Part shown: positions 1 through 32,290 of the stretch, piece after piece | Position numbering within the stretch: the first letter of the stretch is position 1 | Layout of the letters: the number at the start of each line of letters is the position of its first letter | NCBI GenBank assembly: GCA_021824915.1 | Contig: JAKAJP010000030.1 | Coordinates: 1 to 32,290 of the forward strand | DNA: 32,290 bases | Source of the DNA: a bacterium | GTDB lineage: Bacteria > Patescibacteriota > Microgenomatia > UBA8517 | Direction: 5' to 3' | Notes under the pieces: generated by a model | Told to the model about the DNA's origin: nothing | The model's database searches: none | Seen by the model: the letters and a program-made list of their open reading frames with translations, nothing else | Position numbers and translations under genes: made by a program

Positions 1-474
1 AGGTATTTGGTTCCCAGCGCACAGTCCCGGGAGACATTGAATTTTAAGTGCGATGCATTGGCGGGCGCGCAAAACGCATTAAACAAACTTAAGTTACAGG
101 TCTCAAGTCTTAAATCTCAAAACGACAGGACGGTATTATCGGAAGAGAAAAATGAGAAAATTGAAGAATATAGAAAGCAATTTGTGGATGCTTTAGGCGA
201 CGATCTAAATAGCCCTAAAGCTATAGCGATTCTTTGGGAGATGTTGAAAAGCAACATTCCAAGTGGAGATAAATATGATTTGGCGTTGAGTTTTGACGAG
301 GTTTTGGGATTAAAGTTGTCGGAAGGGTTAAAAGAAGTTGAAATACCGGATGAAATAAGAAGATTGATGGAAGAGAGGGAGGAGTTGAGAAAGCGAAAGA
401 AATTTGAAGAATCCGATAAAATCAGAAAGCAAATTGAAGAAGCTGGTTTCAAGGTGAAAGATACGTTGCTTTAA
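1..474 (+). CDS. cysS: Cysteinyl-tRNA synthetase, C-terminal part (runs off window start)
   Basis: DALR-type segment (FVDALGDDLNSPKAIAILWE...FDEVLGL) and C-terminal ER-x(3)-RK-x-K-x-F-x-x-SD-x-IR...G-x-x-VKD motif. Frame is open from base 1. Confidence 0.9.
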   Translation, partial: RYLVPSAQSRETLNFKCDALAGAQNALNKLKLQVSSLKSQNDRTVLSEEKNEKIEEYRKQFVDALGDDLNSPKAIAILWEMLKSNIPSGDKYDLALSFDEVLGLKLSEGLKEVEIPDEIRRLMEEREELRKRKKFEESDKIRKQIEEAGFKVKDTLL

Positions 475-486
475 GTTTACTGCCCG

Positions 487-1113
487 ATGCAAAAGATTTT
501 TCTGCCGATTTTATTAATTTCGATTTTTGTCGCCGGTTTTATTGTTGCTAAAAGCACTTTAGCCAGGATTTACAAAGATATTGCACTTCAAAAACAAAAA
601 GTCAGTGCGGTAGTTGAGGAAAAGACCGGTTGTGATGCAGATTGCCAAAAAATAGTCGCTGACGAGGTTGGGAGAGCTATTGCCACACTTTCGGCTACGA
701 CTCGTCAAGTGATAATTAATCAGGCAACTGGTAGTACGACAAAACCACAGGTTTCGTACGTGCCGCTTGACGGATCATATTCAACTACAAATACGGATTG
801 GACCGATGCGAAGGGAATTGAAGTCTCTTTTGATATCGCACGCGACTATTCTCCCGGCGCGAAAGTTGCATGGGAAGCCTCTCTTCGAGTTGCGAATGCA
901 AACGGAACCGCATATGCCAGACTTTTTGATATTACTCACGGAATTGCAGTTGATGGAAGCGAAGTCTCGGTGACGAATAGTGCTGATTATCAGAGGGTTT
1001 CTTCTGGAAATCTAAACCTCTGGTCTGGCAGAAACGTATATAGAGTTCAAATAAAGTCTCTTAATTCTTTTAACGTTGATTATTCCGGAGGAAAAATTAG
1101 GATTAGCTATTGA
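487..1113 (+). CDS. Hypothetical membrane-anchored/exported protein
   Basis: 208-aa ORF with an N-terminal hydrophobic helix, a CxxxC pair and a beta-rich C-terminal domain. Confidence 0.75.
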   Translation: MQKIFLPILLISIFVAGFIVAKSTLARIYKDIALQKQKVSAVVEEKTGCDADCQKIVADEVGRAIATLSATTRQVIINQATGSTTKPQVSYVPLDGSYSTTNTDWTDAKGIEVSFDIARDYSPGAKVAWEASLRVANANGTAYARLFDITHGIAVDGSEVSVTNSADYQRVSSGNLNLWSGRNVYRVQIKSLNSFNVDYSGGKIRISY

Positions 1114-1156
1114 AGACGCACTTGAGATTTATCTCGTGGGCGTTATATCATGAAGT

Positions 1157-1801
1157 ATGCCAGAGTCAAATTCACCTCAACAAAATACCGGAAATGCTTT
1201 TGAGATAGTGACACCTTCAAAATCAAAGAAGGTCAATATGAAAAGTATCATCATCATTGCCGCAGTCTTTCTTTTTTTGGGAATCGCCGTTTTTCTTGGG
1301 GTGTATTTAGTCCAGCAGCAGCAGAACATTCAGGAGAAAGCTGCGGTTACAACGTGTCCCGCTGCGGAGCAATGTCCTAATTCAAAAAACCCCAATTTAC
1401 TCCAGAGTTGTCACCCTGGAGAGAGTGATGGCTCAACAAGTGATAGACTTTGTAATACTGCCGGTAGGGTGGAGACCTGCGGACCTGCAACGACTAAATA
1501 TTGTTGTCCTGCCCCGGGTGCAGCTTGGACGACCGATATGTCTGTTTGTAATTCGTTGTCAGCTACGGCCACTCCAACGGCCACACCCACACCGACAGCC
1601 ACCGCAACAGCAACTCCGACAATTGAGCCCTTAGTTACACAAGCTCCTACCACAGGGAGTCCGACCCCAACCTCTACTGTTCAAGCGGCTTCAACCGCGA
1701 GTCCTGTTCCAATTCCGGTCACGGGAGTTGAATGGCCAACGGTTTTAGGTATTGGAGTGGGGGCGGTAACAATAATAGGTTCAATTCTTCTGGCGCTCTA
1801 G
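1157..1801 (+). CDS. Cell-surface protein with Cys-rich domain, Thr/Pro linker and C-terminal PxTG + TM anchor
   Basis: N-terminal TM helix, 8 Cys, ATPTATPTPT linker, PVTGVEWPT followed by a hydrophobic C-terminus. TATCAT lies 5 nt upstream of the ATG. Confidence 0.75.
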   Translation: MPESNSPQQNTGNAFEIVTPSKSKKVNMKSIIIIAAVFLFLGIAVFLGVYLVQQQQNIQEKAAVTTCPAAEQCPNSKNPNLLQSCHPGESDGSTSDRLCNTAGRVETCGPATTKYCCPAPGAAWTTDMSVCNSLSATATPTATPTPTATATATPTIEPLVTQAPTTGSPTPTSTVQAASTASPVPIPVTGVEWPTVLGIGVGAVTIIGSILLAL

Positions 1802-1858
1802 TGCAAATTTAGCATACCTTACTTGGCGCCAACCTCCCAACCTTTAGATCGTGAGTGT

Positions 1859-2176
1859 TTACAGGAGTTTTTTCAGGCTGAATTTTTTGACCACAATTCC
1901 GATGTGGTCAATTAGGGGAAAGTGGCTTTTTACTTCTTCCTGGAATTTTTCGGCCAAGCCTCCGCTGTATTTACCAAATCCGGATTTTTCGGATTGTTTA
2001 CAGAGTTTATCTTCCCATTCGTGAATAATTTTCAATATTGTTTCACCTTCCTGATTAAATTTTTCTTGGTATTTATCCTCATTTGTTGAATATTCAAAGT
2101 GGGCTTGTGTAAATCTGTCGAAAGCGTCTTTATTTTCCTCAACCATTCGGTTGTAATATTCCCGATACTTTGTCAT
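1859..2176 (-). CDS. Hypothetical protein
   Basis: 105-aa ORF whose start overlaps the stop of the ABC permease gene (ATGA), so likely coupled. Confidence 0.7.
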   Translation of the reverse strand: MTKYREYYNRMVEENKDAFDRFTQAHFEYSTNEDKYQEKFNQEGETILKIIHEWEDKLCKQSEKSGFGKYSGGLAEKFQEEVKSHFPLIDHIGIVVKKFSLKKLL

Positions 2177-2919
2177 ATTTGTATTTTTGAGAAAAGATAA
2201 CTGCCGATGAGAAGAAATACGAATGTAATTACTGAAAGCACAAGCAGATCGAATCCTGTCCCAAATTGAGCAGCTCCTCCCAAAACTCCGCGCAGTCCGT
2301 CAATTCCATAAGTCATGGGGTCGATTTTTGTTGCAATTTCCATCGCTTTTGGTAGACCCTGGATGGGGTAGAGACTTCCTGATAAAAAGAAAATTGGCAT
2401 AACCAGAAAATTCATAATGAGTTGAAATCCCTGCATATCTTCCAGCATAGAAGCGATGGCCGTTCCCAGAGCTGTAAAAAGGAGGGCGATTATAAACATA
2501 AATAAGAGTGCCAGAGGAATGTGATAATAAGTTGTAAATCTGAAACCTACGAATGTGGAAAGAATTAAAACAACAATGCCCTGAAAAGTTGCAACCGTTG
2601 CGCCCCCTAAAGTCCGCCCCAACATAATTGAAAATCTTGAGACCGGAGCAACCATTGTTTCTTTTAAGAAACCGAATTGTCTGTCCCAAATGATTTCAAT
2701 TCCGGCAAAAATCGCAGTGAAGAGAATACTCATTGCAACAATTCCGGGAGCTAAAAATTGGATATAATTTCCTTGACCCGCTCTGGCAAAAACGCCGCCA
2801 AAGCCATAGCCGAAAGCGATTAAATAAAGAAGTGGCTGACCCAAAGATCCGATTATCCGGCTACGGGAGCGGAAGTATTTAACGACCTGTCTTTTCCAAA
2901 GTATGTAAATTTGTTCCAT
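2173..2919 (-). CDS. ABC-2 type transporter permease (DrrB/NodJ-like)
   Basis: About six TM segments, Y-x-x-FLAPGIVAM, DRQFGFLKE...APVSR, FFLSG and DPMTYGIDGLR motifs. Confidence 0.92.
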   Translation of the reverse strand: MEQIYILWKRQVVKYFRSRSRIIGSLGQPLLYLIAFGYGFGGVFARAGQGNYIQFLAPGIVAMSILFTAIFAGIEIIWDRQFGFLKETMVAPVSRFSIMLGRTLGGATVATFQGIVVLILSTFVGFRFTTYYHIPLALLFMFIIALLFTALGTAIASMLEDMQGFQLIMNFLVMPIFFLSGSLYPIQGLPKAMEIATKIDPMTYGIDGLRGVLGGAAQFGTGFDLLVLSVITFVFLLIGSYLFSKIQI

Positions 2920-3720
2920 TTAATGCCGGCCTCCCCAAACATGTCTTCGTTGTCTAAGCGCATCAAGAGCTCCGGCTTCTTCGTTTCTGATCTCGTGGCC
3001 CGTCAAATGTAGAAAAGCTTCTTCGAGGGAAGCGGATTTTGTCTTTTTCTTAAGTGCATTGGGTGTTCCCTCGGCAACAATGTTTCCGTGGTCAATAATT
3101 ACAATTCTGTCCGCGTTTTTTTCTGCTTCATCCATATAGTGTGTTGTAAAAAATACCGTCATTCCCTCCTTTTTGTTTATGTCTTTTAAGTAAGTCCACA
3201 TATGATTTCTGGTTTGGGGGTCAAGGCCTATCGTCGGCTCGTCCAAAAAGAGAATTTTTGGATGGTGCAGAAGGCCACGGGCAATTTCAAGTCTTCTTTT
3301 CATTCCGCCGGAAAATGTTTTAACAAGAGACTTGCTTCTGTCGGATAAATCAACAAATTTTAATAGATCTTCAATTCTCTTTTTTCTGGTATTTACGGGG
3401 ATTGAATATAAAACGGCATGCAGTTCCATGTTTTCCATTGCCGTCAGATCATCATCCAGTGACGGATCCTGAAACACTATTCCGAAACCGCGTCTTACCG
3501 CGTCCTGATCTTGAGAAGGATCTGCCCCATTAACTAATATTTTTCCCGAAGTTGGAGCTAAAAGAGTTGTCAGCATTTTTATTGTTGTTGATTTTCCGGC
3601 GCCGTTCGGACCGAGAAAAGCAAAAATTTCTCCCTTTTCGACACCAAAAGAAATATCATTAACTGCAGTAAACCCATTAAATTTTTTGGTCAGACTTTTA
3701 ACCTTTATTATTTTAGCCAT
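2920..3720 (-). CDS. ABC transporter ATP-binding protein (DrrA-like)
   Basis: Walker A GPNGAGKS, signature FSGGMKRR, Walker B ILFLDEPT, TTHYM. Start placed at ATG 3720 (MAKIIKV), which has TATGAT 6 nt upstream. The ORF track extends to 3768. Confidence 0.93.
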   Translation of the reverse strand: MAKIIKVKSLTKKFNGFTAVNDISFGVEKGEIFAFLGPNGAGKSTTIKMLTTLLAPTSGKILVNGADPSQDQDAVRRGFGIVFQDPSLDDDLTAMENMELHAVLYSIPVNTRKKRIEDLLKFVDLSDRSKSLVKTFSGGMKRRLEIARGLLHHPKILFLDEPTIGLDPQTRNHMWTYLKDINKKEGMTVFFTTHYMDEAEKNADRIVIIDHGNIVAEGTPNALKKKTKSASLEEAFLHLTGHEIRNEEAGALDALRQRRHVWGGRH

Positions 3721-3780
3721 CTGATGATCATATATTATCGTTGTGCTGGAATTCAAGCAATAAATCACTGATAATTAATT

Positions 3781-5799
3781 ATGGCTACCACAGATAGTCT
3801 TCCTGAGGTTGGGGATAGAGTGGACATTAAGAACTTGCTCCCTGTTTCTAATCCCGAAAATCGACTTTATGGCACAGCTATGGAAATCTGTGATTATACA
3901 GGGATTAAGCTTTCTGAAATTCCAGGTATTCCTCTAGAGCACAGAGTCAGATCGTCAATGTTGGCTTTAGGAAATCAGGGAATAAGAATGATCGATGGTA
4001 AGCCCGTTTCATTTATTTACATAAGTACATCCGTTAAGGAAGATGATTCGTTTGGCAAGTCTGTATTGGTGGAGGAAACCTTTCATCATATTCAGACCGT
4101 TATGAACAGTGCTTTACTTAAGGAGCGAGCAGAAGTTGAGACAGATAGAAGTTTTCAGTCTGACTATTCACAAAGTAGCGCTCTTTATGAAAATCTCAAA
4201 CAGTCTTCTGGTAAAGCAATGATTGAGTTTGCTTCGAAGACTGGAATCGATTCCAGTCTGCACCCCCAAACTGAAGCCGAAAAAGAGTTGGTGTTAAAGA
4301 GAAGAATAGAAAGACTTTCGCCGGAACAGGCGGCAAGACTTTATACCGCTCTTGACCAGATGGGCGTCGCCAGCGATGGTGAGAATGAACACAGACGATT
4401 TGTTGATAACGCAAAAGAGTATAGAAAAATCGAAAAGCGAATAGACGAGCTCAGAGAGGAGGAAAAAAATTTAGAATCATCGGATGACAGCATCAAATTA
4501 AGGGATATAAGAGAAAGAATACGGAGCTTACGTGAAGGTTTTGACGGCCTTGGAACCTTATCGAGTTTGATATCGTACCAACTTGAGCAGCGCATTGCGA
4601 GAGTGCCTGACGGACCAGAAAGAAGTTCGATTTTGGAAAAGGCCCTTGCAAAATCGTTCGTTGATCTGGATACACTTGGTGCGCAATCAATGTTGTATGA
4701 GGAGAGAATTAAAAACCTCACACCAGATCAAATCCGTAAAGCACTAGAAGATTATTTGGCGAGTAGACCGGATCTTGATTCACTTATTTTCTTGAATAGA
4801 GATTTGACCATAGAAGACAATGAAGAGCATTTGAAGGTTTTAAGGATATTGGAGAGTGGTGATCCGGAGTCTATGGAATATGAAAATTTGAGGCAAAGCT
4901 TCCAGAAAAGAATTGAGAATCAATTGCAGGTAGCCGGTGTTGACGACTTGGCTAAGTTTTACACCGAAAGTTTAATTTATTTAATGCGGGGTGTTGAAAA
5001 GTCCTTGGCCGCGAATGCTCTTGTTGAGGAAAATTTAATATTTTTGTTTGACGATTTACCCATGGACGATGAGACAAGAAAGAGGTTTGTTGGAAATTCT
5101 GAATTTATGCGCCAGCTTAGAGATTTTGTGTTGAAATCCGTCAAAAGCGGAGAACTTTCTCCGTTTGGTTCGGAAGGACTGGATGTTGGGCTATTCTCAT
5201 CCAGTAGAAAGGAAGCTGGGACCGTTCTCAAAAAGTCATTAAAACGACCGACGGATGATATTAATGCCACTGCCTTTTTGGCGGATATGAAATCGGCAAC
5301 TGAATATACAAGATCGAACATTAGTGGTGATCAATTTGATTTTATAGAGGCTGGTTCTGAGAGGAATATTGAAGTTAAATTAAAAGAGACGTTTCCGGAT
5401 AGAAGTATTGCTGATTTGCCTTCTGGAACAGAATTTAGAGATGCCCAACTGGCGGCGTACCAAGAGTCTGTTGAAATTGTGAGAAAATCTAGGAAAGAAA
5501 GTGAGCATAAACACTCGACAGACATCCTTATCGAACCAATAGCAAAAGTTATAAGTCAAAAGTTATCCGGGGGTACACGCAATGATATTGTCTTTCCCGA
5601 AACCATGATGGGTGGCTACACGATAATTCTTAGAACTCAAGAACTTAAAGAGTGGGTCGACAAGCTTTGGACTTATGTTGATAAAGTGCATGAATATAAG
5701 AACAGTGGTGGTGACGCCTCTTTGAGGGAATTTATACATGCCACCAGTTTGGATCAGCAGAGAGCGGTAGTCGAAAAATTTATAAAGGTGATAAAATAG
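3781..5799 (+). CDS. Large hypothetical alpha-helical/coiled-coil protein
   Basis: 672-aa uninterrupted ORF, charged and helical, containing VLVEETFHHIQ (EExxH). No family recognised. Confidence 0.75.
   Translation: MATTDSLPEVGDRVDIKNLLPVSNPENRLYGTAMEICDYTGIKLSEIPGIPLEHRVRSSMLALGNQGIRMIDGKPVSFIYISTSVKEDDSFGKSVLVEETFHHIQTVMNSALLKERAEVETDRSFQSDYSQSSALYENLKQSSGKAMIEFASKTGIDSSLHPQTEAEKELVLKRRIERLSPEQAARLYTALDQMGVASDGENEHRRFVDNAKEYRKIEKRIDELREEEKNLESSDDSIKLRDIRERIRSLREGFDGLGTLSSLISYQLEQRIARVPDGPERSSILEKALAKSFVDLDTLGAQSMLYEERIKNLTPDQIRKALEDYLASRPDLDSLIFLNRDLTIEDNEEHLKVLRILESGDPESMEYENLRQSFQKRIENQLQVAGVDDLAKFYTESLIYLMRGVEKSLAANALVEENLIFLFDDLPMDDETRKRFVGNSEFMRQLRDFVLKSVKSGELSPFGSEGLDVGLFSSSRKEAGTVLKKSLKRPTDDINATAFLADMKSATEYTRSNISGDQFDFIEAGSERNIEVKLKETFPDRSIADLPSGTEFRDAQLAAYQESVEIVRKSRKESEHKHSTDILIEPIAKVISQKLSGGTRNDIVFPETMMGGYTIILRTQELKEWVDKLWTYVDKVHEYKNSGGDASLREFIHATSLDQQRAVVEKFIKVIK
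5792..5797 (+). promoter_or_regulatory. -10 box (TAAAAT) of the original ychF promoter, leaderless type
   Basis: TAAAAT 6 nt upstream of ATG 5804, the same geometry as many other genes in the window. Confidence 0.55.
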
Positions 5800-5803
5800 C
5801 CTC

Positions 5804-5827
5804 ATGAGCCTTTCTGTTGGAATAGTC
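5804..5827 (+). pseudogene. ychF: Displaced original 5' end of ychF (MSLSVGIV) at attL
   Basis: ATG AGC CTT TCT GTT GGA ATA GTC encodes MSLSVGIV, matching LSVGIV of the ychF at 23436. The frame then diverges and stops at 5861-5863. Confidence 0.85.
5815..5826 (+). repeat. attL core (shared GGAAT at 5819-5823)
   Basis: 10/12 identity with 23456-23467. ychF-like coding stops immediately to its right. Confidence 0.75.
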
Positions 5828-5952
5828 AGAGCGGGAATCAACTTTTTCCATTCGAGCTTGTGATACCGTTACCCCCACCAAGAATAGCTAGACTAATAGT
5901 TCAACGGGACAAGTGGGGAAGAATTGTACATTCAGAAGCTCCATTGTTTTGA
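5821..5952 (+). other. Detached 3' end of the recombinase gene (start-less frame NSQSGNQLFPFELVIPLPPPRIARLIVQRDKWGRIVHSEAPLF*)
   Basis: Open frame of 43 codons plus TGA, in frame with the recombinase when GGAAT 23460-23464 is joined to GGAAT 5819-5823. Confidence 0.7.
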
Positions 5953-6098
5953 GTTAATTTAGGGAAAATATTCTTTTTCTATTCCAGACCGCCTCTTGCG
6001 GTGTTAAAATTGCAATATAAAATTATTAAAATATAGACAATGGTTTTATGAGTAAAAATATGAACTGGTTAAATTAATAGCCTTTTTGATCTAAGAAA

Positions 6099-7031
6099 AT
6101 GGAACAAAGGAATTTAGAAGTTGGTGGTAGAGAGTGGGCGTATATAAAAGATAGAGTGCTTGGGAGAGGGAAAATTTACCGTAGTTTAGATGGCACTCAA
6201 TATATGCATACTGGGAGTGTTGCGGAGGTCGGCAATGAAGCGAATTTTATTGAGCAGCTTCATGGTCTTAATTTTCCGGTGCCAAGGATACTTAGTAAGG
6301 GAGAAATCGGAGGAATTAACTACTACATTGAGGAATCAGTTGGGGACATGAGTTTCGGTGAAAAATTTCGCCATGAATACACCTTGCATCAAAAAGTGAC
6401 TGGAGAGACGTTTGAAGGATTTTGCAATATAGCGTGTCAATTCCTGGAAGCGCAATTGAATAATCCAACAGACAGAAGGAGTGAAATAAGGGAAGGGGTA
6501 CATCTATCTAACGTTTTGCAAGAAAATCCAGATCTTAGAGACAAAATTTTCCCATGCATTAGTATGATAGAAACAAATTTGCAACAAATTCCACTCGTAT
6601 TGACCCATGGAGATTTTTCCCCAAGAAATACTTTTACTAAAGGAGTTATTGATTTTGAGCATAGGTTCATTGCTCCCGTCGGTTATGATGTTCTTACGGG
6701 TATAACAATTCAGCGCTTTTGGGATTTTAAGGATAGTGATGGAGAGACTCAGCTTGATTTTGACGTCGAGTCAGGTCAAGTTGCGGATTATTTTAGAAAA
6801 TTAGACAATATCGCTGAGCATTATAAAATAGGGCAATTATCGAGGTTTGCGGATGATTTCGTTGTACTTAAGGCTATTTGGTCTCTTGCTTACGAAAAGC
6901 AATTTGCTAGTCAAACAGGAAACAATTTAAAAAGAAACTTTCGTAAGGCTGTTTTGGTTTATTGTATGGATCAATATATGAATGGCAGACCAGTAGACAC
7001 TAGTAGTTTTAAAAAGTTTGGACAACAATAG
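6099..7031 (+). CDS. Aminoglycoside phosphotransferase / choline kinase-like protein
   Basis: Brenner motif LTHGDFSPRN, metal-binding VIDFE, PVPRIL, and APVGYD after DFE. Confidence 0.82.
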   Translation: MEQRNLEVGGREWAYIKDRVLGRGKIYRSLDGTQYMHTGSVAEVGNEANFIEQLHGLNFPVPRILSKGEIGGINYYIEESVGDMSFGEKFRHEYTLHQKVTGETFEGFCNIACQFLEAQLNNPTDRRSEIREGVHLSNVLQENPDLRDKIFPCISMIETNLQQIPLVLTHGDFSPRNTFTKGVIDFEHRFIAPVGYDVLTGITIQRFWDFKDSDGETQLDFDVESGQVADYFRKLDNIAEHYKIGQLSRFADDFVVLKAIWSLAYEKQFASQTGNNLKRNFRKAVLVYCMDQYMNGRPVDTSSFKKFGQQ

Positions 7032-7057
7032 AGTAGCGTTGATATAGAATTGAAGTT

Positions 7058-8680
7058 ATGACTAAATTACCAAAGACGATTGAGAATTTATTTTATAATC
7101 CGGAGACGGATTCTGTAGACTCATTACTAAAAGATATTAAGGAGACTCATTTGCATATTTTAGAAAACACGGACTTGTCGAAAGGAACTCTTTCCTCAAA
7201 ACCCGAAGATTATGTGTATGTAATAAAGGATTTTAAAATTCCAAATAACGGAATAGGCCAAGGTTCGTTTGACTCAATTATACCCGCGCTTTTTCGTGGT
7301 GTATCCAGGTGGCACTCTCCTCGAACAATGTATAATGTCGCTCCGCCGCCAATATTACCAACAGTTGTTGGTAAAGTTTTCACTTCACTGTATAACCCAA
7401 ATTTAGCCTTAGACACCGCAGCAGGTAAAAGTCTTTTAACCGAACAGGAAGTAATAAAAGCGATTGCAGATTATATCGGTTGGGATCGAGAAAATGCTGG
7501 TGGAATTTTTACCTGGGGTGGAAAGGCAACAATAATGTATGGTATTAAATTAGGACTAAAAAATTGTTCACCAAATTCTTCTACGCAGGGTGCAAAAGAA
7601 GACGTTGTTGTTCTCTCGACGGTAGCTGGTCATCCATCTCATATACAGGATGCTAATTGGCTGGGTATCGGGACGGACAATGTGATTAGGTTGGAAGTTG
7701 ATAGGGATGGTAAAACGGATGTGAATCAAATGGAACAAGTAATTAAAAAAGTGACCAGAGAGGGTAAAAAAATTGCAGCCATTATTGTTTCAGGAGGAAC
7801 AACCAATAGTATGGTGGTGGATCCAATCGAAAAGGTTGTCGAGTTGAGAAATAGACTTGTAAATGAACTTTCCCTGAAGTATATACCTCATATTCATGTT
7901 GACGCCGTGGTTGCCTTCCCATGGATATTTTTTAAAGACTATAATTTTGGATTAAACAATCTTGATATTGAGGCAGAGGCACTGGAAAGAATATTGAAAA
8001 TAATAAAGGATCTGAAATGTATATATCTGGCTGATTCATTTGGCATAGACTTTCATAAAATGGGTTTTTGTCCTTATATATCAAGTGCCTTTCTCGTTAA
8101 GGACAAAACTCTATTAAGTGGAAAGGAAGACCTTCAAAATTGGCCATTTTTATATTCGATGGAGAATTCTAGAGCTGGTGACGGTCCAAACTCCGCTTTT
8201 ATTGCTTTAAGCGCTTTGGGTGTAAAGGGTTTTCAGGTTTTAATTGCACATTTGACTGAGATGGCGGTGCATTTACAGAATGAGATAGAAAAAACAGGAA
8301 ATTTTGAGATAATAAATAAAACAGGACTCGGAACTTCGGTTATGTTTATTCCACGTATTCCTAAAGGTTTAACTTTCCCAAATTTAGAAATAGAATCGAA
8401 GGTCAGAAATTTTTATACAGCAAGTTTTATCGAAGAAATGTCAAAATTAGGGAATCCTTATTATATTGATAAAATACCCGGCAACTCCACTGGATCCAGC
8501 CCTTTTCCGCTAACATCATTAAAAGCTTACATAATGTCGCCATTTTCAAGCAAAGAAAATAATCTTTCTTTTGTGGAATTTATTGTTGAATTAAAGCGAA
8601 AAATAGATATGAAATTCGATTTTCATAATACAAATATTAAGTCTTCGGATGTTGAATTTTTCCATCCCCTAAAAGGATAA
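7058..8680 (+). CDS. Group II PLP-dependent decarboxylase
   Basis: GIFTWGG, SGGTT, HIHVDA and ADSFGIDFHK(MGFCPY) with the PLP lysine. Confidence 0.88.
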   Translation: MTKLPKTIENLFYNPETDSVDSLLKDIKETHLHILENTDLSKGTLSSKPEDYVYVIKDFKIPNNGIGQGSFDSIIPALFRGVSRWHSPRTMYNVAPPPILPTVVGKVFTSLYNPNLALDTAAGKSLLTEQEVIKAIADYIGWDRENAGGIFTWGGKATIMYGIKLGLKNCSPNSSTQGAKEDVVVLSTVAGHPSHIQDANWLGIGTDNVIRLEVDRDGKTDVNQMEQVIKKVTREGKKIAAIIVSGGTTNSMVVDPIEKVVELRNRLVNELSLKYIPHIHVDAVVAFPWIFFKDYNFGLNNLDIEAEALERILKIIKDLKCIYLADSFGIDFHKMGFCPYISSAFLVKDKTLLSGKEDLQNWPFLYSMENSRAGDGPNSAFIALSALGVKGFQVLIAHLTEMAVHLQNEIEKTGNFEIINKTGLGTSVMFIPRIPKGLTFPNLEIESKVRNFYTASFIEEMSKLGNPYYIDKIPGNSTGSSPFPLTSLKAYIMSPFSSKENNLSFVEFIVELKRKIDMKFDFHNTNIKSSDVEFFHPLKG

Positions 8681-8727
8681 GGTTTGTTTTGCAAGCCTAT
8701 TGTGATAAAATCTCAGCCATAGAACCC

Positions 8728-9963
8728 ATGATAAAACAAAAAACAAATAGCCAGCCTACACAAGTCTTAAGCAGTTTAGAAGAAGCGAGGGTTAATGTAC
8801 CTTTAGAGAACCCCAATTTGCCAATGCCGCTCAAGTTTGAAGTATCAAGGCCTGAAATTATAAAAAAGTCACTAGCGATTAAAGATCTTACTTTACCAAC
8901 TGAAAGTGGGCAGGAAAGAAGCGTTGTTGGAAAGGTTTTTGATCAGGTTGTAGAAAAATTAAAAGAGCATAATTTTTCTGATATTCATATAGTGAGAGGA
9001 AATCCCATTGTTGAAGTAAGAGATAATTTTGATAAACTCCTCTTTTCGCCAGGAAATCCAGGAAGGTCATCAACTTACACTAGGTACACCGATGAGAATC
9101 ATGTATTAAGAACCCACACGTCAGCACTAATACCATCAACTTTTGAGAAATTGGATAAAAAAGATTTAGACCGCTCGACTTTTGTACTCCCAGGCTTAGT
9201 TTATAGAAGAGATGTGATTGATCCTAAACACTTGGACGTGTTCCACCAAATTGATGTATGGACACTTCAGAAAAACAAAAAATACGGAAAGACAAATAGA
9301 AAAGATTTGTTAGAGCTTGTTAAAGCCGTGTTCGAAGCAGCCTGTCCGGGTGCTGAAATGAAAATTAATGAGGTAAAGCACCCCTATACTTTAGATGGTA
9401 TAGAGGTTTATGCGAAAATTGATAACAAAGAGATAGAAGTCCTCGAAGCTGGGTTGGCGCACCCCACAGTGTTAAGTAATTCTGGCATTAATCCTGAAGA
9501 ATACTCGGGTTTGGCTTTGGGTATGGGTGTTGAACGCCTAATCATGGCACGAAAAGACCTACCGGATATCAGGTTAATTCGATCGACAGACCCCCGTGTA
9601 ATTAAACAAATGACGAATATGGAAAAGTATAGGAGTGTCTCTAATCAGCAAGCCATGTCGAGAGATATGTCCTATTGTGTTGAGAAAGACGAAACAGAGG
9701 AAGATATCTGCGAAGCTATTAGGGTTGCGTTTGGGGAGAATAGCGATTTGTTGGAAGAGGTTAAGATTTTAGAGAGAACTCCATACGAAAAATTGACTCC
9801 AATTGCTAGAAAAAGACTCGGTGCATCAAAAGATCAAGTTAACGTTTTGGTAAGAATTGTTTTAAGACATCCCGACAGAAGCTTGACCAAAAGGGAGGCT
9901 GCGGATTTGTACTCCTCTGTTTATCCAAAATTACACCAAGGGTCAACTTTGGGATATGAATAA
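8728..9963 (+). CDS. Single-chain PheRS-like class II ligase with C-terminal FDX-ACB-like domain (PheS-related 'SrmL'-like / mitochondrial PheRS-like architecture)
   Basis: DNFDKL, VLRTHTSA, motif 2 GLVYRRD...HLDVFHQ, motif 3 GLALGMGVERL, PDIRL, then SRDMS...LRHPDRSLT. First ATG is 8728; the ORF track opens at 8689. Confidence 0.85.
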   Translation: MIKQKTNSQPTQVLSSLEEARVNVPLENPNLPMPLKFEVSRPEIIKKSLAIKDLTLPTESGQERSVVGKVFDQVVEKLKEHNFSDIHIVRGNPIVEVRDNFDKLLFSPGNPGRSSTYTRYTDENHVLRTHTSALIPSTFEKLDKKDLDRSTFVLPGLVYRRDVIDPKHLDVFHQIDVWTLQKNKKYGKTNRKDLLELVKAVFEAACPGAEMKINEVKHPYTLDGIEVYAKIDNKEIEVLEAGLAHPTVLSNSGINPEEYSGLALGMGVERLIMARKDLPDIRLIRSTDPRVIKQMTNMEKYRSVSNQQAMSRDMSYCVEKDETEEDICEAIRVAFGENSDLLEEVKILERTPYEKLTPIARKRLGASKDQVNVLVRIVLRHPDRSLTKREAADLYSSVYPKLHQGSTLGYE

Positions 9964-10615
9964 TAATCGGCGTAAGCGTCTAATCACCTTAAGAGAAGCG
10001 TATGAAAAGGAACCTTACAGTGTTAAGCTTAGTGGCCTCAACCTTAGGATAGAAAAAGGTGTTTTTCCTCCTGATGTATCATTTGCTACTCTAAAACTTG
10101 GGAAAATTCTGGGTAACTATCGTCCCGAATCAGCAATAGACATAGGAAGCGGGTCTGGATATCTTGCATTTGTGCTGAAACGAAATGGTGTTCAAAGAGT
10201 ATTTGCAAGTGACATAAATCCGGCCGCAATTAATTGCATAAAAGAAAATGTACGGTTAAATCCCGGCTGTAATCTTAACGGAATTTATTTGAGTGACCTT
10301 TTTAGTAATCTTAAAGAGAACTTAAAGTTTGATCTTATTATCTTCAATCATTTTTACCGTCCCGAAGGAACGGGTATTTTTGGTCCAGTAAACGATGCGG
10401 GAAAAGAGATAATTGAACGGTTTTTGACACAATCAAAACAAAGATTAACTCAAAACGGTGTCATTATTATGAACTTTGTTGAGATGTCTGATCCTGAGAA
10501 TAGCCCGGCAGCAATTGCGAAGCAGATGGGTTATAAGGTGAAAGTATTATTCCAAGAGAGTAACTATCAAAATATGGGTAATTTCTTTGTTTACGAATTT
10601 AAACTGCCAAGTTAA
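9956..10615 (+). CDS. Class I SAM-dependent methyltransferase (HemK/PrmC-like fold)
   Basis: GVFPP, IDIGSGSG, SDINPAA, SDLF, KFDLIIFN. Overlaps the ligase stop by 8 nt. Confidence 0.85.
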   Translation: MNNNRRKRLITLREAYEKEPYSVKLSGLNLRIEKGVFPPDVSFATLKLGKILGNYRPESAIDIGSGSGYLAFVLKRNGVQRVFASDINPAAINCIKENVRLNPGCNLNGIYLSDLFSNLKENLKFDLIIFNHFYRPEGTGIFGPVNDAGKEIIERFLTQSKQRLTQNGVIIMNFVEMSDPENSPAAIAKQMGYKVKVLFQESNYQNMGNFFVYEFKLPS

Positions 10616-10616
10616 T

Positions 10617-12068
10617 TTATCGGCTAATATACTCATCTAGCTTGATAATTGAAGGCAATTTAATCTTGTCTTCTTTGTGAGTTTTATTATAGAAATCCTC
10701 TGCAATCTTTTCGTACATCATTGAGTATATTCTGATGGTCAGTTTCTGGTCATCAATGGTCGAGAGTCTGTCTAATTCTTCCTTGATAACTCTTTCACCA
10801 GCACAAGCTTTAATAAAACTTTTAAACAGATCTTTCGATGTCAAAGTTCCGGTCTCATAGGCGTCAGTAAAGTACCATCTATTAGATTTTTCACCTAATA
10901 AGGGGTGTAACATTTGCCTTAAATCGATGTTGTGCCCTAAAGCCACTTCATCATTTTTTATCAATTGCCACTGTTGTAATGCACCTTGATGTATATCAAA
11001 GTACACAGACGACATTCTTCCTCCGTACTTATCGTGTGCGTATTCTGTAACTTCGGGATTATATTTTGTCAAACGAGGCGCAAATGTAGAATAATTGACA
11101 ATAAAAGTAATTAATCCAATCTGGTTGTTGTTTTTGTCTCTTAATTTTAGGTAAAAATGAAAATCAAGTTCGGTGTTTAATGCTTGTTTGGGGATATTAG
11201 CCACATCATCATTATTCTTATTTTCAACAAGCTTTCTCAAGGATTTATAGCTACCAGCCTTAATATATTCTTCTACTCTCAAGATATAGGGCATAGAAAT
11301 TTCGATAGTGTCAATATTTCCCCTTGCCATTTTAAGATACCAAGCTACCACATCGATATAGTGATAGCTTGTGTGAGAGAGTGTGCCAACCCCGTCAATG
11401 TGTCCGTGCGCGCCACCCTTAAGATATTCGCTTGGATATTTATGAATTCCCCCGTTGATTATAACGTTCATATATCTAATTCCTTCACCAGTCTTTAAAT
11501 ATATTTTATTTAACCCATCTGCTACTTTGATAAAAGGGATTAGCGCTCTTCTTCGAAGGGGAGAGCAAAACATGTAGTTTTTATTTTCCTTTTTGATTTT
11601 GTCATATAATAAATTTAATTTTTCATATTTTTTCTGAATTGACCGAGCTTGATTTATATCTAGAGAGCTATTCATATTGGTAACTAAAGGTTTATCACAA
11701 AGTAAATTTATTTTATTTTTAAGTGCCCATTCGCAGTAAAAATAGTGATGAACAGGGTCTGTCGCAACAATTACCGCATTAATTAGCTTTTTTATATTAA
11801 GTTGATCTAATTCGTATTGTAGTTGGTCGGGTGATTTTCCAGACGTATCAATCCATTGTGGGTTATCTAGTTCTAAAATCTTTTTGAGGTTGTCACGTAT
11901 TTCCTGTTTTTCTGTATCCCTTGGATTAACCGGATCACAGATCGCCACGACTTTTACATTCATGCCCTCTGATTTCAGACTAAGAATCGAGGAATAATGA
12001 TTCTTTTCAGTCCACAAGCCACTACCACCGGCAACAAGAATGTTTATTGTTTTAGAATTCATTCCCAT
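10617..12068 (-). CDS. Gfo/Idh/MocA-family NAD(P)-dependent oxidoreductase
   Basis: N-terminal Rossmann ILVAGGSG, VVAICD, AVIVATDPVHHY, LLCDKPL, and GTLSHTSYHYID (H-x-x-D catalytic region). Confidence 0.8.
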   Translation of the reverse strand: MGMNSKTINILVAGGSGLWTEKNHYSSILSLKSEGMNVKVVAICDPVNPRDTEKQEIRDNLKKILELDNPQWIDTSGKSPDQLQYELDQLNIKKLINAVIVATDPVHHYFYCEWALKNKINLLCDKPLVTNMNSSLDINQARSIQKKYEKLNLLYDKIKKENKNYMFCSPLRRRALIPFIKVADGLNKIYLKTGEGIRYMNVIINGGIHKYPSEYLKGGAHGHIDGVGTLSHTSYHYIDVVAWYLKMARGNIDTIEISMPYILRVEEYIKAGSYKSLRKLVENKNNDDVANIPKQALNTELDFHFYLKLRDKNNNQIGLITFIVNYSTFAPRLTKYNPEVTEYAHDKYGGRMSSVYFDIHQGALQQWQLIKNDEVALGHNIDLRQMLHPLLGEKSNRWYFTDAYETGTLTSKDLFKSFIKACAGERVIKEELDRLSTIDDQKLTIRIYSMMYEKIAEDFYNKTHKEDKIKLPSIIKLDEYISR

Positions 12069-12134
12069 ACGTCACATTTGAGTATTAGTATATCAAGATT
12101 TAATAGCAAACTATAATTTGGAAGGAACCCTTAT

Positions 12135-13565
12135 TTAGAAAAGTTCGTTTTGGTCAGCTTTGACTTCAGCCCTTTTGAAAGGGTTTATTTTATCCGTTGG
12201 TAGTTTTAGCCCCTTGCCTTCAAACCACTCCTTTACTGAAAGTAGTTGTATTTTGGGGAAAGATGTTGATTCAGAGTATCTATATTCTCCGGCTAAAGCA
12301 GCTTCTCTTTTCATCTCGCTTGTAGGTTCGTGTAATGTTATTAAAACTCCCATAGGCGCACTATCCCTTTCAATATCTCCCTTGAGCGTTGAAACTTCAT
12401 TCCGGTGGTTTGTGTTTCCGCCCTTAACTTGAACAATAATCTTTTTGAGCTTGGGATTTCTTAAATCTTCTCTATCATAAAAAAGGATAATTCCATCAAT
12501 ACCCCTGTCTGCGCCTTTCTTTGTCTCACCACTTGGGGGGCTGGCCCCAACAAGAGTTATTGCCCAATCTTGAAATGAAAACTTATCTTTTTCAGCCAAA
12601 CTTACTGCTGACTCAAAATCCATTGGTATTCCATCGAGATGTATTTGTATTCCGGGGTAATGAGCATTCATTCTTTGGTTTATAACATTTACTGCTTGCA
12701 TACTAATGTCTATCCCAGCCCAGTTTCTGTTTAATCTTTCGGCGACTGCAACCGTAGTTCCGCACCCACAAAACGGGTCTAAAATCCAATCACCCTCTTT
12801 AGATGAAATTTTGATTATTCTTTCGAGGAGTTTTTCGGGTTTTTGTGTAGGATAATCCAATCTTTCTTTATCCATAGGGTTTAAAGCTGGTATTTCCCAG
12901 ACATCCATAGGAATTTTGTAAATATCATTTGCACCAATCCTTGCCCCTTTGGGATTTTGAGCTCTTTCCATAGCTTTTTCTGTTCTTTTATCAGGGTCGG
13001 CCATTGGGTCAAAATGATAATCATCAGTTTTTGTGTAGAAGAGAATAATGTCGTGTTTTTTTGAATAATGCTGTTTGCTAGCTCCTCCAGTTTGATAATG
13101 CCATACAATTTCATTCCTGAAATTTTCCTTTCCAAAAATCACATCCATAATGATTTTTAGATAATGGCTTGCCGTCGGATCGCAATGCAAATATATTGAC
13201 CCGGTTGTTTTCAAAACGCGATGAAGAGGCATAAGTCTTGCAGTCATATTGACCAAATAGGCCATCATTTGGTTTTGACCGATAAATTCTGAAAGGCTGT
13301 TTATAAGTATGGCTATTTGTGGTTTTGGATTGTTTTTTAATTCGTTAAATATCCTTACTGTATCTTCCGTCCATTCCCAAGTATCCTCGAAGGCGTGAAT
13401 TTGGGCTGAGGAATCAATCTGACCTTCCTTGAAAAGTACGTTGTAGTTACGGTTTGAATTGAATGGGGGATCAAGGTATATTAAATCAAAGAAATTTTCA
13501 GGGATTTTCTCTTTCAATACCTCTAAGTTATCTCCAAAAAAGAGAGTTCTGTTTTGAATATCCAT
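12135..13565 (-). CDS. Amino (N6-A/N4-C) DNA methyltransferase, beta class, fused to a C-terminal Mrr-like endonuclease domain
   Basis: GDNL, DLIYLDPPF, YPTQKPE, ILDPFCGCGTT. The C-terminus has GADRGIDG...IVQVKGG (Mrr-type D...QxK). The ORF track opens at 13571. Confidence 0.9.
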   Translation of the reverse strand: MDIQNRTLFFGDNLEVLKEKIPENFFDLIYLDPPFNSNRNYNVLFKEGQIDSSAQIHAFEDTWEWTEDTVRIFNELKNNPKPQIAILINSLSEFIGQNQMMAYLVNMTARLMPLHRVLKTTGSIYLHCDPTASHYLKIIMDVIFGKENFRNEIVWHYQTGGASKQHYSKKHDIILFYTKTDDYHFDPMADPDKRTEKAMERAQNPKGARIGANDIYKIPMDVWEIPALNPMDKERLDYPTQKPEKLLERIIKISSKEGDWILDPFCGCGTTVAVAERLNRNWAGIDISMQAVNVINQRMNAHYPGIQIHLDGIPMDFESAVSLAEKDKFSFQDWAITLVGASPPSGETKKGADRGIDGIILFYDREDLRNPKLKKIIVQVKGGNTNHRNEVSTLKGDIERDSAPMGVLITLHEPTSEMKREAALAGEYRYSESTSFPKIQLLSVKEWFEGKGLKLPTDKINPFKRAEVKADQNELF

Positions 13566-13660
13566 ATTCAATTGCTACAAACAGTCCCAATATAGCAGAA
13601 CTATAAAAATGCTACAAGGAGAAGCTGGTCTATCAGTCCCATTTAGCCTAGCCTTGGGGT

Positions 13661-13882
13661 ATGAAAGTTGTTTCAGAAGCTCATAAAAGGTTTGGCCAAA
13701 GATTAAAAATTTTAAGAAAAGAGCAGGGAATGACGCAGGAAGATTTAGCGTTTAAAGTGGGAGTTGATAGAAGTTATATGGGTTTTATCGAGAGGGGAGA
13801 GAAGAATGTTACTCTTAAAAGACTAGTTGATATAGCTAAAGCTTTTAGGGTGTCTCTTTCGGAGCTCTTCAAATCAATTTAA
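13661..13882 (+). CDS. XRE-family HTH regulator, similar to RM controller (C) proteins
   Basis: FGQRLKILR...MTQEDLA...DRSYMGFIERGEKNVTL. Divergent from the methylase gene. Confidence 0.88.
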   Translation: MKVVSEAHKRFGQRLKILRKEQGMTQEDLAFKVGVDRSYMGFIERGEKNVTLKRLVDIAKAFRVSLSELFKSI

Positions 13883-13980
13883 TAAACTTGCAATTTTAGT
13901 GGTAATATACAGGTATAAAACACCCTTGATAAATGGGCTTTTTTTGTAGCTAGTCTTTTACTAGAAAAATTACAATTAAT

Positions 13981-15813
13981 ATGACAACGGAAAGAGTGGA
14001 TGAGTATTATCGCTGGGTTTTAGATAGGCTGAAAGAGCTTCTGGATACTTCTCCCTCAAATAAACCAATTCGCTATGAGTTAAGTCATGTAGCTGCGGCT
14101 GGCGTGCCCAACAATGAGACTGAGGAAAACATTGTTAGAAAGTTGGCAGAACTAGGCATCGTCAAGATAGTAGGGGAACATCCAAGAACTTGGGAATATA
14201 CACATAACGGTTACTTTGAGCTTTTGATTCTTCAACCCCAATTTGACGAACTATGTAGAAAGTTTGGTGTTATTGAGGAAGCTAATAACAAAATTGACGT
14301 AAAGCCTAAAGCTGAAGAACCTAAATTTTTAGAAATCGAAGATTTGTCCGAGGATACACTTCTGCCTGTTTGGTGGGTAATAAAAAGAGTAAAAAACGAA
14401 TATTTAGCCACTATGGAGGGTGAGGAGGTGTTACTTAAATTTGTTCCTGGGGAAGTCATAATTGCTGGAAACCAAAGGACTATCCCAGATTTGGAGGATC
14501 AGAAACTCGCAGTTAGATTGCTGCAAAAAATGGGAGCAATAAAGATTAAAAGTGACTATTTTACCCCCAAAGGGGATAATCGTTTTTATGTTCCTAAAGG
14601 TCAGGCGCCAAATGGGTATTATCTTGATATTTTACAACCTAGGTTTGATGAAATTTATAAACAAAGTGAGAAGGGGAATACGTCACCCAGACAACAAGAA
14701 GAACAAATTGATTTAATACAAGAAGACGAGCCAGTTGAAGTGATTTCGGCCGACCTCAAGGCCTTATTCTCACGAGTTGTCGCTGAGCAGGATGAAATTA
14801 ACTTTTATTTCAAAATTGCAGCATACGGAAAGTATTTAATAGATCACCCCCAGTTGAATCCAATTTTAAGTAATCTTTATGGGCAATCGAAAAAGGATGC
14901 CTTAGGCTTTTTGAAAATATGGGGAGAGTTCTTTGAATTGTGGAAACAGTTGGGTCAAGAATTAGTTGACCTGGCAGAAAAAAATGGTATCAAAGGAAAT
15001 CCTGATATACTTAATCAGGATCTAGCGAGACTAAAACAAAGGTTGGCGGAGCCAGATTTATCGTTTTATTCAGGAGATCTTTACAGCTACTACAGGCCAT
15101 ATTGTGATCTGATAGGCACTTTTGTACGAGAACAAAGGTCGGATTTAGTTGTTCCAAAGTATCTCGATAAAAATTTAGTTAGCTTAACCATTGATCCAAA
15201 ATATAGAGCAGCAACAGAAAGTTGGGATTTGTATGTTAAACAGCGTGTTAATGAACCATGGTGGGCGCACTATCAGATAATGAGATTGACTTCCGGCGTC
15301 CTCGATTTGCCAGACAAAAAGCTATATTTCAAGGATGATAATTTTGTAGACACGCTTTATAAAACAGGGTTTAATGAGCTTGGTAGAGGAATAAAACTCA
15401 GCTTTCTTAATAAGAATAAATTTACGGAATGGATAAAAATACTGCATGATTATATTATCCCGCGACTTGCCAAACTAAATAAAGACAAGGGTGGTATTTT
15501 TTCAGGTTTTAAAGCAATGATCCTGGGTGGTGACAAAATGACAAAACGTGAGCGAGATAAAGAGTTTAATCGACTAAAGAAAGTTTGTGACCTGAGTACA
15601 AAACAAGAAAGTTTGCTTAGGATTTTATTTGATTTCAGGCCACACGATACCAAAAACCTTGAGTCAGATGTGCCGACTAAAGCACTTTCCCATCTTAAGG
15701 ATTCACTAAATGGGAATATTAAAAGGGAAGCATATACGATTGATTCTAAGCTAGGAGGACCACTTGATAAATCTTTTTATACCTTGAGAAAGATCATCGA
15801 TGAAAACAAATAA
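13981..15813 (+). CDS. Hypothetical protein with an internally duplicated N-terminal domain
   Basis: 610-aa ORF with two similar segments ending LLILQPQFDEL and LDILQPRFDEI. Confidence 0.75.
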   Translation: MTTERVDEYYRWVLDRLKELLDTSPSNKPIRYELSHVAAAGVPNNETEENIVRKLAELGIVKIVGEHPRTWEYTHNGYFELLILQPQFDELCRKFGVIEEANNKIDVKPKAEEPKFLEIEDLSEDTLLPVWWVIKRVKNEYLATMEGEEVLLKFVPGEVIIAGNQRTIPDLEDQKLAVRLLQKMGAIKIKSDYFTPKGDNRFYVPKGQAPNGYYLDILQPRFDEIYKQSEKGNTSPRQQEEQIDLIQEDEPVEVISADLKALFSRVVAEQDEINFYFKIAAYGKYLIDHPQLNPILSNLYGQSKKDALGFLKIWGEFFELWKQLGQELVDLAEKNGIKGNPDILNQDLARLKQRLAEPDLSFYSGDLYSYYRPYCDLIGTFVREQRSDLVVPKYLDKNLVSLTIDPKYRAATESWDLYVKQRVNEPWWAHYQIMRLTSGVLDLPDKKLYFKDDNFVDTLYKTGFNELGRGIKLSFLNKNKFTEWIKILHDYIIPRLAKLNKDKGGIFSGFKAMILGGDKMTKRERDKEFNRLKKVCDLSTKQESLLRILFDFRPHDTKNLESDVPTKALSHLKDSLNGNIKREAYTIDSKLGGPLDKSFYTLRKIIDENK

Positions 15814-15960
15814 CAACAGTATTTCAAGGCTAATTAATTCACCGATACCTCATGTTTATTTTTGAATAGCAGATATTTAGCTTCAAAAATTTCAATTATT
15901 ACTTTCGACTGGTGAGCATAGACAGGTCAAAAATAAAGCTGGTTACGTTTTTGAAAATTT

Positions 15961-16233
15961 ATGACTATGACTCAAAATCTAGATATCAATGACTATTACT
16001 CGACTTCAGATCTCGCGTTAGCAACCGCGATTTCTCTTTATTATCCACTTGAGGTGGTTGACCGTAGCAATCCCCATAAGGCTCAATTTCTTTTCAAAAG
16101 AGATGACAACCTGGATAAATTTATAGAATCGTATTGGAGAGGAGATCTTAAAGTAAGTCCTTCTTCTTATTTTAATCAGCTAAAAATCATAAAAGCCCGG
16201 CTTTACGAAATGGAAAGGAGCCGCAATGGCTAA
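15961..16233 (+). CDS. Small element protein, DUF5659-like
   Basis: YSTSDLALATAI...FLFKR...YWRGDLKVSP-x-x-YFNQLK-x-x-KARLY pattern, recognised from memory. Confidence 0.7.
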   Translation: MTMTQNLDINDYYSTSDLALATAISLYYPLEVVDRSNPHKAQFLFKRDDNLDKFIESYWRGDLKVSPSSYFNQLKIIKARLYEMERSRNG

Positions 16234-16414
16234 AATTAAAGTTACTTTTGAACAGGTGGAATTGAGTAAGGAGGAGTTAAAAAATCGCATTGATTCCATT
16301 TTTGATATTTTGTTTGAGGAAATTGTGAAGTCGTCAGTACGGCCAAATAAGAATATTTCTATAGATCGCGTGGATGGCGGGAGGGAGGTGAATGAACAAA
16401 TATGCCTAAGTTAA
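16226..16414 (+). CDS. Small hypothetical protein
   Basis: 62-aa ORF with an AGGAG SD. Overlaps both neighbours. Confidence 0.55.
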   Translation: MAKIKVTFEQVELSKEELKNRIDSIFDILFEEIVKSSVRPNKNISIDRVDGGREVNEQICLS

Positions 16415-16815
16415 TTTTCAAAAAAAGAGTAGTTCCGGATGCGGGGAAAATAATGACCCATTTGGTCTCAGTTGGCGAAGTGGAGAACCAGTTTTACAAC
16501 CCAAAAGAGCAAAGTGAGGATAAAAAGACGCAGTTGGAATGGATTTTTGAGTACACGGACAAGCCGGGAATGCAAATACGGCTTTGGTCTACCAAAAGTC
16601 TATCAACTTACAAGGGTAAGAAATCCAAAGCTCTAACTATTACTGAATCCTTGCTGGATAAAGAACTGACTGATGAAGAAAAAGAAAGTTTTGGAGATAC
16701 CGATCAGTTGGTTGGACGAAAGTGTTATCTAACTGTTAAGCACGAGAAGAAAGATGACGGTCAGATTTACGCAAAAGTAGTTGATTTTGAAAGCGAATCA
16801 GGAATTCCCTTTTAA
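16402..16815 (+). CDS. Putative phage-type single-stranded DNA-binding protein (OB-fold-like, acidic IPF tail)
   Basis: Beta-rich, LVGRKCYLTVKH...YAKVVDF, ends ESESGIPF. Strong GGAGGTGA SD; sits directly upstream of the primase. Confidence 0.6.
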   Translation: MPKLIFKKRVVPDAGKIMTHLVSVGEVENQFYNPKEQSEDKKTQLEWIFEYTDKPGMQIRLWSTKSLSTYKGKKSKALTITESLLDKELTDEEKESFGDTDQLVGRKCYLTVKHEKKDDGQIYAKVVDFESESGIPF

Positions 16816-16822
16816 CTTTCAT

Positions 16823-16851
16823 TCCGGGCGTAACTTCAAATTGCGCCTGGA
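16823..16851 (+). promoter_or_regulatory. Intergenic RNA hairpin upstream of the primase gene
   Basis: TCCGGGCGTAA-(7 nt loop)-TTGCGCCTGGA: 11-bp stem with two G-U pairs and no U-tract. Confidence 0.5.
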
Positions 16852-16865
16852 GACGAGAGCTGAAT

Positions 16866-19202
16866 ATGGCTAATCAAGATACTACTACAAATAAGATTTT
16901 GGAGCAAGCTTTGTTCCTATCTGAAAAGATGGGGTGGAGCATAATTCCTGTGGGAGCCGATAAGAAACCATTGATTGAGTGGAAAATCTATCAAAACCAA
17001 AAAGCAACTCCCGAGCAGGTTAAAGAATGGTTTTCAGAGCCAGGTGTTAATTTGGGGGTTGTTACCGGCAAGATATCAAATTTGGTAGTCGTAGACATTG
17101 ATATTAGAAGTGGTGGTACAGATGAGGATTTTAAGGGAGTTCAGACGGTTAAATCTAAGACTGGGGGTGGTGGCTGGCATTACTATTTTAAATTCGAGGA
17201 AGGTTTACAGAATCAGGCGGGGATAAGACCGGGAATTGATATTCGAGCCGAAGGCGGCTATGTGGTAGCACCTCCATCAACCCATAAGTCGGGTAACTTA
17301 TACGAGTGGTTAAGAGCGCCCGTGGACGCGGAAGTTGTAGAACTACCAAATTTCGTTAAAGAGTGGATAGGTAATGTCAAAAGTAAAGATGGTTCTAAAG
17401 AAAGTAAATGGAATAATAAATTACTCGGTGGTGTTTCTGAAGGTAATAGAAACGATGCTGCCGCCTCCGTAATTGGTAAGTGGCTTAAACGTTACCCGGA
17501 GGAGGAATGGGATGAAGTTTGGTCAATGGCGCTTCTTTGGAATAAAGATAATAAACCCCCACTACCTGAAGAGGAGTTGCGGACCGTTTTTGAATCAATA
17601 GTCAAAACTGAAAAAGCAAATGAAGGAGAGGATGATGACAGTCCGGGGAGGCGGACTGTAGCGGATAAAATAGTTGATTTGGTTTTGGAGCTAAAAGCTG
17701 AACTATATTTGGATCAGACAGGAGAACCTCATATTACTTTTCCAGAAAAGCCCGTTGTTGGCTTTCCCATAAAAAGCTCCGTATTTAGAAGGTGGATTAG
17801 TGGTAAGTTTTGGGAACAATACGAAAAGGGATTTTCTGGAGAAAGCTTCCAACAGGCGGTAAGTAGTATTGAAGGAAAATCATTCCATGAGGGAGTAACA
17901 AAAAGTCTTTATAACCGTGTTGCCAGAGTTGATGGTGTAATTTACTACGACTTAGGAGATGATGCGCGGGTTATAAAGATAACAAAAGAAGGTTGGGAAG
18001 TAACTACTAAATGTCCGGAGAAGTTTAGAAGATTTAGTCATCAACTGCCTCAGATTGAGCCTAAAAAGGGCGGAGACGTGTTGAAAGTTTTGGAATATCT
18101 TAACCTCAAAACAGAAACAGACAAACTGCTTTTCATAACATATCTTCTGACAGTCTTTATTCCTGATATACCAAGAGTGGTTTTAATTAACATTGGGGAT
18201 CAGGGCGCGGCCAAAAGTACTGCCTTAAGAATTATCAGAAGTTTGGTGGACCCAAGCATTTCAGAACTCTTAAGTCCTCCGTCGGATATTAACGAACTAG
18301 CTCAGGCATCAAATCATCATTATTGTCTGTATCTGGATAATCTTTCATACCTCCGTGACGAGCTATCTGACGCTTTGTGTAGGCTTGCTACAGGCATAGG
18401 GTTTACGAAACGGAAACTGTTTACCAATGATGAGGACGTGTTGTTTACCCAGAAGGCTGCGGTTGGGATTACAGGAATCAACCTGGTAGCCCAACGAGCG
18501 GATTTACTAGATAGATGCTTGATATTGAGTTTTGAACGAATTCCCGAGGATATGCGAATAGATGAGGAAGACTTTTGGAAGAATTTCAACAACGATAAAC
18601 CACTAATGTTAGGTTCTATTTTTGACAAGTTATCACTGCTTTTGGGGATGGCACAGGAATTTAAGTTGGCAAGAAAGCCCCGAATGGCGGATTATGCCAA
18701 ATATGCTGCGATTGGTGCCTTAACGCTAGGTAAGAGTCCTGAAGAGTTTCTAACTGCCTTTGGTGAGAATATAGAAAGGCAGAACCAGGCGGCAATTGAT
18801 TCATCCCCAACAGCTCAATCTATTTTGAAATTCATGAGTGACAAAGATAGTTGGAGCGGTCCGAGTACGGAACTACATAAGCTTCTTAAAAGCATAGTTG
18901 AGGCAGCTAACTTGCAAATAGGGGGTTCTGAAGGCTTTCCTAAATCTTCCAATTGGCTTTGGAAGCGAGTAATGCAAATACGTCCCAACTTATTGTCTTT
19001 GGGTATAAGTGCCTCTAAATCCGAAACAATAGAAGGTTCAGAAATAAATCTCAAAAAAGGTGTCCAGGAAGAGAAAAATACTGCCATTACTGCCAATACT
19101 GCCACTGAAGTGAAAGACATGGCAGCAGTGGCAGTAGAACAGGGGACTTTGGAGGGAGTCTCAACCTTTAGTTCAATTCCCGGATTGGAGGATTACAAAT
19201 GA
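16866..19202 (+). CDS. Bifunctional primase-polymerase with PriCT-like domain and C-terminal P-loop helicase-like domain
   Basis: NLGVVTG, VVDID, KTGGGGWHYYF, DIRAEGGYVVAPPS; EGNRND and WN...PPLPEEEL (PriCT-1); Walker A GDQGAAKST, LYLDN, DLLDRC. Confidence 0.9.
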   Translation: MANQDTTTNKILEQALFLSEKMGWSIIPVGADKKPLIEWKIYQNQKATPEQVKEWFSEPGVNLGVVTGKISNLVVVDIDIRSGGTDEDFKGVQTVKSKTGGGGWHYYFKFEEGLQNQAGIRPGIDIRAEGGYVVAPPSTHKSGNLYEWLRAPVDAEVVELPNFVKEWIGNVKSKDGSKESKWNNKLLGGVSEGNRNDAAASVIGKWLKRYPEEEWDEVWSMALLWNKDNKPPLPEEELRTVFESIVKTEKANEGEDDDSPGRRTVADKIVDLVLELKAELYLDQTGEPHITFPEKPVVGFPIKSSVFRRWISGKFWEQYEKGFSGESFQQAVSSIEGKSFHEGVTKSLYNRVARVDGVIYYDLGDDARVIKITKEGWEVTTKCPEKFRRFSHQLPQIEPKKGGDVLKVLEYLNLKTETDKLLFITYLLTVFIPDIPRVVLINIGDQGAAKSTALRIIRSLVDPSISELLSPPSDINELAQASNHHYCLYLDNLSYLRDELSDALCRLATGIGFTKRKLFTNDEDVLFTQKAAVGITGINLVAQRADLLDRCLILSFERIPEDMRIDEEDFWKNFNNDKPLMLGSIFDKLSLLLGMAQEFKLARKPRMADYAKYAAIGALTLGKSPEEFLTAFGENIERQNQAAIDSSPTAQSILKFMSDKDSWSGPSTELHKLLKSIVEAANLQIGGSEGFPKSSNWLWKRVMQIRPNLLSLGISASKSETIEGSEINLKKGVQEEKNTAITANTATEVKDMAAVAVEQGTLEGVSTFSSIPGLEDYK
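19080..19136. repeat. Iteron-like array: three direct ACTGCCA-nn 9-mers plus two inverted copies (candidate origin)
   Basis: ACTGCCATT ACTGCCAAT ACTGCCACT ... ATGGCAGC AGTGGCAGT. TACTGCCACTG (19097-19107) is the perfect inverse of 19126-19136. Confidence 0.6.
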
Positions 19203-19507
19203 TTACAGAAACAATAAAAGAAACACTTGAGAAATATATTCGGCTTTGCTCTTGGTTCCTGATTAAAGACGGAGATAAAGACGTTGCTTCGAATCAATTT
19301 GAGACAGTTTTAAAGGAAATTGGGAATTTGGAAGACAAGCTGATTGGAGAAGGTGTCTCCGGGAAAACTATTGAGACGATTGTTGAGATGACAAGAAAAA
19401 ACACTTTAGAGAAACCAATAAGTGAGTTAAGCGATTCTCAATTACTCAAGGTTTGTAAATTGATATTTGGTAAGGAAGTTGAATTTGAGGGGGGTGCCAC
19501 CCCATAA
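19199..19507 (+). CDS. Hypothetical protein
   Basis: 102-aa ORF coupled to the primase stop (ATGA overlap). Confidence 0.65.
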   Translation: MITETIKETLEKYIRLCSWFLIKDGDKDVASNQFETVLKEIGNLEDKLIGEGVSGKTIETIVEMTRKNTLEKPISELSDSQLLKVCKLIFGKEVEFEGGATP

Positions 19508-19518
19508 GCGTAACTTAT

Positions 19519-19908
19519 ATGGAAGAAAAACCACAATGCAGTTTTATAAAAGAAAATGGGGAGAGATGTAATGCTATACCTATGAAAGATAGTGGCTATT
19601 GCTTTAGCCACAATCCTGATGTGGAAGTTGAGCGCCATATGGCTTTGGTTAAGGGTGGTTTGGCCAGTAAGAAAGTAGAGTTAAACCTTGAACCCTTGAG
19701 CATAAAAGACCCTAAAGAAGTGGCCACCTTGCTTGAAAGCACAATTAACGGTGTAAGAAGTGGTGAGATTCCACCCAATATTGCAAACACGATTGGTTAC
19801 CTCGCAGGGCACGTTCTGAAGGCCCTGGAATCATCGAACTTAGACCAGAGAGTGGAAATGGTAGAGAGCATTCTTTTGGAACGTAAGCGAAGCATAAAGA
19901 AGCACTAA
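19519..19908 (+). CDS. Hypothetical protein with N-terminal C-x9-C-x10-C-x2-H putative zinc finger
   Basis: QCSFIKENGERCNAIPMKDSGYCFSH followed by KGG and a helical C-terminus. Confidence 0.72.
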   Translation: MEEKPQCSFIKENGERCNAIPMKDSGYCFSHNPDVEVERHMALVKGGLASKKVELNLEPLSIKDPKEVATLLESTINGVRSGEIPPNIANTIGYLAGHVLKALESSNLDQRVEMVESILLERKRSIKKH

Positions 19909-19909
19909 A

Positions 19910-21652
19910 ATGACGAAAAACTTAGACTTAACCAGAATATCGGAAAATCTAACCCCTAAAGAGCGGGTCCTCCTCATGGTTCACGACGATGTTGAAGAAC
20001 AAAAGACCGGGAAAGGAGTATTAACTGATGCCGATAAACACGCCTTAACAGAAGGTTGGACGCCTAAAAACAATTATGAAGTAGATGAGTATAACAAGTT
20101 TAATAAAGGCTGGAGAATGATGGGCTTTGCTGAAATTGACGCACAAACAACGTTTTTAAATGCACAATCAACTTATTTTCAGGAGAAACAGATGAGCAAT
20201 TTCCTTTTGTTATATCCACTCTTTAGAGATGCAAAGAATTGGGTGGATAGCCTTGATAATATTAAGCCGGTGAGTATCGACCAGGCACTGGAGATAGTTA
20301 AAAGACAGAGAGAAGTGAAATTAAAAGGTGGTTTGGAATTTGATCGTGCGGTTTATCAACTGGCATTTGAGAATTTAAGTAAGGATTTACAAGAGGATTT
20401 AGAAACCCTTTATCCAGAGATTAAATATGAGACAGATTATTTAGACGAGGAAGAAATAATTGCGGGTCTTTTTGGCGGTAAAGAAAAACTAGCAATTGAG
20501 GATAAGAACAAGCTGGCGGATCTGATAATCAAAAAATCTTACAATCAATACGCCAAAGAATACCAATTTTTTCATTATTTTGCCTCAATTCCTATAAAAG
20601 AAGTTGTTAAAAGGTGGATGAAAAAGAGGGGGATACAGCCGGAGACTTTACCAGCCGATGAAGAGTTTCAAAACGCTTTTACTAAGATTTCGGAGGAGAA
20701 AAACTTAAATTCTGAAGAGGCTATTATAGATTGGACGGCCGAAAATATAGCTGAAGCAATCAGTGATTATGCTAGAAAACATCAAACAACAGTGGAAGTT
20801 GAATTAAAAGAGGTATGTTTGGAATGGATAGACGAAGGCTTGTTAGATAATTACCAACCTTTATTTAAGTCTACAGATACCAAGACTTGCAACGGCACAA
20901 CCAAGTTACCCTGCAATCTAATTTTTAAGGAATGGATTGAGGCCAAAACAAAAGCCAAAAATATTCTGGACAATCTTATTTCAGAGGGGAAATTAAAGCG
21001 GGAAGGCGACACTTTAACCGGGGGAAGTCTTTACAACTTCAAAGGAGATTACCAATTTATTAAGGAACATAACAAATATGTAGATTTATATGATGCCAAC
21101 TTGGGTATTGTATACGCAGATGATGATCCGGAGCACAAAAAAGCACATTTGGATAGGGAGTTTCTGATAACCGAGATTGGAGAAGACGGTAAACCCAGCG
21201 GTATCAATTTTTCACAAATAGCTATGGCGAGAATAAAAGGATTCTTTGAGATGCTGGGATTTGTAAAGGAAAGTGAAATAAATGGGGAGAGGATTATAGA
21301 GTTTAAGGATGAAAATTTTAATGAATTAATGAGAAATACAATCACATCTCTTAAGGAGTTATATTCTGCGCTTTTAACTTTCCGGGAACTTTTTAGAAAG
21401 CTGTCCAAGGTGTATGAAGTGGACCTAACTTTTAAGATTGATGAATGGGTGAAACAAACTGAAAAGTTTATAGATAGCCACAATGAGGTTCTTAAACTAG
21501 CTACCAAAAAGGATTTTATGGAAATGCGAAGCAAAAATACGGTAAGGTTTAAAGATGATTGGTTTATTGATAAATCGAAAATAAGTTCAGACGAAGAAAG
21601 AACAATGAGATACTTTAAAGAGTTTGAAGGGATATTAAAAGAGGACTTTTAG
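19910..21652 (+). CDS. Large hypothetical alpha-helical protein
   Basis: 580-aa ORF starting 1 nt after the upstream stop. No family recognised. Confidence 0.75.
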   Translation: MTKNLDLTRISENLTPKERVLLMVHDDVEEQKTGKGVLTDADKHALTEGWTPKNNYEVDEYNKFNKGWRMMGFAEIDAQTTFLNAQSTYFQEKQMSNFLLLYPLFRDAKNWVDSLDNIKPVSIDQALEIVKRQREVKLKGGLEFDRAVYQLAFENLSKDLQEDLETLYPEIKYETDYLDEEEIIAGLFGGKEKLAIEDKNKLADLIIKKSYNQYAKEYQFFHYFASIPIKEVVKRWMKKRGIQPETLPADEEFQNAFTKISEEKNLNSEEAIIDWTAENIAEAISDYARKHQTTVEVELKEVCLEWIDEGLLDNYQPLFKSTDTKTCNGTTKLPCNLIFKEWIEAKTKAKNILDNLISEGKLKREGDTLTGGSLYNFKGDYQFIKEHNKYVDLYDANLGIVYADDDPEHKKAHLDREFLITEIGEDGKPSGINFSQIAMARIKGFFEMLGFVKESEINGERIIEFKDENFNELMRNTITSLKELYSALLTFRELFRKLSKVYEVDLTFKIDEWVKQTEKFIDSHNEVLKLATKKDFMEMRSKNTVRFKDDWFIDKSKISSDEERTMRYFKEFEGILKEDF

Positions 21653-21656
21653 AATA

Positions 21657-21685
21657 TTGCAAAGTATTACAAAGTAATCTAATAT
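21657..21685 (+). promoter_or_regulatory. Sigma70 promoter of the xis-recombinase unit, overlapped by a tandem 10-bp repeat
   Basis: TTGCAA-17 nt-TAATAT, 6 nt before ATG 21692. ATTGCAAAGT ATTACAAAGT at 21656-21675. Confidence 0.65.
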
Positions 21686-21691
21686 GAATCT

Positions 21692-21883
21692 ATGGAAGAA
21701 TTTTACACAACAAGACAAATTGGAAAGATGCTTCATGTTAAAGCCATTACCATAAGGCGTTGGATATCTAAAGGCGATTTACCCGCACTTTTCTTTGAGA
21801 AGGAATATAGAGTAATAAAATCGGATTTTGATAAATTTATTCAAAGTAAAAAAGTTCAAATAAAGAAAGGAAAGGGTAAATAA
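21692..21883 (+). CDS. Excisionase-like HTH DNA-binding protein
   Basis: FYTTRQIGKMLHV-x-x-x-TIRRWI-x-x-GDLPA...YRV-x-x-SDFDKFI, a MerR-like Xis fold. Immediately upstream of the recombinase. Confidence 0.85.
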   Translation: MEEFYTTRQIGKMLHVKAITIRRWISKGDLPALFFEKEYRVIKSDFDKFIQSKKVQIKKGKGK

Positions 21884-21886
21884 AAA

Positions 21887-23503
21887 ATGTTGGTGGCTAC
21901 TTACAAAAGGGTTTCAACAATGCGTCAGGAAAATGAGCAGACCATTGAGAATCAGACAATGGCTATTAAAGAGTTTGCTGATAAGAATGGCCACACAATT
22001 ATCAAGGAATATCAAGATGATGGTTGGAGCGGGACAATTCTTGCCCGCCCAGGACTCGATGGGCTTCGGATTGATGCTAAAAAGAAAGTTTGGGAGGCTG
22101 TAATCATCTATGATCCGGATAGAGTTGCCCGTAAGTATTCCTATCAGGCTTTAGTAATTGATGAGCTTGAAGAAGCAGGAATAAAAGTTCTTTTTGTTAC
22201 AACCCCTCCGGCCCTAACAGAAGAGGATCGTTTACTTTATGGAGTGAAAGGTTTGTTTGCCGAATATGAAAGAGCCAGAATTGCTGACCGCTTCAGGCTT
22301 GGCAAATTAAGAAACGCACGCGAAGGAAAAGTGGTAACTAGCGCTGCCCCATATGGCTATAACTACATTCCCAAACAAGGGAGTGTTCACGGACATTTTG
22401 AAATAAATAAACAGGAAACAATTGTGGTCAGGATGATCTTTAAGTGGGTTGGTGAGGAAGGTATCACAATGATGACTGTAATTAAAAGGCTTCATGAAAT
22501 GGGAATTCCCCCGAGAAAAGGTAAGAAAGAAACATGGAGCACTAGTACCCTTACATCGCTTCTGAGAAATGAGACTTACATTGGGTTGGCACACTATAAC
22601 AGTTCCTATGCTGTTGTTCCTCAAAACCCGCTAAAACACGATAAATACAAAAGGGTGAAAAAGTCGAGTAGAAAAATGAGACCGCGTGAAGAGTGGATAT
22701 TTATTCCAGTACAGTCAGTTATTGATAAAGAATTATTTGAAAAGACTCAAAAACAATTAAAACTTAATTATGAGCTTTGCCAGAGGAACAAAAAGAACGA
22801 CTATCTTCTGGCACAAATGATGTATTGCGTTTGTGGTAGAAGACGAACCGGTGAGGGACCACAAAAGGGTAAGCATCTATACTATAGATGTACAGACAGA
22901 ATTTATCATTTTCCGCTTCCCCGTAAGTGTAAAGAGAGAGGAGTTAATGCCAGGATTGCGGATGATTTGGTTTGGAGCAGGGTTAAAAAGTTTATGACCT
23001 CACCCGATCTAATTAAGGAACAGGCTAAAAGGTGGGTAGGAAAAAAGAAGGGTGAACTTACAAACTCCCATGAATCAATAGATGACCTTAAGTTTGAGTT
23101 GGAGAAAATTAAAAAAGAGGAACAAAGATATATAAAGGCTTATGGAGCGGAAATGCTTACGATTGAACAGCTTAACGAGACGATGGGGGATTTGAGGTTG
23201 AGAAGGTCTATTTTAGAAAAGAGAATCAAGGATATGGACGATAGTTCGAATTCTATGGAAATTAAACTTCCAAATGATGAACAAATAGAAGAGTTTTGCA
23301 AGCAGGCATTAGATAAATTGGAAGGCTTGAGTTTTGAGGGGAAACGGGGGATACTAACGAAGGTATTAACCAAAGTCATAGGAACCCAAAAAGAATTAAG
23401 GGTTTTAGGTTATTTACCAATAGAAAACAACCAAAATGTCGAGTTCAAAACTGAGTGTCGGAATTGTAGGGCTACCGAATGTGGGGAAGTCTACCCTGTT
23501 TAA
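21887..23503 (+). CDS. Large serine recombinase (integrase), integrated-state form
   Basis: YKRVST (catalytic Ser), DDGWSG, RPGLD, DRVAR, PYGY, zinc ribbon CVCG...YYRC...C, coiled coil. Overlaps ychF by 68 nt. Confidence 0.95.
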   Translation: MLVATYKRVSTMRQENEQTIENQTMAIKEFADKNGHTIIKEYQDDGWSGTILARPGLDGLRIDAKKKVWEAVIIYDPDRVARKYSYQALVIDELEEAGIKVLFVTTPPALTEEDRLLYGVKGLFAEYERARIADRFRLGKLRNAREGKVVTSAAPYGYNYIPKQGSVHGHFEINKQETIVVRMIFKWVGEEGITMMTVIKRLHEMGIPPRKGKKETWSTSTLTSLLRNETYIGLAHYNSSYAVVPQNPLKHDKYKRVKKSSRKMRPREEWIFIPVQSVIDKELFEKTQKQLKLNYELCQRNKKNDYLLAQMMYCVCGRRRTGEGPQKGKHLYYRCTDRIYHFPLPRKCKERGVNARIADDLVWSRVKKFMTSPDLIKEQAKRWVGKKKGELTNSHESIDDLKFELEKIKKEEQRYIKAYGAEMLTIEQLNETMGDLRLRRSILEKRIKDMDDSSNSMEIKLPNDEQIEEFCKQALDKLEGLSFEGKRGILTKVLTKVIGTQKELRVLGYLPIENNQNVEFKTECRNCRATECGEVYPV

Positions 23504-24416
23504 CGCCTTACTCAAAAAACAACAGGCCTATGTGGCCAATTTTCCTTTTGCCACCATTGAACCCAATGTTGGAGTTGTTCCGGTTCCTGACGAGCGGCTT
23601 GAGAAATTAGCAGCGATTTATCATTCACCGATTGTTCCTGCGACAGTTGAGTTTGTTGACATTGCCGGTCTAATTGCGGGAGCGTCGAAAGGTGAGGGGC
23701 TTGGAAATAAATTCTTGAGTCATATTAGAGAAACTTCGGCTATTTGTTTTGTCTTACGTGCCTTTAGTGACCCGGATGTTATCAAACAAGGAGTTAAGGA
23801 TCCGAAGACTGATTTTGAGGTACTTAAGTTGGAACTTGATTTGGCTGATGCAGAAACTATCGAAAATCATAAGAAAAAGAAAAATCCGGATGAGGGCGAA
23901 CTTCCTTTGTTTTCCAAGAAACCCTTTCTTATTGTTCTGAATGTTGATGAAGGGGATCTCAAAAAATCAATTGAGATAGAGGAAAAGTATTCAAATGAAC
24001 TCTCGGTGGGTAAAGACCAAATTGTCGTAATTTCGGCTAAAACCGAAAGCGAACTTTCGGAACTTTCCGATGAAGATCAAAAAGCTTATCTTGCCGATCT
24101 TGGTGTTGAAAAATCCGGCCTTGAGCGGCTTATTCAAAAAGCCTTTAAGACCCTCGGGCTTATAACTTTTCTGACGGCCGGGGAAAAAGAGGTCAGGGCG
24201 TGGACTATAAAATCCGGAACTAATACCCAAACAGCTTCCGGTGAAATCCACACGGATTTTGTTAAAAAATTTATTAAGGCAGATGTTTGCGACTTTAATG
24301 ACTTTGTTTCTCTTGGTGGCTGGAAAGGTGCCCGGGAAGTAGGAAAGGTGAGAAGTGAGGGGCGCGATTATACAATGTGTGACGGTGACGTGGTTGAGTT
24401 TAAGATTGGAGCCTAA
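23436..24416 (+). CDS. ychF: Ribosome-binding ATPase YchF (Obg family) with element-supplied N-terminus
   Basis: GIVGLPNVGKST, NFPFATIEPN, DIAGL, GEGLGNKFL, NVDE, and a TGS domain ending DGDVVEF. Confidence 0.96.
   Translation: MSSSKLSVGIVGLPNVGKSTLFNALLKKQQAYVANFPFATIEPNVGVVPVPDERLEKLAAIYHSPIVPATVEFVDIAGLIAGASKGEGLGNKFLSHIRETSAICFVLRAFSDPDVIKQGVKDPKTDFEVLKLELDLADAETIENHKKKKNPDEGELPLFSKKPFLIVLNVDEGDLKKSIEIEEKYSNELSVGKDQIVVISAKTESELSELSDEDQKAYLADLGVEKSGLERLIQKAFKTLGLITFLTAGEKEVRAWTIKSGTNTQTASGEIHTDFVKKFIKADVCDFNDFVSLGGWKGAREVGKVRSEGRDYTMCDGDVVEFKIGA
23456..23467 (+). repeat. attR core (shared GGAAT at 23460-23464)
   Basis: TGTCGGAATTGT versus attL TGTTGGAATAGT. Confidence 0.75.
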
Positions 24417-24670
24417 ACCATCGCGGGGACTAATTCATCTTTCTTTTTAATTTCATATCTGCCGTCAACGGCTGTTCCGACTTCTACGGGGCCTTCCGTT
24501 GAAATTGCGTATCCTTTAATAAATCTTCCGTTGGGAACAAGAGTTGCGGCTCCTAGCGCCTGTTCAATTGCTTTAGTGCACGGCTTTTCTTTTGCACTTG
24601 ATTCTTGGGCGACCACTGTTCCGCAGGCATGATTGAACGGACAATTTGCGGCACAAGGAAGTTCTTTCAT
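24413..24670 (-). CDS. Small four-Cys hypothetical protein (paralog 1)
   Basis: CAANCPFNHACGTVVA...CTKAIEQA. TATAAT 7 nt upstream of the ATG. Confidence 0.65.
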   Translation of the reverse strand: MKELPCAANCPFNHACGTVVAQESSAKEKPCTKAIEQALGAATLVPNGRFIKGYAISTEGPVEVGTAVDGRYEIKKKDELVPAMV

Positions 24671-24687
24671 GGCTAGAATTATATAAT

Positions 24688-24933
24688 TTATGCTGTTGGT
24701 GTCAACTGCGAGGTTATTTGCCCGCGGTTTATCGTTGCTATGTGTTGTCCGGCTTCGTTGAAAGCTTTAACTTTATCTGTCGGGTCGGGCTCCAATTTAG
24801 TGGCTCCTGGTATGGCGTTTTTGATTTCTGTAGTGCAACTATCCGCGCTGCGGGCCACCATTGTTCCACATTGCAGTAGATATGGGCAGCCGATAAAGCA
24901 GTTAGGAAACATTTGGGGTTTTCTGTCAGTCAC
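24688..24933 (-). CDS. Small four-Cys hypothetical protein (paralog 2)
   Basis: CFIGCPYLLQCGTMVA...CTTEIKNA. GTG start with TATAAT 6 nt upstream. Confidence 0.65.
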   Translation of the reverse strand: MTDRKPQMFPNCFIGCPYLLQCGTMVARSADSCTTEIKNAIPGATKLEPDPTDKVKAFNEAGQHIATINRGQITSQLTPTA

Positions 24934-24987
24934 AGGACGATTATATTCCTGTTGATGAGATTAAGCCAGCCGTGATATACTTCGGGG

Positions 24988-25269
24988 ATGAATGAATACG
25001 AATTGACCCTGGTTTTGGACGGAAAAGCAGGGGCGGCAAAGAAGAAAAAGACCGTTGAGACTTTGGAAAGTATCCTCAAGCTTTTCAAGGGTGCTATTAA
25101 GGAAAGTAAAGAGTGGGGAGTTAAGGAACTTGCCTACAAAATAGGCAAATCCGAGACCGGTCTTTACCTGTTTTTTGATCTCGAAATGGAGCCAAAAGCT
25201 GTTAAGCAGTTGAATGAAAAATTGAGAGTTGACCCTGATATTGTTAGGTATTTGGTTGTAAAGAAATAA
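24988..25269 (+). CDS. rpsF: 30S ribosomal protein S6
   Basis: YELTLVL, WGVKELAYKI, GLY, IVRYLVVK. First gene of rpsF-ssb-rpsR. Confidence 0.95.
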   Translation: MNEYELTLVLDGKAGAAKKKKTVETLESILKLFKGAIKESKEWGVKELAYKIGKSETGLYLFFDLEMEPKAVKQLNEKLRVDPDIVRYLVVKK

Positions 25270-25745
25270 TGGCAAGAAGTCTAAACAAGGTTCAGTTGAT
25301 AGGGAATTTAACACGCGACCCCGAAATGAAATACACACCGGCGGGTGCTGCGGTTTGCACTTTTGGCGTTGCCACAAACAGAAATTGGACAACCGAAAGC
25401 GGGGAGAAGAAAGAAGATGCTGAATTTCACAATATTGTTGCCTGGAATAAATTGGCGGAAATTTGCGCACAACTTCTCAAGAAGGGGAGAAAAGTTTATG
25501 TGGAGGGCCGCCTTTCTACGCGTAGTTGGCAGGGGCAGGATGGAACCCAGCGTACCCGTACAGAAGTTGTAATTAGCGACATGATAATTTTGGATAAAAG
25601 AGAGGGTGAGGTAACAGGAGAAATTGATATTCCGGAACCAATAGTTGAGACGCAGGAGCCGGTAGAGCAACCGAAATCAAAGTCGAAGTCAAAGACAAAA
25701 GAAGAGAAAGCGGAAGAATCGGCAGATGAAGATATACCGTTTTAA
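25269..25745 (+). CDS. ssb: Single-stranded DNA-binding protein
   Basis: LNKVQLIGNLTRDPE, KGRKVYVEGRL, C-terminal EDIPF. Confidence 0.97.
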   Translation: MARSLNKVQLIGNLTRDPEMKYTPAGAAVCTFGVATNRNWTTESGEKKEDAEFHNIVAWNKLAEICAQLLKKGRKVYVEGRLSTRSWQGQDGTQRTRTEVVISDMIILDKREGEVTGEIDIPEPIVETQEPVEQPKSKSKSKTKEEKAEESADEDIPF

Positions 25746-25757
25746 TAGTAAATAAAT

Positions 25758-26012
25758 ATGGCGAAGAAAGAAAAGCGAAGATCAAGAAAATTTGAAGTAG
25801 AAAAGGTACCTCAGGGTAATTGTCCCTTTGATAAATCAGGTAAAGAACCTGATTATAAAGATGTAGAAACACTCATGAAGTTTGTTTCCGACCGGGCAAA
25901 AGTTTTGGGTAAAGACAGGACCGGCGTTTGTGCTAAGCACCAGAGAAAACTAGCTTTAGCCATCAAGCGTGCCAGGCATTTAGGCCTTCTACCTTTTACT
26001 CCAAAGATTTAG
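25758..26012 (+). CDS. rpsR: 30S ribosomal protein S18
   Basis: [17 protein letters not shown]-x-LA-x-AIKRAR-x-LGLLPF. Confidence 0.97.
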
Positions 26013-26025
26013 TATACTGACTTTC

Positions 26026-27288
26026 ATGGCGAAATTTTTTGGACTTCCAAGAGTTAAGATTTCTTTTGTCCGAAAATTTGTTTTGATTTTTGTAATCGTT
26101 ATAGCTTCATTCGGTGGGGGTTATTATTTTGGTTTCAAAGGGTTTAAGGCCCAATTTAAGAGTTTTAATCAGGTAAGTTTGGTTCGGGAAGTTCCACCTG
26201 ATGTAAATGCAAACATGGACCTTTTCTGGACAGTCTGGAAGGAGTTGGGTGATAAGTATTTTGATAAAACAAAGCTTAACCCCCAAGACATGGTTTATGG
26301 CGCAATTCAGGGAATGGTAGCGGCAGTGGGGGATCCATACACCATGTTTTTACCGCCGGTGCAAAACAAAGTCACAAATGAAGATTTAAGTGGCAGTTTT
26401 GAAGGGGTAGGTATTGAGATTGGTTATAAGGGGGTTAGGTTGGCGGTAATTTCACCTCTTCCGGGTAGTCCGGCAGAAGCTGCTGGAGTTAAACCCGGAG
26501 ACTTTATAGTTAGGATTAAGGACGACGCAAAAAATATTGACGAATCAACCAGTGGAATATCTTTACCGGATGCTGTTGAAGCAATTCGGGGTCCGGCTGG
26601 CACAAAAGTAACCTTAACTCTTATTCGTGACGGACAGGATAACCCAATAGTTACCGACATCACGCGCGCGAAATTGACCGTTCCCTCGGTTACGTTAACT
26701 TATGTTGGGAAGGATAACTCGATCGCGGATGTTAAAGTTAATAAATTTGCTGCGGATACGGATGATGGCTGGAATGGTATCGTGGAAAAGATTAAAGAGA
26801 ACTCGAACGTTAAAGGGGTAATCGTTGATCTTAGAAACAACCCTGGCGGGTATATGCAGGGGGCGATTGACTTGGCAAGCGAATTTATCCCCGTTGGCGG
26901 AGGCGAAAAGTCAGTTGTGGTGATTGAAGATAGAGGTGGGGTCCGTACGGATTATAAAGTTAATAAAGCCGGTAGGCTAATCGGTGTACCCGTTGTGGTT
27001 TTAATTAATGGAGGAAGTGCCAGCGCCTCTGAAATCTTTGCCGGTGCGCTTCGTGATGACTTGGGCGCGAAGCTTGTCGGTGAAAAATCATTTGGTAAGG
27101 GAACAATTCAGGAACCTTTGGATTTGGCCGGAGGCAGCGGCCTTCATATTACAGTTGCCAAATGGTTAACTCCGGATGGAACTTGGGTTCACGAAAAAGG
27201 GCTGGAGCCTGATTTTAAGATTGGGAACCAAGAAAATGCAAGTGGGGACGCCCAACTTGAGGCGGCGGTTAAGCTGCTTTCTCAGTAA
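26026..27288 (+). CDS. Carboxyl-terminal processing protease (S41 family, PDZ)
   Basis: GDPYT, FEGVGIEI, DLRNNPGG, GSASASEI, SFGKGTIQ, plus an N-terminal TM. Confidence 0.95.
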   Translation: MAKFFGLPRVKISFVRKFVLIFVIVIASFGGGYYFGFKGFKAQFKSFNQVSLVREVPPDVNANMDLFWTVWKELGDKYFDKTKLNPQDMVYGAIQGMVAAVGDPYTMFLPPVQNKVTNEDLSGSFEGVGIEIGYKGVRLAVISPLPGSPAEAAGVKPGDFIVRIKDDAKNIDESTSGISLPDAVEAIRGPAGTKVTLTLIRDGQDNPIVTDITRAKLTVPSVTLTYVGKDNSIADVKVNKFAADTDDGWNGIVEKIKENSNVKGVIVDLRNNPGGYMQGAIDLASEFIPVGGGEKSVVVIEDRGGVRTDYKVNKAGRLIGVPVVVLINGGSASASEIFAGALRDDLGAKLVGEKSFGKGTIQEPLDLAGGSGLHITVAKWLTPDGTWVHEKGLEPDFKIGNQENASGDAQLEAAVKLLSQ

Positions 27289-27314
27289 TTTTTAAGGAAA
27301 GACTGGTATTTTGT

Positions 27315-28469
27315 ATGTCGAAGATGTTAAAAATATCGGTGAAAAAAGCCTTTATTTTTATTGCCATTATTCTTGTTGTTTTGGCGGCGGTAACAAGCGG
27401 TGCAGTTGCGGATAGATTGTTTGGCTTAACTCCTCTTGATAGATTTTTCCCCAGACTTGGAATTAATACACTCCAGCAAAAGTTTGTAAACGAAGAAAGT
27501 GATGTAATTGATGTTGTTAAAAACGTGGGTCCGAGTGTTGTAACTGTTTCAGCGGTTACACCCAAAAGATCGATTATTCAGTTTTCTCCTTTCGGAGGTT
27601 TCAGTCAGGGAACGACCGGTGGAACTCCTCAGGATATTGGAAGTGGTTTTGTCGTTTCGGCAGACGGATTAATAGTCACAAATAAGCACGTTGTTGCCGA
27701 TGCATCGTTAACCTATAAAGTGGTGACAAGTGATGGAAAGAGTTTTGATGCAAAAGAGATTAGTCGGGATCCTAATAATGACATTGCGATTATTAAAATT
27801 GACGCCAGAGGTCTAAAGCCGGTTGAGCTGGGTGACTCTGGAAATCTTCAGGTTGGGCAATTTGTCATTGCAATTGGCACAGCACTTGGAGAATTTAGAA
27901 ACACAGTAACCACCGGAGTTGTTTCCGGACTTGGTCGCGGAATAGATGCGGGTGATCAGTTTCAGGGTTATGTTGAACGCCTTGATAATGTAATTCAGAC
28001 GGATGCGGCTATTAACCCGGGAAATTCCGGAGGCCCGCTACTTAATTCCGCAGGTCAGGTGATTGGAATAAATGTTGCTGTTGCCCAAGGAGCTAACAAT
28101 ATTGGTTTTGCTATTCCAATAAATACGGTTAAGGATGCACTAAATTCCTTTAAGGCAAACGGAAAATTCCCTGCAAAAGCATATCTCGGGGTTCAATATC
28201 AGATGGTTAGCCAGCAGGCCGCGCTTCTCAATAGTGTCCCACAGGGGGCGTATGTTGTGGATGTTGTAGCCGGGAGCCCTGCGGAGAAAGCGAATATTCA
28301 GGCAGGAGATATTATTTACAAAGTCGATGGAAATCAGATAACTGATACTAATGGGGGACTGGCGAAATTAATTGCGGGCAAAAAACCCGGCGATGTTCTA
28401 AATCTTGAAATTTGGCGAGACGGGAATACGGTTAAGGCTCCAGTAACTCTTTCCGAGGCTAATCAGTAA
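27315..28469 (+). CDS. HtrA/DegP-like serine protease with one PDZ domain
   Basis: GSGF, VTNKHVV, DIAIIK, IQTDAAINPGNSGGPL, PDZ GSPAEKA. Confidence 0.95.
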   Translation: MSKMLKISVKKAFIFIAIILVVLAAVTSGAVADRLFGLTPLDRFFPRLGINTLQQKFVNEESDVIDVVKNVGPSVVTVSAVTPKRSIIQFSPFGGFSQGTTGGTPQDIGSGFVVSADGLIVTNKHVVADASLTYKVVTSDGKSFDAKEISRDPNNDIAIIKIDARGLKPVELGDSGNLQVGQFVIAIGTALGEFRNTVTTGVVSGLGRGIDAGDQFQGYVERLDNVIQTDAAINPGNSGGPLLNSAGQVIGINVAVAQGANNIGFAIPINTVKDALNSFKANGKFPAKAYLGVQYQMVSQQAALLNSVPQGAYVVDVVAGSPAEKANIQAGDIIYKVDGNQITDTNGGLAKLIAGKKPGDVLNLEIWRDGNTVKAPVTLSEANQ

Positions 28470-28914
28470 GGTTATATACAAAAATTTTTTTGCCGGATTT
28501 TTCCGATTTTTCTTTCCAGCCAGTTCTTTGATAAAGATTAATGGCTGGTAGGTTATCAATGTGAGTTTCAAGCCATATTCTGCCGCCACCCATTTTTTTG
28601 TAGTCTTCAGACTTCAGGAAACTCTTTAGGGTATTGGTTAAAAATTTAACCGAATAACCTTTGCCGCGGGCTGGCGGATAGGTGCGGATGGCAAAAGTTA
28701 TGCCGTTTTTATTTCCAAACCAGACAATTCCCAGCAAATTTTTGGATTTGTCGGTTAGGGTATAAATGACCCGATTTTTTGACCATTTATCGAATTTTGC
28801 AAGCGAAGAAAAACGCCTTTTATCACCGGTAAATTTCAGAATTTGGGGATCGGTTTGGGAGTACTTAATGAGCTGACTAATTTGTCTTTTGGAGATTCCC
28901 TTCGTGATTTGCAC
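28459..28914 (-). CDS. GNAT-family N-acetyltransferase
   Basis: ARGKGY acetyl-CoA motif and N-x-PAINLYQRTGW. GTG start. Confidence 0.85.
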   Translation of the reverse strand: MQITKGISKRQISQLIKYSQTDPQILKFTGDKRRFSSLAKFDKWSKNRVIYTLTDKSKNLLGIVWFGNKNGITFAIRTYPPARGKGYSVKFLTNTLKSFLKSEDYKKMGGGRIWLETHIDNLPAINLYQRTGWKEKSEKSGKKIFVYNLTD

Positions 28915-28935
28915 GAAGATATTATAGCAGTGTTG

Positions 28936-29157
28936 CTATTGTTTACTTAAAGGAAAAACTCTCCTAGAGGCTCCGTCATCAACAGCTATAACTTTTTGAC
29001 CATTCACTGTGGCGGTTTGGCTTTCAGGAAGTATAGTTTTTTCCGTTGTCGCAGCACCTGACGAGGCCACATTCATGGCGTTTTCAAGCTCTCTTTTCTC
29101 ATTTCGGAGCGCAAAATAGGCCTCGGAAAATCCCTGTGCAATTGATCTAAGTGACAT
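28936..29157 (-). CDS. Small hypothetical protein
   Basis: 73-aa ORF filling the gap between genes, with TAAAAT 6 nt before the ATG. Confidence 0.55.
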   Translation of the reverse strand: MSLRSIAQGFSEAYFALRNEKRELENAMNVASSGAATTEKTILPESQTATVNGQKVIAVDDGASRRVFPLSKQ

Positions 29158-29180
29158 GGCGGTATTTTATTCCTATAGTC

Positions 29181-29879
29181 TTAGACTGTCAAGTTCTTTG
29201 TTAATTCTATGACCTTGTCCAAATCTCCGTCAAGAATTACTTCCAATTTACCCCAGGATTTGCCAAGTCTGTGGTCAGTGACCCGGTCTTGGGGAAAGTT
29301 ATAAGTTCGGATTTTTTCACTTCTCATACCGCGTCCAATGACGCTTCTATAGCCTGCGATTGTGCGTAGCTTTTCTTCTTCTTGTTTCTCCCAGAGCTTT
29401 GAACGCAAAAGGGAAAGGGCGATTTGTCGATTTTGTTCCTGAAAACGCTCTTCACGGGCCTCAACCACTATTCCGGTGGGTTTATGGACCAAACGGACCG
29501 CGGTACTAACTTTATTAACATTTTGGCCTCCATGACCGCCGGCGCGGGTAAAGCTCCATTCAAGATCGTTGGGATTTACCGCCACTTCGTTTTCTTTAAT
29601 CTCAGGTAGGGTCGCAACTGTGGCTGTCGAAGTATGAATTCTGCCTCGTTTTTCTGTAACCGGAACTCTCTGGACTCTGTGGACTCCGGCCTCGTTTTTC
29701 AGGAGATCAAAAACATTCGGGCCGCTTATTTTTATTGTTTTGTCGTCAATTTGGAGCACCTTCCAGCCTTTTTTCTGGGCAAAGCGGATGTACATACGGA
29801 GTAGGTCGTCCCCCCAAAGTTTGGCTTCAGCACCGCCTGTTGCACCGCGAATTTCAATATAGCAGACCTGATTTTCCAT
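29181..29879 (-). CDS. prfA: Peptide chain release factor 1, short form lacking domain 1
   Basis: [10 protein letters not shown] (RF1 PxT), [29 protein letters not shown]. Downstream of rpmE as is usual for prfA. Confidence 0.9.
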
Positions 29880-29891
29880 AAATTGGCCCAG

Positions 29892-30203
29892 TTACGCTTG
29901 ACCACGAAGCTCGGAAAGTGATGTTGGTCGCTCTTGTTCTTCTTGAAGTCTTTTTGCCCTTTTAATCTTTCTTTTCTCAGTTTTGCTAATAATTTTCTTC
30001 TTGGCGGCTGCCTGTTTGGCCTTAAAGGCATCTACGCGGCCAGCTGTGTCCACAAACTTCATTTGTCCTGTGTAAAAAGGATGGCAATTGTAGCAAACCT
30101 CGACATGAATTTCGGGCACAGACGCCCCCGTGGTAAATGTATTGCCGCAGGCACAAATCACCTTTGCTTCCGGATACCATTTTGGGTGGATACTTGCTTT
30201 CAT
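29892..30203 (-). CDS. rpmE: 50S ribosomal protein L31 (four-Cys type) with basic C-terminal extension
   Basis: [32 protein letters not shown]. Start set at ATG 30203. Confidence 0.96.
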
Positions 30204-30211
30204 AATGAGGC

Positions 30212-31123
30212 TCAATTATACCTTTTCTTTTTGAATTCAGCAAGGAAGACGCCCACAAAAGTAATAATGGAGCCAATTACTATTGTGGTTGTGATTTTGT
30301 CTCCAAGAAGCTTTACGGCCAGAATTGCAGAAAGAATAGGATACAGGTAGGAAAAAAGAGCAGTCTCGGAGAGTTCAATTGATTTTAAGCCTAGGTTATT
30401 GAGAATATAAGCGAGTGTTCCTGAAAGAAGACCCATATACATTATCCCGAAGAAGAATAATGGGTTACCTTTCATAAAAATTCCCGTTATTTGACCTAGT
30501 GGATGCAAGCTTAGAGAGATGGGTATCATTGTTAGAAATCCGATAAGAAATGAGTAATTGGCAAGCCGAACAGCTCCGTAGCCCTTTCTTAGAAGTTCCT
30601 TCGCAAGGAGTCCGGCGACGGCTCCTGCAATTACAGATGCAAGGACTAAGATGTTACCCACAAGTCTGCCGTCCTTTTGTTGGCTTTCGAGGGGTTCGAT
30701 GAGAATAAAAAGTGAGCCGACAAGTGCGAGAAATGTTCCAGTTTTTTCTTGTTTTGTTATCCTGTCGCGCAAAAAATAATAGCCTAAGGCTATTGTTAAG
30801 AGAGGGCCAAAAATTGAGATAAGGCTCATATCAAGTAAAGTCGTTTTTGCCGTTCCCCAGAAAAGGAGGCCTAAGGTAATTGTCGAGTTAAGGACGGAGT
30901 ATATAATCACTTGTAGAAACTCGCCAAAATTCCTGGCAATTTTAAAATTTGTCAATGCAAACATGATAAGAGCAGCTATTGCCGAGAACATAAATCGGTA
31001 GAGCAGAAAGAGGTCGGGTGCAAGGCCTGTGTTGAGAGTGATTTTAATTACTGGTCCTGCAACTCCCCAGATAACAACTACAATTGCAAGATAAAGATAG
31101 GCCTTAAGACGGATAGGGTTCAT
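30212..31123 (-). CDS. DMT/EamA family transporter
   Basis: About ten TM helices in two repeats, [22 protein letters not shown]. Confidence 0.9.
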
Positions 31124-31126
31124 AAG

Positions 31127-31999
31127 TTAGCTTAAAAGGTCAATAATTCGGTCAATTCCGAATGAAAATCCAACTGCAGGAATACTCCTACCGGTAAACA
31201 TCCCGATTAAATTATCGTATCTTCCTCCGCCTCCGATTGTCAGTTCCTCCGGCCGACCATTAAGCTTCATTTCAAAAATGGTGCCGGTATAGTAGTCGAG
31301 GCCTCTGGCAAGAGTCGGGTCAAAAATATAATCTTTTCCTTCGATCACGCCATAATTGGTTTTCAAAATCTTAAACGTTTCCGTAAGTTCCTGTGTCGGC
31401 TTGGTTTTGTCAATAAAATCCAATAGCTTTTGAGGAATATTTTCCCGTCCAATCTTGTACATTTTGTCGATTGTCCTGATCTCGTCAATTGTCAGGCCTT
31501 CAAAATTTTTTCTATCATTGATCATCAGAGCTGCTTTTTTGAAGCCGAGTGCACGTGCAGAGTCTATCGCGCAAGCAATAATCTTGGCATCCTCTTCCGG
31601 ACTTTTTACCCCAACCGTATCGAAGTCAAACTGAGTAAATTCCCGGCGTCTGCCTTTTTGCGGGTTTTCGCCGCGAAATACCTGACCGATTTGATATCGG
31701 GAAAATGTAGGGTCGAGTAATCCTAAATTATTGGCAACAAAACGGGCTAGGGGGACTGTCAAGTCATATCTTAACGCCAACTTCCTTCCACCTTTATCTT
31801 CAAATTGATAGATAAGCTTTTCATCTTCACCGTATTTTCCAAGTAGTGTTTCCGCAAACTCAACGGTTGGCGTTTCCAAAGGCTGAAAGCCGTATTTTTC
31901 CAATATCGGAATAACCGCATTAAACATCTTACGTCGTTTAGCGGCCTCTTTTGGGTAAATGTCCCCGAACCCCTTTGGTGTAACTGGTCCTCTTTGCAT
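31127..31999 (-). CDS. hisS: Histidyl-tRNA synthetase, catalytic domain only
   Basis: PKGFGD, LRYDLTVP, FRGENPQKGRRREFTQ, LARGLDYYTG, GGGRYD, AVGFSFGIDR. Stops a few residues after motif 3. Confidence 0.88.
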   Translation of the reverse strand: MQRGPVTPKGFGDIYPKEAAKRRKMFNAVIPILEKYGFQPLETPTVEFAETLLGKYGEDEKLIYQFEDKGGRKLALRYDLTVPLARFVANNLGLLDPTFSRYQIGQVFRGENPQKGRRREFTQFDFDTVGVKSPEEDAKIIACAIDSARALGFKKAALMINDRKNFEGLTIDEIRTIDKMYKIGRENIPQKLLDFIDKTKPTQELTETFKILKTNYGVIEGKDYIFDPTLARGLDYYTGTIFEMKLNGRPEELTIGGGGRYDNLIGMFTGRSIPAVGFSFGIDRIIDLLS

Positions 32000-32015
32000 A
32001 TTTTTAGTCTAGCAC

Positions 32016-32038
32016 AAAAAAAGGAACCTTTCGGTTCC
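32016..32038 (-). terminator. Intrinsic terminator
   Basis: Minus strand GGAACC-GAAA-GGTTCC followed by seven T. Confidence 0.8.
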
Positions 32039-32137
32039 CCATATTATCGATTCTCGATTTTTACGCTTATCTGCGCCCCGTATTTGGCGGGGTCCTTGCG
32101 CCATCGTGACTGACGCTCCAACGGATTTATATAACTG
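32016..32137 (-). ncRNA. Candidate ~120-nt small RNA of unknown family
   Basis: Flanked by a consensus promoter and an intrinsic terminator, with two additional GC-rich hairpins. Confidence 0.45.
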
Positions 32138-32143
32138 GAAGTA

Positions 32144-32171
32144 ATTATATACTGAAACGTTTTGGTGTCAA
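32144..32171 (-). promoter_or_regulatory. Consensus sigma70 promoter
   Basis: Minus strand TTGACA (32171-32166), 16-nt spacer, TATAAT (32149-32144). Confidence 0.65.
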
Positions 32172-32290
32172 ATTTTGATTAAGAAAATTGAGCGGAGTTT
32201 TTGGGTTTTTCCGCCATTATCCATTATGAAGATAACCGTATCTCCCTCGGAAATTTTTGAAAGTGATATTGCAACTTCTTTTCCGTCTTT
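32168..32290 (-). CDS. 3' end of a hypothetical gene running off the window
   Basis: Open frame KDGKEVAISLSKISEGDTVIFIMDNGGKTQKLRSIFLIKI* from the window end. Confidence 0.5.
   Translation of the reverse strand, partial: KDGKEVAISLSKISEGDTVIFIMDNGGKTQKLRSIFLIKI

What the first reader, a model, noticed from the sequence alone, without database searches (positions are those of the whole stretch)
5792..23503. Integration into the first codons of ychF with an element-encoded replacement N-terminus
Seen: the original start ATG AGC CTT TCT GTT GGA ATA GTC (MSLSVGIV) with its -10 box sits at 5792-5827. The functional gene starts 17.6 kb away with MSSSKLSVGIV encoded by different synonymous codons (CTG AGT GTC GGA ATT GTA). 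The same bases are dual-coding with the recombinase. Inference: the element preserves the beta-strand before the YchF P-loop by protein-level mimicry rather than a long DNA repeat, so direct-repeat-based island finders would miss it.
Basis: partly seen in the sequence, partly recalled or inferred. Interest (0 to 1): 0.8.

Follow-up and report, generated by a model that had tools for sequence, protein, structure and literature searches.

The report
Mobile element rebuilds ychF's start
A 17.6-kb mobile element has inserted itself into the first codons of the conserved ATPase gene ychF, carries its own replacement start for that gene, and in doing so splits off the end of its own recombinase gene.

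Summary
A 17,641-bp element (5819/5824 to 23459/23464) lies in codons 6-7 of ychF. The host's start, MSLSVGIV, and its extended -10 box are stranded at 5789-5827. The working gene starts at 23436 with element-encoded MSSSKLSV.

A contig from an independent soil metagenome joins 5818 directly to 23460, with 5 shared bases (GGAAT). This is the predicted empty site.

The agent is a large serine recombinase (21887-23503) that overlaps ychF by 68 nt. The arrangement is family-wide:
- 7 of 9 related loci show the same overlap.
- 109 of the 120 closest homologues end in a tail that is ychF P-loop DNA read in another frame.

New here: attP lies inside the recombinase reading frame. Integration removes a conserved 42-codon C-terminal module, left at 5824-5952, and replaces it with 12 codons read from ychF. 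This parallels Mx8 IntP among tyrosine integrases.

Not shown:
- excision or circle formation
- any function for the tail swap
- how ychF is expressed after integration

I rate it a new variant of a known kind, interest about 0.6.

The parts
3781..5799 (+). Host gene of 672 aa, function unknown; the left flank of the insertion
   Evidence: ORF. No Pfam or NCBIfam family. Homologues found in 2 of 40 relatives, not next to ychF there. Its 3' end is contiguous with ychF in the X5 contig.
5789..5797 (+). Stranded extended -10-like box TGATAAAAT of the original ychF, ending 6 nt before the ATG
   Evidence: Sequence. The same motif at the same distance occurs in 13 of 29 relatives. Not called by the consensus scan. 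Activity not tested.
5804..5823 (+). Stranded original ychF start (ATG plus codons 2-6 and part of 7): the host arm of attL. In this frame the ORF now runs on to a stop at 5861-5863 (19 aa).
   Evidence: Identical in the empty-site contig as far as differences are listed.
5819..5823 (.). Left copy of the 5-base identical core GGAAT, within which or next to which strand exchange occurred
   Evidence: Joint 5818 to 23460 with 5 letters fitting both sides.
5824..5952 (+). Stranded 3' end of the recombinase gene: 42 codons plus TGA, in frame with 21887-23464 across the inferred attP junction
   Evidence: The tail profile finds 222 cluster representatives.
5824..23464 (.). The integrated element, 17,641 bp (equivalently 5819-23459)
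   Evidence: Joint. G+C is 0.34-0.42 inside against 0.41-0.45 outside. X1 and X3 contigs run from both flanks into the element.
6099..12068 (.). Cargo genes: APH-family kinase, PLP decarboxylase, PheS-related ligase SrmL (8689-9963), HemK-like methyltransferase, and a GFO/IDH/MocA oxidoreductase on the minus strand
   Evidence: Pfam. NCBIfam NF051887 at 389.5 bits against a cut-off of 300.
12135..13571 (-). DNA methyltransferase fused to an Mrr-like nuclease domain
   Evidence: PF01555 at 2.9e-51 and PF04471 at 8.1e-07; phrog_67.
13661..13882 (+). HTH_3 (Cro/CI-type) regulator, the first gene of the co-directional run that ends in ychF
   Evidence: PF01381 at 3.2e-17; repressor-type PHROGs.
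16866..19202 (+). Prim-Pol / PriCT-1 replication protein (778 aa)
   Evidence: PF09250 at 7.2e-29 and PF08708 at 5.6e-10; primase PHROGs.
21692..21883 (+). HTH_17 protein of 63 aa just upstream of the recombinase; candidate excisionase or directionality factor
   Evidence: PF12728 at 2.9e-10; excisionase PHROGs. Conserved upstream of the recombinase in L035, L041 and L042.
21887..23503 (+). Large serine recombinase, integrated form (538 aa). The last 12 codons (23465-23500) and the stop are host ychF DNA read in another frame.
   Evidence: Resolvase, Recombinase and Zn_ribbon_recom domains. Tail analysis.
23436..23464 (+). Element arm of attR with three roles: recombinase codons, recombinase binding arm (inferred), and the new ychF start (ATG plus 8 codons and part of the next)
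   Evidence: [YNHD]V, which supplies the ATG, is at the fixed position in 92 of 120 homologues.
23436..24416 (+). ychF, the only copy found in the genome, with an element-encoded N-terminus
   Evidence: TIGR00092 at 353.8 bits. One match in G000.

Best explanation
A 17,641-bp integrative element entered ychF by site-specific recombination. The enzyme was the element's own large serine recombinase (LSR). Strand exchange took place within or beside GGAAT, in the Gly-Ile codons just before the P-loop.

The element's attachment site (attP) lies inside the LSR reading frame. The arm to its left is used three ways:
- It encodes the linker of the LSR.
- It is presumably one half of the LSR's binding site.
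- In another frame it carries an ATG and eight codons (MSSSKLSV) that replace the host's MSLSV.

After integration ychF is therefore whole again, now starting inside the end of the LSR gene.

The exchange leaves two things at the left junction: the host's promoter-like box with its original start (5789-5823), and the LSR's last 42 codons (5824-5952). The integrated LSR instead ends in 12 codons read from the ychF P-loop DNA. Its stop comes from the Phe-Asn codons.

**Shown:**
- the insertion and its exact borders
- the empty site
- the dual coding
- the in-frame conserved tail
- recurrence across the family

**Inferred:**
- that the LSR did the integration
- that the 568-aa form is the one made from the free circle
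- that the tail swap changes activity
- that ychF is now transcribed from within the element
For: **Insertion and borders**
- The empty-site contig joins 5818 to 23460 with a 5-base overlap. X5 shows zero depth in 18 of the 26 bins between 5928 and 23191; the small depths in the others (highest over the methyltransferase, 12568-13895) probably come from other organisms.
- The restored reading MSLSVGIV+GLPNVGKST is the commonest N-terminus among relatives: exact in 7 of 29.

**Recombinase**
- The LSR has all three Pfam domains.
- It is the only copy in the genome, and ychF is single-copy.

**Recurrence of the LSR-ychF overlap**
- 3 of 3 relatives in GTDB genomes.
- 4 of 6 in metagenome contigs.
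- Among 40 relatives, 5 have an LSR hit at E<=1e-20. In 2 of these the LSR match overlaps the ychF match (G016, G019), and in 1 (G006) an LSR fragment lies 37 nt from it.

**Tails of the 120 best homologues (52-100% identity)**
- 71 have the full alternative-frame ychF tail.
- 38 stop at the two positions where that frame can give TAA.
- Controls: 0 of 120 in protein bodies, 0 of 120 reversed, 0 of 2400 shuffled for the full pattern, 4 of 2400 for the cut pattern.

**Stranded recombinase tail**
- Read across the inferred junction, the window's LSR becomes 568 aa. This equals the natural L046 LSR (568 aa) and is close to P0037 (567 aa).
- The same holds for G043.
- The four tails share 10 invariant residues, and every one of these is encoded by more than one codon.
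- The tail profile finds 222 cluster representatives at E<=0.001. Of the best 150, 7 are contiguous with LSR core sequence.

**Structure model**
An AlphaFold model of P0037 puts a low-confidence linker at 517-530. Three strands follow at pLDDT 74-84.
Against: - No excision product or circle junction was seen. X1 and X3 show no such joint, but contigs cannot show rare forms.
- The empty site may simply never have been occupied.
- L046 carries the long LSR form next to LeuRS and Alba genes. It may therefore be chromosomal, not a free circle.
- In G041 no left junction was found in 40 kb upstream.
- The symmetry analysis that points to GG as the crossover dinucleotide works for the window (12 and 13 of 25). 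It does not work for G043 (6 and 8 of 25).
- The window's new ychF start has no Shine-Dalgarno sequence and no called promoter, so its expression is unexplained.
- 143 of the 150 best tail hits are short stand-alone ORFs. A separate small protein is therefore not excluded.
Confidence: 0.85

Rival explanations
1. The island is an old, fixed insertion. The recombinase is a relic or domesticated gene, the element no longer moves, and the X5 contig shows only the ancestral state.
For: No excision or circle joint in X1 or X3. No conjugation or capsid genes were found. Decayed copies exist: L036/G043 has only a 152-aa LSR remnant, and G006 has a fragment with a stop.
Against: - In the window the LSR is full length with all domains.
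- The 42-codon tail 17.6 kb away is open and keeps all 10 invariant residues. That would not be maintained without passage through the joined form.
- The flanks of the empty-site strain differ from the window by about 0-3%, so the insertion difference is recent.
Confidence: 0.15
2. The likeness between the element's arm and the host's arm comes from the recombinase needing similar half-sites. Selection to encode a working YchF N-terminus is not involved, so the rebuilt start is a by-product.
For: The same protein binds both attP and attB half-sites in this family (established for large serine integrases; recalled). The two arms share 12 of 18 bases in register.
Against: - Across 8 loci the arm varies at synonymous and conservative positions while keeping M-x(3-5)-L-x-V/I-G. 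Examples are CTG AGT GTC, CTA GCA GTC, CTA TCA GTC and CTG AAG GTA.
- The ATG is kept through [YNHD]V in 92 of 120 homologues.
- ychF was found in 41 of 41 genomes searched and is single-copy here, so an insertion that killed it would probably be costly.
- Both constraints probably act together.
Confidence: 0.2
3. The conserved peptide at 5824-5949 is an independent small gene at the element's left end and is not the C-terminus of the recombinase.
For: Of the best 150 profile hits, 121 are 100 aa or shorter and only 7 match LSR core sequence. Many begin with M.
Against: - The window has no ATG, GTG or TTG in that frame between the TAG at 5797 and the tail's first 12 codons (sequence).
- The frame is continuous with the LSR across the junction in the window and in G043.
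- Natural proteins carry core and tail in one chain: L046, P0037 and 7 fragments.
- The deduced length matches exactly, 568 against 568 aa.
- Short ORF calls are what gene finders would produce at a stranded gene end.
Confidence: 0.1
4. The 5818-to-23460 joint in X5 is an assembly artefact or a deletion by chance microhomology, not a true unoccupied site.
For: It rests on one contig of 933 nt from one run. The ychF side differs from the window by 57 of 584 bases against 6 of 349 on the left, so the contig could mix strains.
Against: - The contig's depth is 9.48.
- The joint falls exactly on the 5-base core predicted from the sequence alone.
- It restores the N-terminus that relatives have.
- X5 shows zero depth in 18 of the 26 bins between 5928 and 23191, with only small depths in the rest.
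Confidence: 0.05

Closest known systems
Large serine recombinase (serine integrase) elements that insert within genes, such as phiC31, Bxb1, A118, SPbeta, SCCmec Ccr and XisF
   Same: The three-domain recombinase is the same. CcrB, CcrC and XisF are the nearest NCBIfam models, all far below their cut-offs. Attachment sites are short with only a few identical bases and no long flanking repeat. The target lies inside a coding region; PMC6109161 states in a passage I read that serine integrases commonly use such attB sites.
   Different: Here the target gene is rebuilt instead of being interrupted. Also, attP lies inside the recombinase's own reading frame. My searches found no report of that for a serine integrase. 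The closest phage-borne relative is the Wolbachia WO recombinase at 31.5% identity.
SXT/R391 integrative conjugative elements in prfC
   Same: Insertion is in the 5' extremity of a conserved translation-related GTPase-superfamily gene, and tandem arrays form at that site (PMC5812530, passages read). That the element supplies a new 5' coding end and promoter for prfC is recalled from Hochhut and Waldor 1999, which I did not read.
   Different: SXT uses a tyrosine recombinase with a longer shared core, is about 100 kb and is conjugative. The element here uses a serine recombinase, is 17.6 kb, and has no transfer genes detected.
Mx8 IntP/IntX and SSV-type integrases whose gene spans attP
   Same: Integration changes or splits the integrase gene because attP lies within it. 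PMC4383910 says in a passage I read that integrases of Mx8 and SSV extend across attP. [quoted passage not shown]
   Different: Those are tyrosine recombinases integrating at tRNA genes. Here it is a serine recombinase, and the replacement tail comes from a protein-coding target read out of frame. The Mx8 papers themselves were not held.
Pipolins with LSRs integrated at ychF (Actinomycetota)
   Same: The same target gene is named for LSR-bearing elements (PMC11551731, passages read).
   Different: No piPolB was found among the 17 element ORFs scanned. The host here is a small-genome Patescibacteria-like bacterium. The passages I read give no detail on position within ychF or on start-codon replacement; the figures and supplements were not seen.
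Integration-dependent immunity of mycobacteriophage BPs
   Same: attP lies inside a gene, so integration changes that protein's C-terminus and hence its behaviour (PMC4557955; only the abstract start in the search listing was seen).
   Different: There the gene is the repressor and the integrase is of the tyrosine type. Here it is the recombinase itself.

Membership tests
Large serine recombinase / serine integrase | N-terminal resolvase-type catalytic domain | tested here: met
   PF00239 at E 9.8e-28, residues 4-148.
Large serine recombinase / serine integrase | Recombinase domain followed by a zinc-ribbon domain with a coiled-coil insertion | tested here: met
   PF07508 at 1.6e-17 and PF13408 at 1.5e-05. 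The model of homologue P0037 has long helices at 373-420 and 426-455 after the ribbon.
Large serine recombinase / serine integrase | Short attachment sites with a minimal identical core and no long flanking direct repeats | tested here: met
   A 5-base identical core. No long boundary repeat.
Large serine recombinase / serine integrase | Catalysis of attP x attB recombination, with excision dependent on a directionality factor | not testable with these tools
   Only a candidate factor exists: the HTH_17 gene at 21692-21883, conserved upstream of the LSR in 3 loci.
SXT/R391-type integration (works-like comparison) | Tyrosine recombinase Int | tested here: not met
   No tyrosine-integrase family among the 20 ORFs scanned; the recombinase is of the serine type.
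SXT/R391-type integration (works-like comparison) | Insertion in the 5' end of a conserved gene that stays intact through element-supplied sequence | tested here: met
Integrase gene spanning attP (Mx8/SSV type) | The integrase reading frame continues across attP, so integration alters or splits it | tested here: met
   In-frame conserved tail at the opposite end in the window and in G043. The length matches natural long forms.
Integrase gene spanning attP (Mx8/SSV type) | Tyrosine recombinase fold | tested here: not met
   Serine recombinase domains only.
Pipolin | Primer-independent family-B DNA polymerase (piPolB) | tested here: not met
   No DNA polymerase B family at E<=0.01 in the 17 element ORFs. 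A Prim-Pol protein is present instead.
Prophage | Capsid, portal, terminase or tail genes | tested here: not met
   No structural PHROG in the 17 element ORFs. Four ORFs of 100-610 aa remain without any family.
YchF (redox-regulated ATPase) | Equivalog-level match including the P-loop and the C-terminal YchF domain | tested here: met
   TIGR00092 at 353.8 bits against a cut-off of 279.2. PF06071 at 7e-32.

The most novel reading that the evidence does not exclude
The stranded 42-residue C-terminal module is a built-in state switch for a serine integrase. The 568-aa enzyme made from the free circle is the integration-competent form. The act of integration physically removes the module. The resulting 538-aa enzyme, ending in a ychF-derived peptide, has a different activity or direction: silent, or ready to excise with the HTH_17 partner. 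The element would thus record its own integration state in the covalent structure of its recombinase. Serine integrases are otherwise thought to rely only on a separate directionality factor. Under this reading the same roughly 30 bp would also serve as binding arm, enzyme linker and start of an almost universal host gene.
Probability: 0.3. Interest if true: 0.8.

Novelty: new variant of a known kind. Interest (0 to 1): 0.6.

Why it matters
- **Mechanism.** It shows in exact molecular detail how a mobile element can occupy a nearly universal single-copy gene without destroying it, in bacteria with very small genomes where mobile elements are poorly described.
- **Island finding.** Direct-repeat or tRNA-based island finders will not detect this class. 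The ychF-frame tail of the recombinase and the stranded tail ORF give two simple sequence signatures for finding both ends.
- **Recombinase biology.** Serine integrases are widely used genome-engineering tools. This family has a highly conserved natural target and a C-terminal module that is removed and restored by the reaction itself. That is a testable new handle on directionality.
- **Scale.** The family is large: 1,298 homologues at E<=1e-40, a capped count.

Tried and rejected
- **Viral contigs.** 586 pattern matches, none a relative. The patterns came from the coiled-coil part only, so this says little.
- **Word search with the P0037 tail.** It found only itself. The exhaustive profile search replaced it.
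- **Symmetry scan for the crossover dinucleotide.** It peaks at GG for the window (12 and 13 of 25) but not for G043, so the exact dinucleotide within GGAATNGT is left open.
- **Consensus promoter and terminator scans.** No site at the old or new ychF start, and counts were not above shuffles.
- **Pfam on tail-bearing proteins and PDB sequence search with the tail profile.** Nothing beyond the LSR domains; only weak chance-level PDB matches (E 0.016 and above).
- **Circle or excision joints in X1 and X3.** None listed. These are contigs, which drop rare forms, so this counts neither way.
- **Left junction in G041.** Not found in 40 kb upstream with my patterns.
- **Synteny test.** The 672-aa gene has homologues in only 2 of 40 relatives and is not next to ychF there, so representative genomes could not supply the empty site. 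The read-laying step did.
- **Not available.** The Mx8 primary papers were not held.
- **Prophage, rejected.** No structural genes.
- **Pipolin, rejected.** No piPolB.

Full report
**1. The observation**

- On the + strand, ATG AGC CTT TCT GTT GGA ATA GTC lies at 5804-5827. It begins four bases after the TAG stop of a 672-aa gene. TGATAAAAT lies at 5789-5797.
- At 23436 an ORF of 326 aa starts with MSSSKLSVGIV followed by GLPNVGKST. It is YchF at equivalog level: TIGR00092, 353.8 bits against a cut-off of 279.2.
- The ORF 21887-23503 overlaps it by 68 nt and has the Resolvase, Recombinase and Zn_ribbon_recom domains of a large serine recombinase (LSR).
- MSLSVGIV occurs once in the six-frame translation, where composition predicts 5e-6. 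LSVGIV occurs only at these two places.
- In register the two junctions share CT...TGT.GGAAT.GT, with GGAAT at 5819-5823 and 23460-23464. There is no long boundary repeat.
- G+C is lower between the junctions: 0.34-0.42 against 0.41-0.45.

**2. The empty site**

Representative genomes could not supply it. The 672-aa gene has homologues in only 2 of 40 relatives, and there it is not next to ychF.

I laid public runs on 4600-24500. Contigs of X1 and X3, from the likely source study, run from both flanks into the element.

Run X5 comes from a soil metagenome of a different study. It holds a 933-nt contig at depth 9.48 that:
- lies on 5470-5818 with 6 differences;
- continues directly at 23460-24043;
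- skips 17,641 bases, with 5 letters fitting either side.

X5 shows zero depth in 18 of the 26 bins between 5928 and 23191. The small depths elsewhere are highest over the DNA methyltransferase (12568-13895) and probably come from other organisms.

The restored N-terminus is also the one relatives have. Of 29 relatives, 7 begin exactly MSLSVGIV, most others differ by one residue, and none begins MSSSKL.

**3. The arrangement is family-wide**

- All 3 LSR relatives found in GTDB genomes overlap the start of ychF, by 68, 44 and 68 nt. One of them is a 152-aa remnant.
- Of 6 metagenome loci, 4 show the overlap and 2 do not.
- Among 40 relatives, 5 have an LSR hit at E<=1e-20. In 2 the LSR match overlaps the ychF match (G016, G019), and in 1 (G006) an LSR fragment lies 37 nt from it.
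- The element-supplied starts are MSSSKLSV, MSSSKLAV, MSSTKLSV, MSSSSLSV, MSSSVLKV, MSYSALSI and MNLSV. The codons differ among them.

The integrated LSR ends in host DNA, so its tail is a context marker. In the LSR frame, the conserved ychF codons for G-I-V-G-L-P-N-V-G-K give a predictable peptide. They also give predictable TAA positions.

Of the 120 best homologues (52-100% identity, out of 1,298 at E<=1e-40):
- 71 carry the full pattern;
- 38 stop exactly at the two predicted early stops, 24 after six residues and 14 after nine;
- 92 have [YNHD]V at the fixed position, which supplies the ATG of ychF.

The controls gave 0 of 120 in protein bodies, 0 of 120 reversed and 0 of 2400 shuffled tails for the full pattern. 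The cut pattern gave 4 of 2400.

Source names on these proteins are Microgenomates, Levybacteria, Woesebacteria, Gottesmanbacteria, Jorgensenbacteria, Paceibacterota and Patescibacteria, plus two labelled Omnitrophota.

**4. attP lies inside the recombinase gene**

Read across the deduced junction (23464 on to 5824), the LSR frame stays open for 42 more codons, to a TGA at 5950-5952. This gives 568 aa in place of 538.

- The same holds in G043, where the tail lies 11.7 kb from the LSR remnant.
- L046 carries a natural LSR of 568 aa with the same tail and no ychF downstream.
- P0037 is a natural 567-aa form with all three domains and the tail.
- The four DNA-derived tails share 10 invariant residues in a P..R..R.I..RD..GRIV pattern. 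Each of the 10 is encoded by more than one codon, so selection acts on the protein.
- A profile of the tails finds 222 cluster representatives at E<=0.001 among 1.84 billion proteins. The best 150 have a median length of 67.5 aa, and 121 are 100 aa or shorter. Seven also match LSR core sequence. This is what stranded gene ends would look like to a gene finder.
- The tail has no Pfam family and no solved relative by sequence.

An AlphaFold model of P0037 was built on 79 sequences, with mean pLDDT 86.6. It shows:
- a low-confidence linker at 517-530, which is the part encoded by attP;
- then three strands at 534-542, 551-555 and 561-565, with pLDDT 74-84.

So integration exchanges a small folded module for 12 residues read out of frame from ychF. 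What the module does is not known.

**5. Consequences for expression (inferred)**

- In 13 of 29 relatives an extended -10 box, TGNTA[AT]AAT, ends 6-9 nt before the ychF ATG. A 14th relative uses GTG. This suggests a leaderless or near-leaderless mRNA.
- The window's stranded box fits this at 6 nt. After integration it points into the element, whose first five genes (6099-10615) are on the same strand.
- The new ychF start has no such box and no Shine-Dalgarno sequence in the window. L035, L036 and L042 have GGAGG there.
- All genes from 13661 to ychF are co-directional, so read-through is possible. None of this was tested.

**6. The element's gene content**

- A Cro/CI-type regulator.
- A Prim-Pol/PriCT replication protein.
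- An HTH_17 excisionase-like gene next to the LSR, conserved in three other loci.
- A DNA methyltransferase fused to an Mrr-like domain.
- A cargo block that includes the PheS-related ligase SrmL.

No capsid, terminase or transfer genes were found, and no piPolB. It is best called an integrative, possibly mobilisable, element.

**7. What is known**

- ychF has been named as an integration site for LSR-bearing pipolins in Actinomycetota (PMC11551731, passages read).
- SXT/R391 sits in the 5' extremity of prfC and forms tandem arrays there (PMC5812530, passages read).
- Integrases of Mx8 and SSV extend across attP (PMC4383910, passage read). The Mx8 paper titles speak of a C-terminal change of IntP and of regulation by reversible covalent modification (reference list of PMC6070905). 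Those papers were not held.
- Four searches for a serine integrase whose gene spans attP found none. The library lacks most subscription journals, and I saw no supplements, so this is not proof of absence.

**8. Open points**

- No excision or circle was seen.
- The exact crossover dinucleotide within GGAATNGT is open.
- G043 has two left-type junctions and one right junction.
- The first 584 nt of ychF differ by about 10% between the window and the X5 contig. The left flank differs by 1.7%, and the contig laid on 24018-24500 (which overlaps the end of that tract) by 0.8%. This could be a recombination tract or a strain mix in the contig.
- L046's long LSR sits beside LeuRS and Alba genes, so it may not be a free circle.

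**9. Verdict**

The mechanism belongs to known kinds: site-specific integration with target-gene restoration, and an integrase gene that spans attP. It combines them in a way I did not find described for serine integrases, and it does so across a large family in Patescibacteria-like genomes.

Noticed in passing
L040 (G029:C16) 5192-5500 and 8293-9297: A relative has the first ~99 codons of ychF duplicated: a 102-aa ORF ending just after GNKFL, 2.8 kb upstream of the full gene. Between them lie a Fic/DOC protein (394 aa) and two ORFs with no family. No recombinase was seen. This looks like a second, different kind of insertion into ychF with a much longer replaced 5' part.
   Followed up: partly
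L039 (G043:C2), minus strand, about 12229 and about 8440: There are two left-type junctions, each with an extended -10 box, an ATG, a few ychF-like codons and a recombinase tail, but only one right junction. The stretch between them holds a histidine kinase, a response regulator and a RibD_C gene. The layout suggests successive insertions or accretion at ychF. It remains unexplained.
   Followed up: partly
window 23460-24043 compared with 5470-5818 and 24018-24500: The X5 empty-site contig differs from the window by 57 of 584 bases in the 5' part of ychF. On the left flank it differs by only 6 of 349, and a neighbouring contig differs by 4 of 483 further right. X1 also holds a minor contig (depth 2.6) with the same variants at 23825-23937. 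Possible causes are a recombination tract next to the element or a mix of strains.
   Followed up: no
window 6099-12068: The cargo block holds an APH-family kinase, a PLP decarboxylase, the PheS-related 'mystery ligase' SrmL (NF051887, 389.5 bits), a HemK-like methyltransferase and an oxidoreductase. The genome has a canonical pheS elsewhere (G000:C26).
   Followed up: partly
L036 1787-2767: An ORF of 326 aa that looks like a reverse transcriptase by eye (not scanned) lies just upstream of the truncated 152-aa recombinase remnant. It may have disrupted the recombinase gene.
   Followed up: no
L046 164-4836 and 8529-10295: The long-form recombinase, with intact tail and no ychF downstream, shares an 11-kb contig with LeuRS, an Alba-domain protein, a MazF-like toxin and a type I specificity-subunit fragment. 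It is unclear whether this is an episome with cargo or a chromosomal site.
   Followed up: partly
window 5804-5863: The stranded ychF start now heads a 19-codon ORF that runs into element DNA. If the old promoter box is still active, a short peptide and transcripts into the cargo genes would result.
   Followed up: no

Follow-up and report, generated by a model that had tools for sequence, protein, structure and literature searches.

[quoted passage not shown] The best explanation overall, and one that we consider likely, is that this arrangement is family-wide: attP in the LSR gene, a tail swapped upon integration, and the first codons of ychF as the target. What decides whether a large serine integrase integrates or excises is a question of central importance in phage and mobile-element biology and for genome-engineering tools. 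The family would offer a natural case of recombination rewriting the recombinase, with one enzyme encoded by the circle and another by the integrated copy. It is also widespread and hitherto undescribed, and belongs to a group, the Patescibacteria, about whose integrative and other mobile elements little is known. All coordinates refer to the window, that is, the whole stretch of DNA that was analysed (contig JAKAJP010000030.1 of assembly GCA_021824915.1, positions 1-32,290 of the forward strand).

Element, attachment sites and recombinase gene

The features of the element are collected in Table 1. The recombinase possesses the Pfam domains Resolvase, Recombinase and Zn_ribbon_recom in the order typical of its class, with the catalytic domain (PF00239, E 1e-27) at residues 4-148, followed by DBD1 (PF07508) and a zinc beta-ribbon DBD2 (PF13408) with a coiled-coil insertion; Y6, R8 and S10 are invariant across 58 aligned sequences. 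The HTH_17 protein encoded immediately upstream is a candidate directionality factor or regulator, and a homologue is found just 5′ of the LSR gene in five of 11 related loci (tblastn) and, by Pfam, in genome G054. The HTH_3 regulator (13661-13882) is distant from both ends. The Prim-Pol / PriCT_1 protein is likely to be a replication module for the circular form.

Table 1. Coordinates and contents of the element, its ends and the flanking ychF gene in the window
Feature	Position	Strand	Remarks
attL	5796..5844	.	host arm, inferred central GG 5819-5820, P′ arm ~5821-5844; dyad scan, G154 ends; extent inferred from an attP of ~50 bp
Native ychF 5′ end at attL	5804..5823	+	ATG + 6 codons, MSLSVGI (translation); host B arm including GGAAT 5819-5823
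Integrated element	5824..23464	.	17,641 bp; ends defined by ychF duplication
Detached LSR 3′ end	5824..5952	+	42 codons + stop (5950-5952); conserved tail module LFPFELVIPLPPP...RDKWGRIVHS
Element cargo			APH-family kinase, PLP decarboxylase, PheRS-alpha-like protein, methyltransferases, N6_N4 DNA methylase fused to Mrr-like nuclease
Element core genes			HTH_3 regulator, DUF5659, Prim-Pol primase, HTH_17, LSR
Prim-Pol / PriCT_1 primase-polymerase	16866..19202	+	778 aa; domain match
HTH_17 (excisionase/MerR-like) protein	21692..21883	+	63 aa, immediately 5′ of LSR; domain match
LSR ORF, integrated state	21887..23503	+	538 aa, residues 1-526 element-encoded; crosses attR
attR	23436..23485	.	P arm 23436-23459, inferred central GG 23460-23461, host B′ arm
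ychF (YchF GTPase)	23436..24416	+	326 aa, first codons MSSSKLSVGI from element; ORF, domain
Host-derived LSR C-terminus	23465..23503	+	12 codons + stop, CRATECGEVYPV*; alternate frame, ychF P-loop region

The pentamer GGAAT is present at both ends of the element, the second copy occupying 23460-23464, and codon 526 (AAT) of the LSR gene terminates at 23464. The initial annotation had claimed that joining the two copies continues the recombinase frame past N526, and had predicted the resulting peptide; on translation, 5824-5952 does extend the frame by those 42 residues, giving a protein of 568 aa. Its description of the integrated state was equally accurate, the 538-aa protein ending in CRATECGEVYPV in an alternate frame of ychF (start codon ATG, 23436). 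The native ychF start is the one left behind at attL; the ychF genes of relatives start with MSLSVGIVGLPNVGKST. At the other end, the stretch of about 29 bp from 23436 to 23464 serves three purposes, as att arm, as LSR codons 517-526, and as the replacement start of an essential-type host GTPase gene.

The existence of two integration-state-specific LSR isoforms is thus predicted, and is well supported. Read from the sequence, the gene of the circular form encodes approximately 568 aa: the catalytic domain and DBD1, then DBD2 and its coiled coil, a short attP-encoded linker, and the C-terminal module. When the circle recombines with ychF, probably across the GG of ATCGG, the tail module stays behind at attL, 17.6 kb upstream. 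The ORF crossing attR then enters the alternate ychF frame and stops 12 codons on, and the P arm supplies the new ychF start. Only the excised or joined form allows the full-length protein to be made, which is therefore the isoform on hand for integration; the integrated element makes only the re-tailed 538-aa protein, which is therefore the isoform on hand for excision.

The initial annotation placed the joint at the whole GGAAT pentamer. The crossover is more narrowly located, most likely at the GG within GGAAT (ATCGG), a refinement that leaves the reading frame unaffected. A dyad-symmetry scan found its best centre at GG, and the two ends of the element in genome G154 diverge immediately past these bases, the core common to both being only ATCGG (the common core in the window is 5 bp). 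In the natural attP of a related element (metagenome contig L045) the dyad is likewise best centred on GG, with 16 of 24 positions symmetrical, a value reached by 3 of 2000 shuffles; the reconstructed attP of the window has 13 of 24, which 186 of 2000 shuffles match and which is not significant. Dyad symmetry in attB was no better than in shuffles.

The joint itself occurs as natural DNA. In a metagenome scan with the alignment A5, composed of closer sequences, L045 was found to run across the attP joint: 304 LSR codons continue without a frame break into the tail, and in two integrated relatives its bases 1-766 have their counterpart in the LSR end at attR, its bases 759-2214 in the DNA that lies right of attL. 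The source of this contig, and of the long-form proteins discussed below, could be tandem copies instead of free circles. Logan contigs from the four runs in which the window occurs contain the integrated form only, with neither an attP joint nor an empty attB joint among them, such contigs being prone to drop rare forms. Those of one run break at 5797-5808. Nothing in the ychF loci of 20 relatives matches the host gene that precedes attL (3781-5799), and consequently no empty site from the same species or a near relative was on hand for comparison.

Conservation of the tail among relatives

Together with L045, the relatives bear out the central claim of the initial annotation, that attP lies within the LSR gene and that integration swaps its C-terminus: the tail peptide and its frame are conserved, both on the right-hand side of attL in related elements and where the uninterrupted homologues end. 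Among the 120 best homologues (52-62% identity), about 116 have the ychF-derived ending and four an uninterrupted long tail. The alternate-frame ychF pattern is full in 68 and partial, at truncated ends, in 35; a further 13 fail the regular expression by about one position and show the same ending by eye. An LSR was detected at E<=1e-60 in 11 of 401 sampled genomes of the phylum, and nine of the 11 run into ychF. The tail adjoins a native-like ychF start in G054, G205, G107, G323, G214, G104, G154, G159, G380, G422 and G396. In all ten related elements with both ends located, the GG sits at one and the same phase of the LSR and tail frames, and on this account we take the in-phase arrangement to be more than chance.

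A profile of the tail recovered 177 cluster representatives at E<=0.001 from 1.84 billion proteins, the match stopping 0-3 residues short of the protein end in 95 of 152 matches. The conserved module is about 35 aa long (consensus IPFxFxIKLPPPxxxRxIxxRDxxGRIxxS), and its second half exists in two dissimilar variants, R.I..RD..GRI..S and G.RGYS/GVDYGF. Length and motif are kept even in LSRs of only 36-41% identity. Beyond the P′ arm, three close pairs gave dN/dS values of 0.12-0.21, and distant pairs a pN of 0.2-0.5 against a saturated pS of 0.7-1.1; substitution patterns of this kind indicate that the tail is under purifying selection. In a tree of the recombinases the long forms are nested among short forms at two places. 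Among PDB sequences nothing matched the profile at better than E 0.7, and it corresponds to no Pfam family. When the last 63 residues of the natural long form P0038 served as query in a word-index search, P0038 was the sole hit, and a viral contig collection scanned with P0038, P0057 and the tail alignment yielded no relative. Feature matches to P0038 comprised unnamed short proteins and a weak lead to DUF4368 (0.90, 80 shared features).

Not every tail is accompanied by its recombinase. Genome G104 has an intact tail ORF 11.7 kb upstream of ychF (native-like start) with no LSR between them, which means that the tail can outlive its recombinase; no LSR was found in the assembly of G205, another tail-carrying genome. 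About 130 of the 150 database hits to the tail are annotated as short stand-alone ORFs, as would be expected if the attL stretch were separate from the recombinase, either as a small gene of its own or as a DNA element containing accessory binding sites or a promoter for the first cargo gene. We give this explanation hardly any credence, for the start codon is not conserved: seven of 17 attL sites, including that of the window, have no in-frame ATG, GTG or TTG ahead of the tail motif, and ATG is found there in only two of the 17. The substitutions are moreover protein-coding in pattern, uninterrupted LSR-tail fusions exist (an LSR C-terminal segment is directly upstream of the tail in 18 of the 150 hits), and sigma-70-like promoters and terminators near both element ends were not above shuffles.

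The tail might also be a neutral by-product of an attP that merely overlaps the end of a compact gene, both C-termini being dispensable. Variable C-terminal extensions are common among LSRs (PMC5025042), and the att-encoded stretch is predicted to be disordered; the low dN/dS, the retention of length and motif in distant recombinases and the constant phase all argue to the contrary, and we judge this reading very improbable.

Structure and possible role of the tail

The AlphaFold2 model of P0038 has a mean pLDDT of 85. Long helices (373-420 and 426-454) lie within DBD2, the att-encoded linker (517-532) falls below a pLDDT of 50, and beyond it there is a strand (535-542) in a block with pLDDT 77-81. 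VIA-align superimposed the model on the SPbeta integrase 9dxh_A (Z 16.8, rmsd 14.8, 457 aligned), Bxb1 9iu2_A (Z 15.3) and the LI integrase 4kis_A (Z 14.1). The alignment to solved LSRs covers model residues 1 to about 513, and this part, together with all the Pfam domains, is contained in the 538-aa ORF. In none of the solved LSR chains did the aligned range reach the tail strand, the ranges ending at 509-531 and the parts beyond 513 being barely tested.

Prediction of a complex between LSR residues 296-526 and the 42-aa tail, in three runs with three controls, scored 0.71 in each run and 0.00 in the best control; this mark, a rough one obtained with our own alignments, is reached by 58 of 80 solved complexes and two of 110 mismatched pairs. 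The runs share at least 74% of their contacts, with a partner pLDDT of at least 61. Tail residues 7-19 are predicted to pair with 500-512 and to contact 351-369, 376-383 and 459-462, the placement being confident for residues 7-19 only, and halves of one gene tend to pass complex prediction.

These models suggest, at somewhat less than even confidence, that the tail pairs, as an extra beta-strand, with the last strand of DBD2 and lies over the DBD2/coiled-coil junction, by which the full-length enzyme would be locked into integration. The junction would correspond to the site bound by directionality factors in other LSRs, and the predicted difference between the isoforms is located there; in the SPbeta integrase, F532 sits at the RDF interface (PMC11722253). 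Loss of the tail upon integration would free the junction, for instance for the adjacent HTH_17 protein, and excision would be permitted. A state-dependent directionality device can be envisaged, in which the tail acts as a cis plug that restricts the circle-encoded enzyme to integration, and the enzyme without its plug is competent for excision with or without the HTH_17 protein. We regard this as possible, though doubtful. Were it true, the coding sequence of the recombinase itself would be the means by which the state of the DNA sets which way the next reaction goes, and if the isoforms do differ in direction they would form a minimal toggle out of a single protein and give engineering a new handle. 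The initial annotation suggested that the isoforms might control directionality, activity or stability, for which purifying selection on the tail and its modelled place at the junction are indirect support. A role of the tail in directionality is what we infer; the same in silico data may equally fit a role in folding, activity or stability.

Purifying selection, and the predicted completion of the last DBD2 sheet by the tail, would also suit a "suicidal" serine integrase, whose tail is essential for folding, DNA binding or synapsis, whose 538-aa form is inactive, and which leaves the element locked until full-length protein is provided in trans. The decayed or tandem remnants in G104 and G380 agree with poor excision, and the same logic is applied to archaeal suicidal integrases in PMC8371274. 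We nevertheless consider this unlikely: the catalytic domain, DBD1, DBD2 and coiled coil are all whole in the 538-aa form, which encompasses the range aligned to solved LSRs, and intact, selected attL tails across the phylum imply a regular return to the joined form, which therefore requires excision from the integrated state.

The two ends could instead set the half-life of the recombinase, in the manner of degradation tags that are lost on integration, and an integration-exchanged C-terminus is indeed described for BPs-type repressors in PMC8092301. Such a stability switch is decidedly improbable in the present case, for the tails finish in ...APLF, ...SVPV and ...SKVL, no ssrA-like XXXAA occurs in 27 aligned ends, and what is conserved is a strand motif inside the tail, for which order and docking are predicted, and no terminal tag.

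Comparison with known systems

Ordinary LSR elements such as those of phiC31, Bxb1, A118 and SPbeta resemble the present one in domain architecture and fold, in inserting themselves into a host gene and, probably, in the shortness of their att sites. Their attP lies next to int and is not known to fall within the coding sequence, whereas here it is inside the coding sequence and the element also rebuilds the start of its target gene. The sre gene of phage R4 might be another case of a serine recombinase with attP in its own gene. Our literature search returned no serine recombinase of that kind, with the qualification that the 6,207 LSR-att predictions of PMC10083194 may include overlaps, and no ychF-targeting element described in Patescibacteria.

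[quoted passage not shown] 2021, as cited in PMC12286644 and PMC11722253), and the LSRs of SCCmec possess extra C-terminal beta-strands according to the account in PMC12286644. As portrayed there, the segment following DBD2 in these enzymes is at or near the RDF-binding DBD2/coiled-coil junction, where the tail of the present recombinase is also predicted to lie. The elements of SprA and SCCmec LSRs are fixed parts of the protein, while here recombination would remove or restore the tail.

The closest analogues are the integration-dependent immunity systems of mycobacteriophages and the SSV-type suicidal tyrosine integrases. In phage BPs and the prophages of M. abscessus, as here, integration exchanges a C-terminus; in the descriptions drawn on from PMC8092301 and PMC4557955, the gene concerned is that of a repressor, the integrase is a tyrosine recombinase and a degradation tag is removed. 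In the present element att crosses the serine integrase gene itself and not a repressor gene, the piece removed is a strand motif that is conserved and, by prediction, folded, and none of the 27 tail ends that were read is XXXAA.

In the SSV1-type integrases (PMC8371274, PMC7253208), the att site is likewise within the ORF, integration partitions the gene, and the complete enzyme is encoded by the free form only. Those are tyrosine recombinases from viruses and plasmids of archaea, and their two fragments are presumed to be inactive. The protein described here is a bacterial serine recombinase with attP in its ORF and without the tyrosine chemistry (R...KxxR...Y). Only its last ~42-50 residues, beyond DBD2, are detached, 12 host-derived residues substitute for them, and all known functional domains remain in one ORF. 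On the strength of its gene organization, the enzyme would work like a self-partitioning integrase that stands outside the SSV class.

Organization of the element at ychF

The pentamer GGAAT is found at both 23460-23464 and 5819-5823, and the last base of codon 526 of the large serine recombinase (LSR) gene is 23464. Translation of 5824-5952 gives an open frame of 42 residues (the tail) ended by TGA. The initial annotation had placed the att sites here and had continued the recombinase after codon 526 through 42 residues to this stop, all of which we reproduce. It had also derived the C-terminus of the integrated state from an alternate frame of ychF, and this is borne out: beyond 23464 the LSR ORF reads CRATECGEVYPV and then stops, the codons of CRATECGEVYPV being an alternate frame of that gene.

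ychF begins with an ATG at 23436, and its product carries the YchF GTPase domains. A second ychF start (5804-5823) reads MSLSVGI and agrees with the ychF N-termini of relatives (MSLSVGIVGLPNVGKST; loci L003 and L008). A 17.6-kb element is thus inserted in the first codons of ychF and provides the gene with the replacement start MSSSKLSVGI. The genome assembly (0.75 Mb, 97% complete) is of the Patescibacteria type. The 29 bases at 23436-23464 are used three times: they are the P arm of attP, they encode LSR residues 517-526, of which V518 and R525 are nearly invariant, and they supply the substitute ychF start with its codons 1-10. The opening of most tails, G.NTTRH, is a translation of the P' arm.

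The 7-kb element of the related genome G054 (L042) also begins with an APH-family kinase gene and encodes RrnaAD, an rRNA adenine dimethylase. Core genes common to both elements include DUF5659 and HTH_17.

Coordinates of the recombinase, cargo and tails in the window and in related genomes
Feature	Location	Strand	E value	Remarks
LSR ORF	window 21887..23503			538 aa; Resolvase, Recombinase and Zn_ribbon_recom domains
APH-family kinase	window 6099-13571 (cargo)			directly 3' of tail
PLP decarboxylase; methyltransferases	window 6099-13571 (cargo)			
PheRS-alpha-like protein	window 6099-13571 (cargo)			tRNA-synt_2d and FDX-ACB
N6_N4 DNA methylase	window 6099-13571 (cargo)			fused to Mrr-like nuclease domain
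G104 tail	L032:1450-1584	minus		attL-like site; L071 = G104:C1:27000-41000
G380 attL-like site L058	G380:C1:792902-793018	minus		ychF-like start and tail
G380 attL-like site L061	G380:C1:3339-3449	minus		ychF-like start and tail
G380 attL-like site L064	G380:C1:1333-1449	minus		ychF-like start and tail
G154 tail	on another contig		7.5e-14	
G159 tail	12 kb upstream		7e-11	
G380 tail	18 kb upstream		1.7e-9	
G422 tail	5.6 kb upstream		0.005	weak score; based on position and context
G396 tail	9 kb upstream		0.17	weak score; based on position and context

In G029, a relative from the same order, the full ychF (54295-55293) is preceded at a distance of 3 kb by a second ychF N-terminal fragment (G029:C16:51194-51490), which covers residues 5-95 at 85% identity. 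It may reflect a duplication at this gene or an insertion of a different type. A defective prophage of Streptococcus pneumoniae with a tyrosine integrase lies just upstream of ychF and reportedly affects its expression (PMC8637289); the 5' side of ychF is therefore a recurrent target in unrelated systems.

Tails and recombinase C-termini in related elements

The initial annotation had suggested that the tail be sought near attL of related elements, and profile searches find it retained there beside ychF-like starts. A small tail profile run over 401 genomes of the phylum matched 13 at E<=0.01, all of which except G091 were inspected. Seven hold true attL-type sites (the window's genome, G054, G205, G107, G323, G214 and G104), each with a native-like ychF start (MSFQIG, MSLSIG, MLSIG) followed in another frame by a tail of consensus G.NTTRH....KLIPFxFTIKLPPPxYxRxIVxRxxxGxIVxSVPx and a stop. 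The matches in G145, G264 and G186 were ruled out as short matches inside longer open frames, and those in G354 and G278 as short frames that adjoin neither a ychF-like start nor any sequence resembling the tail. The LSR itself occurs at E<=1e-60 in 11 of the 401 genomes; in nine it reads into ychF, five of these proteins being just 36-41% identical to that of the window, and in G322 and G114 it does not. With a wider profile, tails were found in all five distant genomes, each beside a ychF-like start. The distal half of the tail exists in two unlike variants.

Tails can also be left behind as fossils. In G104 an intact tail ORF of 45 aa precedes, by 11.7 kb, a ychF whose start is native-like (MLSIGIVGLPN), and tblastn (E<=10) detected no recombinase between the two. 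The one-contig genome G380 has three attL-like sites upstream of a single LSR-ychF junction, a pattern that suggests accretion in tandem or relics of elements that arrived in succession.

Among 7998 scored candidates, 1404 were LSR relatives at E<=0.001, and we inspected the C-termini of the best 120, comprising the window's own protein and others 52-62% identical to it. Sixty-eight match in full the pattern expected from the conserved P-loop DNA of ychF read one base out of frame, the ychF-derived end past the crossover being 12 residues long in 56 of them; 13 more were missed by the regular expression by about one position and are alike by eye. The match is partial in 35, which are truncated a few residues beyond the crossover; their contigs therefore end at the att site, which is how an assembly graph behaves when the integrated, empty and circular forms are present together, or when strains have a conserved ychF. 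The ychF-reading end is a trait of the family rather than a local accident. P0061, P0071 and P0159 contain two junction motifs in succession within one ORF (e.g., YAFRSVYCDGADAPRH then YAFAPIHRNCRFA), which suggests tandem att remnants read through in the recombinase frame.

The remaining four proteins (P0038, P0057, P0064 and P0067; 567 aa each) have the uninterrupted tail instead, with the motif [FI]PF[EK][FL]xI of the window's attL peptide, as the comparison proposed in the initial annotation would lead one to look for. In a FastTree phylogeny of the 120 LSRs, computed after trimming of their C-termini, these long forms fall at two places among the short forms: P0038 lies within a short-form clade (support 91), and the other three group as sister to P0070, a short form (support 100). 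Being long or short thus behaves as a state rather than a lineage.

The joined form, crossover and reading frame

A search of 1.84 billion cluster representatives with the tail profile returned 177 proteins at E<=0.001, including 23 at E<=1e-10. In 18 of the 150 matches listed, the C-terminal segment of the LSR directly precedes the tail; these are fragments of uninterrupted genes (e.g., P0142, P0172 and P0185, the last also with Recombinase and Zn-ribbon domains). The other listed matches are short ORFs like those at attL. The 2.2-kb metagenome contig L045 joins 304 LSR codons in frame to the tail. By blastn, its bases 1-766 correspond to the attR-side end of the LSR gene in two integrated relatives (metagenome contig L046, 8775-9540, and the G054 element) and bases 759-2214 to the DNA right of attL (L046 2510-3975, 91%; G054, 86%), the two matches sharing 8 bp, ATCGGTAT. 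L045 thus contains the attP joint of an approximately 7-kb element, from a circle or a tandem copy. The proposal that attP lies inside the LSR gene and that its C-terminus is exchanged is upheld by this contig. An attP-spanning junction thus exists for a related element; no circle or empty-site joint of the window's own element occurs in the assembled Logan contigs of four runs, which cannot show rare forms. In one sequencing run (X4), two Logan contigs end or begin at window 5797-5808, adjoining attL; the other three runs bridge this position.

The natural attP of L045 has a perfect inverted repeat whose 10-bp arms stand 30 bp apart, and its dyad symmetry is best when centred on the GG of ATCGGTAT (16/24 symmetric positions, reached by 3/2000 shuffles). 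For the attP reconstructed from the window the best centre is likewise this GG, with 13/24 positions, a value reached by 186/2000 shuffles and not significant alone; dyad symmetry of attB was not above shuffles. The two ends of the G154 element diverge right after GG (GG|CAA versus GG|TAT), placing the crossover at or left of GG. We infer that the central dinucleotide is GG, 23460-23461 / 5819-5820.

The codon phase of this GG is equal in the LSR frame (attR) and the tail frame (attL) in 10/10 elements with both ends (window, G214, G054, G323, L046, G380, G422, G396, G154 and G159), so that joining the ends always continues the ORF; because these elements are related by descent, a 1-in-3 chance per element overstates their independence. 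Beyond the P' arm, close pairs (n=3) give pS 0.45-0.48, pN 0.08-0.13 and dN/dS 0.12-0.21, while in distant pairs synonymous sites are saturated (pS 0.7-1.1, pN 0.2-0.5). At seven of the 17 attL sites, among them that of the window, neither ATG nor GTG nor TTG occurs in frame from the upstream stop to the motif, and an ATG precedes it in only two. It follows that the tail evolves as coding sequence but, once integrated, lacks a start of its own.

Predicted structure of the tail and comparison with known systems

An AlphaFold2 model of P0038, a natural long form, built from a 72-row alignment (mean pLDDT 85), places residues 535-542 (FPFKFQIK) as a strand after the DBD2 hairpin 494-499 / 503-510, with a pLDDT of 77-81 for the block; the att-encoded stretch, 517-532, is below 50. 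Complex prediction pairing the window's LSR residues 296-526 with the 42-aa tail gave a score of 0.71 in each of three runs (best of three controls, 0.00). This mark was attained by 58/80 solved complexes and 2/110 mismatched pairs, counts that apply only roughly here because custom alignments were supplied for the prediction, and the two halves of one gene are a kind of pair that tends to pass such a test. At least 74% of contacts are common to the runs, with partner pLDDT of at least 61. Tail residues 7-19 (LFPFELVIPLPPP) are modelled antiparallel to 500-512 (TQKELRVLGYLPI), in contact with 351-369, 376-383 and 459-462, i.e., the DBD2 helix and two coiled-coil-proximal segments. Sequence search found no solved structure with the tail.

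Extra C-terminal beta-strands of SCCmec LSRs are described as potentially blocking the site of the directionality factor (RDF) at the DBD2/coiled-coil junction (PMC12286644), and F532 of SPbeta Int is placed at the RDF interface (PMC11722253). From the predicted contacts and this RDF-site literature, we infer that the tail would occupy the junction in the full-length form and that the junction would be free in the integrated-state form. The circle-encoded protein, with the junction occupied, would integrate; for the integrated-state LSR the obvious candidate partner would be the 63-aa HTH_17 protein, whose gene (21692-21883) lies directly 5' of the LSR in the window, an order shared by at least six of the 11 related loci.

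Full-text literature searches, sparse for subscription journals and excluding supplements, returned neither a serine recombinase described as having attP within the recombinase gene nor an account of ychF-targeting Patescibacteria elements. By fold the protein belongs to the LSR family (Z 14-17 to the SPbeta, Bxb1 and LI integrases). In function it resembles the archaeal SSV-type "suicidal" tyrosine integrases (PMC8371274) and the C-terminus exchange of integration-dependent immunity (PMC8092301).

Follow-up and report, generated by a model that had tools for sequence, protein, structure and literature searches.

Self-resistance aminoacyl-tRNA synthetase (aaRS) genes are found in antibiotic clusters, as for mupirocin (IleRS), borrelidin (ThrRS) and albomycin (SerRS). 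The tyramine (TDC) cluster of Enterococcus and Lactobacillus has a gene order that we take to be tyrS-tdcA-tyrP-nhaC. In E. durans, according to the excerpt of PMC3315439, this cluster has an extra tyrS beside the decarboxylase gene. Puromycin-type clusters, as far as the excerpt of PMC11641026 describes them, contain an NAD-dependent nucleotide dehydrogenase (Pur10), an aminotransferase, a Nudix enzyme, methyltransferases and an aminoacyl donor, and the puromycin/cystocin dehydrogenase acts on a ribose hydroxyl.

Here we compare with these systems a five-gene cassette (Table 1) from the window (the whole 32,290-nucleotide stretch of DNA that was analysed). With the TDC cluster, as outlined in the excerpt of PMC3315439, it shares a group II PLP-dependent decarboxylase accompanied by an extra aaRS for the amino acid presumably consumed; it differs in having a class II PheRS-type enzyme instead of a class I TyrRS, and its co-evolving kinase and Gfo/Idh/MocA dehydrogenase have no TDC counterpart. 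No amino-acid/amine antiporter was found among the cassette genes (Pfam) and no T-box (Rfam, without any match in the window, including positions 5700-6200 at E up to 1), so the cassette does not repeat the acid-stress logic seen in lactic acid bacteria. The likeness to self-resistance synthetases lies in a divergent second aaRS within a transferable accessory cluster, the housekeeping enzyme being retained; unlike those cases, no product or inhibitor is known here, and the same type of synthetase is the housekeeping enzyme in many relatives.

Table 1. Cassette, restriction-modification-like module and element backbone genes (positions in the window)
Feature	Position	Strand	Length	Assignment
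APH-family small-molecule kinase	6099..7031	+	310 aa	Pfam APH
Group II PLP-dependent decarboxylase, CPR/DPANN clade	7058..8680	+	540 aa	Pfam Pyridoxal_deC
SrmL-type monomeric PheRS paralogue	8689..9963	+	424 aa from TTG
MTS/HemK-like SAM methyltransferase	9956..10615	+	219 aa	Pfam MTS
Long Gfo/Idh/MocA oxidoreductase	10617..12068	-	483 aa	Pfam N-terminal domain
N6_N4 DNA methylase fused to Mrr_cat	12135-13571	-		Pfam; restriction-modification-like module
C-protein-like HTH	13661-13882	+		Pfam; restriction-modification-like module
ORF without assigned function	13981-15813	+	610 aa	Restriction-modification-like module
Prim-Pol/PriCT_1	16866-19202	+		Pfam; element backbone
HTH_17	21692-21883	+		Pfam; element backbone
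Large serine recombinase	21887-23503	+		Pfam; element backbone

The five cassette genes are confirmed as real and intact. Their order, strands and tight spacing agree with the first-pass annotation (ORF table), and Pfam and NCBIfam profile searches bear out its family assignment for every one of them. The kinase and decarboxylase genes are separated by 26 nt and the decarboxylase and synthetase genes by 8 nt, the methyltransferase gene overlaps the synthetase stop by 8 nt, and a single base (10616) lies between the methyltransferase stop and the end of the convergent Gfo/Idh/MocA gene. The database call of the synthetase gene is shorter (411 aa, start ATG at 8728). The cassette was also rightly described as AT-rich, the GC content being 0.34-0.39 across approximately 6-16 kb versus 0.42-0.45 further out, at 1-2.5 kb and 23.5-32 kb.

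The mobile context proposed for the cassette is equally borne out by the serine recombinase, HTH_17 and Prim-Pol genes. Two genomes of the same family have no match to any gene at 3781-23503 but keep the genes that flank it: SSB, a 169-aa ORF and YchF on one side, and an ABC ATPase, an ABC-2 permease and a 105-aa ORF on the other. The recombinase ORF overlaps the start of ychF by 68 nt (ORF table). No exact left boundary emerged for the element. The search for att repeats gave nothing informative, as is expected for a serine recombinase. Serine recombinase genes likewise follow the SrmL gene within a few kb at two other loci (L019 and L098). The cassette adjoins a restriction-modification-like module (12135..15813) with PADLOC matches to a Type II MTase (E 6.8e-63) and a control protein (E 3.7e-18).

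Such surroundings would fit unrelated cargo genes gathered by accident, or a phage-defence function, and the methyltransferase, unique to this locus, matches part of a MADS component (PADLOC: mad2, in its methyltransferase domain, E 2.6e-16). However, PADLOC gave no match for the kinase, the decarboxylase, SrmL or the Gfo/Idh/MocA protein, PHROGs none for 4 of the 5 genes, and no SrmL was found in viral contigs. The recurrence of the genes elsewhere has already largely refuted this explanation, to which we give very little credence. The first-pass annotation held that homologues which never co-occur and have unrelated phylogenies would mean accretion; the neighbourhood search found instead that they co-occur and co-diversify. 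As 4 of the 5 families do so together, a pattern not seen in 118 control loci, the cassette is not accidental cargo.

The recurrence set consisted of 32 distinct non-window CPR/DPANN loci anchored on the decarboxylase clade. Within 8 kb of the decarboxylase, 18 of the 32 have a PheRS-type gene, as do 16 of the 21 with at least 6 kb of flank, although these loci are related to one another and the counts overstate their independence. As in the TDC cluster, then, decarboxylase and synthetase are neighbours, both here and at most well-flanked loci, and the synthetase was an extra copy in 7 of 7 decarboxylase-bearing genomes. The five misses among the 21 are all archaeal; bacterial copies of the module always include a PheRS-type gene. 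One of these archaeal loci has a TyrRS beside the decarboxylase (L021) and another a TrpRS/class IV aminotransferase fusion (L120). In the control, made of the wider decarboxylase family (1.52 Mb), PheRS-type, APH and Gfo/Idh/MocA genes were present in 0/118, 0/118 and 1/118 loci, respectively. The protein distances of the kinase and of the Gfo/Idh/MocA enzyme follow those of the decarboxylase closely (Mantel r 0.96 and 0.94, respectively, both p 2e-4, 9 loci), those of SrmL only weakly (r 0.28, p 0.07, 14 loci), p-values that overstate independence in the same way. The best reading is that CPR/DPANN lineages share a recurring, horizontally mobile module, of which the cassette is one copy.

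Of the five families proposed to form the cassette, the one that does not recur is the methyltransferase, seen in 0/5 SrmL-anchored loci, 0/41 CPR/DPANN decarboxylase loci searched and 0/118 wider-family loci; it is specific to the window locus among the loci examined and falls outside the recurring set. It matches Pfam MTS (48.9 bits, cut-off 23), all its NCBIfam matches being below cut-off. SAM motif I (DIGSGSG) is present, and at the place of the catalytic motif, which we take to be NPPY ((N/D)PPY) in members of the HemK/MTS family, it has NHFY.

The decarboxylase (Pfam Pyridoxal_deC, PF00282, 63.1 bits, cut-off 27) has an H333-K334 PLP-lysine motif that is invariant in 37 sequences; at the level of at least 45% identity there are about 90 cluster representatives. 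Its PDB profile matches (GADL1, tyrosine, diaminobutyrate and glutamate decarboxylases, E 1e-24 to 1e-19) yield no clear winner; acidic, diamino and aromatic decarboxylases score alike in PDB and NCBIfam, and no NCBIfam equivalog comes near its cut-off. The only pointer to an aromatic substrate (Phe, Tyr or Trp) is the presence of Phe, Tyr or Trp synthetase genes next door. The kinase (Pfam APH, 37.5 bits, cut-off 23.2) is encoded directly upstream of the decarboxylase in the mapped APH-bearing loci, and its HGD...RN and IDFE catalytic motifs (H170-G171-D172, N177, D185) are invariant in 8 orthologues; its sole PDB sequence match is methylthioribose kinase (E 6.6e-4). In the Gfo/Idh/MocA protein (Pfam GFO_IDH_MocA N-terminal domain, 33.5 bits, cut-off 24), K126-P127 of the [ED]KP motif and a His/Tyr/Asp cluster are likewise invariant in 8 orthologues. 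Its AF2 model (pLDDT 79, with several low-confidence loops) matches structures of the family, with their N-terminal Rossmann and C-terminal alpha/beta domains, at TMq about 0.5. The closest structures are Gal80p and sugar C3-dehydrogenases (TMq 0.49-0.54), the predicted fold resembling sugar dehydrogenases rather than 2-hydroxyacid dehydrogenases.

The synthetase paralogue had been called simply a PheRS-like ligase; the resemblance stands, but the protein already has a named family, NCBIfam NF051887 (389.5 bits, cut-off 300, E 1.3e-116, profile positions 8-349 of 349). The family name, 'PheS-related mystery ligase SrmL', implies an unknown function, and no paper using SrmL in this sense was among the literature matches listed. 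Pfam tRNA-synt_2d is matched with 129 bits and FDX-ACB weakly (27.3 bits, below the cut-off of 31.1). The AF2 model (pLDDT 89) nevertheless has a class II core and a C-terminal FDX-ACB domain on a single chain, as in human mitochondrial PheRS (FARS2; 3CMQ, 5MGH), with which both domains superpose over approximately 410 columns (Foldseek TM 0.69-0.73; 0.71-0.73 for 3CMQ/5MGH). A phmmer alignment of the two also covers both parts, at 21-22% identity; SrmL differs from the mitochondrial enzyme in about 60 additional, conserved residues at the N-terminus and in HPYT in place of FPFT. The LRTHTS, YRRD...FHQ (motif 2) and G-x-A-x-G-x-G-x-E-R (motif 3) motifs are kept in all aligned SrmL sequences. 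SrmL departs from FPF[TV] and G[FW]AFG, positions that we take to line the phenylalanine pocket of PheRS: it has HPYT and GLA[LS]G (GLALGMG in the window) where the aligned canonical and monomeric PheRS have FPFT and GFAFG; FPYT/FPFT and GWAFG are found in the other monomeric PheRS-type clade of CPR.

Among other genomes bearing SrmL, 26 of 35 and 3 of 5 (29/40) have no further PF01409 match; these are MAGs whose completeness is not given. A B3_4 editing domain was not found in 30 of 36 genomes (it is present in 6), and neither pheS nor pheT in three genomes (G401-G403). The HPYT motif occurs in SrmL-only genomes too. Since most genomes with a member of the family have no other PheRS-type gene, SrmL is probably a PheRS; as its pocket motifs are replaced by HPYT/GLALG, the argument for phenylalanine specificity comes from this sole-copy status in MAGs. 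The genome of the window has canonical pheS and pheT on another contig, which makes SrmL an extra copy. Canonical PheS is present in 7 of 7 decarboxylase-bearing genomes tested, the extra enzyme being of the non-canonical monomeric type in all seven.

PoxA-type or amino acid:carrier-protein ligases adenylate an amino acid and then transfer it to an acceptor. SrmL could similarly be a pathway enzyme that makes an amide from an amino acid and either the decarboxylase product or some other acceptor, as the first-pass annotation envisaged. Its altered pocket and weak FDX-ACB match would suit such a role, as would the tight spacing with the decarboxylase gene and the failure to find a dedicated tRNA gene near the cassette. 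Yet proteins with the same pocket are the sole PheRS type in those 29 genomes and so must charge tRNA-Phe there, and the mitochondrial PheRS superposition extends to both domains. Moreover, five SrmL genomes searched whole have no such decarboxylase. Conversely, some decarboxylase loci carry a monomeric PheRS with FPFT/FPYT in place of SrmL, and at one (L097) a canonical pheS-pheT adjoins the decarboxylase. SrmL is thus most likely a working monomeric PheRS, and the amide ligase an improbable alternative. No evidence was found for a role in tRNA or protein modification, another early suggestion, whereas the self-protection role proposed for the paralogue fits well.

We therefore favour, at about even odds (roughly 0.5), an accessory module that would turn an aromatic amino acid into an amine derivative while a spare PheRS protects translation. 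Its core is a distinct clade of group II PLP decarboxylases, in step with which a kinase and a dehydrogenase of the sugar-type NAD(P) kind diversify. The decarboxylase would convert phenylalanine, or a close aromatic amino acid, to the amine, and the kinase and dehydrogenase may further modify this amine or a sugar-like partner. SrmL, presumably a single-chain, mitochondrial-type PheRS lacking the editing subunit, the only PheRS of many CPR genomes and the second one here, would keep tRNA-Phe charged while the module is active. Protection might be needed when the amino-acid pool is drained, as proposed for the enterococcal tyrS of the tyramine cluster, or if the product were to inhibit the canonical PheRS. 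One might speculate further, as a rather unlikely extension, that CPR and DPANN share a transferable pathway whose product, a phosphorylated or sugar-linked amine derived from an aromatic amino acid, is directed against hosts or competitors. This amine would possibly poison the canonical two-subunit PheRS, with the editing-free monomeric SrmL as the immunity determinant; if so, SrmL-only lineages would have swapped out their canonical enzyme under that pressure.

Some observations count against the accessory amine module. Most SrmL genes stand alone, only 5 of 45 SrmL-anchored loci having the decarboxylase inside the flank, and SrmL distances follow those of the decarboxylase only weakly. The other loci add genes that the module leaves unaccounted for: aminotransferases, a nucleotidyltransferase, radical SAM proteins and nucleoside enzymes (AMP-nucleosidase-like, APRT/HPRT-like and NDT-like). 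Further additions are Nudix enzymes, a thioester-reductase-type SDR and methyltransferases. These additions, radical SAM proteins apart, together with the sugar C3-dehydrogenases nearest to the Gfo/Idh/MocA model and the monomeric type of the extra PheRS, may suggest a biosynthetic cluster in which an aromatic amine or amino acid is joined to a modified sugar or nucleoside, possibly giving an aaRS or ribosome inhibitor, SrmL being purely an immunity PheRS. In that case, genomes carrying no more than SrmL would either be resistance-only or belong to naturally insensitive organisms. Nucleoside enzymes recur chiefly in one lineage, however, and salvage genes are common in CPR genomes. The aminotransferases are IlvE-like or HisC-like, not of the sugar type, one locus (L097) has canonical pheS-pheT adjoining the decarboxylase, and there is no known product. 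Some cassette relatives do hold families analogous to those of the puromycin/cystocin clusters, and the enzyme set of puromycin-type clusters in the excerpt of PMC11641026 is comparable, but the decarboxylase, central to the cassette, is absent from the pur/cst enzymes listed there, the aminotransferases belong to a different family, and the genes scanned included no recognisable Pur6-like family. We hold such a cluster to be unlikely, if worth serious consideration.

An aminotransferase (a bona fide IlvE, 353.6 bits with a cut-off of 279, or a HisC-like or class IV-like enzyme) is encoded within 8 kb in 14 of the 32 loci, and in one type of cluster there are also a DAO-type oxidase, RidA, a 2-hydroxyacid dehydrogenase and a homoserine-kinase-like APH. 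Both observations would agree with a salvage route in which dehydrogenase and aminotransferase make phenylalanine or another amino acid from host hydroxy or keto acids for the adjacent PheRS, the decarboxylase and kinase being side branches. This seems distinctly unlikely: the window cassette has no aminotransferase, the Gfo/Idh/MocA fold is closer to sugar than to 2-hydroxyacid dehydrogenases, and the constant partner is the decarboxylase, not the aminotransferase, although the loci were found through the decarboxylase. A second copy of SrmL (388.3 bits) is present at one further locus (L009).

The five-gene arrangement described in the first-pass annotation, its mobile context included, was confirmed from the ORF table, Pfam, the GC profile and the flanks in relatives. 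By the ORF table a single base separates the end of the methyltransferase gene from that of the convergent GFO gene. GC content is 0.34-0.39 over ~6-16 kb of the window, as against 0.42-0.45 in its outer flanks, and none of the window genes between 3781 and 23503 was matched in two genomes of the same family, though both flanks are kept there. Rightward of the cassette lie a DNA methylase/Mrr fusion, a C-protein-like HTH gene, Prim-Pol, HTH_17 and a large serine recombinase. The recombinase ORF and the start of ychF overlap by 68 nt (window 23436-23503), which suggests that the element integrated at the 5' end of that gene; YchF is a 326-aa ORF in the window versus an open frame of 368-374 aa in relatives. 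The longest exact repeat shared by the two edge zones, searched for att repeats, was 11 nt and intragenic, and the exact left edge was not located. ARAGORN found no tRNA gene in the window and, across 28 loci, no Phe or unusual tRNA adjoining SrmL; Rfam gave no riboswitch or T-box match 5' of the cassette; and a promoter/terminator scan returned the same counts as shuffled sequence, and is hence uninformative.

Genes of the cassette and other features of the window
Feature	Position	Strand	Basis
APH-family kinase	6099-7031	+	ORF table, Pfam, NCBIfam
Group II PLP decarboxylase	7058-8680	+	ORF table, Pfam, NCBIfam
SrmL: PheRS alpha-type class II core and weak FDX-ACB	8689-9963	+	ORF table, Pfam, NCBIfam
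MTS/HemK-like methyltransferase	9956-10615	+	ORF table, Pfam, NCBIfam
Gfo/Idh/MocA oxidoreductase (GFO)	10617-12068	convergent to the other four	ORF table, Pfam, NCBIfam
Restriction-modification-like module	12135-15813		
Release-factor-like ORF	29181-29879		
290-aa ORF with tRNA-synt_His match	31127-31999		

The restriction-modification-like module comprises, on the minus strand, a fusion of an N6_N4 DNA methylase with an Mrr_cat nuclease domain, followed by a C-protein-like HTH gene in divergent orientation and then a 610-aa ORF that could be its nuclease. Elsewhere in the window, the release-factor-like ORF has only 232 aa and covers the C-terminal part of PCRF and the RF-1 domain with GGQ, the N-terminal domain not being present in frame. 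The sole match of the 290-aa ORF is to the catalytic part of HisRS, without the anticodon-binding domain, and its product may be either a HisZ-like protein or a truncated HisRS.

Around five close SrmL homologues from other CPR genomes (68-74% identity) the other four cassette genes were absent within 8 kb, and the window decarboxylase used as query found no orthologue in those five whole genomes. In a sample of 401 genomes of the phylum, the decarboxylase and an above-cut-off SrmL occurred only in the window's own genome; context was therefore drawn from scans of genome and metagenome collections. The decarboxylase-anchored scan used a 37-sequence alignment as query and retained loci with a decarboxylase sharing 42% identity or more with that of the window. 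After leaving out duplicates (comparison loci L099, the same as L009, and L117, the same as L018) and very short contigs (L027, L156), clustering all ORFs and merging loci with decarboxylase identity of at least 95%, 32 distinct non-window loci were obtained. A PheRS-type gene lies within 8 kb of the decarboxylase in 18 of these 32, and in 16 of 21 if only loci flanked by 6 kb or more are counted; kinase, GFO and aminotransferase genes occur in 8, 8 and 14 of the 32, respectively. The five well-flanked loci without a PheRS-type gene (L018, L020, L021, L116 and L120) are archaeal by record in three cases, and the remaining two have neighbour families in common with these, so that no bacterial locus with such flanks lacks a PheRS-type neighbour. 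Immediately upstream of its decarboxylase, L021 has a bona fide TyrRS (380.6 bits, cut-off 220), and in L120, a metagenome contig, a 641-aa TrpRS/class IV aminotransferase fusion with an archaeal-type TrpRS part (TIGR00233, 215.5 bits versus a cut-off of 176.75) is immediately downstream (L120:2177-4102).

A control set of 118 loci (1.52 Mb), taken from other phyla and carrying more distant members of the decarboxylase family (31-40% identity), contained no PheRS-type gene, no cassette-type kinase and a single GFO. Pairwise distances of the decarboxylase were strongly correlated with those of the kinase (Mantel r 0.96, p 2e-4, 9 loci) and of the GFO (r 0.94, p 2e-4, 9 loci), and weakly with those of SrmL (r 0.28, p 0.07, 14 loci), p-values that overstate independence because the loci are related to each other. 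Anchoring on SrmL, the decarboxylase was found at only 5 of 45 close loci; the dependence is thus one-way, the decarboxylase module bringing a PheRS while SrmL can do without the module. Four of the five families recur together, and for these four the recurrence refutes an accidental accretion of cargo, the outcome that the gene-neighbourhood search proposed in the first-pass annotation was to distinguish. The methyltransferase, which had been counted in the unit, was not found at any other locus, whether SrmL-anchored, CPR/DPANN decarboxylase-anchored or among the 118 controls. Its catalytic motif is NHFY in place of NPPY, and we treat it as a local addition to the cassette, despite the 8-nt overlap of its gene with the SrmL stop.

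The SrmL of the window exceeds the cut-off of NCBIfam NF051887 ('PheS-related mystery ligase SrmL'), 300 bits, with a score of 389.5. The catalytic and anticodon-binding domains of its AlphaFold2 model (38 sequences, pLDDT 89) superpose on human mitochondrial PheRS with a TM of 0.69-0.73. In the alignment SrmL keeps LRTHTS, motif 2 and motif 3; all SrmL aligned have HPYT and GLA[LS]G, versus FPFT/FPYT/FPFV and G[FW]AFG in the canonical and monomeric PheRS aligned, at positions that we take to line the phenylalanine pocket. SrmL is an extra copy in the window's genome, where canonical pheS, and pheT over its cut-off, are on a separate contig; likewise, in all seven decarboxylase-bearing genomes tested (the window's and six others) the PheRS-type gene is extra beside canonical PheS. 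Where the SrmL locus lacks the decarboxylase, SrmL is the sole match to PF01409, the PheRS-type core, in 3/5 and 26/35 genomes (E up to 1e-20, in MAGs whose completeness is not given). The B3_4 editing domain of PheT was found in 6 of 36 genomes (including the decarboxylase-bearing genome G446), exactly those with a canonical-level PheS match, and genomes G401-G403 have no pheS or pheT match other than SrmL. As it is the sole PheRS-type gene in many genomes, and tRNA-Phe must be charged, gene content in these MAGs of unstated completeness indicates that SrmL most likely functions as a single-chain PheRS that lacks editing, and that many CPR bacteria probably rely on it as their monomeric PheRS. 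The same sole occurrence, seen in most genomes whose SrmL locus lacks the decarboxylase, disfavours an amide-forming ligase, the role initially proposed for this PheRS-like protein; of that interpretation the recurrent module in a mobile context stands; the ligase role and the membership of the methyltransferase are not supported.

Each of the best 120 cluster representatives shares at least 67% identity, which shows SrmL to be a large family; no relatives were found on viral contigs. Monomeric PheRS is, to our knowledge, otherwise a mitochondrial feature; our literature search found nothing on it in CPR/Patescibacteria, nor on SrmL in the NCBIfam sense, the string being an unrelated abbreviation among the matches listed. 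The 'mystery ligase' of NCBIfam gains a testable identity, as a probable single-chain, editing-free PheRS that would be the sole PheRS in many ultra-small bacteria.

A spare synthetase next to a decarboxylase has a precedent in the tyramine cluster of enterococci, where an extra tyrS adjoins the tyrosine decarboxylase and is induced under tyrosine scarcity (PMC3315439). Both systems pair a decarboxylase with a spare cognate aaRS; the CPR module differs in having neither antiporter nor T-box, and in having a co-evolving kinase and dehydrogenase. We regard the cassette, which a serine-recombinase element carries, as a variant of this known type, in which an amino-acid decarboxylase is accompanied by an aaRS paralogue. 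Equally compatible is that SrmL acts as the self-resistance enzyme of the module, which would explain why the spare enzyme is of a non-canonical type in 7/7 genomes tested. Several accessory families of the module's relatives match those of puromycin-type clusters, but the decarboxylase has no counterpart there, as far as the accessible part of that account goes (PMC11641026). A phage-defence reading is unsupported: PHROGs gave no match for four of the five cassette genes, PADLOC a methyltransferase-domain match only, and the viral contigs no SrmL relative.

The catalytic motifs of the kinase are intact and the His-Lys PLP motif of the decarboxylase is invariant. Among the nearest solved or curated relatives of the decarboxylase, enzymes for acidic, diamino and aromatic substrates score alike, and the only pointer to its substrate is its neighbours, PheRS types in bacteria and TyrRS/TrpRS in archaea. 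PDB profile searches gave weak matches only, for the kinase to methylthioribose kinase (E 6.6e-4) and for the GFO to Rossmann parts of family members; the ESM Atlas returned generic family names for both. The GFO model (pLDDT 79) is nearest to Gal80p and to sugar C3-dehydrogenases (glucuronide-3-dehydrogenase, DgpA and levoglucosan dehydrogenase), with TMq ~0.5. Other versions of the cluster are modular in gene content: (i) IlvE, SrmL, a 352-aa protein with a faint GTP-cyclohydrolase-II-like C-terminus, GFO, kinase, decarboxylase and a second SrmL; (ii) kinase, decarboxylase, HisC-like aminotransferase, GFO and SrmL; (iii) monomeric PheRS, class IV-like aminotransferase, AMP-nucleosidase-like enzyme, methyltransferase, nucleotidyltransferase, decarboxylase, phosphoribosyltransferase and thioester-reductase-type SDR; (iv) decarboxylase, radical SAM/SPASM protein, a 633-aa protein and HisC-like aminotransferase; and (v) RidA, DAO-type oxidase, decarboxylase, nucleotidyltransferase, SrmL, homoserine-kinase-like APH, MppP-like PLP enzyme and 2-hydroxyacid dehydrogenase. 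We infer that the module acts on an amino acid, probably an aromatic one, and on the amine formed from it, the later steps being phosphorylation or nucleotidylation and a redox reaction. Phosphoserine/SepRS-like, Kennedy-pathway and methionine-salvage readings were rejected, each explaining two or three genes and none the link to PheRS.

In organisms credited with next to no accessory metabolism, a decarboxylase clade specific to CPR/DPANN and a spare aromatic aaRS are strictly linked, accompanied by a kinase and a dehydrogenase that co-evolve; the pair travels on serine-recombinase elements. With this module, the association of decarboxylases with a paralogue of the cognate aaRS, as in the biogenic-amine clusters of lactic acid bacteria, reaches a different phylum, aaRS class and gene set, which suggests a general means to shield translation when a pathway depletes or mimics an amino acid.

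The scans also brought up other PheRS-type genes. SrmL relatives of 36-45% identity occur in Actinomycetota (Pseudonocardia, Nocardia, Actinoplanes and Arthrobacter) and in proteobacterial MAGs (L247-L280, e.g. L256, L263, L270, L276); decarboxylase, kinase and GFO are all absent nearby and the FHQ/GxAxGxG motif pair was not found. The Nomurabacteria genome G407 (L009/L218) has three PheRS-type genes, canonical PheS and two SrmL copies of 419 and 370 aa, 41% identical, on either side of the decarboxylase cluster. Two different single-chain PheRS types are present in each of G424, G430, G432 and G439, which carry SrmL and a second monomeric-type PheRS (PF01409, 167-204 bits), the B3_4 editing domain being absent. 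Finally, five CPR genomes (G015, G092, G173, G206 and G358; L199-L206) have a sub-cut-off monomeric PheRS of ~380-410 aa with an FPYT motif and a strong FDX-ACB. In none of the five tested was a full pheT found, and only a small frame of ~134-154 aa matching PheT positions 41-152 lies just upstream of the PheRS; in these genomes a monomeric enzyme together with a small tRNA-binding protein seems to have taken the place of canonical PheRS.

Follow-up and report, generated by a model that had tools for sequence, protein, structure and literature searches.

A gene in a Patescibacteria genome codes for a protein that looks like a phenylalanyl-tRNA synthetase (PheRS), and the residues expected to hold phenylalanine are exchanged. 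Does this protein still attach Phe to tRNA-Phe, or has a synthetase scaffold been turned to another amino acid and another acceptor? The open reading frame lies at 8728..9963 on the + strand of the window, by which we mean the whole stretch of 32,290 nucleotides that was analysed. Counted from its ATG the product has 411 residues; an alternative in-frame TTG start at 8689 on the same strand would give a product of 424 residues. A preliminary description had called it a single-chain PheRS paralog with an altered amino-acid pocket on a mobile element, and had expected its neighbours to give a handle on function.

Family identity and distribution

HMM score, signature motifs and position in the tree all place the window gene in the SrmL family. 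Its product matches NCBIfam NF051887, "PheS-related mystery ligase SrmL", with 389.7 bits over model positions 8-349 of 349 (curated cutoff 300 bits), and the E-value of 1.2e-116 across the whole model excludes a chance match. The related synthetase models stayed below their cutoffs: pheS_mito (TIGR00469) gave 136.8 bits against 258.35, pheS (TIGR00468) 105.5 against 237.45, and the PylRS and SepRS models 16.4 and 15.3 against 178 and 381, respectively. Among 26 proteins scanned with these HMMs, the SrmL model was the best for all 26 and reached at least its cutoff for 18. The window protein shares with NF051887 members the HPYTxxG loop, HQxDxW and the G-x-G-x-[DE]-R form of motif 3, and like them it is encoded by a solitary gene of patchy distribution on mobile DNA, plausibly so in the window. 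Its subclade is unlike them in three respects: FHQ has Phe in place of Pro, motif 3 reads GMGVER instead of GxGLDR, and there is an additional N-terminal stretch, conserved and some 45-60 residues long, as the NF051887 match begins only at residue 61. A literature search on the SrmL name and on PheS/PheRS-paralog terms returned no paper on SrmL among the matches listed. PheRS terms are absent from PMC9437257, and papers pairing phenylalanyl-tRNA synthetase with the Candidate Phyla Radiation (CPR) included none on SrmL, as judged by their listing.

In a quick IQ-TREE run with 77 rows, rooted on four bacterial PheS sequences, SrmL formed one clade of 59 rows (SH-aLRT 100, stem 0.96) apart from mitochondrial-type PheRS and bacterial PheS, with mitochondrial-type PheRS as its nearest outgroup. 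The SrmL lineage stands by itself and descends from monomeric (mitochondrial-type) PheRS. The family name given in the preliminary description is thus correct, and the HMM search and phylogeny it had proposed against PheS, mitochondrial PheRS and SrmL gave a protein that passes the SrmL cutoff, misses the other two and falls in a separate clade. Within that clade the window copy forms part of a tight subclade from Patescibacteria, at 67-77% identity across classes. Its identity to copies from records named Nomurabacteria, Jorgensenbacteria and Minisyncoccia is 73-77%, and the YchF protein of the host is nearest to proteins named Woesebacteria, a difference that speaks for horizontal spread.

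A search with two exact peptide patterns found 34 srmL loci in 185,579 species genomes, and about 100 clusters (50% identity) match SrmL at E <= 1e-30, some of which are mitochondrial-type PheRS. Copies reside on a Glutamicibacter plasmid, an Azotobacter plasmid and a 634-kb uncultured phage, and a truncated copy on a Corynebacterium plasmid. One actinobacterial plasmid carries srmL between cmx and tet(33) (locus L035), and another a truncated srmL between erm(X) and tet(65) (L037). Two divergent SrmL paralogs occur within one genome (L004; also L015), and most srmL copies are solitary, either on plasmids or surrounded by housekeeping genes. The plasmid and phage copies, the patchy distribution and the paralogs support the view that srmL would be an accessory, autonomous gene.

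Domain architecture and predicted fold

Both sequence and fold establish SrmL as one chain in which a class II catalytic core is joined to a ferredoxin-fold anticodon-binding-type domain. The PheRS-type core occupies residues 62-295 (8911..9612, +; Pfam PF01409, tRNA-synt_2d, E = 2.6e-37, and alignment to PheS chains), and an FDX-ACB-type domain residues 305-403 (9640..9936, +). The latter match (E = 4.7e-06) scores 27.4 bits, below the Pfam gathering score of 31.1; despite this, the predicted fold speaks for two domains. The AlphaFold2 model of the window SrmL (pLDDT 95.0, pTM 0.91) has full-length human mitochondrial PheRS as its best fold matches (5mgh, TM 0.71; 3cmq, TM 0.66). The mitochondrial-type single chain and the fusion to an FDX-ACB-like domain that the preliminary description had proposed are therefore borne out by the domain and fold matches.

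Pfam, NCBIfam and fold searches of SrmL found no domain beyond the core and FDX-ACB, so SrmL appears to have no editing module. The C-terminal domain alone matched no PheRS among PDB sequences. No domain fusion was seen among proteins of 721-2055 residues (weak evidence by the tool's own rating), and longer SrmL representatives had no additional Pfam domain. The model lies closer to closed, inactive mitochondrial PheRS (TM 0.66-0.72) than to the open tRNA-bound form (3tup_A, TM 0.53). Because of this resemblance the C-terminal domain could be a lid rather than an RNA reader.

Relative to mitochondrial-type PheRS (TIGR00469; human FARS2, 3CMQ and 3TUP), SrmL has the same two-domain single chain and shares the adenylation residues and motif-2 loop, but it differs in the FPF motif, in the residues that contact the anticodon, and in an insert of the C-terminal domain. 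With bacterial PheS/PheT (TIGR00468) it has a homologous core of about 30% identity (6p8t_C, E = 3.3e-25). Unlike that enzyme, SrmL is without the N-terminal coiled coil and carries its anticodon-binding-type domain in cis. PheT is also missing from its surroundings: no PheT-like protein was found among the scanned window ORFs of at least 100 residues, in line with the preliminary description, nor in the 20-kb srmL loci examined.

Catalytic residues

Class II motif 2 (...GLVYRRDVIDPKHLDVFHQID) is intact in the window SrmL. With its loop it covers residues 156-178 (9193..9261, +), ending in FHQIDVW, in the column table of the 77-row alignment. Motif 3, GLALGMGVER, covers residues 261-270 (9508..9537, +) and keeps A263, G265 and R270 in the same alignment, so that both motifs are as the preliminary description had stated. 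The class II contacts to ATP and to the alpha-amino group are present as R160, R270, H173, Q174, D176 (Glu in PheS), E237 and T129-H130-T131-S132. Residues R128-T-H130-T-S132, G156, R160, D162, D165, H168, H173, Q174, E237, G242 and R270 are kept across all groups of the alignment, and motif-2 R160 and motif-3 R270 are each found in 59 of 59 SrmL rows. As a first step, SrmL would thus be expected to bind ATP and an alpha-amino acid and to form an aminoacyl-adenylate.

The Phe of FHQ in PheRS stacks on the adenine of ATP. Pro replaces it in 39 of the 51 SrmL rows from outside CPR, an observation that weighs against an activating enzyme such as we favour below. The invariant His of motif 1 is lost as well (N110 in the window SrmL, variable in other SrmL). 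Both changes would suit a non-catalytic regulatory or structural pseudo-synthetase which binds ligand or RNA only. We consider such a protein highly improbable, as every one of the 59 SrmL rows has the arginines of motifs 2 and 3, H173, Q174, E237 and G242 are kept, and the window subclade retains the Phe of FHQ in 8 of 8 rows.

The amino-acid pocket

The preliminary description had read HPYTLDG in place of the FPFTEPS loop and FHQIDVW in place of FHQxEG. Pairwise alignment with the bacterial PheS chain 6p8t_C confirms both swaps, pairing HPYTLDG (residues 218-224; 9379..9399, +) with FPFTEPS and FHQIDVW with FHQIEGL, and the 77-row alignment agrees. In PheRS the two phenylalanines of FPF stack on the ring of the substrate, Thr and Ala form the floor of the pocket, and the motif-2 loop sits at the CCA end of the tRNA. 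Phe is found at the FPF ring positions in 13 of 14 mitochondrial-type rows and in 4 of 4 PheS rows. The SrmL rows have His at 218 (51/59) and Tyr at 220 (56/59), and their motif-2 loop carries the specific changes of Glu to D176 (57/59), Gly to V177 and Leu to W178 (58/59). The altered pocket is therefore a trait of the whole family and not a quirk of the window copy. The signature residues defined in the present analysis, H218, Y220, T221, D176, W178 and K276 (in the motif-3 helix), are all present in the window protein, and their frequencies across the SrmL rows run from 51/59 to 59/59. The floor residues T221, A263 and G265 are kept in SrmL, the same as in E. coli-type PheS.

Replacement of the ring-stacking Phe pair by His and Tyr, together with the changes of Glu to Asp, Gly to Val and Leu to Trp at the mouth of the pocket, suggests as a second step that the amino acid activated by SrmL would not be ordinary Phe. 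With the Thr/Ala/Gly floor unchanged, these changes point to a side chain of Phe size that may be more polar, e.g. hydroxylated, aminated or hetero-aromatic. Phe could still be the substrate, because the pocket stays aromatic above an unchanged floor. SrmL might then be a working monomeric PheRS that charges tRNA-Phe with Phe, a bypass copy on mobile DNA that resists, for instance, a natural inhibitor of PheRS or a Phe analogue. In favour of this, all adenylation residues and the PheS-type floor are kept, and srmL copies adjoin resistance genes on the two actinobacterial plasmids described above (the second copy being truncated). Plasmid-borne IleRS copies are known to bypass mupirocin. An excerpt of PMC5388404, a paper that mentions PheRS twice in passing, treats the horizontal acquisition of resistant aaRS paralogs as a recognised phenomenon and lists natural toxins that act on PheRS. 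We nevertheless judge a bypass PheRS to be improbable. Both ring-stacking phenylalanines are replaced family-wide; the PheS HMM score is less than half of its cutoff, and the mitochondrial-PheRS score little over half; a long stem separates SrmL from working mitochondrial-type PheRS; and two SrmL paralogs in one genome are hard to explain by a bypass function.

The anticodon-reading site

According to an excerpt of PMC7540514, human mitochondrial PheRS reads G34 through D364, F366, S375 and R414, and the single D364G change abolishes charging. Three of these four contacts could be mapped on the window SrmL, where D364, F366 and S375 correspond to E349, T351 and N372, the S375 mapping being less secure as it differs in the ungapped tail of one alignment. 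Mitochondrial-type representatives have Asp (13/14), Phe or Tyr (13/14) and Ser (13/14) at these positions. The 51 SrmL rows outside the window subclade have Ser (23), Asp (5) or Gly (5) at the first, Thr (26) or Trp (8) at the second and Asn (38) at the third. Within the window subclade the G34-binding Asp is changed to the similar Glu in 5 of 8 rows, a mild substitution that weighs against the reading favoured here. The C-terminal domain is otherwise conserved in SrmL and contains a conserved, SrmL-specific insert of 12 residues (L356-S367).

The replaced G34 contacts are a further argument against plain PheRS function. With residues altered in the side-chain pocket and at the anticodon-reading site alike, SrmL is probably not a spare PheRS. 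The C-terminal domain and motif-2 loop are strongly constrained and the G34-reading residues are swapped for other conserved ones; we therefore propose, as the third and least certain step, that SrmL may load the activated amino acid onto the 3' end of an acceptor RNA which would not be read like tRNA-Phe.

Gene neighbourhood

In the window, srmL is the third gene of a tight same-strand run. An APH-fold kinase (6099..7031, +; Pfam PF01636, E = 2.9e-09) comes first. It is followed by a group II PLP-dependent decarboxylase (7058..8680, +; PF00282), whose PDB relatives are DABA, Glu, CSAD and aromatic decarboxylases; its stop lies 8 nt before the srmL TTG and 47 nt before the ATG. The start of a small MTS/HemK-type methyltransferase (9956..10615, +; ORF call, Pfam and NCBIfam) overlaps the srmL stop by 8 nt. 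A GFO/IDH/MocA-type oxidoreductase (10617..12068, - strand; PF01408) is convergent with this run. The co-oriented kinase, decarboxylase and methyltransferase may make or use the amino acid that SrmL activates, a link limited to one subclade.

To see such links in the family, neighbour families were defined by ORF calling and blastp single-linkage clustering over 35 srmL loci. No family occurred in more than 10 of the 35, so no conserved partner gene was found. The decarboxylase lies near srmL in 6 of the 35 loci, all in one subclade, and in 4 of the 19 loci that have at least 4 kb on both sides of srmL. The APH-fold kinase family recurs near srmL in L004 and L022 and the oxidoreductase family in L001 and L004; taken together, decarboxylase, kinase and oxidoreductase families are found in varied order in L001, L004, L005, L022 and L032. 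Two loci also encode aminotransferases, namely an IlvE-type transaminase overlapping the stop of srmL in L004 and a HisC/CobD-like enzyme in L022. The methyltransferase is absent beside srmL in the other loci. Commoner neighbours are housekeeping genes of close relatives (AddA-like helicase, gyrB, thrS, L32, nusB and gatB). ABC ATPases were considered as a linked partner and rejected, because the clustering put ABC ATPases of every kind into one group. Upstream of srmL there are small ORFs of two families, each present in three loci; none of them matched Pfam and, read by eye in the six loci, they showed no carrier-protein serine motif. Since the decarboxylase is found in so few loci, and most copies stand alone, the neighbours proved a poor handle on function, contrary to the expectation of the preliminary description.

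A scan of the window found no tRNA gene, and no consistent tRNA gene adjoins srmL in 38 loci. The lack of a consistent tRNA gene and of a conserved partner gene both stand against the reading that we favour below.

The run in the window could instead belong to a tRNA-independent ligase, whose adenylate would react with a small molecule (an amine or an alcohol) or with a side chain of a protein; neighbouring enzymes would provide the acceptor or the amino acid, and the C-terminal domain would be a lid or protein-binding module. The recurring kinase, decarboxylase and oxidoreductase families, the two aminotransferases, the closed conformation of the model and the lack of a dedicated tRNA in the window or the loci are all consistent with it. 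We hold it to be unlikely, because 29 of the 35 loci are without such kinase, decarboxylase or oxidoreductase neighbours, plasmid copies stand alone, and SrmL keeps an anticodon-binding domain and a motif-2 loop under strong constraint. To our knowledge, the synthetase paralogs that left tRNA (HisZ, AsnA, EpmA and GluQRS) are without an anticodon-binding domain.

A candidate mobile island

The preliminary description had placed srmL on a mobile element. Between cysS (1-474) and ychF (from 23436) the window holds a DNA N6/N4 methyltransferase fused to an Mrr-type nuclease domain (12135..13571, -; Pfam and PADLOC), a replication module (16402..19202, +; Pfam and NCBIfam) and a large serine recombinase (21887..23503, +). 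The replication module consists of a phage-type, NGO0469-like initiator ORF (16402-16815), whose match is below cutoff, and a primase-polymerase (16866-19202). The recombinase matches Pfam Resolvase, Recombinase and Zn_ribbon_recom and the integrase family phrog_95 (E = 3.8e-93), and it is likely the integrase of the island. A DrrA/DrrB-type ABC exporter pair is encoded at 2173..3768 (-; Pfam and NCBIfam). The G+C content is 0.34-0.40 at 6-16 kb and 0.42-0.45 at 24-32 kb of the window. A search for attachment sites in the window gave only short, weak repeats. The recombinase, replication genes, methylase-Mrr fusion and low G+C thus make a mobile element plausible but do not prove it. The region has the look of DNA that a Patescibacteria (Woesebacteria-like) genome acquired by horizontal transfer. 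An Rfam search of the window found no family, PADLOC gave no defence-system match for SrmL, and scans for promoters and terminators in the window gave the same counts as shuffled sequences.

Proposed function

The reading we favour, at about even chances and from sequence comparison, is that SrmL would be a stand-alone amino-acid-activating ligase with a specificity other than Phe, probably still RNA-dependent. Stand-alone, patchily distributed core paralogs have precedents in HisZ, AsnA, EpmA/PoxA, GluQRS and amino acid:carrier-protein ligases, from which SrmL differs in keeping the anticodon-binding domain. PylRS and SepRS are other descendants of the PheRS-like class IIc core and serve non-canonical amino acids. 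They set the precedent for turning a PheRS-type core to another amino acid and another tRNA, and their HMMs match SrmL weakly, below threshold. SrmL is unlike them in having no linked tRNA gene comparable to pylT and no conserved biosynthetic partners.

A more far-reaching proposal, which we regard as speculative and rather unlikely, is that SrmL may form a fourth functional branch beside PheRS, PylRS and SepRS. It would be a mobile and self-contained synthetase that loads a non-canonical polar aromatic amino acid of Phe size on a tRNA, which it recognises through a rebuilt anticodon-binding site. The charged tRNA would serve recoded translation, or else an envelope or natural-product pathway that depends on tRNA. 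In one subclade, the clusters of kinase, decarboxylase, transaminase and oxidoreductase genes would either provide this amino acid or use it up.

SrmL was known beforehand as a named family; the present analysis adds the replacement of the G34 contacts, the family-wide change of the pocket and a member in a Patescibacteria subclade. A change of amino acid together with a change of RNA target is rare among synthetase lineages. PylRS and SepRS underwent both, and much work on genetic-code expansion builds on them. The SrmL family is widespread and is carried by plasmids and phages. Even if SrmL were only an inhibitor-insensitive PheRS, it would still be relevant to PheRS-targeted drug programmes, since some copies are already carried next to resistance genes by actinobacterial plasmids.

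Family and architecture of the window protein

The srmL ORF runs on the forward strand from the ATG at 8728 to 9963, with an alternative in-frame TTG at 8689. Its product combines a class II PheRS-type core (PF01409, residues 62-295, Pfam E 2.6e-37) with a ferredoxin-fold anticodon-binding (FDX-ACB) domain (PF03147, residues 305-403), the latter at 27.4 bits, just below the 31.1-bit gathering score. The AlphaFold2 model computed from a 58-sequence family alignment was confident (pLDDT 95.0, pTM 0.91). Its top PDB matches were full-length human mitochondrial PheRS (5mgh, TM 0.71; 3cmq, TM 0.66), and bacterial PheS chains covered its core alone (TM about 0.5). Domains and fold both support the preliminary description of a PheRS-type core and an FDX-ACB-like domain in one chain. 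The alignments paired HPYTLDG with FPFTEPS and FHQIDVW with FHQxEG(L), as that description had quoted them, and the Pfam and NCBIfam scan of the window's ORFs yielded no PheT-like ORF, in line with the reported absence of pheT. No fusion of SrmL to other domains was found, and the PADLOC scan gave no match to it.

Against the NCBIfam model NF051887, entitled 'PheS-related mystery ligase SrmL', the protein scored 389.7 bits (cutoff 300) with the whole model covered, compared to 136.8 bits for the mitochondrial PheRS model (cutoff 258.35) and 105.5 bits for the bacterial PheS model (cutoff 237.45). The family name given in the preliminary description was correct. Among 1.84 billion cluster representatives, 3056 relatives passed E ≤ 1e-3; of these, 830 were at or below 1e-10 and 106 at or below 1e-30. 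SrmL was the top NCBIfam match for all 26 close relatives compared, 18 of which reached its cutoff; 12 of 14 representatives with the FPFT loop passed the mitochondrial PheRS cutoff, and two passed neither. SrmL formed a single clade (SH-aLRT 100, long stem of 0.96) in a 77-row tree of 8 window-subclade, 51 other SrmL, 14 FPFT and 4 bacterial PheS (outgroup) rows, obtained by a quick search without bootstraps and with three long rows flagged. The HMM and phylogenetic check proposed earlier points the same way, and the safest statement is that the window gene is an SrmL family member, neither PheS nor a mitochondrial-type PheRS. In the ESM Atlas, Actinomycetota was the commonest phylum in clusters named SrmL and Pseudomonadota in one cluster named phenylalanyl-tRNA synthetase.

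Catalytic core and amino-acid pocket

We compared the core column by column among SrmL, mitochondrial-type PheRS and PheS. All three groups share R128-T-H130-T-S132, G156, the motif-2 arginine R160 and the motif-3 arginine R270 (both in 59/59 SrmL rows), D162, D165 and H168 of the motif-2 loop, H173, Q174, E237, G242, and the pocket floor T221, A263 and G265. Because these adenylation residues are conserved, SrmL likely activates an amino acid. Pro replaces the Phe of FHQ in 39 of 51 SrmL rows outside the window's subclade, which counts against catalysis; all eight rows of the subclade keep this Phe. We consider a non-catalytic paralog very improbable.

In PheRS, a pair of phenylalanines stacks on the substrate ring, Thr251 and Ala294 form the pocket floor, and the motif-2 loop sits at the CCA end of the tRNA. 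Klebsiella PheS, with FPFTEPS at 248 and GFAFGMG at 292, fits this numbering. The phenylalanine pair has become His218 (51/59 rows) and Tyr220 (56/59) across SrmL, which upholds the altered pocket of the preliminary description. Other SrmL-specific changes are Leu to Trp178 (58/59), Gly to Glu240 (55/59), Tyr to Lys276 (59/59), Asn to Arg161 (51/59), Gly to Val, Ile or Leu at 177, Ser to Gly224, and DTF[YW] to Y-T-R-Y at 117-120. Asp176 replaces Glu in 57/59 rows and is also found in 8/14 mitochondrial-type rows. A pocket that is still aromatic, with the same floor and a polar rim, points to a substrate of about the size of Phe but more polar; the enzyme might also still use Phe.

C-terminal domain and the putative acceptor

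According to passages of PMC7540514, Asp364, Phe366, Ser375 and Arg414 of human mitochondrial PheRS make the contacts that read G34 of tRNA-Phe, and D364G abolishes aminoacylation. Positions 364, 366 and 375 in 3cmq_A chain numbering are exactly D, F and S, and these three of the four contacts could be placed on the window protein. Both pairwise alignments placed E349 of the window protein at D364 and T351 at F366; N372 falls at S375 in the gapped pairwise and multiple alignments, a less certain mapping since the ungapped tail of the other pairwise alignment places S375 elsewhere. Thirteen of 14 mitochondrial-type representatives have D, F or Y, and S at these columns, respectively. The 51 other SrmL rows have mainly S (23), D (5) or G (5) at the first and T (26), W (8) or I (3) at the second, and N in 38 at the third. 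Elsewhere the domain shows conserved residues (R312-D313-x-S315, E343, R376, R380, T385-L-T387), and it carries a conserved 12-residue insert, L356-S367, which the mitochondrial type lacks. By these alignments, the C-terminal domain is under selection, but its tRNA-Phe-reading site is replaced.

That SrmL has kept this domain and the motif-2 loop speaks for an RNA acceptor. With the G34-reading residues replaced, this acceptor would probably not be read as tRNA-Phe normally is. The same replacement argues against the idea that SrmL is an inhibitor-insensitive bypass PheRS, which we regard as improbable. The full sequence of activation, a polar Phe-sized substrate and an RNA acceptor read unlike tRNA-Phe has, in our estimate, an even chance of being right. 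Two points count against it: the model resembles the closed state of mitochondrial PheRS, and no tRNA gene is linked, none being consistently adjacent to srmL in the window or the other loci scanned.

Gene neighbourhoods

In the window, a kinase (6099-7031), a decarboxylase (7058-8680) and a small methyltransferase (9956-10615) lie on the same forward strand as srmL. Kinase and decarboxylase are 26 nt apart, decarboxylase and srmL 8 or 47 nt, and srmL overlaps the methyltransferase by 8 nt. SrmL might instead be a tRNA-independent ligase working with such neighbouring enzymes, which we judge unlikely, if less so than a bypass PheRS. By our own ORF calling and clustering of 35 loci, no neighbour family occurred in more than 10, and the frequent neighbours were housekeeping genes common to close relatives. 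The decarboxylase was within 8 kb in six loci (4 of 19 with at least 4 kb on each side), and the window's oxidoreductase and kinase families in three each. All six decarboxylase-linked copies belong to one 11-row subclade, with varying gene orders. Within it, an IlvE-type transaminase (353.6 bits, cutoff 279) overlaps the srmL stop in locus L004, and locus L022 has a HisC/CobD-like aminotransferase below cutoff.

Probable mobile element and distribution

The stretch from cysS (1-474) to ychF encodes a DrrAB-type exporter, a DNA methylase-Mrr fusion, a primase-polymerase and a large serine recombinase, and its G+C falls to 0.34-0.40. The recombinase, the primase-polymerase and the low G+C speak for the mobile element proposed earlier, but no attachment sites were found; such an element is therefore likely, not demonstrated. 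A 21-nt inverted repeat (81% complementary; 505-525, just after cysS, and 21804-21824, just before the recombinase gene) may be chance or related to the island ends. The fusion of a DNA N6/N4 methyltransferase to an Mrr-type restriction nuclease domain (12135-13571, reverse strand) adjoins the srmL cluster. Three large forward ORFs (3781-5799, 13981-15813 and 19910-21652; 672, 610 and 580 aa) had no significant Pfam, NCBIfam or PADLOC match, only sub-threshold ones, and none in PHROGs. About 60 nt at the 3' end of the recombinase ORF (21887-23503) are shared with the ychF ORF (23436-24416), whose start, judging from homologs, would lie a few codons after the listed ATG. On the reverse strand, an RF1 homolog of just 232 aa (29181-29879; model positions 103-337 of 347, below cutoff) lacks the N-terminal domain, for which the L31 gene directly upstream leaves no room. 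A 290-aa HisRS-type protein (31127-31999, reverse strand) passes the hisS cutoff (300.9 vs. 286.75), although its C-terminal anticodon-binding domain seems to be missing; the next gene, directly after it, encodes an EamA transporter.

Among the matches listed (at least 119 clusters besides the window's), the closest SrmL relatives (67-77% identity) bore names such as Candidatus Nomurabacteria, Jorgensenbacteria, Minisyncoccia and Patescibacteria group. The nearest proteins to the host YchF (77-84%) bore the names Woesebacteria or Patescibacteria. These names suggest transfer of srmL between Patescibacteria classes. Two exact peptide patterns, matched against 185,579 species genomes in one scan, hit 34 loci, mostly titled as Patescibacteria lineages; a few were titled just "bacterium" and one Pseudomonadales. 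This last copy (L027:10001-11194, 61% identity, long branch), of the window's subclade type, lies on a 574-kb contig and reflects either a mislabelled bin or transfer outside Patescibacteria. Outside Patescibacteria, SrmL-type genes were found on plasmids of Glutamicibacter nicotianae (L035:8977-10095, with a cmx efflux gene on one side and a tet(33) region on the other), Corynebacterium diphtheriae (L037:9001-9636, truncated, flanked by erm(X) and tet(65)) and Azotobacter chroococcum (amid IS elements). An uncultured phage record of 634,780 bp carries an ORF of SrmL type, 359 aa long (L038:8010-9089, 36.6% identity), with no tRNA gene within 8 kb. Two genomes with a copy of the window's type also hold a divergent paralog that passes the cutoff (L004:3543-4655, 370 aa; L015:8809-9924, 371 aa), with the loop HPYTINGLE, PHQMDVW and motif 3 GMGLDR. 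In L004, the two paralogs flank a decarboxylase-kinase-oxidoreductase block.

SrmL is already curated and named by NCBI as an uncharacterised family, of which the window gene is a further member, and our literature searches found no paper describing it. So far as these searches show, the new elements here are a residue table for the whole family, the replacement of the anticodon-reading residues, a tight subclade in Patescibacteria, the paralog pairs within one genome, and the subclade-limited link between srmL and amino-acid-modifying enzymes.
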